A stretch of 61,767 nucleotides of DNA, the filler included, from Choristocarpus tenellus KU-1152 (taxonomy: Eukaryota > Protista > Phaeophyceae), in assembly GCA_964200185.2 (NCBI GenBank). It is 13 parts of 13 records of this genome, joined end to end, with 100 filler letters (N's around TTAATTAATTAA, not from the genome) between each part and the next. Parts side by side here need not be neighbours in the genome. Positions count along the whole stretch, not along the records: positions 1 to 4,017 come from CAXNAD020016651.1; positions 4,118 to 9,019 come from CAXNAD020012595.1; positions 9,120 to 15,112 come from CAXNAD020009216.1; positions 15,213 to 18,985 come from CAXNAD020018004.1; positions 19,086 to 28,451 come from CAXNAD020003744.1; positions 28,552 to 31,272 come from CAXNAD020025321.1; positions 31,373 to 36,312 come from CAXNAD020012450.1; positions 36,413 to 40,469 come from CAXNAD020016444.1; 5 more parts are not named here. One strand, written 5' to 3'. Below, one piece after another: positions 1 to 61,767 of the stretch. Made by a program: the position numbers and the translations under genes. Each line of letters begins with the position of its first letter. Position 1 is the stretch's first letter. The notes under the pieces were generated by a model. It saw only the letters and a program-made list of their open reading frames with translations, ran no database searches and was not told where the DNA came from.

Positions 1-639
1 CGGGCTTTGGTGCGTATAGCACAGTGCCCTGGTGGTGGGTGCAACGAGAGCAACAGTAAGTGCATGGTAGGCCTCTTCGGCCATCAAAATATCATTCGTA
101 CTGAAGCCGTCCGAGAGAAGTTCCTCGTAGGAGCATTTTTGATTGACTGGTCTTTTACTTGTCAACGCATCCAAACAGTGAGTACATCGGCAATGCATGA
201 TGAAACGCCTCCACCAGTCCTAGTAGTCCGAGTCGTCCAATAGCTTTGGTGGTTGGGTTCTTGATCTCTTTGTCGTAGGGCGAACAATATTTGCGCCTGT
301 CCCCAAGCTCTCCCAAGAACCGGACTTCCGGCTTGCACCACTTCTGATGCTCGCTGCATCCAAACTGTTTCCCCTCTCCGGGAAATTTTCCCTCAACATG
401 GGTTCCATAGGACCCAATTCGACTGGTACGCCCCCAGCCGGAGGCTGTGTGCTGGGGGCAGCGGCCTGGACGACGGGATGATTTTCGTCGCCGACTCTTT
501 CAGACTGAACCATGAGATTGCCAACGTTTCTTGACAACTCCGCTACCGACGCCATAAACTGTCTGAATTCTTGGAAAGATGAGCCCTCGGAAGGAGCAGG
601 TTCCCGCAATTCTTGAATCACATCTCCTCGTGTAGACAT
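1..639 (-). pseudogene. Ty1/copia-like gag N-terminal region, degenerate and truncated by the window edge
   Basis: ORF 639-220 continues in frame past a TAG: PPKLLDDSDY*DWWRRFIMHCRCTHCLDAL...ELLSDGFSTNDILMAEEAYHALTVAL...SP. This resembles the copia gag (Retrotran_gag_2-like) layout. Confidence 0.6.
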
Positions 640-866
640 GATGAAGTGATGGGTGAAAACCTAAGGTTAATATATTGAGTTAAAGTATCCCCAAAATCAT
701 CAAAGTGGGTAAAGGCGATAAACCCGGCGAGATTGCTTGGTGTCTCTAGAGTGATTGATTAAATTTAGGTGGNNNNNNNNNNTAGGTGGGGCATGCAAGT
801 CCCCATAATATCAGAAATATTTCCTTTTATATGAGAAAATTCTCCTTCAACTAATCACTAGAAAAA

Positions 867-960
867 GGTTCTGATAACTCAACCACTAATTGATTGTTCT
901 GTTACTCCATACATATTTCACCTTAACTGTCCGATAGAGTTGGAAGAGTCTAATCGAACA
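867..960 (-). mobile_element. Putative short LTR remnant and PBS-like site of the copia element
   Basis: Minus strand reads TGTTCG(960)...AGAACA(895) with a 5-bp terminal inverted repeat, then TGGTTGAGTTATCAGAACC (885-867), upstream of gag. Confidence 0.4.
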
Positions 961-1260
961 CCAGACTATCTCTATCGGGTTCAATTCACAGTGGTCCTTT
1001 GGAAGCATCAAGCAGTGTCCTGCAAGACGCTCAACCAGAATCTTAAGGCTCGGTTCTACCACCTTGAAATTCGGCTGCTCCCCAAGAACGCATGCCATGC
1101 TAATCCTCTTATTCATGTCCTTGCCCCCGTCCTTGATCATCCCAGGGATAAACATACCTCTCTCTTGCAAAATCTGTCTCATCCCTTTAACATGTCCAAC
1201 ATACTCCACCTTCTCGCCTTGTGGGCGAGTGGAAATCCTCTGTCGATATCCCTTGCCCCG
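961..1260 (-). pseudogene. IS630/Tc1-like DDE transposase fragment
   Basis: KGMRQILQERG...VLGEQPNF...GHCLMLPKDHCELNPIEIVW matches the C-terminal LPxxxxELNPIExxW motif; similarity stops right after the W, where the LTR remnant begins. Confidence 0.8.
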
Positions 1261-1436
1261 GGCTTCCCCGGCACCGGACTAACTCAAATCCATAAAAAAA
1301 AAACCACACCACAACGTCAACGTCGTCAGGTAACAGCTCGGAGCTCATTGGGCGTCACAGTGTCCTGTAAGGGGGTTAAACAGTATTAACCTAAGGTCCG
1401 CCAGCGACGTACTTTTTGGACATTTACCAATATTGA

Positions 1437-1730
1437 TTTTTTTGAAAAGGTTGCCCAACGAGAGTTAATCGACGATCAGCATATAGAATGGAGCTCTTGG
1501 TATAAGCTGTCGATTTCTGCAAAGAAATTCTTCGGCGAAGATATTCTTGGTGGTGAAAATTTATTCCAAAAGATTTTCAAGATTGTGGCGAGAACATTCG
1601 GTTAAGTTGTAACCTTACAAAAACAATCTTACGAAAGAATTTCTTCCCAAAATCGATAGTTTAGATCAAGAGCTTTCATTCGGTATGCTGATGGTCGACT
1701 AACTCGACAGCCAACATTTCCAAAAAATTC
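1437..1730. repeat. Imperfect inverted repeat (arms of roughly 70-95 bp), probably a DNA-transposon subterminal region
   Basis: GAGTTAATCGACGATCAGCATATAGAATGGAGCTCTTGG...AAGAAATTCTT (~1462-1532) matches the reverse complement of ~1635-1705. Confidence 0.75.
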
Positions 1731-1904
1731 TAGATCGGTCTGATCATAGAGACGACTGTGAACACTTGTACAATCGGTGTAGTTATATAACAAAAGGTCG
1801 ATATTAGAGAAAACGGGTTATAGGAGAGGGTAAATTGCCTTGTCATGACTTTTCAGACTATGAGAGAGGTTTCGGCGTTTTCGTCCCAATTCTATCTCAT
1901 ATCG

Positions 1905-3200
1905 AGCGCTGAACTTGGTATTGCCATGCTAGAAAAGCTTCTACACCAGAGTCTCATACACACGTCAAAAGTAGGGCACTGTCTAATAAGACTCCACCCC
2001 TTCCAAGATAAACACAAACACAGACGCAAAATCATAGTAAACCTCCTACCCCAGAGTCTCATATACTCGTCAAAAGTAGGGTACTGTCTAATAAGACTCC
2101 ACCCCTTCCAAGATAAACAAACACAAATACAGACACAAAACCATAGTAGCACTGAACTTGGGTATTGCTATGGACTCTCCCCTTTCAGAACTAAAACACA
2201 GAAATGACAGGGCATTAAGACCATGACTCACAGTCACAAAAGAGATTGGGTGCTGTAGAGTCAAAATATCTTAGAGCGTAGAGCCGCGTCCATTTGACGT
2301 CCAAAATCCAATGTTATGATTTTGATGTAATTTTGGCCATCGTGTTTGTTAGGAGATGTCAATATCCTTGTTCCAGACACACGTTTTCATAACATACACA
2401 TGTTACCTACTCTGAATCATTTTGGAGTAGGTAAAATGTTACTTAAAACCCCTGGGAAGCCAAGCCCCAAATGGACAAAGAGGCAAAAACTCGTACCCTC
2501 TAAGATACTTTCACTCGTAATGAAAAGGCTTACCCTTGCTAGGAACTACGAATATATACCCAAAAATTCAAACATCTTACTATAAAAAATAACAATAGAG
2601 AGCATTTCAGCAAGTCTTTCCCTCTTCACAACTATCAGCTAAAAAGATACAGTTACAAAATTACAATAACACTGAAATAGGGTACTGCTTAGACTGTCCC
2701 CTTCACAGCTATAAACACAAATTATAGGACATCAAGATTTCTCACAGTCACAAACAAAAACAAGGTCCTGCCATATGAAGGCTTGCTCAACCCATATGAA
2801 CAATGTACATACAAACAAAAGACTCAGAAAAATAGGGAGTGTCATAGTAAGACTCTCCCCCCTCACAAATATCTCCACAAATGAATATGAATGCAAAATT
2901 ACAATAGCACTGAAATAGGGTGTTGTCATAGACTCTCCCCCTTCAGAACTAAACACAAACAACTATAGGACACCAACACAATTGCCCCACAGTCCCATAG
3001 AGGTAGGGTGCTGCCATGGAAAGGCTTACCTTCTCTAGGAACTATGAACATACAAACAAACAAGACAAGCGTCTTACAATATCATCAAAGTTGGGAGTGT
3101 CATAGCTAGACTCTCCTGCTTCAGAACTATAAACATAAACAAGTATAAGACACAAGAATAATCTCTCGACAAACACAGACAAAATGTCTAGCAATAGCAT
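1905..3200. repeat. Degenerate complex tandem repeat array
   Basis: Recurring core TAGGGTACTG...AGACTCTCCCCCTTCAGAACTAAACAC; the closest pair of units (~105 bp) is at ~1940-2145. Confidence 0.7.
2258..2516 (+). mobile_element. MITE family A (~260 bp, ~23-bp TIR)
   Basis: GAGTCAAAATATCTTAGAGCGTA...TACCCTCTAAGATACTTTCACTC; GTA duplicated on both sides. Confidence 0.9.
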
Positions 3201-3218
3201 AAAAATCTATAAGCCATA

Positions 3219-3487
3219 GAGCCAAAGTATCTTAGAGGGTAGAGCCGCGTCCATTTGGGGGTCAAAATACAATGTTGTGATTTTGATGTAATTTTTGCCC
3301 TCGTGTTTGTTAGGGTTAGGGTTAACTGTCAATATCCATGTTCTGGACACATCTTTTTCATAACGTAAACAATTTACCTACTCCGAAGCATTTTGGAGCA
3401 GAAAAATGTCATAAAAAACCCCATGGGAAGCCAAGCCCCAAATGGACAAACAGGGCAAAACTCGTACCCTCTAGGATACTTTCACTC
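3219..3487 (+). mobile_element. MITE family A, TSD CATA
   Basis: TIRs GAGCCAAAGTATCTTAGAGGGTA / TACCCTCTAGGATACTTTCACTC flanked by CATA...CATA; internal (TTAGGG)2 tract at ~3310. Confidence 0.92.
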
Positions 3488-3491
3488 CATA

Positions 3492-3640
3492 GCAAGACCT
3501 TTCACACTGGTTAGAGTGCGAAAAGGCAGACAAGCTATTCGCCTGTAACATGCCCCCCAGCGTGAACTAGGAATACATGTTTCACGCTTACCACAGGCGA
3601 TTATCACGGGTCAGGACAATAAATATCATCTATCACCTCG
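3492..3640 (-). mobile_element. Ty3/gypsy-family pre-PPT region, PPT and LTR start
   Basis: Reverse complement matches 16906-17011 over ~110 bp, including CACGCTGGGGGGCA|TGTTACAGGCGAATAGC. Confidence 0.7.
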
Positions 3641-3694
3641 AATCGTGCTGCAGCAGCATGTATTAGTGGCCACATGGTGACATAGGGGTTCCAG

Positions 3695-3815
3695 TTCCGA
3701 CTCTGTACCGACTCCGTTCCCACTCTGCCAGTTTTTTTTTCGACCTAGGGACTCCCGTTCCGACTCCGTTCCCACTCTGCCAGGTTTCTTGCGACCTAGG
3801 GACCCAGTTCCGACC
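3695..3815. repeat. ~52-bp tandem repeat, a little over 2 copies
   Basis: CCGACTCCGTTCCCACTCTGCCAG...CGACCTAGGGAC occurs twice. Confidence 0.8.
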
Positions 3816-4017
3816 AAACCTGTTACAAGAGGGCTTATTGTCTCGATTCCGCTGACTGAATATGTGGGTGAGACCAGTGCAGCCTACCATGTGGGATTTG
3901 CAACGTCCACATGGATAATCATAAAATAATCATATCTACTTACCATACGTGCCATATACAATATATCAACTGATGATCCAATATCAGTTCCCTACCATAC
4001 ATGAACGTTGTGTAGAG

Positions 4018-4117
4018 NNNNNNNNNNNNNNNNNNNNNNNNNNNNNNNNNNNNNNNNNNNNTTAATTAATTAANNNNNNNNNNNNNNNNNNNNNNNNNNN
4101 NNNNNNNNNNNNNNNNN
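4018..4117. other. Artificial contig-joining linker (N44-TTAATTAATTAA-N44), first of 12
   Basis: The same 100-nt linker occurs at 9020-9119, 15113-15212, 18986-19085, 28452-28551, 31273-31372, 36313-36412, 40470-40569, 46156-46255, 48919-49018, 51725-51824 and 55357-55456. The 12-mer places stop codons in all six frames. Confidence 0.97.
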
Positions 4118-4118
4118 T

Positions 4119-4172
<54 letters not shown>

Positions 4173-4410
4173 GGGGGGGGGGGGGGTGAACGCTTGATTT
4201 GAGTGCCTACAAAAAGCTAAATCGTTTTGCTTGTACCGAGGCAGTTAGTTGTGCAAGGGGTAAAACAAGGTCTTCCCTTCACTTTGATTAATGCATTTAT
4301 TTTATTCTACATCTAGTTTTCTTAAAATTGTGTTTTCGTTTGTGCTGTGTCTGATGTGCGATTACTATTTCTGACTGAACACGAAAGGCCTGCTCATCGA
4401 GGAAATCACA

Positions 4411-4713
4411 GTGTCGTTCAATGACTATAGGTGTTGTTCAATGACTATAGGCGTTGTTCAATGACTGTAGGTGTTGTTCAATGACTGTAGGCGTTGTTCA
4501 ATGACTGTAGGTGTTGTTCAATGACTGTAGGTGTTGTTCAATGACTGTAGGCGTTGTTCAATGACTGTAGGTGTTGTTCAATGACTATAGGCGTTGTTCA
4601 ATGACTGTAGGTGTTGTTCAATGACTATAGGCATTGTTCAATGACTGTAGGTGTTGTTCAATGACTATAGGCGTTGTTCAATGACTGTAGGTGTTGTTCA
4701 ATGACTATAGGTG
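4411..4713. repeat. 20-bp minisatellite, 15 copies
   Basis: GYGTTGTTCAATGACTRTAG units in direct tandem, no spacers. Confidence 0.97.
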
Positions 4714-6812
4714 GGAGAGTTCTCTCTCTCTCGGTCAAGAGCTGTGCAGTTGTAGTGGAATTAATGCAGGGTTTGATAGAATAACATAGGGGTCTTTTTT
4801 GGGGAGTGGACTGCTAACAAATTCAGGAAATTCCTGGTTTGCTTTTGAGTAAGCAATTTGAGATCCGCGGAGTGGTATGAGGTTGTGATATTGTTTACTT
4901 CATAGGTGAACAAAATACAATTACACATTGTATGTCACTGTTGGTTTCTTGCATGGTCATAAATACTGCTGGCTGGCCCTCATGCTTGTATTATGTACTG
5001 AACCAAAGAGTGGAAGCAAGATTTGTAGGCAAGCAACCGAACGTTTTTGGCACTATTAGTTGCCATTATTTCCCTTAAAGAAAACATTTTTTGATTGATG
5101 TAAGATTAAGATGGAGATGATTTGGAGATGTGAATCCAATTCCTTTTTCTTGGAGAGTTAAAGCGGGATGACGCATACACCTTAACTTCGCTTCTGACTT
5201 GTGTGCAGTATTTAAAAAGTATAAAAAAACTATTACGAAGTAGTGTTCCAGGATAAGTTTCCTTTAAAAAAAAATACATAATCGAATTCTCAATTAGCCA
5301 TAGCCCTAGAGTATTGCGGGTTAACTAGTATGACAAGCGCAGAATAAAGATGAAAGATACAGTATGGTTCAAATCATGTTTCTTGCTGAGGGGTGCGTCC
5401 CTTAGAGCAATTAGACACGTCTTGTCTGCAGGAGCTGAAGTTTCTCCCTCCCCACATTGCCATGGTGGACTAACTGTGGGACTAGAAAGGTCCTTTTTTG
5501 GACCATTTTTTACGAAAATGCAACCGTCACCATCCCACACACTCGTTTCTCCTACAGAAGAAGATGCTTCTATATTTTGGCAAGTCCTACCCCAGATGAT
5601 ACCCATATGGATAGTATGTGGGAAGAACTCCCCACTTGTTTAGAATGGTGTTATATAACCTTTTTGGTATGTATAACTCTACCTTAAAATATACTTTTCC
5701 ACCTCACGGTATGCTTTGACCTTACTATACACTTAACTTTTGTATCAAAATATATAGTTAATGCATATAGTTAATACATATAGTTAATACATGTAGTTAA
5801 AAATATAGCGACACCTTTAACCTTTCGCCATCTTTCTGATCATCCAGAGAGAGGGCTAGGGGCTAGGATTAGTTCGACCTGCAGTGTCCATCTACATCCC
5901 ACTTGAGAATATTATCTACAGCGTAGATATGAATTGATTTCTGGGCAAATTCCCGACATGCGTTCTTTTCATGTATGGTGTGTCTGACAGTACTTTAAGC
6001 TAACCACAGCATTACTTCTAGCAAAAGCTATATATTTTTTTCACAATGATCTCACCTGGGCTGAGGACTACATAGAGAGACTGCATAGAGGGTCAACAAT
6101 GCCTGGGTGTAGCCGGCAGGACTAAGTGGAGCATACAGCTACTATTAATACGTGTAATTGCCATTGGCCTATCTTTATGAACACATTTTGGTTCAAAAAC
6201 TTTTCCTGCAGCTGACCTTTTCATTTTTTCCCCTAATCCTAATCCTATCATTGACAAATTTTACGGAGGCTGGTTGATCAGTAACCTATCCATATTCACA
6301 ACACATTGCACCTTATCTCTGAATCTCCACTCTTACAAAGTACTTACTCTTGTACTGTGTATAGAAATATAAAAATGTATGCTGTTGTGTGTGTGATCTT
6401 TGAAGTATAGATCCTTGTAGTGTCTTTAAATGTCGTGTATGTATGTATGTATGTATGTCATGTACTTTGTGTTGACAGTATTGTGCTTCCCTGTGCATCT
6501 ATTAAAGAGCTTGTGTGGATGAGGAACAAACCTCTAGGATCTTCTGTGAACAGACCAAGTGTGTATTTTATTCTTTGTACTGTGTATGTTCTTACTAAGT
6601 ACCACACATATATTTACGTGTTTTTGAGTTTTGAATGTGTACCATGTACTATGCATGTTTATGCTTTGTACAATAGGTATATGGACAATGCATGTGATAC
6701 AAACCAAAAAATTAATTGAATGCCGCTTTATACTGGTGGAAAAGTAGTATTATGTTCTGAATCACATACTGTGTGAAAGAAAAACATGCATCCTGTGCTA
6801 TGGTTATTTTGA

Positions 6813-7066
6813 GTACCATGTACCATGTACCATGTACTATGTACCTTGTACCATGCACCATGTACCATGTACCATGTACCATGCACCATGCACCATGTAC
6901 CATGTACCATGTACCATGCACCATGCACCATGTACCATGTACCATGTACCATGTACCATGCACCATGCACCATGTACCATGTACCATGCACCATGTACCA
7001 TGTGCCATGTACCATGTACCATGTACCATGTACCATGTACCATGTGCCATGTGCCATGTACCATGT
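6813..7066. repeat. 7-bp satellite (CCATGTA/CCATGCA)n, about 36 copies
   Basis: Direct heptamer repeat; it produces the spurious MYHVPCT and MVHGTWY ORFs. Confidence 0.97.
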
Positions 7067-7125
7067 GTGTATGTTCACACTCCGAGGTAGTATGTGATAA
7101 TATGAAACTGTATCCGCTTCACATT

Positions 7126-7421
7126 GAGTAAAAGTATCTTAGGGTTAGGGTACGAGTTTTGCCCTGTTGTCCGTTTGGGGCTTGACTTCCCACAAGTTTT
7201 TATGACATTTTACCTACTCTGAAATGTTTTTGAGTAGGTAAATTGTAAATTGTATACGTTATGAAATGGTGTCTTCGGAACACGGATACTGACACTTCCT
7301 AAACAAGGATATTGACACTTCCTTAACAAACACGATAGCCAAAATTACATCAAAATCCCAACATTGGATTTTGGCCCCCAAATGGACACATCTCTACCCT
7401 AACCCTAAGATAATTTGGCTC
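7126..7421 (-). mobile_element. MITE family A, both TIRs carrying TTAGGGTTAGGG
   Basis: GAGTAAAAGTATCTTAGGGTTAGGGTA...TACCCTAACCCTAAGATAATTTGGCTC; internal sequence is the reverse complement of family A with a small duplication. Confidence 0.9.
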
Positions 7422-7660
7422 GTTCTAAATCCAACATGTATACATACACATGCTGGTTGGAAAACTCCAAATGAATTCACTACTGGTGTGGATTTGCTTC
7501 TGAATTGCATCACTGTGTCAAAATAGGGTTAGGGTTTGGTCAGTGTGGTGTATGACCGAGAAAGAGACTGTTGGTGGTATATGTGGAGAATTGTTTTTAC
7601 TGCTTGTGGTAGTTGTGACATGGGAAAATTTTGTTTTGTCACTGTAACTTAAAGGGCTTC

Positions 7661-7698
<38 letters not shown>

Positions 7699-9514
7699 AT
7701 ATATATTGAGGGGTGATCCTAACCCTAACTCTAAGCTCTTTTTTGTTATTGCAATTTTTTTTGGTTGTATGCGTTTTGGGATAGGGGGGGAGGCGGGGAG
7801 GGGGGGCATTATCCTATTGTGTGTTAATAAAAGTGTTGTATATGAGGTGTGTGTATTTCCTTTGGTAAAGGGGAGGCACTATGATGTCGGCGTTAGGAAT
7901 TACTGTACAGCAGGAGGATAGCCGACACTCGTAATGAACTCTTTCGGGTTGTTGATTCAATATTTGATTTGCCATATTCGGAATATACCTACTGCAATAG
8001 TACACAAACATCAAGAAAGAAATTATGTGAAATGTGAGCTGTGATGTGTGAAATGTTTTGGTTATTATGGATATTTGAAAATCGATGAAACAGTCATTTA
8101 TTTATTTTTTTCAAAAGTAGTCTGTGACAGTTACACAGTGCGGTGTTTGACAAAAGAGAGGTGACACGGGCTACAACTTCTTCGGAAATTTCCCACTCTC
8201 TGTGCACATCGATTGGTGGAGTGGTGTAACATGCCATTTACCGTGAAAGATTGGAAGTGATTTCACATACAATGTCTACACTTTTTCCCTTATACATGTC
8301 ATACCACAACTTGGACAGAGACCCTATTTTTCAGGCTGGTCGCCTTCCTTCCTTTCTTACTTTCCTTGAGACCATATCAATCGATGTGCTTTCAAGAGAG
8401 TTGTTATGAATCGAAATTGTTTTATGAAAAATAAGTATACCTTATTTGGGTCGAGAACTCTTGATTTGCTTGGTTATGATTGAAAAGTACGCAGTGATGA
8501 TGCGTAGGAATTGAATTGAGGCATGTGAAACGCTGAGGTCTGCGAGCGGAGCACGCAGAACGCATTAGCGTGAATAATAACCAATCAAGAACTTCTCAAT
8601 TTTTCGGTTTCAATCTTACTTTGCAGCTCATTTGAATGTAGTATTACGACCATTTTATGTTTGAAGTAAAGTTTACTTTTTAAATCTCCTGTTTTGTTGA
8701 TCAGAACGGAGGGGAAAGACTTCTTCCTGTCCTCGGGGTAAAAAATTAGGGTTAGGGTTTTAGCGCGGGTACATTTATGTATATATTTCTACTACTGTTA
8801 TGTAGTGGTATGATAGGCTGGAGGTTTGGATTGGAGGTGTTAACACCATTCTGAATAAGGGGGGAGATTCACTGTGGTTGATGCGGCCATAACCCTAGGG
8901 AGTGTGATCTGTTGCACGCTGTTGATTGTTTTCAACAACTTACCACAGTGGGTATCGCTGTGTGTGGTGTGGTCACTGACGATCAGGTTAATTTGTGGAA
9001 AAGGCTCAAAGTATCTGGGNNNNNNNNNNNNNNNNNNNNNNNNNNNNNNNNNNNNNNNNNNNNTTAATTAATTAANNNNNNNNNNNNNNNNNNNNNNNNN
9101 NNNNNNNNNNNNNNNNNNNCCTCACCCCCCTCCCCCCCCCCCCCCCTCCCCCCCCGTCGCCCCCCCCCCCCCCCCCCCCCCCTTATTAATTATCCCATCC
9201 AAAGAAAACAAACAGCATGCCACAGGCAAACCAGAACATTTTCTTGATAGCTGTTCATGAGGGTCATGAGGGCCAGATGACATAGATCTTCCCAGTCCTG
9301 TTGAGAATAAAGAGCAGGCGGGGTGTTCAATTGGGTTCTTGTTCCCAAAGTATATGGTAGCGGGGAATGTAGTAGCAATCATTTAAGGTTGCATCAGTTC
9401 AAATTTTGTGTTTCATATGGTGTTGAAAGGGATCCGTGTGCTCTGCATTTGAGCATACTTGAATTTCTCTCCTCTTGATTACTTCACATCTGAATGTCAC
9501 CTCTCATGCATTAG

Positions 9515-12500
9515 GAATGGAGCGCCATGTGGCTGGTTCCAATACAAGTGCCCTCTTGGTGGCACATAATGGACTGGCCCGCCTCTTAAAGCAGCACTGG
9601 TCAGTGATGCTGGGAGGAACACTGGATGCACCCGTCCTCCTGTCCCACTTATGCCACATCTATCGAGATGGACTAAGGCAGGTAATGTGTATGTTGAGGA
9701 AGACAATCATTATGCCAGGAGGTATTACATTCTGTCAAATGCTTGATTGAACAATAGAGAGGAACACTTCATTGTTGCTGTTCAGACATGCAATCTCTGC
9801 CATCCAAAAGTTGTGCTCTGTGCCTTCCTTTGAGACCCCACACTTGCTATCCCATATCCATGAGTACTTGAGTTGAGCATTGAGCTTGACTGTAGTAATA
9901 GACTGGGATATATCTTCCTTACCCTCCCTCACACATTCCCTCCTATATGTCCAAGTGTATTGCACAACAGTAGGATCAAATTGGTCTTTTGTGGCCAGCA
10001 TGGGAAATAGTTATATCTACAATAGACTAGTCTTGATGGTTGGTGTGCATAAGCCTATCCTATCCTAGTGTATATACTAAATGAACACAACTTGAGCAGA
10101 AGTCCATTGGTAAAAACAGCAGTATGTTGGATAGAGGTAAAGTACACACGAGATACAGAAGCTCAAATCCCAACCTCATTGGTGTATTGCTTGCAGTTGC
10201 ATGCATCTACAATTGTAATCAGAGGAATCCACGCTCCAGTGCTGCACTTCTCAGTCTTTCATTTACATCCTTTCCATGCTCCCTGTTGCAACAGCTGGAT
10301 AAAGCCTTGTCTGATGAGGTGGGAAAATGGAACAAGGCTGCTGGGTCTGGAACCAGGGTGGGTGCAGTAACTGAGGCAAAAGCAGGAATCCAAGCTAGGG
10401 ATGGATGCAGGAGTGGTGATAGGGTTGGGGTGACTGGGAGGGGAGAGCCATATAGCGTGGATGAGGCACACCTGAGAAAATTTGGGAAGCTGCTAGCAAC
10501 AATTGGTGCTCGAATATCATCGCTGCTGCGTCATCTAGGCCCTGAATGTGGGGAGGACATGTTTAAAGATGCAGTACTGCTCTTGGCAGAGGTGACTTTT
10601 CCTTTTGTGCAAAGGTTCATGTATTACGTCCATGTTCGTACTGGTGGTTTTTAGTAGTAGTACTGGCTAAGATTATGCTATAGGTTAGGATGTTTATATT
10701 TTGAGACATGGCACTATTATAGGGGTTGGGTTATGAGGGCAAGGATGACGACCCTGATATTCGATGAGGTAATATTTAACCTGACATTTTAGTTTGAGGT
10801 TTAAGGCTGTGTACTGATTACTATTAATAAGTGTGTAGTTGAGGTGGGATCAAGATTGATTTTTGTACATGTGTTGTGTTTTAAGGAATGGAATCCTCCA
10901 GAGTATGAGTGTTAATCTGATAGTGTCGGAACATGGCTAGCTAGGTTTCTTGAGTTGGAGACAGTGTTGAGATGATGTTTGAAAGATAAAGAGTGATATA
11001 AGTTTTGATCTGAGGGTTGTGATACTTGCTTTCAGACCCTGAGATTAGGGTTGAGGCTGGAATTGGAGAAGATGTGAGGATGTTGCACTCTGCAGGTCTC
11101 CTGCTCTAGGATGTACTAGGGCATAGAGGATGGAGGTTGCACATGTTGTAGAGTTTGGAAATCCCCGTCCCCTGAGCAACAAGAGTGTGGCAATATCTAG
11201 GGTGTTGTATCTCATGACCTACAAATCTTACAGGGGGTACTTCCAGGTGTAGCATTGACATTACAGGCTAAACTGTTGATGTTGACATTGGTTTATGGCA
11301 ATACCACAGTAAGTGTATGATTGGGATCAGAATTGAGTCTAGTTCCTGTTGATCTGCATCTCTCACTGAAGTGAACACTTGATGGGGGTTGTATGACTAC
11401 CATGCAGAGTTTTCTGAAACTCTATTTACTTGAAGCAACAATGGTGACCTCTTTGATATTCAAGTTCACTCTCCTCCCATCCTTATTATCTTACCCAGCC
11501 ATCCTTACCTGGATAAGCCACCCCTCCCCTCCCACAAACTCTTGATCAATCTTTTAAAAAACGAGTAGGGTGTATCCAAGATATACCCTGGAGAAGCAGC
11601 TAAACGTCGCTTCACAATCAACATTGAGGCTTCTGACCAACAAAACAAAAGTCGGAAAAGTGGGAACGTGCTGTCCAAGCCCCCATCTTCACTCCACTCT
11701 TGTGACATTAATGCCACCTCCAAGACCGATGCCCCATCTCACCCTGCCACCCCTCCTGGAAGGGTCCAATCTGCCGCTAGTGTTGTCAGTGATGTGGTAT
11801 TTGGAAGGGTGGTTGAAGCGTTCTTGTCCATGGTAGCCCCTCCACCATGTGCTAGAAATATTTCAGGAGGCAAGGAGGTTGAAAAGGTTGAAGAGCTGGG
11901 GGCAGAGTTGAAGGATAGTGGTGCTGCTGCAGGAGATTGTCACTGCTACTCCACGGGCAAAGGTTTCCACAATCCTTGGACCGCATTAGCCGCATTGTGC
12001 CCATCAAGAGAGCACGAGGACATATTTAGAACAGGTGAGGCTCTGGGTTGCCCTGGGGCCAGCACAAATAACTCCAAGTCTGAGACACAGAACAAAGTAA
12101 GCACCACCACCCTTGGAGCTGTGGTGCTTTTGTGTGAGGCCTTACGTGTTCCAGAGCGTCTATCACCACAGCTATTACCATGCCTAAAGCAGTGCTACTC
12201 CTGGATTATGGTACACCTTGCAAGACTATTTCCTCTGTGGCTGTCATTTGTGGTGAATGAGTCAAGGGCAAGCCAAGCTATAGGAGCAGGAGGAAAGGAG
12301 AGACTAACAGAAGATGTTGTTGAGGTGCTACTGGCTCAAGTCTCTTTGGTTTTAGGTCAGCATATGGGGTGCAGAGCGGTTACAGAGTTTGAAGAGGTGC
12401 AGGTGAGTCATCATGTGTGGGAAGTCATTGCCTCATGTGGCCATCAATTAATGCTACAAATAATTTCCATTGCAACCAATCTCTGTTTCTAAGAACACCC

Positions 12501-15112
12501 CTTTTGTGTGACTATTACCACTACTGCAAATGTCAATAATGAAAGCAAAGTGGAGTGGAGTGGAGAGGGTGATGGGATATAGATGTTGTGTGTAACGTTT
12601 ACAAATACAGTATGGTGCAAAAACATTTAGATCAGGATACATATTTTTTTTGTTGCCATTGACTTGGCTGAATGCCTTCCATTGCGCCACTTTTAACTTG
12701 GCAAGGTTTTACTGGTTCTATATACTGTCAGCAGTAGTGTGTGTTTTTATGTTGTTTGTATTGACCAAAGTGTCGTTGGAAAGATGTGAATGAGCTAGAT
12801 TAAATGGAAAATCCCATACAAGGTTCAAAGCTTTTAAAAGTTCATTCCAGTACAAGTAGGGAAGCAATGTTGTATTTTTTTTTTCAGGAAGTATTCACAA
12901 AACACTTTTGAGCACGGATTTGGATAGATAGAGCTTGTCTAGATTATGGTGACCCTTTTTAGGAAAGAAAAAAATCAAAAATTTAAAGAAGAGAAGTGGT
13001 AAAAAAAGTCACAGTAGAGGTCACTGGGAGACCATTTTGTCAGTTTTTGGTAGATAAAAATGAGACCGCCCATCTACCGTTTGAGGCTGGTTATACAAGA
13101 TAACACCAAGATAACACCAAGATAACGCCAAGTCTAACACATAACTTTTTTTCATAGAAACGTCCTTGTTCTTCTTGTTCTTGAAAAAATGATGCCCAAA
13201 GCTTTTATTCTGGATGACAGCTCTGAGCCTCCTGGGGTTGATCTGCTGTTGTTTATAGCAACCCACTTGGCACTCTTGGACTTGAGTTGTGGGCTCTTGT
13301 GTGGTCTGATCTGTGCACCCTACCATCTGTGGTTCATGATGCATCACGACATTGTGGATAAACACCCTTCACACATTGACCCATTCTTTGAAGTAAAATA
13401 TATCAATTGTATTGACCAAATTGTTTCTTTGATCTTGATTTTGACTTCACCAGTGTATCATCATTATCGTCATCTATATTCCGGGTCAATATGGCACTGC
13501 TTTGGACAAGTTTGGGACAATGGTAAACCACAAAATCTCGTTTTCTCAAAATCAAAGTAGAAGACAGGATTTGGGATCCTCATGTTTAGGCTGTCAACAT
13601 AGTCCATAAATCATTTCCCAAATTAAAAAAATATCACGAGGTACTGCCCAAGCCTATATTGTGATAATATTAATATTGTGATAATATTAATATTGTGATA
13701 ATATTAATACTGTGATATTATTAATATTGTGAGTATTGTGATTATTGTTAGTATTGTTAATAGTATTAATAGTGTTAATTTTGTTACTATTGTGTCACCT
13801 GGACAATAGGAAAGTAGGTCCATGTCAGTACTAGTATTCCAACCTTGTTGTAGCCTGTTGTCACAATTGGAGTCAAGAATTAAATTTCTGTTTTTACTAG
13901 TATTAATTAATGTTGATATTTATAGAAACTTTACTACCAAGGGAGGGTGGGGCAGGGCTCTTACAATGCAGTATTACTAAACCTTGTGTTGTGTCAGAAA
14001 GCTATGTTTAGAGGATTTGAGTGTGGGAATTAGTTGCATGATTGTACATCTGAAATATGATTAACACAAGTTGGGTATGCCCTGTTTGTTCATCAATCTT
14101 TCTATTTGTTGCAATGTAGGCTGAGTGTTCAGCGAGGAGGTTTTAGTCCAATACTAATGATCTAATGATGCATACACTAACTGCAGCAGTAATTCTCCAA
14201 CCTATCCCCAATTCTACTCTTGGCTCAGCTGGAGCTCTTGGAGGGCTTCCTTTGTCAACCTCACCCTCTGTGCCGACATGTGTGGGCTGGTGCACTGCGA
14301 GGTATGTGGACTATGCAATGTCATGTTATGATGTTACGATTTTTTGGTGTTATGGTGTTACGATGTTGTCGTGCCTTCCCTTGCATTTGTTGTTATGAGT
14401 TTGGTTAGGTGCTTTTTGTATTGTTTATGTGGTGTCCGTGATGTGATGCCTTAAGTCTTGTGTATTGCAGGCAATACCTATCTTTGAATTTATTTACCTA
14501 ACAGACCTAGGTACAATTCTCACCCGACCCTCCTGGTAATACAGAGAGTGGCCTCACACAAATATCCCGCCTTCTAGTGCCATATCAACCAACTTGTGCT
14601 CTCACTTGCTTTCCCCCCTACCCACAGATTTTCTCACATGTTGCGACGCTGAGGTGCAAGTGAAGATTGTACACACAATAGGGGGCCTTGCCTTAGATCC
14701 TGACTTACCCCCAACTAAGCTTCATTACCTCATCCATGCGCTGGGTATTTGTCTACCAGCATTAGCTCCTTCTGCTATATGCTGTCTACATGACTTGTGC
14801 CTAGACTCCCCTTGCCTCCCTCTGCACCCTTCAGGACATTGTCATTACTCAATGCCTGGGCCGGTCCCAACCTCAACACGAGTACTAGACCTGACTGGAC
14901 CTAGTGTTAGGGTATCAGCGGCCTCTTTTCGAGTACTTGAGGTCATACTGAAGGCAGGGGACTTTGCAAATAGTGACAAATCCGGATTTGATGTCGTCAA
15001 GGTCATTGCAACTGCAACTAAGGCCCTTGGATTTGAGGTTACGACCCCCTTGTCTTGCTCAGTATCAGAGGTCAAAGTGGCACAAATTAGAGGAGGGGGT
15101 GCTGGTGAGGGG
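9515..15112 (+). CDS. Partial multi-exon gene resembling FIRRM/FLIP (C1orf112, DUF4487; FIGNL1-interacting protein)
   Basis: Phase-compatible GT-AG exons 9515-9681, 10295-10591, 11569-12402, 14229-14301 and 14628 to about the contig end. Spliced FEEVQLELLEGFLCQPHPLCRHVW resembles the plant FLIP segment LESFLLENLFHPHFLCWE as I recall it. Gene structure is well supported; the identity is tentative. Confidence 0.55.
13656..13790. repeat. AT-rich ~18-bp degenerate tandem repeat (intronic)
   Basis: ATATTGTGATAATATTA repeated 4-5 times, then decaying. Confidence 0.8.
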
Positions 15113-15232
15113 NNNNNNNNNNNNNNNNNNNNNNNNNNNNNNNNNNNNNNNNNNNNTTAATTAATTAANNNNNNNNNNNNNNNNNNNNNNNNNNNNNNNN
15201 NNNNNNNNNNNNGAAGTCCTGGAGAGAAGAAT

Positions 15233-15422
15233 GGGTCAAAGTATCTGGGGGGGGGGGGGGGGGTGTGATTTGTGAGGGGACGTCTGTTTCGGTCAAACTA
15301 GTCTTTTTTTTGCTGACATTCCAAATCCGACACGTGCGACCAAATCACACCAAAAAAATGAAAATCGAAAAAAGGGCGAAAAACGGACGCCGACACCCCC
15401 CCACCCCCTGATACTTTGACCC
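15233..15422 (+). mobile_element. MITE family B (~190 bp, TIRs with poly-G/poly-C)
   Basis: GGGTCAAAGTATCTGGGG...CCCCTGATACTTTGACCC; a homologous right end lies at 19086-19186. Confidence 0.85.
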
Positions 15423-16240
15423 GATGTCCGCTAGACAGAGACACAGAGAGAGAGCCAATACTTTAATATGCTAGGTCTTCACCAGGACTCGGATCCAAGC
15501 CAGGTGACCTAGTTCTAGTAAAAGAAGCGGACAGCTCTATTTATGGGGAAAAACTAGGCCAGACAAGAGTAGGCAGGAAGCTAGTCCATGAAAGGTGGAC
15601 AGGACCGTGGACTGTGAAGGAAATTTCACGTAGGAGTAGTAGAATGACAGTAGAACTGCTAGGTAGGCAAACGCGCAAGTGTATTGTTCATGCTTCTTGT
15701 GTTTAACCCTTCCACGTAAGACCCATCCATCTGAGACGTAGCTTCCAAGAGGAATATGCTCAACTAATGTGGGAGTCGGACCTGGGTCTAGCAGAACAAT
15801 CCGTGGTAGCAACCCCTATGTACACCCTCACTGACAGGAATGCAGTACTGTCACCATCCAATGTATGGCACTGGGAGTACAGGGGGAAGTATCAGAATGG
15901 AGAATTGTCTGATTGGATTACCGAGAAAGAGGCTATGGGTAGCTTCACCCCACTACAGTTAGATGTCTTCCATGCCCTATGGGACCCGTATAATCCAGAC
16001 ACGAGCCCACGTCCTACTGACACCTCTTGCCAAGGAAAACCCTTGTCCAAAGAGGATGCAATATGCCTTTTCCCTACAGGTACCACTGTCAAGAAGTCAT
16101 GGAAAGACAAGAAGGGAAGGGATAAGTGGTACAAAGGTACAGGTTTTGACTTCAAGTCACCTTACTGGAGGGTACGGTTTAATGATGGGGATTGGGAGGA
16201 AATGAACAAAAGCGAAATGAGTCGCCTCTTCCAAAAATGA
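15423..16240 (+). pseudogene. Ty3/gypsy integrase C-terminal region (GPY/F module, chromo-like segment, Tudor-like segment)
   Basis: One frame from 15500: PGDLVLVKE...RKLVHERWTGPWTV...HASCV*PFH...WHWEYRGKYQNGELSDWITEKE...FPTGTTVKKSW...WYKGT...YWRVRFNDGDWEEM, with a single in-frame TAA; followed by PPT and LTR. Confidence 0.8.
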
Positions 16241-16720
16241 TCCACCAGGTAACCACTATGCATCCAGAAGGCAAGGTACGTGAGGACTAACCGATTCATA
16301 TAAGAACACAGGAATCATTGACAGTCCTAGTCCCCACAGAACGTAAGACAGGAGAAGTCAGAAACAGGAAGTAACCCATATCAGCCCAGGCAGCAATTTA
16401 TATAGGGTAATTTTGTTTCTTTCCCTTCTTATCTTTTTTTTGTATTGTTAATGTTTCTTTATCCCTTTTGTTTTAGTTCTTTTATTTTTATCATTATTCT
16501 ATTCTTTTTTATCTCCTTTCTTCCCTGTTCTTTTCTTTTCTTTCTGTCAGCCCTGGTATCCCCGTATAACTGTGCTTACTTTGCTATACATTACTTAAGT
16601 TCTTCCCCCTCTTTCCCTCCCTTCTTTTTTATTTTTCAACGTTTTTGATGAAGGCCGACGTTGATGTTATTGCCTGTGTTACGCACTAGCAGCTCTCAGT
16701 ATGCTTCGTGCTGGGGGGCA

Positions 16721-16896
16721 TGAGACAGGCAATAATTAGATGATACTTGGCACTCTAGGGAAGCTGTTTTTTAGAGAAAATGAATATATCCCCTGATTAA
16801 GCTAGATGTAGACAGATTTGCCCAAGTAAGTCAAGGATAGATGTTGTGGACCTAGTAGGAGTGCAGAATCCTTTTCCTCTCCTTTTTTTTGCAACA
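16721..16896 (+). mobile_element. Putative diverged short LTR after the first PPT
   Basis: CTGGGGGGCA|TGAGACAGG...TTGCAACA; the start resembles the LTR at 16995. Confidence 0.45.
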
Positions 16897-16994
16897 GGAT
16901 GATCTGAGGTGATTGATGATATCTGTGGTCTTCACCGGTGAAAATCGCCTGTGGTAAGCGTGAAACATGTATCGCTAGTTCACGCTGGGGGGCA

Positions 16995-17355
16995 TGTTAC
17001 AGGCGAATAGCGCAAGCGTTTCCTCTTGTATTTTAACGAAGTTCGAGCATTTGTTACACACGAAAAGCGCGAGCATTTTCTCCTCATGTTTTAGGAAATA
17101 CGAACATTTGTAACAGACATACAGTGTAAGGATTTTTTCTAGAGTTCTTGATAGAAGACCAACGAAATTGGGTGGATGACGAAAATAATAAGAGAGCTTC
17201 AAGTGGTAACACTTCTACCTCCCTTATGCCTTAGTCTATCGTTTGAATGAAACATTGAGTCAAGCTCTGAGCTAAGCACTGAGTGGAATATCAAGAGAAG
17301 GCTATCTGACACCCTACAACCCATTGTAAAAGGCAACGCCCCCATACCTGTAACA
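16995..17355 (+). mobile_element. LTR (361 bp) preceded by PPT
   Basis: GCTGGGGGGCA|TGTTACAGG...CCTGTAACA: TG...CA ends with a perfect 9-bp terminal inverted repeat. Confidence 0.8.
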
Positions 17356-17682
17356 GAGTTGGAAGTCAACTTCCGTCATGGTATATGTCAAGGTCAACCA
17401 GAGGGACTTGGTGTGGACTTCGATGGGTCTGACAGAGAGTAGTAAGGGTGGGTTCAACCAGGGCAGAACTTAAAGTTTCATCTAGAAGAAATCGACCCCG
17501 AAGGGGAGGAGAGGTCAAGTTCGGGCGGGGTGGATGTCTTCTAGCTCAAAGGCACGGTATGAAGGGGATGATGAAGGGGGGTTCTTGGATGGTTGTGGAG
17601 TGGTGTTGAGTGGTTTCGAATGGTGTGGTGGTGTGGTAACTGGTGTAGGGTTGAGTGGGGTTGAAAGGAGTGGTAGAGACCC

Positions 17683-17828
17683 GAAATCAGTGGCGAAAGG
17701 GGTTGCACTGGTTGGTCATCGGATAGGGGGGGTGACTGGAAATCAGTGGCGAAGGGGTCGCCCTGGTTGGTCATCAGAGGTGGTCGGTGGCTGGGAATCA
17801 GTGGCGAGGAGATCGCACTGGTTGGTCA
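17683..17828. repeat. ~56-bp tandem repeat, 3 copies
   Basis: GAAATCAGTGGCGA...CTGGTTGGTCA at 17683, 17739 and 17794. Confidence 0.8.
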
Positions 17829-18011
17829 CAAGGGTTGTTAGAATGTGGGGAGAAAAGGGAATAGGGAGGAATACAAACGTAGAATAAAATAATAATAATC
17901 CAGAATTCGTGAGTAAAACAAAATATCGGAATAAACGCTAAAGAAGGAAAGTATCATAAATGTCAAAACACTATAGAACACAATAAATGTGAAAAACATA
18001 TATTAGCATAT

Positions 18012-18985
18012 ATTATTATGCCCTCTGACATATTGCAGATGTGTCAGGGGGAAAACGAATGAAAACTATACATATGTCAGTATAAGCCCTAAAGAAATAA
18101 AATATCATAAACGTGAAAACACTATAAAACACTGTAAGTGTGAAAACCACCACTAATCTATCAGTTCCTTCACCACTATCAATATTGTACTACTGTCTTC
18201 CTGTGCTTCCCATCTACCTACTCCTGTGCCCCGGGGGGAGGAGCTAGGGAGGCACCTGTTTAATAGGGACTCCTCCCTCCCTAGGGATCTTCTGACCGTG
18301 AGCTTGAAATCCTGAGGGGGGATCTGACATGCTGGTTCCAGTGGTTGAGTCGAGGCCCAGGGGTTTTCCCCTTGTCCACACTGGCTCTGGTGGCGTGCTA
18401 GGGCTAATGAAGAGCTCTCCCCCCCTTGGTGTGCATCATTTGGAAGGTCGGTCAGTTGTGTCCTAAAGGAGCCAAAACGGATCTTGTTGAGGAGGCCTGT
18501 GATCTCGTGTTGAGCCCTCCTCGTGATCCTGGCGTCATGAGCTGCTAGGATGTGGACCTCTGGGGCAGGTGTAGGGGGTGCTGTTCCCCCCCAGATTACC
18601 CAGAACTGGCCAATAATCTCAGCAAGGTTTTCTGAGGGGACACCTGTAGAAAGGAGGGCTGTATTGTAAGGCTTGTACATACCGCTTGTGAGAAGGAATC
18701 GCCATGAGGCCCTTGCTGCCTTGCTAGGAGGATGGGAAGAGTAGCCACCAGTGATCCTACGAAAGCAGCATGTTGGCGGTGTTTCATAGAGGAGAGGCCC
18801 AGACCCCCCGCACTGTGCCTGTACTTGTTGGTGGGTTTCTAGGCGGAGAGACCCATTGTTACACCCTCCCTCGAAGAAATCAGTCACCTCTGTCGCATCA
18901 GCTGTCTCCATTATCCTCTCGAGTGTCCATAGGGAGGTGTTGTCTGCTTGCTCCATGGTGGAGCGTGCCTGGAGGGGGGGAGTGA
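18012..18985 (-). mobile_element. CRE-like (RLE-type) non-LTR retrotransposon fragment with internal deletion and 3' UTR
   Basis: Post-RT motif LARHQSQCGQG...PPQDFKLTVRRSLGREE is fused directly to a ~240-bp 3' end homologous to 38992-39210. Confidence 0.65.
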
Positions 18986-19085
18986 NNNNNNNNNNNNNNN
19001 NNNNNNNNNNNNNNNNNNNNNNNNNNNNNTTAATTAATTAANNNNNNNNNNNNNNNNNNNNNNNNNNNNNNNNNNNNNNNNNNNN

Positions 19086-19186
19086 AAAGCAAACAAAGGG
19101 GACCAAATCACACAACCGAAGGGAAAATCGAAAAAAGGGTGAAAAACAGACGCCAACACCCCCCCCCCCCCCAGATACTTTGACTC
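19086..19186 (+). mobile_element. MITE family B right end
   Basis: ...GACGCCAACAC(C)nAGATACTTTGACTC, homologous to ~15338-15422. Confidence 0.85.
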
Positions 19187-20233
19187 AGTAGTAGAGTTTG
19201 TTGGAAATCGTGTCTCAGGTGCGGCATCCCCCTTTGAGTGAAGGAAAGCTACTTGAAGTATAGGTGGATAATGTTGAGCTGTTGTGTGACTGGGTGGGGG
19301 GGTTATTTTTCCTTTTTTGTGAAGCAAATCGTAACACTTTTTTATCTCACAGGCAAGTACCACTTTTTTGTGTAGCATGAGAGGCATAGGGAAGGAGGTT
19401 TCAGATTATTCATGGGTTGTATAGACTTGAGATTATAGGGATCCCCCCTATTAATGAATGTGTAGAATCCCAAGTCTTGATATTGAAATATGCAGATTAA
19501 TTCCTCAAGTTATGTTATCGTAGGTAGAAAGTTGGAGTGAGAAACACCATTCAAGCAGGGGGGGGTGATAAACCTTTCACTCATCCCTGATCACTTGTAC
19601 TATGATAAACTGGATAATATTGACTGACAAAGACATTACTATCAAGTATCCCATTATCCAACAATAGTTCAACATTTCTCCTACAGAATCGTCTTTTACA
19701 TATGAATAAAAAGCATAATCTTAACCCCACCCCCCCCCCCCCCCCCGCCCCCTCGCAGACACCGCCATGCGTCGAGCCCATTCTCGTGTTTTTNNNNNNN
19801 NNNTCTTTTTTAAAAAAAAAAAAAAAACCTCACCTTCCCCCCCCCCCCCCCCCCCCCTGTGTGAAGCCAACCTGGTTGGCTAGGTAATGCATTGTTTGTT
19901 GTGCCCTGAATTGCGAATTGGGAGTGACATCACAAAACCTTCACTTTTTTTTCCCATAATAGAACCACTCTGACAAAAATATACATTAAACAATGAAGAA
20001 AAAAATCAACATCTCTTCTCCAGTACCCCCACCGAGAATAGAATAGAAGGGTGGTGGGTGGTATGACGATAGTCTCGGGTATGACTCCTACTTTGCATAC
20101 TGAGCTAATTCGGACTGGTTGCTACACATACGATATGTCCACCCACCTCACCTGCTCAACGCGTGCTTGCCCCCCTACTACACCTATCCACACCTCCCCT
20201 GGTCACCACTGGCCAATCTACACACCTCCAAAG

Positions 20234-23200
20234 GATGAGGAAGTGTTCATTGTTCGTCTCAAGCCTGGAGAAGATCCCCCCCCTCCTTCGCTTGATCCAA
20301 ATCGAACTGTACATGGGGTGGCTGGTGTGGGGGGGGGTCTACAGGTGATTTCTTCCTCAGGGAGGGCTCAGCGTAAGAGCAGGGGAAGAGGAAATGCCCC
20401 TTGCTCCCTGATATGTTCCTGTGATGACTCCATCGGGTTGTTGAAGCTCAAGGTGTGGTGTGGTACAATGACACTCTGTGTTGATGCTAATCTTTTGTAC
20501 CGGTGGTGGTTATTGGTTATTGGTTGGTTGGTTAGGTTGGTTAGGTTGGGGTGCCTGGTCAAGTTCTCTTTACTTGTAGGAGCTGAAAAGTGAGGTACTT
20601 TTTTATGGAGGGGGGATTGTTGAATCAAAAACATTTTTTGAGAGCTGTTTGAAAAACCTCTTTATTGATGTATTGTGACAGGAGTATGAGATTGATTTTT
20701 TTTTTCTCGTGCTTGCTGTTCCACCCATGCTCGCTGAATCTTATGTAACTGCCTGTTGCAAGTTGTTGTGGTTCAGTAGATCTTGTGTCTTGTTGCCAGT
20801 GTGCATGACCCCCCCCCCCCTCTCTCTCTCCCATTGCTCTTAATTTTTGACAGTCTTTTTTGTTGAGTTGATGAGGTGAGAATTGAAGGCTCCTGACTCG
20901 ACTGGAGTGAGCTTGACCTTTTTTGTTTTTTTGCAACTCATTGTTGATGACAACTTGCACCTAGACATAATGGTCCATAAGTGGTGGTTTAATTAAAGTT
21001 GTAGTTTAGTGTTTGATACTGTACGACCAAGCAAGAAAGCTTTGATTAACTCTTTGTCGGAATTGTTAAGACCATCTGCGGGATATATGGTAACATTGAA
21101 CTGTCCCCATTAACTCCAATGTCTTGGTCAGGAAGGATTGAAAAAAAAAATGTTTTTTGTCTGCAACCTGTCTTGAAAAAAGGTCTCTTTATTTGACCTG
21201 TCTAATCCTGTTTCATCCACAGTAGTCAGGTAGTGGTGCGTAGAATATTTTTTTCAAAGGTATAATTTTCATCATTTTCATGGAGTGTAATAGGAGTCAT
21301 GATAAGTTAGACTATACACAGTCAATTGATCCAAGTAAAGAGAAAAAAATAAACACGTAAAGGTTTTATGGCAATGGGAATGGCGTTCAGATACATGCAG
21401 AAGACAAGTTTATCGTTGTAGATGGTACATGTTTTGCAGAGGTATATTCAACTTGTGCGTTTTGTCCTCTCTTCTGTGCTCTATGCCTATCCCTACTAGG
21501 TGTACCAAGGCATGGATGTGGCCCCTGCCCGTCAAGTCCTTTTCTTTGGGGGAAAGGCTCTTTTGGATATGAATGCGAACCTTGCGCAGGCGGGTGTTAG
21601 GGCTGGGGACAAGATTCACCTACAGGTATGATCCAGGCAGGCAACACAATATCCATGATTGAGTGCAGGGCAATGAGTTGCAAAGTTGTGGCAGATGAGG
21701 GGTGAAGTAGGGACCTTGTTTTGACAACCTCAGCAACAGAATTCCAAAATCAGTCTTGAAATTTGATTCTGAGAAAATGTGTCATTTTCTTGACCCAAAA
21801 TTACATAACACACCAATCAGGATTGACACAAGACATCCGATGATGTTTTGGCCAGTGTGGGTTAATTTTGCCCACATCTGAGAATTTATCGATCTGTGAA
21901 GGCTTTGGTCGATGGGGTTGTGCTGCATGGAACATAGCCGTGCTTACAATATCTTGGCCATAGGGTTACAGAGCGGTTTAGACCTGTCCCAATAGGTTGT
22001 AAAAGGATGAAATCTTTGATTTGGTTTTATCTCTCTGAAAGTGGTGTCAAAATGGAGATCTGTATCCAATGTTACATACCAAAATCTGATAACGTTACTG
22101 ACAATTCCCCCCCCCATATATATATATATATGTGTATATATTACGTAGTACCTTTTTTTCAATATGTTTTTTTCTTAGTCAGATTTGTGGAAACAAAATC
22201 CAATACTTGAATATCTGTCTTTTTCTGTGCTTGACCTGAATGCTTGCTGAGATTTTTAAAAATCAGTTGAAGAATGGTATGTGAGGCAGGAAGGAGGGGG
22301 GAGAGAGAAAGTCTATATAAGAAAAGGTCTGTAATCTTTTTTCAGTCCACGATTTTGTAGGGTTAGTGTTAGGGCTTTCCAGCAATACACTTGGAACTGA
22401 CTTGAAATGCGGGGCATAGGTTATTGTAGGACGTTGTGGTGACTGGTCTAGAGGTGAGTCATAGTGAGGGGTAGGGCTCTGATCTGGACTGCCCTCACTG
22501 TAGCCATCAAGAATTGCAGGTTTGAGTCATAGAGGTTTTTCTATTGCCAGAGGAACACAAGCTGTGTAAGACGTGGTGTGTGTGTGTGTTGTGAACCAAA
22601 CGTACTCATGAACAAAAGTTGAACTGGTGCAACAGCCACCTAAGGTACTCAATTGCACTTGAATTGTGAGACACAAGCAGAGCGCACAAGTATAGTGGTG
22701 TGAGATTTGTCAGTGTCTCCCTTGACCTTTTTCATGAAAAGGTGTTCCTGATTGATAGTTGTTAACATACATGCCCCAGGTCCTACTACGCGATACATCT
22801 TCAACTTCAGAAAAGGCGTTGAACATGTATTTATGTAGGATTCAAGTTGTTACTGCTTCTTGTGAGCTGATGTTCTTCCTCTCTGCACACACAGACGCTA
22901 CTTTGTCCCCAGGGTTGAAAGTATTGCTTAGATGCACTTTGTCATGAAGAATCTTGTTTTCTTTTGTTCCTGGGTTTATGGGAAATTGTAGTACCTATGC
23001 CTTGGGCTGTGTGTGTGTGTGTGTGTTGAAGTTGTAAATGGAAATCCACTACACTCTAAGTGTTGGTTTCTGTGACAAAGAGGAAAGTCCTAAGTAGTGT
23101 ACGCGAAGACAGGGCTATTGTCCGTGTTTGCTTTTCAAAATGGTTTAAACAAGATAAGAATGTTGGATCTGTTGTGTTGCCAAAACGCTTAACAAGGACC

Positions 23201-25009
23201 ACATTCATTAACTATGATTGCATCGTTCCTTTTGCAATGGACAATCTGCTGGCCCACAGGATTGCTCAGCGAGAAAATATTTCTGATCTCAGTTATTGCT
23301 GCAAGTGTCTAGCCAAAAAGAGTGGGAAAAGAGGTTCCAAGTCTGCGCTTTCAATAGTTGAATGTGCCAGCACAACACTGAGATAGTGTAATGAACCAAG
23401 AACGTGTTTTCTCATTGATGCCAAGTTTTTTTTTGAAGACCTTTGAAAGGTGTTGGTGACGTTGTCTTTTGTTACACCTCCTATTTCTCCAGAGAAGTGC
23501 AGATGCGAAGGGTATTTCCTCCTTCTCATACTCTCTAATAGCTTGGTAGGGGTGTTAACGGCCGAGATGGCATCAACAGCAAGTCATACACTTACATAAG
23601 AAGGGATTGTGCAGTCGAGACTCAACATAGTGGGGATGCACGTGTTCACCCAGGCTAAATCCTGTAGCTCCCTGATCTTGTTGTCCTTGACTATTCCTTG
23701 GTTCATGTGCCGCCCGGAGGCAGTGCTGCCCGGTGGCAAAAGAGTCAGGGAGGGTCTTCCTCCAATTTGTTCTGTCGAGGAAGTCATGGAGCAACTTAGA
23801 TTTGCCTTCCCTTTGTTGCTTCTGTTTTCAATGTTTGAATCATTTACTCAGGACTTGAATTTGTTTTGGCTTTTTTGAGGGGGGTGCATCAGTCAACACG
23901 TGGTATGTATCCTCTCGGTACTTTGTACCTCTAGTAGCTGCCTACAACAAAGACAAATTATCACTCCTACCTCCCCACCCCGCCCTCCCTCTCCCCTTTC
24001 CCATTTCCCATTTCCCATTTCTGTTTTGATATCTTTCCTTCCACTTTTGCCCTTTCCCGATTACGGAACGGGCACGGCTATTTGTGTGTGTGTGTGTGTG
24101 TGTGTAATTTATATAACCTCAGGTAGTAGAGGTTGAAGGCGATTTAGCAAATGGCATTGACGATACATATTTCATTGCTGAGACCCTGTCGGGACCTGCA
24201 CCTCGGGCCCCAGAGGTCGGTTTTGCTGGTACAGCACTCTCTGGTCGACCAGCTCCTTTGTTGACACACCCACCGCATCTCCCTGCCAGTGGGGAAGGTT
24301 TTGCTGATGGATTGGGAGGCGATACTTTCAGCAAGACCAGGGGTAGTGGGAGCATGGAGGCTGAGGGGAAAAGTGGAGGAATGCAAGGTGTTGGTAACTT
24401 GACTGCCACCGCAGCAGTAGATCTTTCGTTAACACCTACAAGGTCTGCGTTGAAATTGGGAGGGGATCTGCACAGGGGGAACTGTGTAAGGTGCATGAAT
24501 ACGGAGGTCAAGAGCACCAAGGGCACTGGAGATTGTTGTACCTTTGGGAATGGAGAGGGGAAGGGGGATGAGCTCGAGGAATGGTGTCAAGACAGTTGTG
24601 GTGAATGTACTAGTGGGAAAAAGCGCAGCAAGGTTGATGAAGGCAGTGACGTCAACAGCAAGAGGGGCAATTGGGGAGGGGGGGGGGGAGGGGGGAAGTG
24701 TCCTGCTGCAGATGGTGAGGGNNNNNNNNNNGAAAAGGAGAAACAAGAGGGGGGGGGGGAAGGAAAGGGCGGGAACAAAAAAAGGAGGAGGGGGGGGGGG
24801 GGGGGGGGGGGGGAGGGGGGAAGTGTCCTGCTGCAGATGGTGAGGTGGAAGGTAGTAGCAGTACTCGGGCACTCCGAAGGCCAAGAAGAAAGTCTGGTCA
24901 AGGCAACATTATTTTTTGTGAGGGTGGAGACGAATACCTGTGTTTGTGCGGAGGAAGGTGGAGCAAGAGTAGAGGACCTGAGTGCTGGAATTGTCATATG
25001 TGTTTATGA
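20234..25009 (+). CDS. USP48: Ubiquitin-specific protease USP48/UBP26-like, C-terminal exons (UBL domain and tail)
   Basis: Phase-0 exons 20234-20452, 21500-21625 and 24123-~25009. Spliced SCDDSIGLLKLKVYQGMDVAPARQVLFFGGKALLDMNANLAQAGVRAGDKIHLQ is a UBL, followed by PEVGFAGTAL (cf. USP48 PEEGFKGTGL). The last exon contains an N-gap with a poly-G duplication, so the stop position is uncertain. Confidence 0.75.
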
Positions 25010-25980
25010 CTTGTATGTGCTATTAGGTAGCACTTGGTGTCAACAACGTGTTCCAGGGATATGCGGTGATGGCAATGACCAGTGGCTTGTATTCACATGA
25101 ATCTGTTGTTGTTTAGACACCCAGCCATGGGACATGGTGAATGTAGTCCCAAGTCGTTTATGCATTTATTTTGTTAGAGAGTGGGAACGCACCTCTCTTT
25201 TATGTGTGTCACTGATAATAGAGCTTGGCATACTACAGAGCATGGTCAGTGATACTCTAAAGTAGGGAGGTGCAACACTGCTAAGACATTGATTAATGGA
25301 AACATGTGATGTGTCAGTCATGATGAATAATATTAAATATTTTACGAATAATATCACTCCCCTGGAATGACCCCACATACACATGACTGCACTGAAGAAT
25401 TTGCTACCAAGCACTACAACACAACCGTCATAGACCCTGTTCTTGTACTATTGTCATGAAAGAAATGGAAAGATATTGTATTATGTTGCTCTTGTGGTTT
25501 TTATTACATGGGGAAAAATGTAGGTGATTTTGATGTTAATATTATGAAGGAGGGATTTATTTGTATTACGCACCAACAACTGAGAGTTCTATTTTTTCAT
25601 TTTGTTGTACTGATTATTATACTATGTTCACCGTGTTCTATCTCCCCCCCCCCATATCGCACATATATTTGTCCTATCAGTGGCCAAGTAAACTATAGTG
25701 TATAGTACAGAGAAAAAATACATACTTGTTTACGAACTTTCTACACACAATATTGTTCACTGTATCCTATCCCGATGTAGTGGTACCAGTACGTTCGCCC
25801 TCTGGTTTCACTATATAATAACATTTTTTTTGAGGTGAACAAATGTTCACCTAACCCTGTATTGCGTTTGTGGGGTTTGTGTATGTACATAATCCGATTG
25901 GCTCAAACCATGTCAAAATAGAATGGTGAACCCGAGTTTAGAACCAAGGCCATATTTATCTAAGTGTTGAGGGTTAGGGT

Positions 25981-28230
25981 CAAGCCACCCCTCATCTAAT
26001 ACTGTTCCCTTGAGCTCCCTGTTCCACTCCATTGCTGATTGCTTAAGGCCATAGATGGCCCTGGCAGCTTTTACGATGGATCCATTGACCAGTTGTAGCC
26101 ATACATTCTCAGGGAGTGGTGCGTTCAGGCAGGCTTGAGTGAAGTCTAGGGAGTTGATGACCCAGTTTCAGTTGGCTGCTGTAGCCAGGACTGCCCGAAT
26201 CACGTCAAATCCCACCACTGGACTGAATGTGCTAAAGTAGTCCACCCCTTCTTGCTGGGAAAGTCCCATGCCACCAGCCTGGCCTTCAATCTTTCGATAT
26301 CTCCATCAGCTGTCCTTTTTTCAACTATGAATCTGGTTTTGACAGGCCTTCTCCCTGGTGGCAGACTCTCTCCCTCATGGAAGGCTCCTTTGTTTTATTG
26401 GTCTTCGATTTCTTGCTCCATTACCTCCTGCCAGTGTTCTGCATCAGGCCCTGCAAGGGCTTCTGAGATGGTTGATGGCTCCCGGTGGCCTATCAGGATG
26501 TCACCTGCCATGCCCATCAAACAGTAGGCGCCATCTGTGTTTACTCTAAGGAGATAGCCATATTCTCTCTCACTTCTTCAGTATCTCCAGAGTGTAGACA
26601 CGTGTAGTCCACCTTGGATTTTCAGCGATCCTGGCTGACCTCCGTTACCCACTAGGTGAACTTATGGAGTTCTTGCTTGCGGCTGTTGCGCACGGTATCG
26701 GATCGGCTGCACTATCGAAATGCCCATCAGAGATTTCATCATTATCGGAGATCTTGTCATCGTCGGTCAAAGTCGTGGTCTCTCACTTCCCCACGAAGTC
26801 CATGGTGTGTTCTTCTGGCTCGAACGTCACTTGGGCTGAGGTCACGAACTTGCCCTCTGGAGGAAGCCGGATGTACCGACACAGTGACGTACGATCGTGT
26901 CCCATGATGTCATCCCGCTTGATGTATGGGTGAAACTTTGAACCGGCTCCCCTCTGCTGCTTGTCCTGGTGAACGTAGCACTCACCACCCCAGGCAGGTG
27001 TTTTGCAGGTGACTTTCCATCCAAGTATGAATAACACCTCTGCCATTGACAGTTCATCCTCAAGCAGTATTCACTTTGGTTTGGTTGGGGCCGCTTCCAG
27101 CTGATCCCCTGGACTTCCCAGCATGACCATTCCTCACCGTGCCGTCCATTGCCAATACCCCCATCATGTCCATCTTGGTCTGAGTGAAGGTAAGTCTTCG
27201 AAGTGATGATTGCCCGTTTGTGCTCCTCATAGCTGATGTCAGGGCGCGTTATTACTTGCACAAACACATGTGGTATGGCCTCCTTGATGCCAAGCAGTAT
27301 AGATGCCCTGTTCATGTTTTCCGATTTTGGCTCCTTGAGCTGCTCAAAGTCGTCAAATAGCCACTCGAGTATAATTACAAAATCAGTGCTGTCCTGTGAC
27401 ACAACGCACCAGAGTTCTCAAAGTCTCGCCTCCAATGTAAGGAGCTGCACGGGGATCTTGTCCTCCGTGCATCCTCCATAGATTATTTCTAACTCTAACC
27501 ATACCCCTCTGCTGTCCGGCTGACCCTCGTTTTCATATCTCACAACGACTGCTGATGCTGACCCCTTTGTTTCTTGGATAAGCAGGAACCATAACGCCTT
27601 GTTGTTCTTGATGTATGTGGCATGTGCCGTGCGCACTGCCTCTCCCAAGGTGACCGTGGGGGTTTCAGGAATCTCGTAGTCCCATGTGGTGATCTCGTAC
27701 AATCCCTTCCTCCCAGTGTGGCCTATCAACGACAGTCTCCAAGTAGACCAGGTCTCCAATGACATTCCCGTGCTGACACTTGTAAGTGGCCCGTACACAC
27801 CCAATAACACTGTGAACAGTTAGCCCTAGATCGAACAAAACTAATACGACCCATGCTTCAAGCTCAACCTTCTTCCGGAAAAGCTCTATCTCAACTGATG
27901 GGCATGTTGATAATGTTCTTAGTGGATTTGCCAGCCTTTATCTCCCTAAACCCACGATCATGTTTGAACTGTTGGAGGACCTGAGTTTGAACACGGTAGT
28001 GCGGAGTTGTCGATATATTGAATGACCGTAGAAGCTCTGACACGCAAACCTCCATAAAGTATTCCGTTATGCTCTTGTCTACGTCCATTTTGCAGTCCGG
28101 GATCACCACCAGATGCAGAGTCGTCCCCATGCTCATTCTGTATTGCGTCAGTTACCCCTTTAGTGATAGGTGCCACTCCCTGATCCGTCCTCTTCTCTGT
28201 TATGTCTATGCCTGTGTCTCTGTTTTAACA
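25981..28230 (-). mobile_element. Degenerate Ty1/copia element (putative 5' LTR 28230-27811, gag, partial RT)
   Basis: Gag-like NKALWFLLIQETKGSASAVV...QPDSRGVWLELEIIYGG; RVT_2-type EGVDYFSTFSPVVGFDVIRAVLA...SLDFTQACLNAPL...AIYGLKQSAMEWN with stops. RT similarity ends at a TTAGGG micro-tract. Confidence 0.88.
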
Positions 28231-28244
28231 AACAGAAGCAAAAT

Positions 28245-28424
28245 GTTAAAAAGTATCTGGGGAGGGAGGGGGGGGGTCTACACCAGGGTGTCCATTTCGG
28301 CCATAACCAGGAAAAGTGCACTTACATTATCCATCCGACATATGCAAAATCACCCAAAAATCGCGACATGAAAAAATGGACCCCAAATGGACAGCCACCC
28401 CCCCCACCCCAGATACTTCAGACC
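28245..28424 (+). mobile_element. MITE family C (~180 bp)
   Basis: AAAGTATCTGGGG...CCCCAGATACTTCAGACC; internal sequence is homologous (reverse) to 36162-36312 and to 49019-49057. Confidence 0.82.
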
Positions 28425-29030
28425 AAAATCTTAATAAGAAAAACCAACAGGNNNNNNNNNNNNNNNNNNNNNNNNNNNNNNNNNNNNNNNNNNNNTTAAT
28501 TAATTAANNNNNNNNNNNNNNNNNNNNNNNNNNNNNNNNNNNNNNNNNNNNCCATGTTATTTCAAGTCCTTCGTGCTTTCCACTTCCTTTTGTGTCGCTT
28601 GCTCTCTCCCCCCGGCAAATACGTACTTATCTGTTTCATTGTCCATTTTCGCGCATGCTGGTGTTACTCGTCTTCACTACATTTTTTTGGCCATACTTTC
28701 TCCGATTATTACTTTATATCCTATTGTTTGCAATTTTTAAATTGATTATTTGCCTTGCATTCCACACTCATTGTACTAGTATAACGTTAGTGGTGCGAGA
28801 TTTCATTAATCCCTATCATGACTACTTGTGTGATGTCACTGTCAAGTTCGACACATGTCCAACCCACTCGCTCCCTCCGCATTCTCTTCATTCAGAGACT
28901 CTTACTGTGTCAAAGGTGGGCTTGTCATTAGAGGATCATCCCCTAATGCTAGCATACAAGACGAGGAGGGGGGGGCGCCCTCAATTAGGCACAGACAACC
29001 ATCTCAGAAGCCACCAGGACATTATTTGTC

Positions 29031-31272
29031 TTGCCCATAACGACGGGACAATGTTCACATGCAATAAGCGAGTCACCGTCGACGACATCTTTGGCCACGG
29101 ACGTGAAACGTCTCCTGTTCCACTCCATGATGGACGTCGAATACGAAGGTGCTGCCTTGGACATCCCCATGAGGGCCCTCAACTTCCTTGTTAACAGGCT
29201 CGATAATAACGTCACACATATCCTTCTTCACAGAAGCAGCGATTTTTTTTTTTGTAGAAGATATAGGACATCGTTAAACTGTAACAGAACGAGCTGGGTG
29301 ACGGTTCAGGGGTGTCATTCTATACCACAAGTTTATTTCCCGAATCGTTACGTTAAGCGTGGAAACAACGAAGAGCGTGTTGCCCTGTATCGGAAGGTAC
29401 TGCATACACTGCGAAATGATGAATCCGTGCGCAATACAATACCACGTTAGGCCTAATTTACGAACTGCCCTCCCACGCTAGGTACATGAATGCTGGGGAC
29501 ACCGTCGTCTCCTACAGCGCAGAGAGGCACAATGTGGTGGAGGCGGACCTTGAACGGAGCAGGAGGGTGGAGGTGTTCGTGTCCAACGCGGCGTCAAGGA
29601 CGAGGTGAAGCAGAGGATGGACACATCCTTCGGCCAAGCCTACGAGGAGGGCAAGTGGAAGGTAAGAAGGGTGTGCTGGCTTCTTTTTTTTACATTGCTT
29701 TCCAACTTGTTTGTACTACAAACCCTACAGATAATAGGTCTCGAGCTTGCAATTGTACTGGTGATGTTTCCTTGTAGATGTTTACGAGTAGCCAACTTTG
29801 TGCACGCAGTTACCCACACCACCAATGGAAATCGCGAGTCCCCAAGTCTTTGCTGTGATTGTGAATACGTCGTAACGTCCCCATTCCCACACAAAAAACA
29901 TAAAAGCATGCTGCAGTACATCACAACATCTTTAACCAACTAACCCTAACCCATACATATATGACAAAACCTTATCGCATGGCGAACCCACTTCACTGCC
30001 ACATTATTGGACTGTCACATATACGCACGTGATGCTACAGATATCCACGTCTCTCGCTCAAGAACGCGTGATAGGCCCTTCCTGCCTGCCGAGAGTCTTA
30101 GGGCAGACCATCGTCCCAACGGAGACGCATCAATGTTTCGCTGAGGCTGTCCATCCTAAGGGAAAGGCGATGGGACGCGATGAGGCGACCATATTCGTAG
30201 CAAAGGCAGTGGCAACGGGGTTAGGCTACCAGATCGAGGTGAATGTGGTATGGAATGAGTAAAATTATCTTAGAGGGTGGTAATCTTTAACTGTTTCTCC
30301 ATTTGTGGGGCTTGGCACATGATGGACTTTTGTTTCTGACGTTTTCCGTGTCATTGGTATGTTTCGGAGTAGGTAAAATGTATACGTTTGTGGGGCTTGG
30401 CTTCCCACGTTTTTTTTCTATGACATCAGCCGGCTCTGAAAATGTCTCGGAGTATGTAAAATGTATACCTGGTGAAAGGTGTCCGAAATTCTGATATTGA
30501 CACTACTTCCTAACAAACACGATATCCAAGATTTCAACAAAATCGCAACATCATATTTTGACGACCAAATTTACGTGGCTCTTCCCTCTAATATACTTTG
30601 GCTCGAATGCGCTAATTTACTGATTTTGTTAAGAACGAACAATATAGTTTAGTTACCAACACACACGATATACAATTTATTTTTATTCGTAAGTCCTAAC
30701 CTACCTAATGCGGCACCCAAACACGTCGTGTACAAATATGTGGCCCTTAGGGGTAGTATTGCGTCGGTAGTGTGTGTGACTTCTTGCCACAACAATGTTG
30801 CTGTCTCTGCACCACCTTCTTCAGACGGTATTACCTCCAATTAACCAACACTCATAAATCGCCGAACTATAACCCCCGATCAATACCCCTTGACCCCACC
30901 CAACCCCACCGGTGTCTTTGTTCTCCGTAATATTCAGCCGCGTGCAAGCTCGTCCTCAGATCCCGCGGAAATGGCCTTGCACCCGCTCGAAGGGAAAGGC
31001 TACAAAGTCGGCTGCGCGGACATCCCTGCTTGGGGCGATCTCATGGTCTGCAACTCTCGATCGTAGGCCTTCGATTCGCTCTCCCCCCAAGACCGGGAGT
31101 TCCTAAACATTCGTCTACTCCATGTGGCCAGTAACAGACAGCTCAAGCGCATGCTTGAGCCTGATAGGAAGGTGTGTGGGCCGGGCGCAGAGCTCTACTT
31201 GCGCGTGGCAGCCACTTGCCCTTTGTACTACATGCGTTGGACCGAAAAGGCAGACGACGCGAACATCGAGTT
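29031..31272 (+). pseudogene. Unidentified GC-rich, intron-containing degenerate coding sequence, possibly TE-derived
   Basis: Exon-like blocks with splice signals (~29482-29661, 30041-30238, ~30939-31272) carrying frameshifts and stops; no recognisable family. Confidence 0.4.
30257..30604 (-). mobile_element. MITE family A with internal duplication, TSD GAAT
   Basis: GAAT|GAGTAAAATTATCTTAGAGGGT...CCCTCTAATATACTTTGGCTC|GAAT. Confidence 0.88.
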
Positions 31273-31372
31273 NNNNNNNNNNNNNNNNNNNNNNNNNNNN
31301 NNNNNNNNNNNNNNNNTTAATTAATTAANNNNNNNNNNNNNNNNNNNNNNNNNNNNNNNNNNNNNNNNNNNN

Positions 31373-31439
31373 CAAAATCGCAACATTGGATTGTGACCTC
31401 CAAATGGATGCGGCTCTACCTTCTAAGATACTTTGACTC
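31373..31439 (-). mobile_element. MITE family A end at contig start
   Basis: ...GGCTCTACCTTCTAAGATACTTTGACTC. Confidence 0.85.
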
Positions 31440-31533
31440 TACGTTGAATTCTGAGTATTTAAATGTCAATTATGGTCAGCTATGGATACACTTCGATGAA
31501 ATGAATTATAGCTACTGATAGTCCAGAAACTCG

Positions 31534-31792
31534 GAGCCAGAGTATCTTAGAGGGTAGAGCCGCATCCATTTGAGGGTCAAAATCCAATGTTGGTTTTTGA
31601 TGTAATTTTGGCTATCGTGTTTGTTAGGAAGTGTCAATATCTATGTTCCGGACACATTTTCGTAATATATACATTTTACATACTCATAAACATTTTGGTG
31701 TAGTAAAATGTCATTTTAAGAAAAAGCATGGGAAGGCAAGCCCCAAATGGACAAGCAGGACAAAACTCGTACCCTCTAACATAATTTCACTC
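31534..31792 (+). mobile_element. MITE family A
   Basis: GAGCCAGAGTATCTTAGAGGGTA...TACCCTCTAACATAATTTCACTC. Confidence 0.9.
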
Positions 31793-32653
31793 TTGTGCCT
31801 CACTGACAAGTATGATGCATTCGTTGCACCAAACCCAATCCCGCATTTTTTTTTTTGACAAACCTGCAACTCCACGGTTTGTCCACCCCATCTCAACACA
31901 CCCAACTCTGCTCCCTTGACCATGCAGTCTTGCCAACAACATCTGCACTCGATCGATCGCAGTTTTCTTTTTGTTCAGTTGAAACGAACCGACTGAAGAC
32001 ACTCGCTCTTTAGAGCAGTAGAAAGTGTTGGAGTATGCAGTCAACGTATTGACGTAATAGTCAGCTTGCTACACACTACAGATCCAGAACCAGTGTATCA
32101 TATATTCACTTCATGACTTCATTCTCTGTATGAGAGGTGCGTTCAATGGGGGTATGAGGATCATGAGAGAGGTGTTCTTGAGATTCTTCTGCATGAATAC
32201 AATGATTCGCATGTTGGTGGCTCTTGACTATTGAACAACTCAAAAACTTGAAGAGGATTTTTTTCTTTGCCACGATTGATGCTAGGGTCTGAATTAACTC
32301 CTGAACTCAGTCGGAACTTGCCACCTGAATAACTCAACTCTGTAGTTATGATTATATCATGCTGATATCTATCTGAGGTGCTATTTGGCCAAATCTCACA
32401 AATCTGGACCAGCGCTAACCTATCCTACCCTTGGACTGTTCATACCACTCGTCATTGTCCAACTTTGGCGCTCCCATAGAAGCTTAGCCTCTGGCTGTGA
32501 CTACCACCTCTACTCTTACCACTAAAACCTACTATACCCCCCTTGCCTGTGGTTCCCGAGCAACATCAAGTTCATGTCCGTTTGTTCTTCAAAAGCTGTT
32601 CACCCCGAGTTATTATCCATGCAAGCTCTCTGGTCCCCTCATGGCGTTCTCAG

Positions 32654-35646
32654 GGTAGCATTCAACTCATCTGCCAAGGACATGCTGTGCTACTCCTGGC
32701 AAAACAAGCTATACCTTCGTACTGGCTCGTTCCCTGTACTGGAGCAGGTGTGTAACGTTCACCCCTTTGCTCCCATGCACATACCCTGTTGTCTATGTAT
32801 TGTTATTGCCAAATGTCCATGTACTACCCGTTTGTCATCACCCACCACCCTCTCCAATCTTGCCCCACTTCTACACCCTCTTGGTTCTGCGTTTTCTCGT
32901 TCATAAAGTATGGTTTTACTTTCTTCTCACACCTACGCTTGCTACCCATGAATAGAATGCATCCCATCTTCTCACTCCCCTCGACCCCCCTGAAAGAATC
33001 AAAGTATTTTATTAAGAGGGTAGAGCTGTATCTGTTTGGGGTCCAAAATCCAATGTTGCGATTTTGATTCATTTTGGCTATCGTGTTTGTTAGGAAGGGT
33101 CAATATCCTCGTTCTGGACATACCTTTCATAGTCGCATATATTTTATGTAACTGTATTGACACAGAAAAACCGAAAAGGGGCAAGAATAACCCGTGGGAA
33201 GCCAGGCCCTGAAAGGACAAACAGAGCAAAAATGCTTTGGGTCAAATATAAAGCAATTCCCCACCTTGTTGCTTGGTATTCCACTTCTATTAACAGGATA
33301 TGTTCACATGCATAGCCTTTCCCATGTCGGATCTGCATTCCTACCAACATCATTACCAGCAGCACTAGTAATACTAAAAGAATGTGCACTCCAACCACTG
33401 CTTCCACTGCCAATCCTGCTGAAGAAACGACCTACAACAGCAGCAATAATTCAAGCTACCAAACAACCACCACTGACTGCTACTGCTACTTCATTTTATC
33501 CACCAACCACAACTCAATGCCAAAAAGATCCAAACATCTACAAATTCCGTTGCTTGCAATATTTTCATCGAGACCTCAACCCTCTAAATTTCCAACAGAA
33601 TCTTGATGGGGAAGTAGTGGGCTACAGGGGAGCACGTGTATTCAGTGTCAAAGGAGTAACACTGGACACCAGAGATGTACCCCAGACCTTGGCTGTTTAC
33701 AGGTACATTGAGGCAGGTGATTTTGAGGCCGCATACAGGGTGGCCTGCCTTGGTATCACTCAGGTGAGATAGGTATGCCGATTGGGAGGGAATATGAGAG
33801 TTGGACTAGGCTCTCAATTCTTTGTGGTGCATCAAGCCCACTCTACAACTCATCCTTAGCGCATCAAAATGTGAAGGCAATGCTGTGTTCATATAATTGG
33901 TGATGATAATTGGACTCTGTAAGACAGTCATGAAATTTGTCATCCTAAGACTGTGAGGTATTATGTCCGTGAAGTTGTGGGTGCTCGTGCGTGGGTACTC
34001 AATTTTTCTGGGTGTTCAGATTCTTATCGAATCCCACATTATTAGTGCTACTTCAAGTCAATGTAGACATCATAGGGTTAGGGCTAATGCTGTACGCCAT
34101 ACAGATTGGTAAGCGCGCAAGTATGCATTTGAGAACTCGAATTTTAACACATACCTCAATGGAGCAGCTGGGTTTGTAAGAAATTGAGATACCACTGGAC
34201 TGCCAGGGAAGATAGTAACACAAGTGACTGCCTACGTGGAACAGTAGTATCTCAATCTTTGACCGGTTTTCTTTTATCAGCATGGAGCAGAAGAAATGCA
34301 TGAAACCAGTCATCAGTGAGCGGCTAAAGGAACACTGCTAACTCCCCAAGTTCTCTGTTTCTTTCCCATCGACACTTCCTCCAATACACACATATCTCCG
34401 TCATCATCACTAGTTATCTTGCTTGCTCTTCTATGAAGGAAGATATCTGTTGCCGTGTTTGATTTCTGAGCACAATGTTTTTCATAGCTAACTGGAGCAA
34501 TACCGATTCGACTGTGCCGCGGGCAACACTATCTCCTTTGAAGGAAGCAGGATACAAAGGCTATTTCATGTCTCTCTCACTGTAATAACCGCATCCTGCC
34601 GTGCTCGTAGAGTGATTGGAAAATCCTAGGCACCTCAGCCCTCCGGGCAATGAATCTGGGCATGAGCAGGAAGGCTTTTATTCGCCTTAAGGATGTGAGT
34701 TTGATGGAAGTACTGGCAAAGATTGAGCTGCGTTGTAAGCAACAACAGCAGCAGCTATCACTTGGCAAGGACCCAGAAGCTAGGTAGGTCTGCTTGGGTA
34801 AAGATGTGTGGGATGCAGAAGAGGAGGATTTCGAGGGTGCTAACCCATCGCTTGTAGACAAGATGTCTTCATCATGGTCTCCGCACCTGATAACTAATTC
34901 GGAGTACGAAACAAGCGCTTGATGCCTAGACCAAGGAACAACCGCAAGCGTCTTTGTGGAGCATACGTGCAGCATAATGGCAGTACTCCTTTCGCGATAG
35001 AGATAGTATGCTTACTCAACCGTTACAAATTCCAGTGCATATGGTATCAAGTAAGGGTTCCAAAAGATGACATACAATCCATATAATCTGTTGGAGAGTC
35101 AATAGCAAACGAGAGGTACACCAGGGTTGCCTTTTTAAGGAGGTCGACAAAATACGCAAAAATATTCTGCTTGTGCAAAATAGACATGGGAAATTTTCTG
35201 AATTCCATTGAAAGTATTGAAATAATAGAGAAAAAAATGCTCTCAAGTCAATCACAGCAACTTTTATTTCCATTGAAATCAGGGTGAATTTGCACAAGAT
35301 TAAATCAGTGGCTGCAAAATAGCCTAAACCTGGAACCCTCTTGCTTGCTTTGATTCTGGAGCGAGTGGCTCTATGGTAGCGTAAGAGGGCATCGGGGAAG
35401 AGAGGATCAGTTGTCGAATCTCTCTTAATGAATGGCATGTCCAATTTTAGGTGGTTGGGTAGAATACATACGGAACCTCCCACTTTTTTTTCATGATGAG
35501 TACTTTCATGGTTTGCTATTGACACTTGCCCCTGTCCCTTCAATACTTGCTGCGCAATCACAACCGCAAAACACAGGCAGAAAATAGAGCAGGATGCGCT
35601 CGCAGAGCTCCTTGCCCACGAAGGGATATACCAGGAAGCGGCGAAG
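32654..35646 (+). CDS. IFT122: Intraflagellar transport protein 122 (IFT-A), internal exons
   Basis: Phase-compatible exons 32654-32747, 33599-33763, 34611-34783 and 35577-35646. Spliced VAFNSSAKDMLCYSW...GEVVGYRGARVF...DVPQTLAVYRYIEAGDFEAAYRVACLGITQSDWKILG...KAFIRLKD...AELLAHEGIYQEAAK matches the IFT122 motifs SVAWN/DMLCFS, GFVVG, AYQIACLGVT.DW and KAFIR. Confidence 0.92.
32996..33243 (+). mobile_element. MITE family A variant (TGCTTTGGGTC right end) in an IFT122 intron
   Basis: Family A left half; right end shared with 50592-50825. Confidence 0.8.
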
Positions 35647-35941
35647 GTTAGCTCGTCTCTTGCGCCATATGCATGTTACACATCCTTGACTTTCTAGACC
35701 AGTAGGGATTCGGGGAAGCTTACTTGACTTCTGTCCGCCCGTCTCACTGGAATCAGGACCAAACTGTGAAAGTAGCTTCGGCCATTGCACCTAGAAGTAG
35801 TTCTTGCTGACATAGCAACTTCGAAAAATGAAATTGAAAATGAAAATTAAGGTGGCTGGGAGTATCTAGCTCAAGGGATACTGCCTTGTCCATGTTCAAC
35901 CCTTGTCCCATCAATCCTAGCTGTATCTTATTGAGTCATAA

Positions 35942-36161
35942 GACCCAAAGTATCTTAGATGGTAAAACCGAGTCCATTTGGGGGCCAAAATCCAATGTCG
36001 CAATTTTGATGTAAATTTAGCTATTATGTTTGTTAGGAAATGTCAATATCCACGTTTCGAGACACCTTTTTGTAACATATACACTTTACCTACTCCGAAA
36101 CATTTTGGAGTAGGAAATTTTCATTAAAAAGACCATGGGAAGCCAAGCCCTAAATGGACAA
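35942..36161 (+). mobile_element. MITE family A interrupted by a family C copy
   Basis: GACCCAAAGTATCTTAGATGGTA...GCCCTAAATGGACAA, then an abrupt switch to a family C TIR. Confidence 0.85.
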
Positions 36162-36312
36162 GGATCAAAGTATCTGGGAGGGGGTAGCGGCTGTCCATTT
36201 TGGGTCAAATTTTTCATGTCGCGATTTTTGGGTGATTTTGTTGCATACGTCGGATGGATACTGTAAATGTACTTTTCCTTATTTTGGTCCAATGGACACC
36301 CTGGTGTAGACC
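36162..36312 (-). mobile_element. MITE family C nested in family A, truncated by contig end
   Basis: GGATCAAAGTATCTGGGAGGGG...; reverse complement of ~28275-28420. Confidence 0.85.
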
Positions 36313-36428
36313 NNNNNNNNNNNNNNNNNNNNNNNNNNNNNNNNNNNNNNNNNNNNTTAATTAATTAANNNNNNNNNNNNNNNNNNNNNNNNNNNNNNNN
36401 NNNNNNNNNNNNGAAGCGATACCTGGTC

Positions 36429-38696
36429 ATGTCCTGGATAGACTACTGGGCTGGTACATACGGGCAGTTCATGCCTCACAAGCCCACAATTGTGATCTAC
36501 GCCGCGAACAAACAGGTAGGTTTTGCCCTTGGTGGTGGAGAGGTTGGCCGCATCCTGGGTTGGAGGATGTTCATTACTTGGACCGGTCTGATATTAAGGT
36601 TGAACGAACATGTGAAGATTCGTACCAAGGGCTATTTTTTTCGTTTGCTATGTCTAGGATACAATGATGATGATGATACTCTTCGTCGCTTTTACGGAGG
36701 AAGGCACAGTAACTGTTATTTCGACGCCGTGTACACATACTATGTGGTCCCGGTCCCGGTCTGACATTGGTAGGGTCAAGTTATTGGTCAGATCTTCCAG
36801 GGGTGTTCTTCGAGTGTTCCTTCTCAATAACTCATCACTTTCCCACACAACCAACATTTTTAATTAGGAGCTATACAAGGATTTTTGCAAAGAGGCAATA
36901 CGAGTGTATCCTGACGACCCTTCCAAGCGCGTAAGCAAGGCGCACTTCCTCCGGTTGCTCAGAGAGGAGACCCAACATCAGGGTGAGGGTAGGAGGCGAG
37001 TTTATGAAATGTGACATATGTGTCACCTTAAAAGAGAAGCGTCACGGTGCGCCTGGTGTAAAACCCACGAACGACTCCACCGTCCTCGAGGCCATCGATA
37101 AGGAGCTGTCAGAACATCGAGAGGTATGTGTCCAGCATTAATTTTGCAACAAGCGTACAGTGGCAACATGTCGCCGCCATTGCCCTCCATTTTCAACATC
37201 TGTTTCCGTTTGTGAATGAAGACTCCCACGCAGGTGCTAATGGCAACAGGTTAGATACTCGAGGACGAGTACATCCTTACACCATGTGCCTACAGATACC
37301 GCAGCCCTAGTGAACAGTCGATTAACTGATTATGCACTGTGCTCCCCTGCCATCCTACGCATCAGCTTAGGGTTAGGGCGAGAGGAACGTAAGAGCTAAT
37401 CAACGGAGGAGGGAAACCCACACACATGTATATCAGCCAGTCGGGTGTATGTGCTCTACATCACAAAAATTCCATTACCCCTCTTTTTTGCTCCAAATAT
37501 ACAACGCGTAAGTAAGCAGAGTACTATTTGCCAACTAACGACAGACAGCATCGTTCGCGCAGGTTGTAACCTTGTCTGCACAGCCACCCACCTTGCCCTC
37601 ACAAGGATTATCGACAAGTACCACAACAGCCTTGATCACGCGGGGAGTAACATCATCCAGCACGCGCATTGGCAGGGAAGAAAGTTTCATCTTGACACGA
37701 CCTACTCAACACATACTCGCTGAATACCGGTCACCAAAAATCTAACTGCACGGTCTTTAGTTTTGGTTAGTTTGTTGCTTGTTGCATATATCATGGCGGT
37801 GATGTAGACCTTGCGCTCTAGCAGTACTGGAAACATACACTGTTCCTCCACGAAACGCGGCGAAATGGTCTGACATATCGGCCTCACGCCTATCCCTCCC
37901 TCCCTCCCGACTCCCCAAACTTGCCAGGTCGACAACTGCGTCTCAGAGAACAAGAACAATTTCTTCCTCGGATATGCGGGGCTGTTGGTCGCGGCGAGTG
38001 TCATTCATGTGGTCGAGATACACTTTATGATGGTGGGGCACACGCATATCAAAATCGATCAGATGTTCTCCAGGTTATTAGGCAAGATATGCAAGTGCGA
38101 TAGCCACATAGTGTTTTCATAACGACAGGTACTACCTTAAGGCTTGCGGCTCACGCTTGTTGCATCCATGTATGGTATATGGTCATACACTGTAATTGAT
38201 TGATTGGCTTTTGATTTTCCCACCAAAAAATTGAACGATAAGAGCAGCTGCCAAAACTATTTCCTAACCTACTGTACAAACAAAACAAAAACAAAAAATA
38301 CGCATCACCCCTTCTTACATCTATACTTCCATATACATGCATCAGAGCATGTGCCCGCATATATATCTTGCTTCTCCACTTCGTTTCTTTCGCCCCCACC
38401 TCAAAACTAACTTGCTTGCATTTCACCTTCAGGTTCTCACGTGGTATCAAAGGCCAGAACATATTCACGAGAACACAGCTGGGTGAAGAGCTGCAGGCCT
38501 CATACACGGAGGTTCCTGTCCACTGGAAGACCCTACGAAACGAGGGCAACTTGAAGGGACTCCTTGGCGGTCGCGTCAACCGTGTCCTGAACATCACGCG
38601 CTACAGGGCCTTTCGCATTGAAAAAGGCGGTGATGAGCGGGTTAAGGTTAGCGTTAAGCTATACATGCACAGCACCGAATGGAGTGGGATAGACGG
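36429..38696 (+). pseudogene. Intron-containing Sola1-like (DUF7869-type) DDD transposase, degenerate
   Basis: Exon 37928-38073 VDNCVSENKNNFFLGYAGLLV...FMMVGHTHIKIDQMFS splices to exon 38433-~38696 RFSRGIKG...; upstream blocks WIDYWAGTYGQFMPH, ELYKDF...SKAHFLRL, RCAWC and DHAGSN fit the family layout. Confidence 0.8.
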
Positions 38697-38989
38697 GTGG
38701 TGTTGATGTGGTGCATGCTGCACCACCACAGCTTCATCGAAATGGGCTCACCGAGGGCAATGTTCAATACATATCTACATGAAACGACTCTTGAAGACAC
38801 ATGGGAAGCACATACAGCAAGGGCGTCGCTCTGTCGTCGTTAGGGGACAAGTATAATGTGCTTACGATCACTCTTTGCTCGATATACCCTCGGTTTAAGA
38901 TAAAAGCGCTCTTATATACAATAAGAGAGGATCGGGATATAAGAGATGTTTTTTCTTATCCCTACCCTCTCTTATATAGGTACACCGAT

Positions 38990-40120
38990 TGTATGCCCTC
39001 TGACATTTTCCAGGTGTATCAGGGGGGAAACCAATGAAAACTATTTACATGTCAGTATAATAAGGTCTAACGAAAAAAAAAATGTCACAAATGTGAAGAA
39101 CACTAATCTATTTGCTATTTCACTATTATCTATGTTGTACCACTCACTGCCTCCCTGTGCCTCCAATCTACCGATTCCTGTACCCCAAGGTGAGGACCTA
39201 GGGAGGCATCCCTAGAATCCAACAAACCCTTCTGTGCCCATCTCCCTGGTGACTCCAGCTTAAAACGCATGACACGTCTAGACAGTGCCACTTGAGTAGT
39301 TACTGAGACAAAGTGGCGAAGCCGGGATTTAACTGCTCTCCTTTTCTGCTATATCCTCCTGTTCCTCTCCCTCTCACCATGTGTAAAGCCAGCTCATCCA
39401 GGAAGTATTCCGATTGCTTGCGGAGGCACCCAAAACTTTCCATCGTGAAGGTGTTGAAGTTATGACTACAAGGATCAAAAGAGCCCTCGTAGTGGGTATG
39501 CTTTCGCGCCTCGGCTGCACTGATCCCTTATTATAATAATTGTGGAAGTGGTAATGCGCCAAATCAGTTGTCATTCTTAAGGTTGCCTTCTTCTTCCCTT
39601 TACTCGTAGCCGACTTCTCCTTGCTGTTGGCGTTAGATGTGGCAGTAGGTGTGGGAGTGGTAATGTCAGACGTAATGTAGCGTGAGTTAGCCCCCTTAAC
39701 ACTCGGCATGAGTACCACTGTGGAAGTGTTAAGGCGCCAAAGCTCTCTGCACAAGGGGGCAATCACAATCACCGGACTGAACTCTTCCACCTCAGAGGGT
39801 GAGACCGAGTTTCAAAGGTCTTGGTCCAACATCTCAAAGTCAGTTGAGGAAATCCAAAACAGAACAAACACCTGAAAGCACAACATATGTCCCAGAATGA
39901 CTGAGCAACGTCACAGCAGAGAAATGAGTCGGTCAGAATCGGGATGTCTCTTCGTTCTGACAGTCCTTTTGGCTGTTTGGTCAAACGTGGATCTTATGGA
40001 TGTGGTTAGTTTATTGAACTGGTCGGTATGGGTGAGCTGCAATGACGTGGTTGGCGCGCGCAAATGTATATAACGCTGCGTGTTATCCACAAATGTGTCT
40101 GTTGTTGGAGATCCCAAAAG
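38990..40120 (-). mobile_element. CRE-like RLE non-LTR retrotransposon 3' part, degenerate
   Basis: RKHTHYEGSFDP...FTMESFG...FLDELA...VSVTTQVALSRRVMRFKL (RLE C-terminus), followed by a 3' UTR shared with 18012-18257. Confidence 0.7.
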
Positions 40121-40280
40121 AGGAACCTGTCCCTGACATAATATTATAAACTCAATTAGTACTCAACGCTATTATTATAATATTTTCTCTCCTTCAAAAT
40201 GATTTCATTTTTTTAAATCATTCTCTGAAATAGTAACGGTATGTCCATTTCCATGAAAAATACAATACTTTTTTAACAGC

Positions 40281-40469
40281 TCCCTGCAGGGACAAAGGTA
40301 TTCTACTAGGCGTCACCTTCGAGGTACAGGCAACCTCCCACCCAAACCACACATCTACCAGCAATGATGTAGCTGCTGCTGCAGCCGTGGTGCGAAAGCG
40401 CACCCACTATGAGGGCTCTTTTGATCCTCGTAGTTATAACCTCAACACCTTCGCGGTAGAAAATTTTGG
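40281..40469 (+). mobile_element. CRE-like RLE endonuclease fragment in opposite orientation
   Basis: DKGILLGVTF...AAAAAVVRKRTHYEGSFDPRSYNLNTFAVENFG; nucleotide match to the reverse complement of ~39430-39520. Confidence 0.7.
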
Positions 40470-42276
40470 NNNNNNNNNNNNNNNNNNNNNNNNNNNNNNN
40501 NNNNNNNNNNNNNTTAATTAATTAANNNNNNNNNNNNNNNNNNNNNNNNNNNNNNNNNNNNNNNNNNNNGGTGTGACCCCCCCCCCCCTCCCAGATACTT
40601 TGGGTCTGAAGTATCGAGTTTGACTTGAGAGTGTTGATTTCTCTCTGGTTTGAGACTTTAGGACAGAATACAGAAAATATCCTTTACGATTTTGTACTTA
40701 AAAAATATCAAAACTTGAAGGAATATTTGTCAGCATCCTTGAAATTCAACTGGGGTCTTCTTGTTTACTTTTTGACTTCAATAGATGGAAAAGAACAATA
40801 ATATAAATATATGGTGTGTCCTCAACTTGGGAGGCGTCCAAATGTACAGTGCATCAAAACTTGTCTTACCTTACACAACTTTTTTATATTTACATATCTT
40901 CACATATATGTAGCCATCATTCTAACATCTTTGGTTCTCGCCAGATCCAGGGAGAAAAAAGGAATCGTGATACACACTATTGAGATGTTTTTGTCAAAAA
41001 GAAGTACAGGCATGGCAGGAAAAGCCTCAAGGGGGGTATAACCCAAGCCTCCAAAAACAAACTTCCTCTTTCTCTGTTTCCTCCAGAGAAGCCCAGACTG
41101 CCCAGAAGGCCCACAAAGGAAACATTATTTTTTACTCTTAGAAATTTCTTTGTCATTGATACACTATCCTTCCTCCTACCTTACTAATGTACTTTGCATG
41201 TTTAGGAAGCAGCTCTCCTCTCTCTACTTACACACTCCTTGTGACATTTAGTATTACTTCCAAGGCGTTATTGTCAGCAGGGATTTGAGAAAATGAGAGT
41301 TCAACTGTAGTTCTGCAGGTATAACTTGGGATGAGGAGCAGATAATGAAAAACAAAAACGCGCATGAGGAGAGGTAGATTCAGCAAGGGGGGGCAGTGCC
41401 TACATATCACAGAACTCCTTTTCTTTGAGGAAATGTGCAGTCATTTGGGGGGTATTTCTCAATCCTCAAAAGGCCACAGCAGGATGTACCAGACAGAATC
41501 AACAAAAGCAGCTGTATATCCCTCCAAGGGGTACAAGGAACTGGTAATTCTGGCAAGCAATAGTAATGTGAACTATCTATGGTGGTGAGATGTTACGATG
41601 GAGGGCAAAGACTGTGGAGCAGCAGGACCATCACCACTATTTTGTAGTTGGAGGTGGGATAATTCTGAACACACGTAGAGCGCATCACCTTGACAGTGAG
41701 GGGTAGTCTTCAAACCTAGGATGGGCATTATTCTTAGTATTATATTGTACTCTCTCTCTCACTTTTTTTTAGGGCGGGGGGGAGGTCTTATCTTCCGGTC
41801 AAACACAAAATAAATACAAGGAGGATCATTAAAAACAAATTGTGTGAAACATAGGATTTGTCGAGGAAAGAAGGCATTTCTACACCACCACTCCCCCCTG
41901 CCAGTAACTGTCAAACACAACGAAGGAAACAGTAGACGACTCAACGTATCTGAGGGTGGGGGGGGTGGGGGGGGTTGATTAATTGGTTCAAAAAGAGGGT
42001 TGAAAAAATAAAAAAGTAAAGAGTATACACGAGGAGAGAGAGTCTGTTGCATCACCTGAAGACAAAAGAGAGAGAGAGAGAGTCTGTATGACTTTTGCTT
42101 GTGTGAACCAAAAAAAGATGAGTGAAAGATAAGAATACACTCCACTCCATGTATATTATTATGCTTGGTACATATTTTTCTTTTTTTGCTTGGTGGTTTT
42201 GATGGAAGTACGTCACTCCACCCTGGGTGGCGTTTCCTTGCGCCCCCAAAAAATAGTGTTCTCAAGAAGAAAAAAT

Positions 42277-42321
<45 letters not shown>

Positions 42322-42425
42322 TTCCTCCCTAATGCAAAGTTACCCTCTACCTCATCGTGTTTTGTACTCCACGATTGCACTCCCCTGATGATGGGAACGA
42401 TGGCGGGGCGCTTGCGAGAGAGCAG

Positions 42426-42800
42426 GAAACGCCTGACGGTGTTGCTAAAGGAGAAGGCGTTTGGACCCGACCGTGTCGTGGCCGGGGCGGGGGGACGTGT
42501 GTCCCCCCTGATATCTTGGGGGGACATGGAACGCATCTATCCACGGTACCCGACAATTTCGAGTGTGTCTCTCAGCGAGGAGGAGCGTCGGTGTTGGATT
42601 GACCTGCGACCGTATGTCAACACGGCGCCGTACGTAATCAACGGTGAGGGGTATGTTTTAGATGTGACTGTTGCAGTGATGGGACTGTCGTGTGTGGCTT
42701 TGCCATGCTGTGCGCCTGCATACGTGTGTGACTGTGACTGACTGTGATTTTTGTCTTTTTGTGTAGTTTTTTAGATGTTGGTTGTATGTTGTTTGTTGTT

Positions 42801-42831
<31 letters not shown>

Positions 42832-45800
42832 CTGTTAGTATTATTATTGTTGTTATTGTTGTAGTTGTTACTATTGCTGCTGCTGCTCTTGTTGTTTTAT
42901 TATTATTATTATTGCTGTTGTATTGCCATTTTGAAATTTTGTATAGAGAGAGAGGTCTTGCTTATCTCTACGGTGGAGAGCAACTGCGGTTTGTGTCTGT
43001 GTTTGAATTTTATTTTGTTTTGATTGGTTGGCTGGGGAGGTTTTGAGTTTTGATGGGGAGGTTTTTTGGTTAGTTTTTGGTTAGGTGGTTTGCCTCTCTT
43101 CAGGTGTTGAATGCATCTCCTCTAAGACCTTGGTAGTAGTAGTCTCTTCCTAAGTTTTTTTTTTATTGTGCAACCCTTTTGTTTTTTATTTGCTTTTGTC
43201 CGGTGTCCATTGCTGTAGCTGTTTGCTGTGGTAATTGAGGTTGTTCGACACAACCATAATTCTATTCCTCAATTTCTGATTTTTCTTGATCTGTATACAT
43301 ACATGCATACATGTGAGGATGTATGGCACATATATATATATATATATATACATGTATGTACATATTTTCGTTTTTTTTTTTAAGGCCTTTTCCTATCTCA
43401 TTTCTATCAAGTATTGGGAAGAGAAAAAAGTTGGAAGCTCTTAACAAAAAATATATATATTGGAAGTGTTGTTGTTAGGGATGACACCAATGGGAAATGT
43501 GTGGTAGTTTGGGTTGGTGGGGAATGGTATTCGAGGGTTCTTCGATTTTTTTTACTTTTGAATGTTGGTCGATAATGATAGCAACAGCCCGGTAGAGACG
43601 TGGTCCGTTTTGAGGGTGTTGGTCGTAGAAAGCTGACATGTTCTCGACTGGCCCTGTATCTCATGGGGGAGTAGGTATGTCTAAATAATGGTTAGTGACT
43701 CCATACATTTGTTTAGGGGTGTTTTTGTTAACTTGTCTGGTGGACCCGTGATATTCGTAGGGATTGATCCGAGCTACTCTTTGTAAAATTTGGTGATACT
43801 ATTTTTATTTTATCACTAGTGGGCGCTGGTGTGTGTACAAGTAGCATGAAGATACTGAGGTTTTGTGAAGGTATGATTGGTGGCATCCTTTGAGAGAGAG
43901 AGACAGGGTACTCTGACACTGGCTGACATCCTTTGAGAGATAGACAGGGTACTCTGACACTGGTTGACAGTCAGTCCCTCATTTTTCTTTTCTGTTTTTG
44001 TCCTCTCTCTTGATAGTGGGGGATGTGGCACGTGAACCTATCCATACCTTTTGTGAAATTTTATTATTTTTAAAGTGTGTACCAGTACTGCTCGTTGTAT
44101 GATTCTTTTTGTTTTACTTCGAAAAAGTACTGTTTATTTACTAACAAAAATATACATCATATATATATATATATATATTTATATGTGTTGATCCGGTTCA
44201 CTCCCTCACCCCCCTGTGTTCTGTCAGAGTCCGCATCAATGCAGAGGACATACAGACTGTTTCGTACCATGGGGCTACGACACCTCTGCGTGGTCAACCA
44301 CCATAACCAGGTACATACACAATTTGTGTGTGTGTGTGTGTGTGTGTGTTTATATTTTCATGTTTGGGATGTTGATTTTGGTTGTTGAAGGTTGTTACCT
44401 TCGTGAGTGTGTGCGTGGGCTGCTGCTCGTGTAAAGCACGTTTGCTGTTTTTGTGTTTTGTTTTTATTTTTATGTTGATGGAGTTTCGTTTCATCTGGAG
44501 TTTGTATGTAGTGTAGTGTAGTGTAGTGTGGCTACACATGGTTTATCCCCGCCTTGGGGTCTCTTATTTGACACACGGTGCAGGTGATGGAAAGGTGATG
44601 ATGTATCACAAAAGTTGTGAACGTTACTGGTGTCTTCAAACCACAATGGTTTTGTTTGGCAGTTGAATGAAATTTTGATGAACGAGCAAAATGCTGGGTT
44701 GATGGCAGAAGGGTACAATACAGTAGAGAGAGGGTCAGTAGGATTTTGGGAACTTGGGACTTGCTTGAAGTTATTCTTTTTCTCTGGTTAGAGTGCTTTG
44801 GTGACTGAGCTTGGCCTAGATGGGTTTGTTTTTTTTTAGTTGCGTGTATTTGTTGGTATCAGCTGGGTTTTGTAGAGATATGTAGCAAGATTTGGTATCA
44901 GTAGTACTATTAATTGTACGTAAAGTTAAGTTTGCGATGCAAGTATCGATCAGGAAAGTGGCAATAAAATATGTATGTATGCATGTATTCATGTTTCTAC
45001 GATTGATTGTAATGAGCTTTTAATAGACTTTTTTATTTCCCAAGCGGTCCTCTCGAGTAGAGTATTATCTTCTCTTTTTTATTACCCAAACTTTAGGGCA
45101 GCCCCCATCAGGAGTCTGTGGGTATACCAACAAGAAGCAAAAGAGAGATTGTGGATGTGGGTTTTGTGGTTGTGTGAATTGAAAGAAATTACGACTGTGA
45201 TGAAGTCGGGTATAAATAGAGACAGTTAAAAATATATATATTTATCCGATTTAACTGTAGGCGCACAAGGCGACCTGATTGGTGAGAACATCCGAAGCCT
45301 TTACAACAGGTCTGTTTCAGCAGGCAGATCCGAAGCCATGGACAGTGAGTTGTGTAGTGAGTTGGTGGGTAGTGGTGTGACGTCTGTCTGGGTGACGAAA
45401 ATGTGTTTGGTTCTCTGTGTCGCCTGTTCAGTAGTCACACATACTCCTGGTTTTGTATATATATATATATTGCTAAAACTGAGTAACTGAACTTTTTCGA
45501 TTTTGATTTTTTGTTGTTATTTTGATTGGTCGAACCGAAGGTGATTGAGCTGTTGTCACGATTTGCCACGCTGGTATTTTGTCATTGAATTGGAGGGTGT
45601 AGGGGTGTGAAGCCACAGATTAGCACCTGAGGGGTGCACAAGCGACTGCTGAAGAACAATGGCACCCCACCCTAGGATACTTTTTGGCTCTATGAATCCT
45701 TTTTGTTGCAGTGGTTCAAAGCCAACTGACCCTCTCTAACTTTGACTTCGTTTTCATTCGTGCGACAATGGATGGATCTCGAATGTGGAAAACAAATGTA

Positions 45801-46014
45801 ACGGGTGGGTGGGTGGATGAAGGTGGTGGGAATGGTGACAAGGAAGGAGCTACTTGTGGAACACCTGGCGCAGCGTCTAGCTGAGGTGCCTAGGACAAGG
45901 GTGTGGGATCAAACACCCCTCCTTCGCAGTAACAGTATGAAGGGCACACAGTTCAGCACGAACAAGTTCTCCAGGGCGGGGGGGATAGAAGAGGACATAG
46001 CAAATGTCCCTTGA
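42426..46014 (+). CDS. CLC-6/7-like chloride channel/exchanger, C-terminal CBS region (3' exons)
   Basis: Exons 42426-42643, 44228-44310 and 45823-46014 splice to MERIYPRYPTI...WIDLRPYVNTAPYVINESASMQRTYRLFRTMGLRHLCVVNHHNQVVGMVTRKEL, the CLC-6/7 CBS2 signature. Confidence 0.92.
42790..42920. repeat. (GTT)n/(ATT)n low-complexity tract (intronic)
   Basis: Trinucleotide runs; they produce the poly-V/L ORF 42744-43046. Confidence 0.85.
43884..43968. repeat. ~42-bp tandem duplication
   Basis: CATCCTTTGAGAGA...GACAGGGTACTCTGACACTGGYTGACA occurs twice. Confidence 0.85.
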
Positions 46015-46256
46015 TTGCTGGAATGAGTTTTCTGTGGCATTGAAATATGTTTGTGGAGAGTTGGGGGGAGGGGGGGGGGGGGGGGGGCGGCTGGGTTTTG
46101 GTTGGGATCACAGGGGGGGATTTGGTGAGTGGGGGGGTGTGTGGGGATTTTGATTNNNNNNNNNNNNNNNNNNNNNNNNNNNNNNNNNNNNNNNNNNNNT
46201 TAATTAATTAANNNNNNNNNNNNNNNNNNNNNNNNNNNNNNNNNNNNNNNNNNNNC

Positions 46257-48918
46257 ATGATTCACATTGGCTACACCGGTGTCCTCAGAGATAGGGTGAC
46301 GGGGCATTTCTGTTTGACCGCGGACGAAAGATGCCGAACGAAGACGTGGATCCTCCCTTCCCCTCTCACAGATCGCCAAGCGAATGTCAGACCCGTGTCG
46401 TCGACCCTAGAGCATCGTGTTAGCTCGGGCGACCGTGACACTCATCGGGTCCTCTTCCAGGGAGAACCAGTCCCACCCCCAAGTTCAACTATTTGTGAGG
46501 TGGCCACTTCACAGGCACAGTTCGGGGACTCTGTGCCATCGTACATCGCGCACCACGTTAACGAGTGCGCCAGGACAAACACTGTGCCTCCTGGATGGCT
46601 CCAGGAGCTCATGAAACTTCATGCTCGGGGAATGGACTCCGATCACATAAGAGCTGTTGAACAAAGTAGCAGCGTCGCACGCCCATCATCAACACCAGAA
46701 GCGAGTCATTTCAGGTTTTCCGCTTCGGAAATACCATCTGGTCTTGTCATTACAGGTTCGGGAGAGGAAAATTTACCACTCTTGTTTTCCAAATGGCATG
46801 TGGCGATTTCCTTGCACTCTAGGCAGTATAGTACCGCATCCCCTGAGACAATCAATACTCGATGTGTAGAATTTTTACCGAAAATTCTTCAAGGACCAGC
46901 TGAAACCTTTTACTTTCAGGAGTTGGCAGGCACAGTAGAGTGGCGTTCAACTAGTGATCTGGCTCGGTTACAGTCGTCTCTTGACATTCCCATCCCCATT
47001 ACACTACCAAAGACTTGGGAGGATGTCCAGAAAGCCCTTATCACTGCGTTCACTCCTGCCCATGCTATAAGTGTATCAGCTCGTCAACTAACGTCCTTGA
47101 AACAGGGGGAGAACGAGTCTGTTGATCAGTATACTTAACGTTGCACCACAGCAATGAATTATTTTTTGGATGATGTTCATCGCACAACGTCGTCCTCAGA
47201 TGCAGTTGACACGAAAGCTTTGCTTGTCGAGCAACTAAAGATTACGCTGATGGAAGATGGTTTACTCCCTGCGATTCGTCTTGAACAGATTCGGGACGAA
47301 CCTTGCCACCTCGTTTGCACAAGCTCGTGACCGTGCCAAACAGCATGCAGCTAACCATTTGTCTGGCCATAACCCCAACCCCATGACTTACACGAGTGCT
47401 GTGACTCACAATTCTCGTCGCGGACAGGTTCCTCGTAGCAAACTCAAGCAATCACAACGAGAGTGCCAACGGCTATGTACGGAGGTGGAACGTCACCAAG
47501 CAGGGGAGGTAACCCTCAACACGGCCCCAGCTCGGTCGTCGGCGGGTCCACCTCCCTCAGCCGTGCACACTGACAGACCAATGCGACCCCAAGACACGTC
47601 GCCCTATTCAGCCTCACCGTCCAGCTCGACGTACACCATGGATCAGCAAAATAGTGTGTGCCAGTACCCGGTTTGTCAGGCAGCGACTCGTGAGGGTCAC
47701 ACAACCCAGTCGTGCCTGGACAATCCCCGGGGTGCTCGTTTGCCATACTTGCATCGTAGAGGCAGGGGTCGTGGCAGTTGTGTTCGTGTTTGTGAGGACA
47801 GTGAGTCAACACCTGGCCATTATGGTCCGCGTCCCTAGGGATGCCCAGGTGGATTTGACTCCTGTCCACTTGGGAACAGCCATGGTGTTGTTATTGACAC
47901 CATCGCAGGGAGTGGCAAGTGTCAGAGGTTGACGCCAGTCGTACTTCTTGCCCCGCAGGCATCGTTTATTGCCTGCACGAGTGTCACCAAGCATTTTTCT
48001 TTGCCATTAGTTCAACCAAACTCGTGTAATAATAATGAAACTTGGTTCAACAGTTCTTTGTGCAGATATCCATCCATGCCCAAACCTTTGTCGTTTTCAT
48101 CACAAAGAGTGCGTGTAACTGGCATCGTTGAAGAACAAAAGGAAAATGACTTGACAATTGACAGCCAGTGATGTACCATGTATTTCTGAAATATTTGTTA
48201 GCAATCACCCTCAACTGAAACGTTTTGATGTGCATCCTGTCCCACCTGCTGCAATAAATATACGTGCCGCAAATGGTTAACCTTTGCATATTCGTGGATT
48301 TATTCGTTTTGCACTTACGAGCCAAAGTATCTTAGAGGGTAGAGCCGCGTCCATTTGGGGGTCAAAATCCAATGTTGCGATTTCGATGTAATATTGGCTA
48401 TCGTGTTTGTTAAGAAGTGTCAATATCCTTGTTCCCGACACACCTTTTCACAACGTATATATTCTATCTACTCCAAAATTATTTTGGAGTGGGAAAATGT
48501 CGTAAAAACCCTGAGGGAAGTCAAGCCCCAAATGGACAAACAGGGCAAAACTCGTACCCTCTAAGATACTTTCACTCTTACACTGGGTGACACCACATTG
48601 CCAGTTGAAGCTTTAGTGATTCCCCAACTTGGTCCCGATAAAATTCTGTTTGATATTTCAGTGTTATGCAGGCATCCGGTGCAATCCTTGATTGGCAAGA
48701 ACAACGCCTTTCATTTCACAACAGTTCGTGTACCATTTCAGCAAGACATCACATGACAAGGAGCCCCACTCATTTACGTGATACAAGTACAACTCCTTCG
48801 TGTTCTGTGAGTGCATGTTGGCAGATTCCTGTTGCTGAGGATGACATGGATAAAACCCCCTTTGTCACGTCCAGAGGCAACTACGTTTTAAGAGGATGCC
48901 CTTTGGGATATCAAATGC
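46257..48918 (+). mobile_element. Degenerate Ty3/gypsy gag-protease-RT fragment
   Basis: Gag PKTWEDVQKALITAF...ARQLTSLKQGENESVDQY; knuckle-like CQYPVC...GHTTQSC; protease region split by a MITE; RT start WQIPVAEDDMDKTPFVTSRGNY. Confidence 0.88.
48319..48577 (+). mobile_element. MITE family A inserted in the gypsy protease region, TSD TTAC
   Basis: TTAC|GAGCC...CACTC|TTAC; removing the MITE and one TSD restores the frame IRGFIRFALTLGDTTLPVEALVIPQLGPD. Confidence 0.95.
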
Positions 48919-49131
48919 NNNNNNNNNNNNNNNNNNNNNNNNNNNNNNNNNNNNNNNNNNNNTTAATTAATTAANNNNNNNNNNNNNNNNNNNNNNNNNN
49001 NNNNNNNNNNNNNNNNNNAATGGACAGCCGCCCCCCCCCCCCCAGGTACTTTGGGTCTCATAGAAAAAAAAAAAACGAAAAGCAACTGCCAACCCCCCTT
49101 CTTCCCCTCTCCGGGTACCTCAATGTTCAAG

Positions 49132-51263
49132 GAAGAGAAGAGAATTAGAGCCTTCCAGATACTGGAAAATGAGAAGAGAAGGGGGAGGGAGAGGGAAGTC
49201 CAGAAAATCGATGATAAGAAGGTCCTTGAGGCAAGCAAGAGATACCTCAAGATGGAGAAGGAGTTACAGGCAAGCTCTCTTTCAGATGCTTGAGATTGCT
49301 CTAGAGGCTACTCTGTATGTATATGTAGCACCAGGTCATGTTCATGTGGGATAAATTCTCATTGTAGGTATTTCAAATGTTGAGGTGACAATATGCTTCC
49401 AAAGGCATCAAAGTTAATGATAAGGCATCGCAAATGTTGAAGAAGATGGATAGTATTTCCCCTCGGGGAGATATTTTTTCCATTTTCACCCGAATCTGTT
49501 GCATACATTTGTTGTTATAGCCATAACCAAGTCAACATGCTTCTCCCACAGCGTTCATCCAACAACAGACCAAAATTGATCCAAAAAATTATTCATGATG
49601 GTGATCATTTCAGCAGGAGAATGTTGCAATAGCTGGACCAGTAAGGTTTTCCTCACATCCCTGAACGAGTTCAAGTTGAACTAGAACAGTAGCATGTCAT
49701 TGAAGGGTAAGAATGTCCCGCCTTCATTGATAGATCTCTACCGTGCACTAGATCTCTCCTCAAAACAAAGGGGAATTGACACTGTTGAAATTATGAAGGG
49801 GCAGCATGTGGCCCTGTAGAGCCTTAGACCAGTCCAACTTGAGGCAAAAATAGTGTTGCAACAACCTCTATCAAAGCAGCAAGATGCCCAAGCAAGACTC
49901 CACTCTTTCGACTTGACAGAATCAATCAAGTACGTCCCTGGACGGAATGTAAACCAGATGGGATTTTCTACTTTTCTGCATACGTTCGCAACCCAGGAGG
50001 TGGTCTAGATGTTCATCAATCTCCAACTTGATTCAACTTACCTAGGGACCATGAAGAGCTAGGTTTTTTGCGCGTGAAGATCGGGTTTTGAGGGATATTT
50101 GGCGACCCAGTTTGACACACAGTGTGCACGTAATAATCGAAAATGCAACAATACCCTACCCATGCAAGAGATAGCACTGCTCCTAAAACAGCCCTGAGGC
50201 TGTGGTTAAGGCATAACTTGAGACTATTTCTTTGTGCGGCTGAGAGATGGAAGGTGCAAATGATCATCGCTAGACTGACTGGTGAATCAAATGCAAAACA
50301 CCTTTTTGCACAAGACTGTTGAGTCAAAGTATCTCAGAGGGTAGAGCTGAGTCCGTTTGGGGGTCAAAATCCAATGTTCTGATTTTGATGTAATTTTGAC
50401 TATCATGTTTGTTAGGAAGTGTCCATATCCTTGTTCCGAACACACTTTTTCAAGCGTATACATTTTATCTACTCCAAAATGTTTCGGAGTAGGTAAAATG
50501 TCATAAAAAAATCCTGTGGGCAGCCAAGCCCTAAACGGACAAACAGGGCAAAACTCGTACCCTAACCCTAAGATACTTTCACTCTGTTTCTGAGTCAAAG
50601 TATCTTAAGGTTAGGGTAGGGCCACGTCTGCTTGAGGTCCAAAATCCAATGTTGGAATTTTGATGTAACTTTGACTACCGTGTTTGTTGTAAAGTGTCAA
50701 AATCCTTGTTCCAAACACACCTTTCATAGTTGTATACATTTTACTGTCAAAACAAAAACCGTGGGAAGCCATGCCCCAAACCGACAAACAGGGCAAAACC
50801 CCTGCCCTCTTAAGTGCTTTGGGTCAGCTATATTCAAGAAACGACAAGCTATGGCACTGGATGCACTTCAGAGTTTGAGCGCAAGCACTCTGATGTCCTC
50901 ATAGCCCAAAACGAACTCAGCCTGAAACCGTAAGCACTAAAAAAAAAAGCTGGAAGCAGCAACGTATTTTTCCAATGATATCAAGAAAAAAATGGTCAAG
51001 GTTAAGGTTAAAGGCTAGGTCGGAATCAAACTTGAAACTCTTTTCTTTTCCTCTGCAATGACGTTTCCTTTGCAATGATCTTCCCTCTCCAACACGTTCT
51101 CTTTGTGTATGTTGAAGGTGAGGAAGCGCAGAGAGTATGCAGAGTCCATTAGAGCAATGTACCGCAAGAATGAGGAGGACAGACTGCTTCGAGAGGAACA
51201 GAAGGTCCTAGACGGCGAAGAGGGCAAACGCCTAATGCACCTCTACAATGAAAAATTGGACAG
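49132..51263 (+). CDS. Coiled-coil protein, probably TPH-domain ciliary family (CFAP45/CFAP53/MNS1-like), two internal exons
   Basis: Exon 49132-49269 (EEKRIRAFQILENEKRR...KMEKELQ, GC donor) and exon 51118-51263 (VRKRREYAESIRAMY...HLYNEKLD); E/K/R-rich helical sequence. Confidence 0.55.
50321..50584 (+). mobile_element. MITE family A, TSD TGTT, right TIR with telomeric tract
   Basis: TGTT|GAGTC...TACCCTAACCCTAAGATACTTTCACTC|TGTT. Confidence 0.93.
50592..50825 (+). mobile_element. MITE family A variant, 7 bp from the previous copy
   Basis: GAGTCAAAGTATCTTAAGGTTAGGGTA...TGCTTTGGGTC. Confidence 0.85.
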
Positions 51264-52838
51264 GTACACCATGTCAAGGGATATCGTCATTGGTGCTCCT
51301 GCCACCATTGCTTTGACTTCACCTTCACCTTCTCGACCACCTTCACAGAATTCGTCATGGTTTGCACCCCAACATGTACCTCTAGTACTCCTTTGAACCA
51401 CTCCTTGAAGAGAGTCCCCCCAATTGGAAAAAATGGATCTATTATTTTGAACCCTTCTCGAGAACCTATAGCAGCTTTATGCCCATGATTGCCTGCCTCA
51501 AGCTGTGACGAAATAGTAGGCACTAGTTCAACGGACAAATGGTTGTGGGGGTAACAGCAAAGGATGGTAGGAGCTGTAATAGCAGGAAAGGGATGAGCAG
51601 AAATAGCAGATCAACAGGAGGGGGAAATTGTTCAAAACATGAGCATTTTTTGACGATGGAGTAGTAGCCTGAGCATGTCACCTGGAGCCAACACCCAAAG
51701 TACCTGGGAGGGGGGGGGGGGCTANNNNNNNNNNNNNNNNNNNNNNNNNNNNNNNNNNNNNNNNNNNNTTAATTAATTAANNNNNNNNNNNNNNNNNNNN
51801 NNNNNNNNNNNNNNNNNNNNNNNNCCGCCCCCCACACACTGTACTACTACCACATCCGGCACGGATTCCCGTTCAAAAAGGGGCCCTTAAAAAATGCCGC
51901 AACATTTACAAAAAAAAAATATCAGCACTTTTTCCAGGTCAATTTTGGGTGAAACCCATCCTCCATAGTACGCTCAATCCTCAATTTTGGTGAGACGCTG
52001 TTTCATGCAGATCAGGTCCACTAGTCTTTGTACTCGACTCCCTGGTACAAGAATTGGAAATATATGGTGAATATTTTCCGTCACACATGAAGCAAAGCTG
52101 GCAGTTTGTTACGGAGGTCTTCCATGGTATACAGCATCCAAAGTCGGAATCTTTAGTTGCATCAAAACCGACATGTCCTTTGTTGGCAGTAGTGGTGTAA
52201 GAATAACTGTACCTCAAATCATACATAGATTTCCAACGAATGGCATTATCTTCTCTTAAATCGTCGGAACAGCTTGGAATGAGGCATTATTGGAGCGTGC
52301 TAGGATATATGTAGAACAAGAGCTTCAATCGTACGATACTGAGAGGAATTATGGGTTGCAGTTTTATTCTTGTCCAGCCACAACCCTACTTTTTTTGACC
52401 TACTGTTTCTTGTGGACCTCTCCTGCTGACACAGTATTGGTGTCTCAAAAAAGAGAGAGCATTGCTTTTGATAAGGAACGCAATTGCTTTGCTTCAAATT
52501 GGAGTCAGTGAAGACTTGTAACTCCCACTCTAGAGATTGCTTGCTGCCTCTTCTATAAGGTCCAACTCACGTAGGAGGGTTTTGCACTGGCTCTTATCTC
52601 GAGGAAATCTACTGGATGAAGCAAGGAGGAGCGTGCAAACTACTGTCTCTATCCGAGGGAGGGCTTACACACCGCTTCACAACCCATCTCAAGAGGCAGC
52701 AGCTGCATACACACACAGAAAAGAAGGCCACTTGTCTCATCATCATTATCTGCAAGGGCGATAATTTCACCACTCCCAATATTGCCAGTAGTGCTCTTCA
52801 TTCTCAACCCCAAACTATCCCCCCTCCGGGATCTACTC

Positions 52839-55315
52839 TTATCCACTGAGCTGTGAAACAGATTCACGCAAGTCCTTCAGTTGTTGACGGTATGTGTCAG
52901 CATCTGCTCTAAGAGCAAGATTGGACATCCGTAGCTTCTTGACTTCTGCCACAAGCAGCTTCTTCTGCTGCTTGAAAGCTGCCTCTTCAGCCTCTGCCCG
53001 CTGTTTCTCGAACTGGAGCATATCTTCCAGGACCTTTGTCTGCCAGGCAAGGGATTTCCAATTATTAAAAAAAGTCAGTAGTCCGAAGTAGAGGAAATCA
53101 CAGGCACAACCAGCCGTATGTGATGAAGAAAACTACCTCTGAGGCGTCGAACTGTCTTAGAGAACTGAAAAGGAAATAAACTACAGAAACCCTAAATAGA
53201 GTGCCCAACCCTAACCCCTAACAACATTGCCGTAAAAACCCAAGAGGTAGAAGAACAAATATACAACCAAAGTAGTCTTGTACCTCTGACTCCTACATAC
53301 ATAAAACATGCCTTTTTAAACAACCTTGATCTTAAATGACGCAACACATGTGCCTACAGAAGGATGTAGTGCTCCATTTGCTGCTGTGTTTGAATGACTG
53401 TACAATAACCGAAGCCTAACCCTAACCCTATTCGTATGTCTTGAATACTACCCCAACAATATCATAGATACATGGAGTAAGTGGGATACAAAACCCTTCC
53501 CGGAGTCTGCAGGTGCTTTTTGAAACAAAAATATCTTGTGAAATTCGGATCAATCAATCAACTAATATTTTCAATAGTCTCACTTTAAATCAAGTGTTTG
53601 ATTGCAATTGAGGCTGATCATAGTGATGGCAATCATGAAGTATGGTCCATTGGTTGTGGTTAATGGAAATAGAAGTAGTTACCTATAATCAACTTAGGGT
53701 TAGTCACAGGCAGGCGGCGTTCAGCAAGGGGGTGGTAAATGAGCAAATTTTGCAGGAGGAGAATGGCAAACAATGATACTGTCGAGGCTAATCACTCACA
53801 AGCCTGTAAAGAAATGAGGATATCAAAAGATGAGCCCACATCACTCTGAGTGAGATAAGGGCATCCTTTTCATTAAAATGTTCTGTGCATTACCAACTAC
53901 TAACAACTTGAGCCCCCAATAACATATCCTACGAGTCCTGTGTATATCAACATCTTCAACGAGATGGGTTTCAGGTCAAATAATAGGCAAAACAACTGTC
54001 AAAATATAAAAAACAACAGGTCGCCCCCAACATAACAGAAATGCTCCCCTCATTCATATTATGCACCCTACGCACTTGTGTTACGAGTTGGGGATGATAC
54101 AATAGCTTCATTGACAGGTTAGGACGTTAGTTCAATTTCAAAATAAATAAATATGTACGTATGGTGGGATGAATCAACGCATGTAGCCTACACTGGGGAG
54201 TTGAAGAAATGACTCCAAATTGGCCCCTAAGTGACTTGTATCCAGGGTTCCATCTGAAAGTAGGACCTCAAATCAACATTATACCCTCCCTCTCTCTGCC
54301 TTGCTCCCATGCTTCCAAGCACACACTCACGCACAATACTTGTCTATCTCGAAAATTGGAGGAGATAGTCCACTGGTCCAACTCAGTAGTTGCACCAGCC
54401 ACAGTGCTACTACATACCAAATCACACAACAACAACAACAAATAGCAATAACCCTAACCCTAACAAACACAACAACGAGGCAAGCCCAGGAATCAGCAGC
54501 ATCATCCCCCCTCACACTGCCTCACACGCCACCAAAATAACAAAACTATCCTGATCGAAAACACACAACACTGGCAAGCTTAACATTACACACGGCAATT
54601 GTCCCGACCTGCTTCTGCATGGCAAGCTTTTGATTCTCAAGCTCTGTTTGGTAAGTAACAGCCTTGTCCATGGTCTCCTTGGCCACCTTCTCCATTTCCT
54701 GTAGGCGGCGGGGCGGGGCAAAACAGAGAAGCGAAAGTCTTAGCGATCTAGAACATTCTAAAAAATTATGGTGTCGGCGGAGACCGGCGAGGCCTTCTCA
54801 AGCATCAAACTACCCGTTGGAGAGTCGTAACACCTACACCTCAAAATAGATAATAATATTAAAGTAATACAACTCCACATCTCACTCTCCTTGCCAACAA
54901 AGATAAACCAATATATAGCGCTCTCAAGTATTGCACACCGATCCAGCTGCCGGAGCAAAATCTTATCACCTATATCTCCACCCCATGAGACACACTATCT
55001 CTGTAGGGTGTAAAAAATGCACGTTGTCTTACAATAACTCACTATCCTGGATGCAGGGGATGCTTTCCACATAGTCAGTGCAAAGAATAGAAGGGAAACA
55101 GGAGGGAGGATGGAGAACAGGAGGACTCTTACGTTGCATGGAAAGTGTTGGCTCCATAGTACATCCAAAGCACTCTGACCTGCGTTCTGGAGTCCAGGAA
55201 GGATATGACCTCTTGATCAGAAGCAGACTGCCGGAGGGTAAGTCCCTTCTCATCCAAGCTACGCTTCAGTGCCAGCTCTGTGTCCTTGAGCTTTGATACC
55301 AAGAACTCCTTTACA
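52839..55315 (-). CDS. Coiled-coil protein C-terminus resembling the plant PX-domain EREX/EREL family
   Basis: Exons 55315-55180, 54698-54609 and 53033-52839 (stop). VKEFLVSKLKDTE and KKLLVAEVKKLR resemble EREL VKDYLTTKVKDLE and KLLVKEVKSLR as I recall them. Gene structure is good; the family is tentative. Confidence 0.6.
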
Positions 55316-55456
55316 CTTTCAGTGCCCTTTGCCGAACATAACACGGGAAGGAGGGGNNNNNNNNNNNNNNNNNNNNNNNNNNNNNNNNNNNNNNNNNNNN
55401 TTAATTAATTAANNNNNNNNNNNNNNNNNNNNNNNNNNNNNNNNNNNNNNNNNNNN

Positions 55457-55563
55457 AACCATTTTGGAGTATGAAAATGTCATAAAATAAACCCGTGGGA
55501 ACCCAAGCCCTAAACGGACAAGCAGGACAAAACTCGTACCCTAACCCTAAGATACTTTCACTC
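55457..55563 (+). mobile_element. MITE family A right end with telomeric tract
   Basis: ...CTCGTACCCTAACCCTAAGATACTTTCACTC. Confidence 0.88.
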
Positions 55564-55858
55564 ACTACGTAGTGCACACAACAAAACAACATAGTACTAT
55601 AATGTAACAAACTGAGTACGAAAGTACTGGCCACGAAAACGGAGTGGTTGGAATGTTCTCTTGTTGTAGAACATATGTATACGTAATTTGGCAAATCCAA
55701 TAGGTGTAGAAGGGCTACTTACTCTGTAGTATCAGGCTAGAACAGAGAGATGTTCGTGCTTGGCAAGACAAAAAGGAACACAGGTGTTGAAAATAGGTAG
55801 ACAGCACTGCTTAAACCTACAGCATTTACATAATATAGCAAGTTTTTTTCATTTTGTG

Positions 55859-56118
55859 GAGCCAAAGTATCTTACAAGGTAGAGTCACGTCCATTTGGGT
55901 GCCAAAATCCAATGTTGCGATTTTGATGTAATTTTGGCTATCGTGATTGTTAGAAAGTGTTAATACCCTTGTTCTAGACACACCTTTTTCGTAACCTGTA
56001 CATTTTACCTACTCCAAAACATTTTGGAGTAGGTAAAATGTAATAAAAAACCCGTGGGAAGCCAAGCCCCAAATGGACAAACAGGGCAAAAATCATACCC
56101 TCTAAGATACTTTCACTC
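55859..56118 (+). mobile_element. MITE family A, TSD TGTG
   Basis: TGTG|GAGCCAAAGTATCTT...TAAGATACTTTCACTC|TGTG. Confidence 0.93.
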
Positions 56119-56639
56119 TGTGGTCATCCATTCTGTTATCCCCATGAGTTGGTGCTGGAGAAGGTGAGGTACTGAACATAGAACAACACAGGGAGTATTC
56201 ACTTTTGTAGTGTGCTTGCTGCCGGTAGCAGACAAGAGGGCTAGAGAGGCAGCCGAGACAAGAATTTAACTCTATAGAAAATATCTAGTGCAAGCATTTA
56301 CTCTGTACATGACAAGCATCCTACACAATCTCCATGATGAATTGTGGCAGACTCGTGACAGGATGAAACTGGAATAGGTTATGTAGCACTAACCAAGCAT
56401 TTACACATCGTATATGGGAATGTCCCCAGAGTAAACAGCAGTTCCCCTATCTCTTCTACTCCACTACCGATAGTACTGCAGTCTTCCTTGACTGGGGGAG
56501 GTGGGTAGAATAACTGATGAACTGCGGACTCCAGAATCACTTCAACCCAACAGCACATTATATTTCAGCTGGGCCGAAGACAGCACAAAGTGGGAGAAAA
56601 TCACAAGGCAATTATTCCATACAGTAACTTCCAGTAGAG

Positions 56640-57650
56640 CTCCAAAATCGCTACACCTCACCTGTTGGGGCCTTCGGATGGTAATTCCGCATCCCAAGCT
56701 CCTACTCCTCGCCGAAAAACGCAGTTCCTACTGAACACGATCGTTACAGGCGGGATGGACAACGCGTCCGTGTGTCATACGGGGGATGGTGCAGGGCGGG
56801 GGGCAGGATACATGAGACCAAAGTTGGGAAGAACTCACATAATCCAACTCTTTGCACAATCGTTAGTGGATAAGAGGAAAACGGGATGTTGATTGGGAGT
56901 GTCTTAAGGACTACCGATCCAAGATTAGATGGAGCCTATTACCTCTTCCCCCAAATTGTAATCCTGCCCTGTGCGTTCCTCTGGTTGCACCCGCTCTTTA
57001 TTCTCAGTAGTGACTGTCGTTCCGAGGTTTGAGTTGTGAAGATCACGAAGCAGAAGTTGGTGATGGAGACAAGTGGCTTACGCGCTTGGGGCAGATCCAC
57101 CACAAAAAAGTAGTTCGCCCAAAAAATTGGAATACGTACACTACAATGGAAAAGGAAACTCCATCCGTGAACCAGAAAACTTGCACAGGTAGGTATTCGG
57201 GGGCTTACATACCAATGACAAGATAGTCGGATTGCCGTACCCAAGCAATCAAAGTTGAATTAGACAAAAGATCAACATCACATCCATTGATTTTGAACTT
57301 AGTCTCCATGATCTCGAGTCTCAGGCTGCCATCGTCTCATAGTGGCAAGGACGGGAGAAACTAATTGACTACGTGTAGATATGATCAGAACCTGGTCACA
57401 AGGTAAGGGGTTGTGGAGGAACCCATACTTCGGCACAACAACTTTGCAGAACTAATCCAGGATCCACTCGGGATGAAACCTGTATAAGAGTAAGAATCGC
57501 TACGCTTACCTTGACTTGAAGGGATTCGACCGTTGAGGGTGACCATGTTCCACCCTCACCCTATTTTCCAAGCAGTAAATGATGAAGTGAGACCGTTATT
57601 TTTCAAGTTCTTACTCGCGCGATCAAACTTTCCACCTCGCGCCATTCTAT
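56640..57650 (+). pseudogene. Possible highly decayed LTR-retrotransposon integrase
   Basis: Only fragmentary integrase-like peptides across frames; no intact motif. Confidence 0.25.
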
Positions 57651-59349
57651 AGATTCTTGTTCAATTTCCTCCATTTTCGAACAATAATATTTCTGTAGTT
57701 GAATGTGAAGCAACCAATGTCTATACGTGGTCTTACCACAGGGTCAAAGGTGAGGCTTAGGATATCATCTACTTCCGTACTATTTCTGTCTAAACTTCTC
57801 TCACATTTAACTTCTGGTGGGAACATCAATTTGCTGCCTTACCTCTTCACCGGACTGTATAGAGGCAGATGTTGGAGCTTGTTGTCCTTATTGACCCCAA
57901 ATGGTAGTTACGCATGCCTCGGGCACTCGCTGAGATACTCGATCGGCCTTGCCTCCTGTCCTGACTTACTCCAAAGTGCGCTTGAAACTTAGTCACACTA
58001 AACGGGGGCCTCCCGAACGATGATGGTTCTATCCTCTACATAATGGTGAGTTGACATTGTTTTGATTCTAGTTCATACCCTGCACTACTGACCTGCATGG
58101 TGCTATAATATGCATGCCGCTCAGCCTCCTCGAACACCCTACCCTTTACCCTTCCAGGCACTTCGCCTCCCAATGATTCTGTCTACCCCGCTATTTTTTG
58201 GAAGTGATAGCTTCTCCTTCCGTCCTTCCTCCATACACGTTTTGATAGAAAATGACTTGCATTCTTCCGTGCGAAGATATGTGGCGATAAACCACCATGG
58301 ATGCGAGGGAGTCCGTCTCAGCCCAGAGTCATTCTACAATGCGGTTTTTTCACACTTCACAGGGAATGTGCAAGTAGTGGTCAGTCAGATCTCGCGTAGG
58401 TGAACAAATACACACATTGGGATACAATATGAATATATCCAAGGTAAGGTCAACAAGAATGTATTGAGGCGTACTGACTGCAAAACGCACGACTCATTAG
58501 AAGAAAAAGGTATGTGTTAGATACCATGGCGTTGCACGAGGCAGCGGTGGTAAGCAGCTAAAATAGTTGTCTGATGTGCCCAGGAGGGATAAAAGACTAA
58601 CATGGACGTGGATGAAGCTGGCGTGGCGGCTACTCGTGAACGGTGAACCTTCTCTGTGTGAGACGTTTGGACTCTGTCCTCAAACCGTAGATTCATACTC
58701 AAGATATGTGTTCGCACCTAACTTTTAGACACCATGTTCATGGAGGTCATGTCACAGATAGTACTACACTCTAGTTGTACTTGCACTAGAGGCAGCAACA
58801 TTTTGCTAGTTCTTTCTCGATAGGTTTACTGACTTCCAATAGGGGACAGAAACACACAACGAAAATATACAACAATCTTTATGTCAATGATATCTACCCC
58901 CTACGTGCCTACCTTCCCTTTACTTAAAGGTTTAAAATTTAGTCTCTCTTTGTGGTGGGCTACTTGCTGGTAACTAACCCACTGCAAAGAATATGAGTGT
59001 GCAGCATTGCTACCCTCTTTGATGTGGTACCTGTATTCCAACCCCTGAAATTTGAGAATATCTCATTAGTGATGACTTACAAGGGCACAGGGGAGAGGCC
59101 ACTTGGGAGGATCTACAGTGAAGCTTTAGCCACAGCGATCAAGGTGAGGGGGTTAGTGATATCCAACCTCAAGGCGCAGTCTTTCTTCCTCTTGTATTGC
59201 ACTACTCTGGGCTGTGTTTAATAAATATGCAAGAGTATCTTGATCTACAGCAATAGTTGTGATAATATGATGAAAGTGCTCTGTTGGTTACATGCTAGGG
59301 GAAGAGGGAATTCCTAGTGTGAGAGATGGGAGGTTGGAGTGATAGGAAG

Positions 59350-60600
59350 TTTGAGCTCTGTTGTAGAGAATATCCTTTGATTCACCAATTGTCTTGGTTC
59401 GCATTTTAAGTGCCGTCTTGCTGTCTGCATTGTTATGTGCAATGTCTCACGGAGCGCAGGGTAGTGGGTGATGTCCAAGTAGACAGCTCTGCAGTAGTAT
59501 GCGTGCTGGGCTCCTTTGCAGCTCACCTTGCATGACATGCATTCCGTTAGTTGGGTATATTTTATTGATTGCAAATGGTGGCTATTTGAATAGGTTTGTG
59601 CTATGCAGTGGGTGTACTGTGGTGGCTGGAGCTGAATATTTCTTGCCCACCCCGAGCTTCATACTTGAGCTGGATTGCTTGGTGATACTTACCAAAAATG
59701 TAACGACCTAGTACAATCTTGAATACCCCAGTGTTTCATTGAAGTTGTGTGGGAGTCAAATCTATGGGGAGGGTGCAACGGTCAAACAACCTTTTTTGGA
59801 TCCATCCAAGCAACGTGTAACTGCTACTTACACAGAATGCTTCAAAATGTTGCTGCTCGAGTCACCATTTAGTATCTTACGGATACAGGGAAGTTGCAGC
59901 GATCAAAAACAAGAGTAGGAACAGCGCCCTATTGTGGAGGATATTCAAAACCAGATAATAAGTCATTTGCATTTCTAGTGGAGTGTGCGAAAATAGGTGC
60001 TCTGATATGCGTCTACTGCTACAACTCATGTGGAGGGATTTGCCACAGTTTGTTATGTATGATGTTGGTATTGGATGTGTGTTTTGGTTTGCCGCGCTGG
60101 CAATTGTGTTCTAAAACATGTGTAACAGCTGATGACGGATCAGGATATGTGAGAATTTGGAAGGCGAAAGTTGAATGGGGACCTTTCATTATAAAACCCC
60201 AGTTTGCTTGTGTACACATTCCTAGAGAAACAGGTTCTTATATTAGCCTGCCAACCTGATATCAGACTCAAGAGCATTCAAGAGTTTACAATAATGCTAA
60301 GAGGTACGTTAGTGGAAGAGGAGCAACAAATGCCCAACAGTTCATTCATTGCAACACTCTGTTTTCAGCAGTGGAGTTTTTTTTTGTGAGAAACATTGTC
60401 CCACTTAGACTTGTCATTCAAGAGTATGCTAATGACGTGCAGCAACAATTGGGCAGCATCAATCAGCTGTTTGAAGGTTCCTCTGGACCATGTTATCTTC
60501 TGAGTTTTGAATTTGGTTTGCATTAAGATAGCCTGTGTGTTCCTCAATCGAGAAGAAACAACTTGATATTTGTACTCTGATTGTCCAAAATACATCTGCC
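59350..60600 (-). pseudogene. Possible decayed hAT-like transposase C-terminus
   Basis: Fragments LNALESD, ELQ...ARIL and RE...MQTARRHL are reminiscent of the hAT dimerisation region; many frameshifts. Confidence 0.3.
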
Positions 60601-61019
60601 TCTTTCAATTCTATGGGAAAGCTGTCCCCAAATGTCTTTTTATGATGTGAAGCAATTTAATTGAAATGACTATTTGGGAATGCAGTTTGCTATTTTTTTT
60701 CCAACTCAAATAGTGTTGGGATTGAGGTTGGACCTTGGATTGGGATTCGTCCTAGAGTTTGAGGGAAAACGTGGTGAGAAAGGTTGAATATTTGAAAATT
60801 GAAACCAATTGATGGAATTGAATAGTGTTCGGGTAAGGATAATATCAACTCCCTCTCCTCATTGCTGAAAAGTAATGGAATGGAGTTGAGGTTAGAACCA
60901 GGGAATGAAAGTGCAACTCTCCTCCTTACCATTTCACAATCAATTGAAAAAATGGACAAAGCACCTCCACCCCACTGACCATCAGCTCTTCTAATCCTTA
61001 CTGTCCTAATTGGTGGTTA

Positions 61020-61767
61020 TTTGTTGGGGAGTGCCACCATCAATCATGAGCGTCGTATACCCTCCCCATCCACCGTAGCTGACACATGCACCTTGGTGCC
61101 CTTGGGATTGTATTTGCTTGGAGTGCTGATCGACCTTGGTGTCCACAACTACCCAAATCCTGACTTTCCCATTAAATCACACCCTGTTGGAGAGTTTCCT
61201 ATGGTGGACCACAGCTGCAGGGAACATCACCTTTGCAATGAAACACTTATTCTGTGCCCGTGGGGGGTTGGGGTCCTCATTGGGGTGCAGGTACACATCT
61301 TGCTTATCATTGAAGATAAAATACCACTTCTCTTCCACTAATACCCCGCTTACCTCCCTCTTGTGTGTGTGACCGATGATGAAACCAACCGCGTCGACTT
61401 CCTCCTGGTCTGAGAGGACTGGCTTAATCCACTGCTTGGCCTTCACCCTCTCGCGCACACATCCCACAATGAGGCAAGGGAAGCCCAAGCTTTGGCCGCC
61501 CATTTGTGGAAGGATACGCAGTCTACTGATGGGACATCCCAAATGTCGAGAATACTTGTGCAGCAGTCACATAGCTCCTTGTGATATTGTAAAAGGTTCA
61601 TGCATTCACCCCGTGTAATCTGGCTATCACACTCCTTCAGATGGCGGAACCTGGTGATTCGGAAAATTCCGAAGTTGTCCGCGATATCTCTCACAGTCCT
61701 CTGAGGCATCTGAGTCTCGCGCCCTCTTGCCTCTAGTCACCGCACCGCCATGCTGTTCCTTTGTCGG
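61020..61767 (-). pseudogene. DD39D (plant-type) mariner transposase, degenerate
   Basis: RTVRDIA...RHLKE (HTH region), IKPVLSD, VEEKWY, QNKCFIAKVMFPAAV...FNGKVRIW match DD39D motifs DEKWF, KVMFLAAVARPR and FDGKIGIW. Confidence 0.88.

Follow-up and report, generated by a model that had tools for sequence, protein, structure and literature searches.

Short, dense telomere-frame tracts in a brown algal sequence: candidate telomerase-type scars, one of which probably spread with a transposon end

Our analysis of a window of 61,767 nucleotides (the whole stretch studied, 13 scaffold pieces with filler included) identified 15 perfect runs in the TTAGGG frame, 11-16 nt long, on its two strands. We judge the chances to be roughly even that these tracts are telomerase-type micro-insertions at breaks, events of a known kind that would here be unusually short and dense, and that one such scar came to lie in a transposon end, transposition then raising its copy number; the participation of telomerase is what we infer from them.

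The excess of telomere-frame tracts claimed in the preliminary description is real: the 15 dispersed runs of at least 11 nt, 12 of them reaching at least 12 nt, compare with 0.25 runs in Markov simulations of order 4 (0.125 at order 2 and 1.5 at order 5, where the model was trained on the tracts themselves; 40 simulations per order). By the count of such runs, the telomeric class is the top one among 350 hexamer-periodic classes, and the shuffled-hexamer control suggested in that description, run within the window, revealed no enrichment in nine anagram classes of the same composition (0-1 runs of at least 11 nt apiece). The plant-type TTTAGGG provided only two runs of 10 nt. Runs of 6, 7, 8, 9, 10, 11, 12, 13 and 14 or more nt numbered 93, 22, 6, 3, 1, 3, 2, 6 and 4, respectively; those of 6-10 nt are not enriched, lying at or near the bottom of the anagram-control range, and those of 11-16 nt constitute a separate length band. 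This size band fits a one-step templated insertion better than slippage, because the runs of 6-10 nt are unenriched and none exceeds 16 nt. Tracts of two to three TTAGGG units had been announced; the tracts are present, but at a maximum of 16 nt none holds three full units. They occur in 9 of the 13 scaffold pieces, and their start and end registers differ from tract to tract. A fossil chromosome end was ruled out, the tracts being dispersed and found on both strands.

Eleven tracts lie outside MITEs (one per 5.2 kb), six on the plus strand and five on the minus strand. The former are located at 7524-7536 (13 nt), 8746-8759 (14 nt), 25970-25980 (11 nt), 34073-34083 (11 nt, in an intron, flanked by two IFT122 exon matches), 37367-37378 (12 nt) and 53694-53703 (10 nt), and the latter at 7718-7729 (12 nt), 29940-29952 (13 nt), 53207-53217 (11 nt), 53415-53430 (16 nt) and 54449-54464 (16 nt). 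All had been listed previously and all are present, with two corrections: the tract at 53694 is only 10 nt long and, taken alone, is within chance, and the last one starts at 54449. No consistent duplication flanks these 11 tracts.

TTAGGG is likely to be the end repeat of the source organism, by analogy with Ectocarpus, whose telomeres consist of TTAGGG (10.1101/2024.05.11.593484). A retroelement ORF in the window had its top-identity match (63%), the only named one among 37, in the brown alga Choristocarpus tenellus; the source is probably a brown alga or closely related to one. In the literature searched, part of it accessible as excerpts, no brown algal telomerase RNA template was found.

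The MITE copies of the window provide sister sequences with and without telomeric gains. Unconverted copies were identified at 2258-2516 (+), 3219-3487 (+; both TIRs unconverted, with an internal telomeric gain), 30257-30604 (-; diverged, with an internal duplication), 31534-31792 (+), 35942-36161 (+; its right end replaced by a G-rich sister element), 48319-48577 (+; used as the unconverted reference for public contigs) and 55859-56118 (+), together with a left end beside a scaffold gap at 31373-31439 (-). Converted copies are those at 7126-7421 (-; both TIRs, at 7139-7151 and 7396-7408, with a duplication of 23 nt in its interior and a marker base at position 7173), 50321-50584 (+; right TIR, at 50559-50571, with the marker base) and 55457-55563 (+; a right half beside a scaffold gap, with the right TIR at 55538-55550 converted and the marker base present). 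Two copies belong to a second subfamily: 32995-33245 (+), inside an intron of an IFT122 gene, with a 4-nt non-telomeric gain in its left TIR, and 50592-50826 (+), whose modified left TIR (50605-50618) lies 7 nt from the converted end of 50321 and makes up an inverted pair with it.

Termini of family A read GAG...CTC and sister ends start with GGG, GGC or GAC, a terminus of about 14 nt being common to several families in the window; Sola2 termini are of the form GRG...CYC. Short TIRs with GAG, GGG or GAC starts and 4-bp TSDs in five of the ten two-ended copies (CATA at 3219, GAAT at 30257, TTAC at 48319, TGTT at 50321 and TGTG at 55859) resemble Sola2, for which a 4-bp TSD is given in the accessible text of PMC3627910 and which is recorded for Ectocarpus in that of PMC12477816; unlike those of Sola2, some of the TSDs here depart from the AWWT pattern. 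Sequence features suggest a Sola2-type superfamily. No transposase family was detected among the 14 ORF pieces scanned, out of 44. A metagenome scan with the TIR pattern returned at least 120 loci, and among those listed none was MITE-like beyond the pattern itself (best match 26-38 nt); scans of viral contigs found no relative of the MITE or of the window's retroelement ORF.

The TIR forms and coordinates given in the preliminary description were all recovered: the unconverted TIR CTTAGAGGGTA at 3231, 31546 and 48331; the TIR with +GGTT at 7139 (+), 7396 (-), 50559 (-) and 55538 (-); the form with one mismatch, TTAAGGTTAGGGTA, at 50605; and the internal gain at 3309-3324 (+), a 16-nt tract derived from the seed GTTAGG by a net gain of 9 nt (GTTAGGGTT) and one substitution. 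The 4-nt gain of copy 32995, at the same TIR position as +GGTT, different from it and non-telomeric, had been overlooked. The ancestral state is visible at two sites only, both of them MITE sites with unconverted sister copies, and two gains can be reconstructed, +GGTT after TTAG and +GTTAGGGTT after GTTAGG. At these two sites, growth from telomere-like seeds, as had been proposed, holds: both gains begin in register with the seed, their lengths (4 and 9 nt) are not multiples of six, and both can close through 1-4 shared bases. The internal gain at 3309 is likely a second, separate event.

Several lines of evidence bear on how often the TIR was converted. The marker, a single base within a CpG located 30 nt from the tract, is carried by all three converted family-A right ends and by none of seven unconverted ones (Fisher p=0.008). 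Among contigs of a public run, possibly the window's own source, placed on the converted copy, depth at 7143 was 118,812, with 14,471 lacking the 4 nt, compared with a depth of 12-43 for single pieces; the +GGTT end is multi-copy in these contigs, and with its presence there an assembly artefact was ruled out for the TIR tract. Of a depth of 87,941 at 7173 on the converted copy, 9,101 lacked the marker, so that about 90% carries it, a proportion inflated by the bias of the contig set toward the reference used, against 279,565 of 2,510,015 (11%) carrying it on the unconverted reference. By depth, which does not equal copy number, the converted right end amounts to about 3% of the unconverted one, yet it makes up 3 of 10 in the window. 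No tract variant longer than +GGTT reached 1% on the converted copy (12 indel rows), and +GGTT was absent among the best 12 of 16 indel rows on the unconverted reference, probably because short contigs were clipped. The junction between copies 50321 and 50592 folds at -20.2 kcal/mol (z -7.4), and 50592 groups with 32995 at 98% bootstrap.

A tree of the MITE copies was a star. Constraining the converted copies to one clade was not rejected (p-AU 0.40), so a single clade is compatible with the tree; it lacks support, as just 16% of bootstrap trees have a branch that sets the converted copies apart from the rest. Repeated independent events had been read from the mosaic pattern, an argument largely undercut by the marker distribution, the single length of the gain and the position of 50592 beside an inverted donor. 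One origin followed by TIR conversion fits the data better, because of the marker (3/3 against 0/7), the multi-copy end of single length and the location of 50592 only 7 nt from a converted inverted end. Given the shared marker, the multi-copy end and the lack of longer variants at 1% or more, the TIR tract is likely a single subfamily trait, spread via transposition and copied across inverted ends.

In the mechanism that we propose, a break or nick would bare a 3' end in TTAG or GTTAGG, which telomerase would briefly extend by about one unit; TTAG and GGTTAG joined through their shared AG would yield a net gain of exactly GGTT. End joining would then close the break before a telomere could form. 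The TIR event would have taken place a single time or on very few occasions, in a lineage carrying the marker base 30 nt away, and the element would have kept its mobility because the gain sits just inside, not in, the shared terminus of about 14 nt. From there the tract may have reached the left ends (7396, 50605) by inverted-end copying, or from a master converted at both ends. The +GGTT gain can also be obtained without telomerase, through loss of AG and duplication of TAGGGT; among public contigs on the converted copy, no intermediate of this route was found at 1% or more.

Alternative scenarios might also explain the tracts. That every converted TIR records its own telomerase event at a hot seed would account for the mixture of left-only, right-only and both-end conversions, for the gain in the second subfamily and for the star tree without an evident single clade, and +GGTT may be the preferred product of that seed. 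We regard it nonetheless as highly improbable in view of the marker on all converted right ends and on most converted-end contigs, of a single TIR length where other tracts range over 10-16 nt, and of the converted inverted donor adjoining 50592; moreover, the MITEs hold 5 tracts in 3.1 kb where 0.6 would be expected at the outside rate, a rate that one or two origins would match. Slippage or tandem duplication at TTAGGG-like seeds seems just as remote: the window is full of microsatellites and small duplications, the seed at 3309 is a complete hexamer and copy 32995 gained non-telomeric bases at the very same TIR site, but slippage has no cause to prefer one class of 350, the reconstructed gains are not whole units, short runs are not in excess, a long tail is absent and a +6 variant of the converted TIR was not seen at 1% or more.

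Two further readings are unlikely, if less so. The tracts might be telo-box-like sites for a telomere-repeat-binding protein, arising through ordinary mutation or, rarely, through insertion, and maintained by selection, as the narrow size band around two units, the regulatory role of telo boxes in plants (accessible text of PMC3022908) and a weak clustering would allow: 5 of the 11 non-MITE tracts have a neighbour less than 300 nt away (p ~0.01, with a threshold picked post hoc; p=0.05 at 1.1 kb). Against such selection, neither CpG-rich nor GC-rich sequence is associated with these 11 tracts (p 0.13-0.86) and single units show no enrichment; moreover, at least one tract is found in the middle of an intron and another in a MITE interior, and start and end registers vary. 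Repair synthesis independent of telomerase, in which telomeric DNA or RNA pairs with the seed and serves as template for a few bases, likewise predicts in-register seeds and non-integer lengths, and has a counterpart in the alternative involving retrotranscribed material that appears in the accessible text of PMC7215372; the 16-nt ceiling would sit more easily with low processivity on a short template than with copying from a long array, and we consider this route about as doubtful as the binding sites.

Our preferred reading, telomerase-type insertion at breaks, has its closest parallels in mammalian short ITS, where gains at breaks are in register with 1-8 bases and telomerase is inferred, and whose catalogues, restricted to at least four units, comprise 229 loci in human and 142 in horse (PMC2246262, PMC7215372, as accessible); the four-unit cut-off is termed arbitrary by the authors in the accessible text of PMC7215372. 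As in that system, a telomeric repeat was gained in one step inside pre-existing sequence at the two MITE sites, next to in-register ancestral 3' bases, here TTAG (4 nt) and GTTAGG (6 nt). Unlike those loci, the tracts described here stay below three units and number about one per 5 kb, densities that are not directly comparable as the thresholds differ, and one scar is carried by a mobile element. Plant telo boxes, single units mostly in 5' gene regions for which PMC3022908 models telomerase acting non-processively on free 3' ends, share with our tracts the very short dispersed motifs and, under the mechanism proposed here, a gain of about one unit with error-prone repair afterwards; in contrast, enrichment here is limited to runs of 11-16 nt and has no CpG or GC link. 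Frequent interstitial TTAGGG genome-wide is described, in the accessible text of PMC13518057, for the coccolithophore Calcidiscus leptoporus, likewise an alga, although of a different lineage and compared by frequency only. At Cas9 breaks in human cells, end joining likely makes a short telomerase product interstitial when shelterin has not been loaded (10.1101/2022.10.31.514589); that system is induced in cultured cells, whereas the pattern here is an inherited fossil one.

TBE1 of Oxytricha, another DNA transposon, likewise has inverted ends that include telomeric repeats, which there form the extreme ends of all copies; the tract described here begins 13 nt further in and is present in a minority of copies. 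In the literature within reach, which excluded most subscription journals and the bioRxiv supplements, neither dispersed micro-tracts of telomeric sequence in brown algae nor MITE ends with telomeric gains were found to be described.

We tentatively suggest, while holding it rather less probable than the insertion mechanism, that telomerase serves in this lineage as a routine break-repair filler, leaving scars of 11-16 nt about every 5 kb, one of which was spread by a transposon as a mobile telomere seed. If this were true and the window typical, some 19,000 scars would be expected per 100 Mb, and thousands of MITE copies would constitute a record of filled and empty sites, giving the register of the enzyme and its template boundary. 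So far, the case for telomerase insertion at internal breaks has been an inference drawn from mammalian loci, tens to hundreds in number, and a proposal for the telo boxes of plants; a scar-dense genome with a high-copy MITE would make register, length and joining rules measurable over thousands of events, far from animals and plants. Transposition also multiplies a scar inside a mobile element, mimicking repeated events, which calls for caution in such counts.

Finally, microsatellites and small duplications are abundant in the window. The IFT122 exon query had no homologue among longer proteins and retrieved 166 relatives in a representative search.

Among 350 hexamer classes, the telomeric class was the commonest periodic run in the window, with 15 runs of at least 11 nt and 12 of at least 12 nt, and all the tracts (perfect runs in TTAGGG frame) named in the preliminary description were found. 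Control hexamers were unenriched, as the excess claimed there implies, the nine classes of the same composition yielding 0-1 runs each vs 15, and Markov models predicted 0.125 (order 2), 0.25 (order 4) or 1.5 (order 5) runs of at least 11 nt. Perfect telomeric runs of 6, 7, 8, 9 and 10 nt numbered 93, 22, 6, 3 and 1, respectively (control ranges 95-147, 21-42, 6-19, 1-11 and 0-2), while the 15 longer ones formed a separate band at 11-16 nt, none in the window exceeding 16 nt. The excess of dispersed tracts is real and telomere-specific. Outside the MITEs, repeated elements of ~260 bp, 11 tracts of at least 10 nt were identified, i.e. one per 5.2 kb (six on the plus and five on the minus strand), and telomeric tracts were present in nine of the 13 pieces of the window. 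The outside tracts showed no association with CpG or GC content, and their sign of clustering was weak and post hoc. Two degenerate telomeric tracts at 22358 and 38639, each with at least one mismatch, are possibly older scars.

Two gains retain a visible ancestral state. Relative to unconverted copies, the terminal inverted repeat (TIR) has changed from TTAG/AGGG to TTAG GGTT AGGG (+GGTT, a converted end), and an internal site at 3309 from GTTAGG/AAG to GTTAGG GTTAGGGTT AAC. Both gains extend the seed in telomeric register, their lengths are not multiples of six, and shared bases allow either one to be closed. The same signature is described for mammalian short interstitial telomeric sequences (available text of PMC2246262), and the gains match the non-processive addition model for plant telo boxes (PMC3022908, in part); they are also consistent with a short telomerase product trapped by end joining, an outcome expected from the accessible part of 10.1101/2022.10.31.514589. 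+GGTT could also arise without telomerase, through loss of AG followed by duplication of TAGGGT. The TIR site tolerates other inserts, because copy 32995 (32995-33022, second subfamily; copies are named by start coordinate) carries a gain of four bases, none of them telomeric in pattern, at this same position of its left TIR. From the size band and register of the tracts we infer that insertion was templated, with telomerase acting in break repair as the simplest agent. Insertions of this kind are already known, and another alga is on record as having frequent interstitial TTAGGG (PMC13518057, in part). Features that may be new here are how densely the tracts occur, their upper limit of 16 nt, and the presence of such a scar in a mobile element.

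The TIR gains had been read as repeated independent telomerase events, which they probably are not, since the converted right ends share a marker base and one tract length, and copy 50592 has a local donor. The marker, C instead of T 30 nt inside the tract, occurs in all three converted right ends (7126, 50321 and 55457), with T in seven unconverted copies of family A, the main group (Fisher p=0.008, or p=0.012 without copy 35942, which lacks the right TIR); it is a single base within a CpG, and the count leaves out the two second-subfamily copies (50592, where C stands in an altered context, and 32995, with neither base). Among contigs of three public sequencing runs placed on the unconverted copy 48319-48577, marker C made up 11.1% (X1), 9.9% (X2) and 4.9% (X3) of depth, the runs belonging to one study and X1 being possibly the source of the window itself. 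On the converted copy 7126-7421, the right tract reached a depth of 118,812 in X1, of which 12,982 plus 1,489 were without the four bases; the marker was missing in only 9,101 of 87,941, a fraction comparable with the CpG decay elsewhere in these data. Because single pieces have a depth of 12-43, this right end stands for many copies, with a rough floor of ~80-170 converted-end copies, assuming up to 31 counts per place. The left tract had a depth of 18,397 (193 gapped), and 442 X1 contigs stop at 7400 and continue with the unconverted end. No longer tract was found at the converted end among the 12 indels at 1% or more in X1. Separated by 7 nt, the 50592 gain and the converted 50321 end together form a long hairpin (-20.2 kcal/mol, 0/200 shuffles as good), hence the local donor.

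Against a single origin, the family-A tree, built from eight copies, is star-shaped, and one clade of converted copies, although unrejected (p-AU 0.40), is recovered in just 16% of bootstrap trees. By depth, moreover, the converted right end amounts to ~3% of the unconverted one, vs 3/10 in the window, contig depth being distinct from copy number and contigs placed on a reference leaning toward that reference. In favour of few origins, the MITEs hold five tracts in 3.1 kb, above the 0.6 expected at the outside rate, a rate that one or two origins would fit. Most likely, the MITE ends record one telomeric insertion event multiplied by transposition and end-to-end copying and, with 3309 counted, about two events are reconstructable, not six.

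The window holds 13 full or partial MITE copies, those of family A diverging by 7-10% from the majority and four others by ~20%. Sola2 termini follow the GRG rule; the MITE termini are GAG...CTC, and five of ten two-ended copies have 4-bp target duplications. Sola2 has a 4-bp duplication (PMC3627910, in part), Sola-2 is listed for Ectocarpus (PMC12477816, in part), and the termini and duplications suggest a Sola2-type non-autonomous element; no transposase was found among the 14 ORF pieces scanned of 44. In X1, 1,177 contigs extend outward past the left end, and 808, 425 and 238 do so past the right end; the family therefore comprises well over a thousand copies. Many X1 contigs on 48319-48577 pass from a right end to a left end across a few letters or an unspecified stretch (the two largest groups number 87 and 56 contigs), so copies are often neighbours, arranged head to tail or side by side; 50584/50592 is an example. 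In X3, a depth-103 contig at 48556-48578 has an additional 26 letters beside the right end, the last 12 of which are a telomeric run; this may be a further multi-copy telomeric junction. Several short G-rich elements (9003, 15233-15422, 19186, 28242-28420, 36160-36312, 40606, 45683, 49057 and 51692) share the outer ~14 bases, ~GRGYCAAAGTAYC, followed by G-rich or poly-G sequence, and +GGTT lies just inside the shared part; they are probably sister families mobilised by the same transposase. Many scaffold gaps fall inside them. Minisatellites occupy 4411-4713 (20 nt x 15) and 6813-7066 (7 nt x 36), the latter ending 60 nt before the doubly converted copy 7126.

The window, eukaryotic DNA with 43% GC, consists of 13 pieces separated by 100-nt spacers. 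Telomeres are TTAGGG in Ectocarpus (10.1101/2024.05.11.593484, in part) and TTTAGGG in xanthophytes (PMC3622300, in part); only two 10-nt runs of the latter type occur across the window. The brown algal telomerase template is absent from the available portions of PMC13236599, PMC8287931 and 10.1101/2024.02.19.579948. CpG observed/expected spans 0.24-0.93 per piece, and the changes among MITE contigs are predominantly C>T / G>A, a depletion and bias suggestive of DNA methylation. As DNMT1 is missing from most brown algae (10.1101/2024.02.19.579948, in part), this would suit a lineage that branched early or a close outgroup. Retroelement remains comprise a Tudor-like ORF at 15707-16240, which has relatives in brown algae, and a Gag piece at 46257-47138, downstream of which MITE 48319 is inserted. 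The ORF has 37 relatives; the single named one is from Choristocarpus tenellus, a brown alga, and shows the highest identity of all (63% over 56% of the query). From this one hit, the source is taken to be a brown alga or a close relative. Four exon matches to IFT122 lie on the plus strand at 32544-35649 (32.6-35.6 kb); one intron harbours a MITE and the following intron a telomeric tract.
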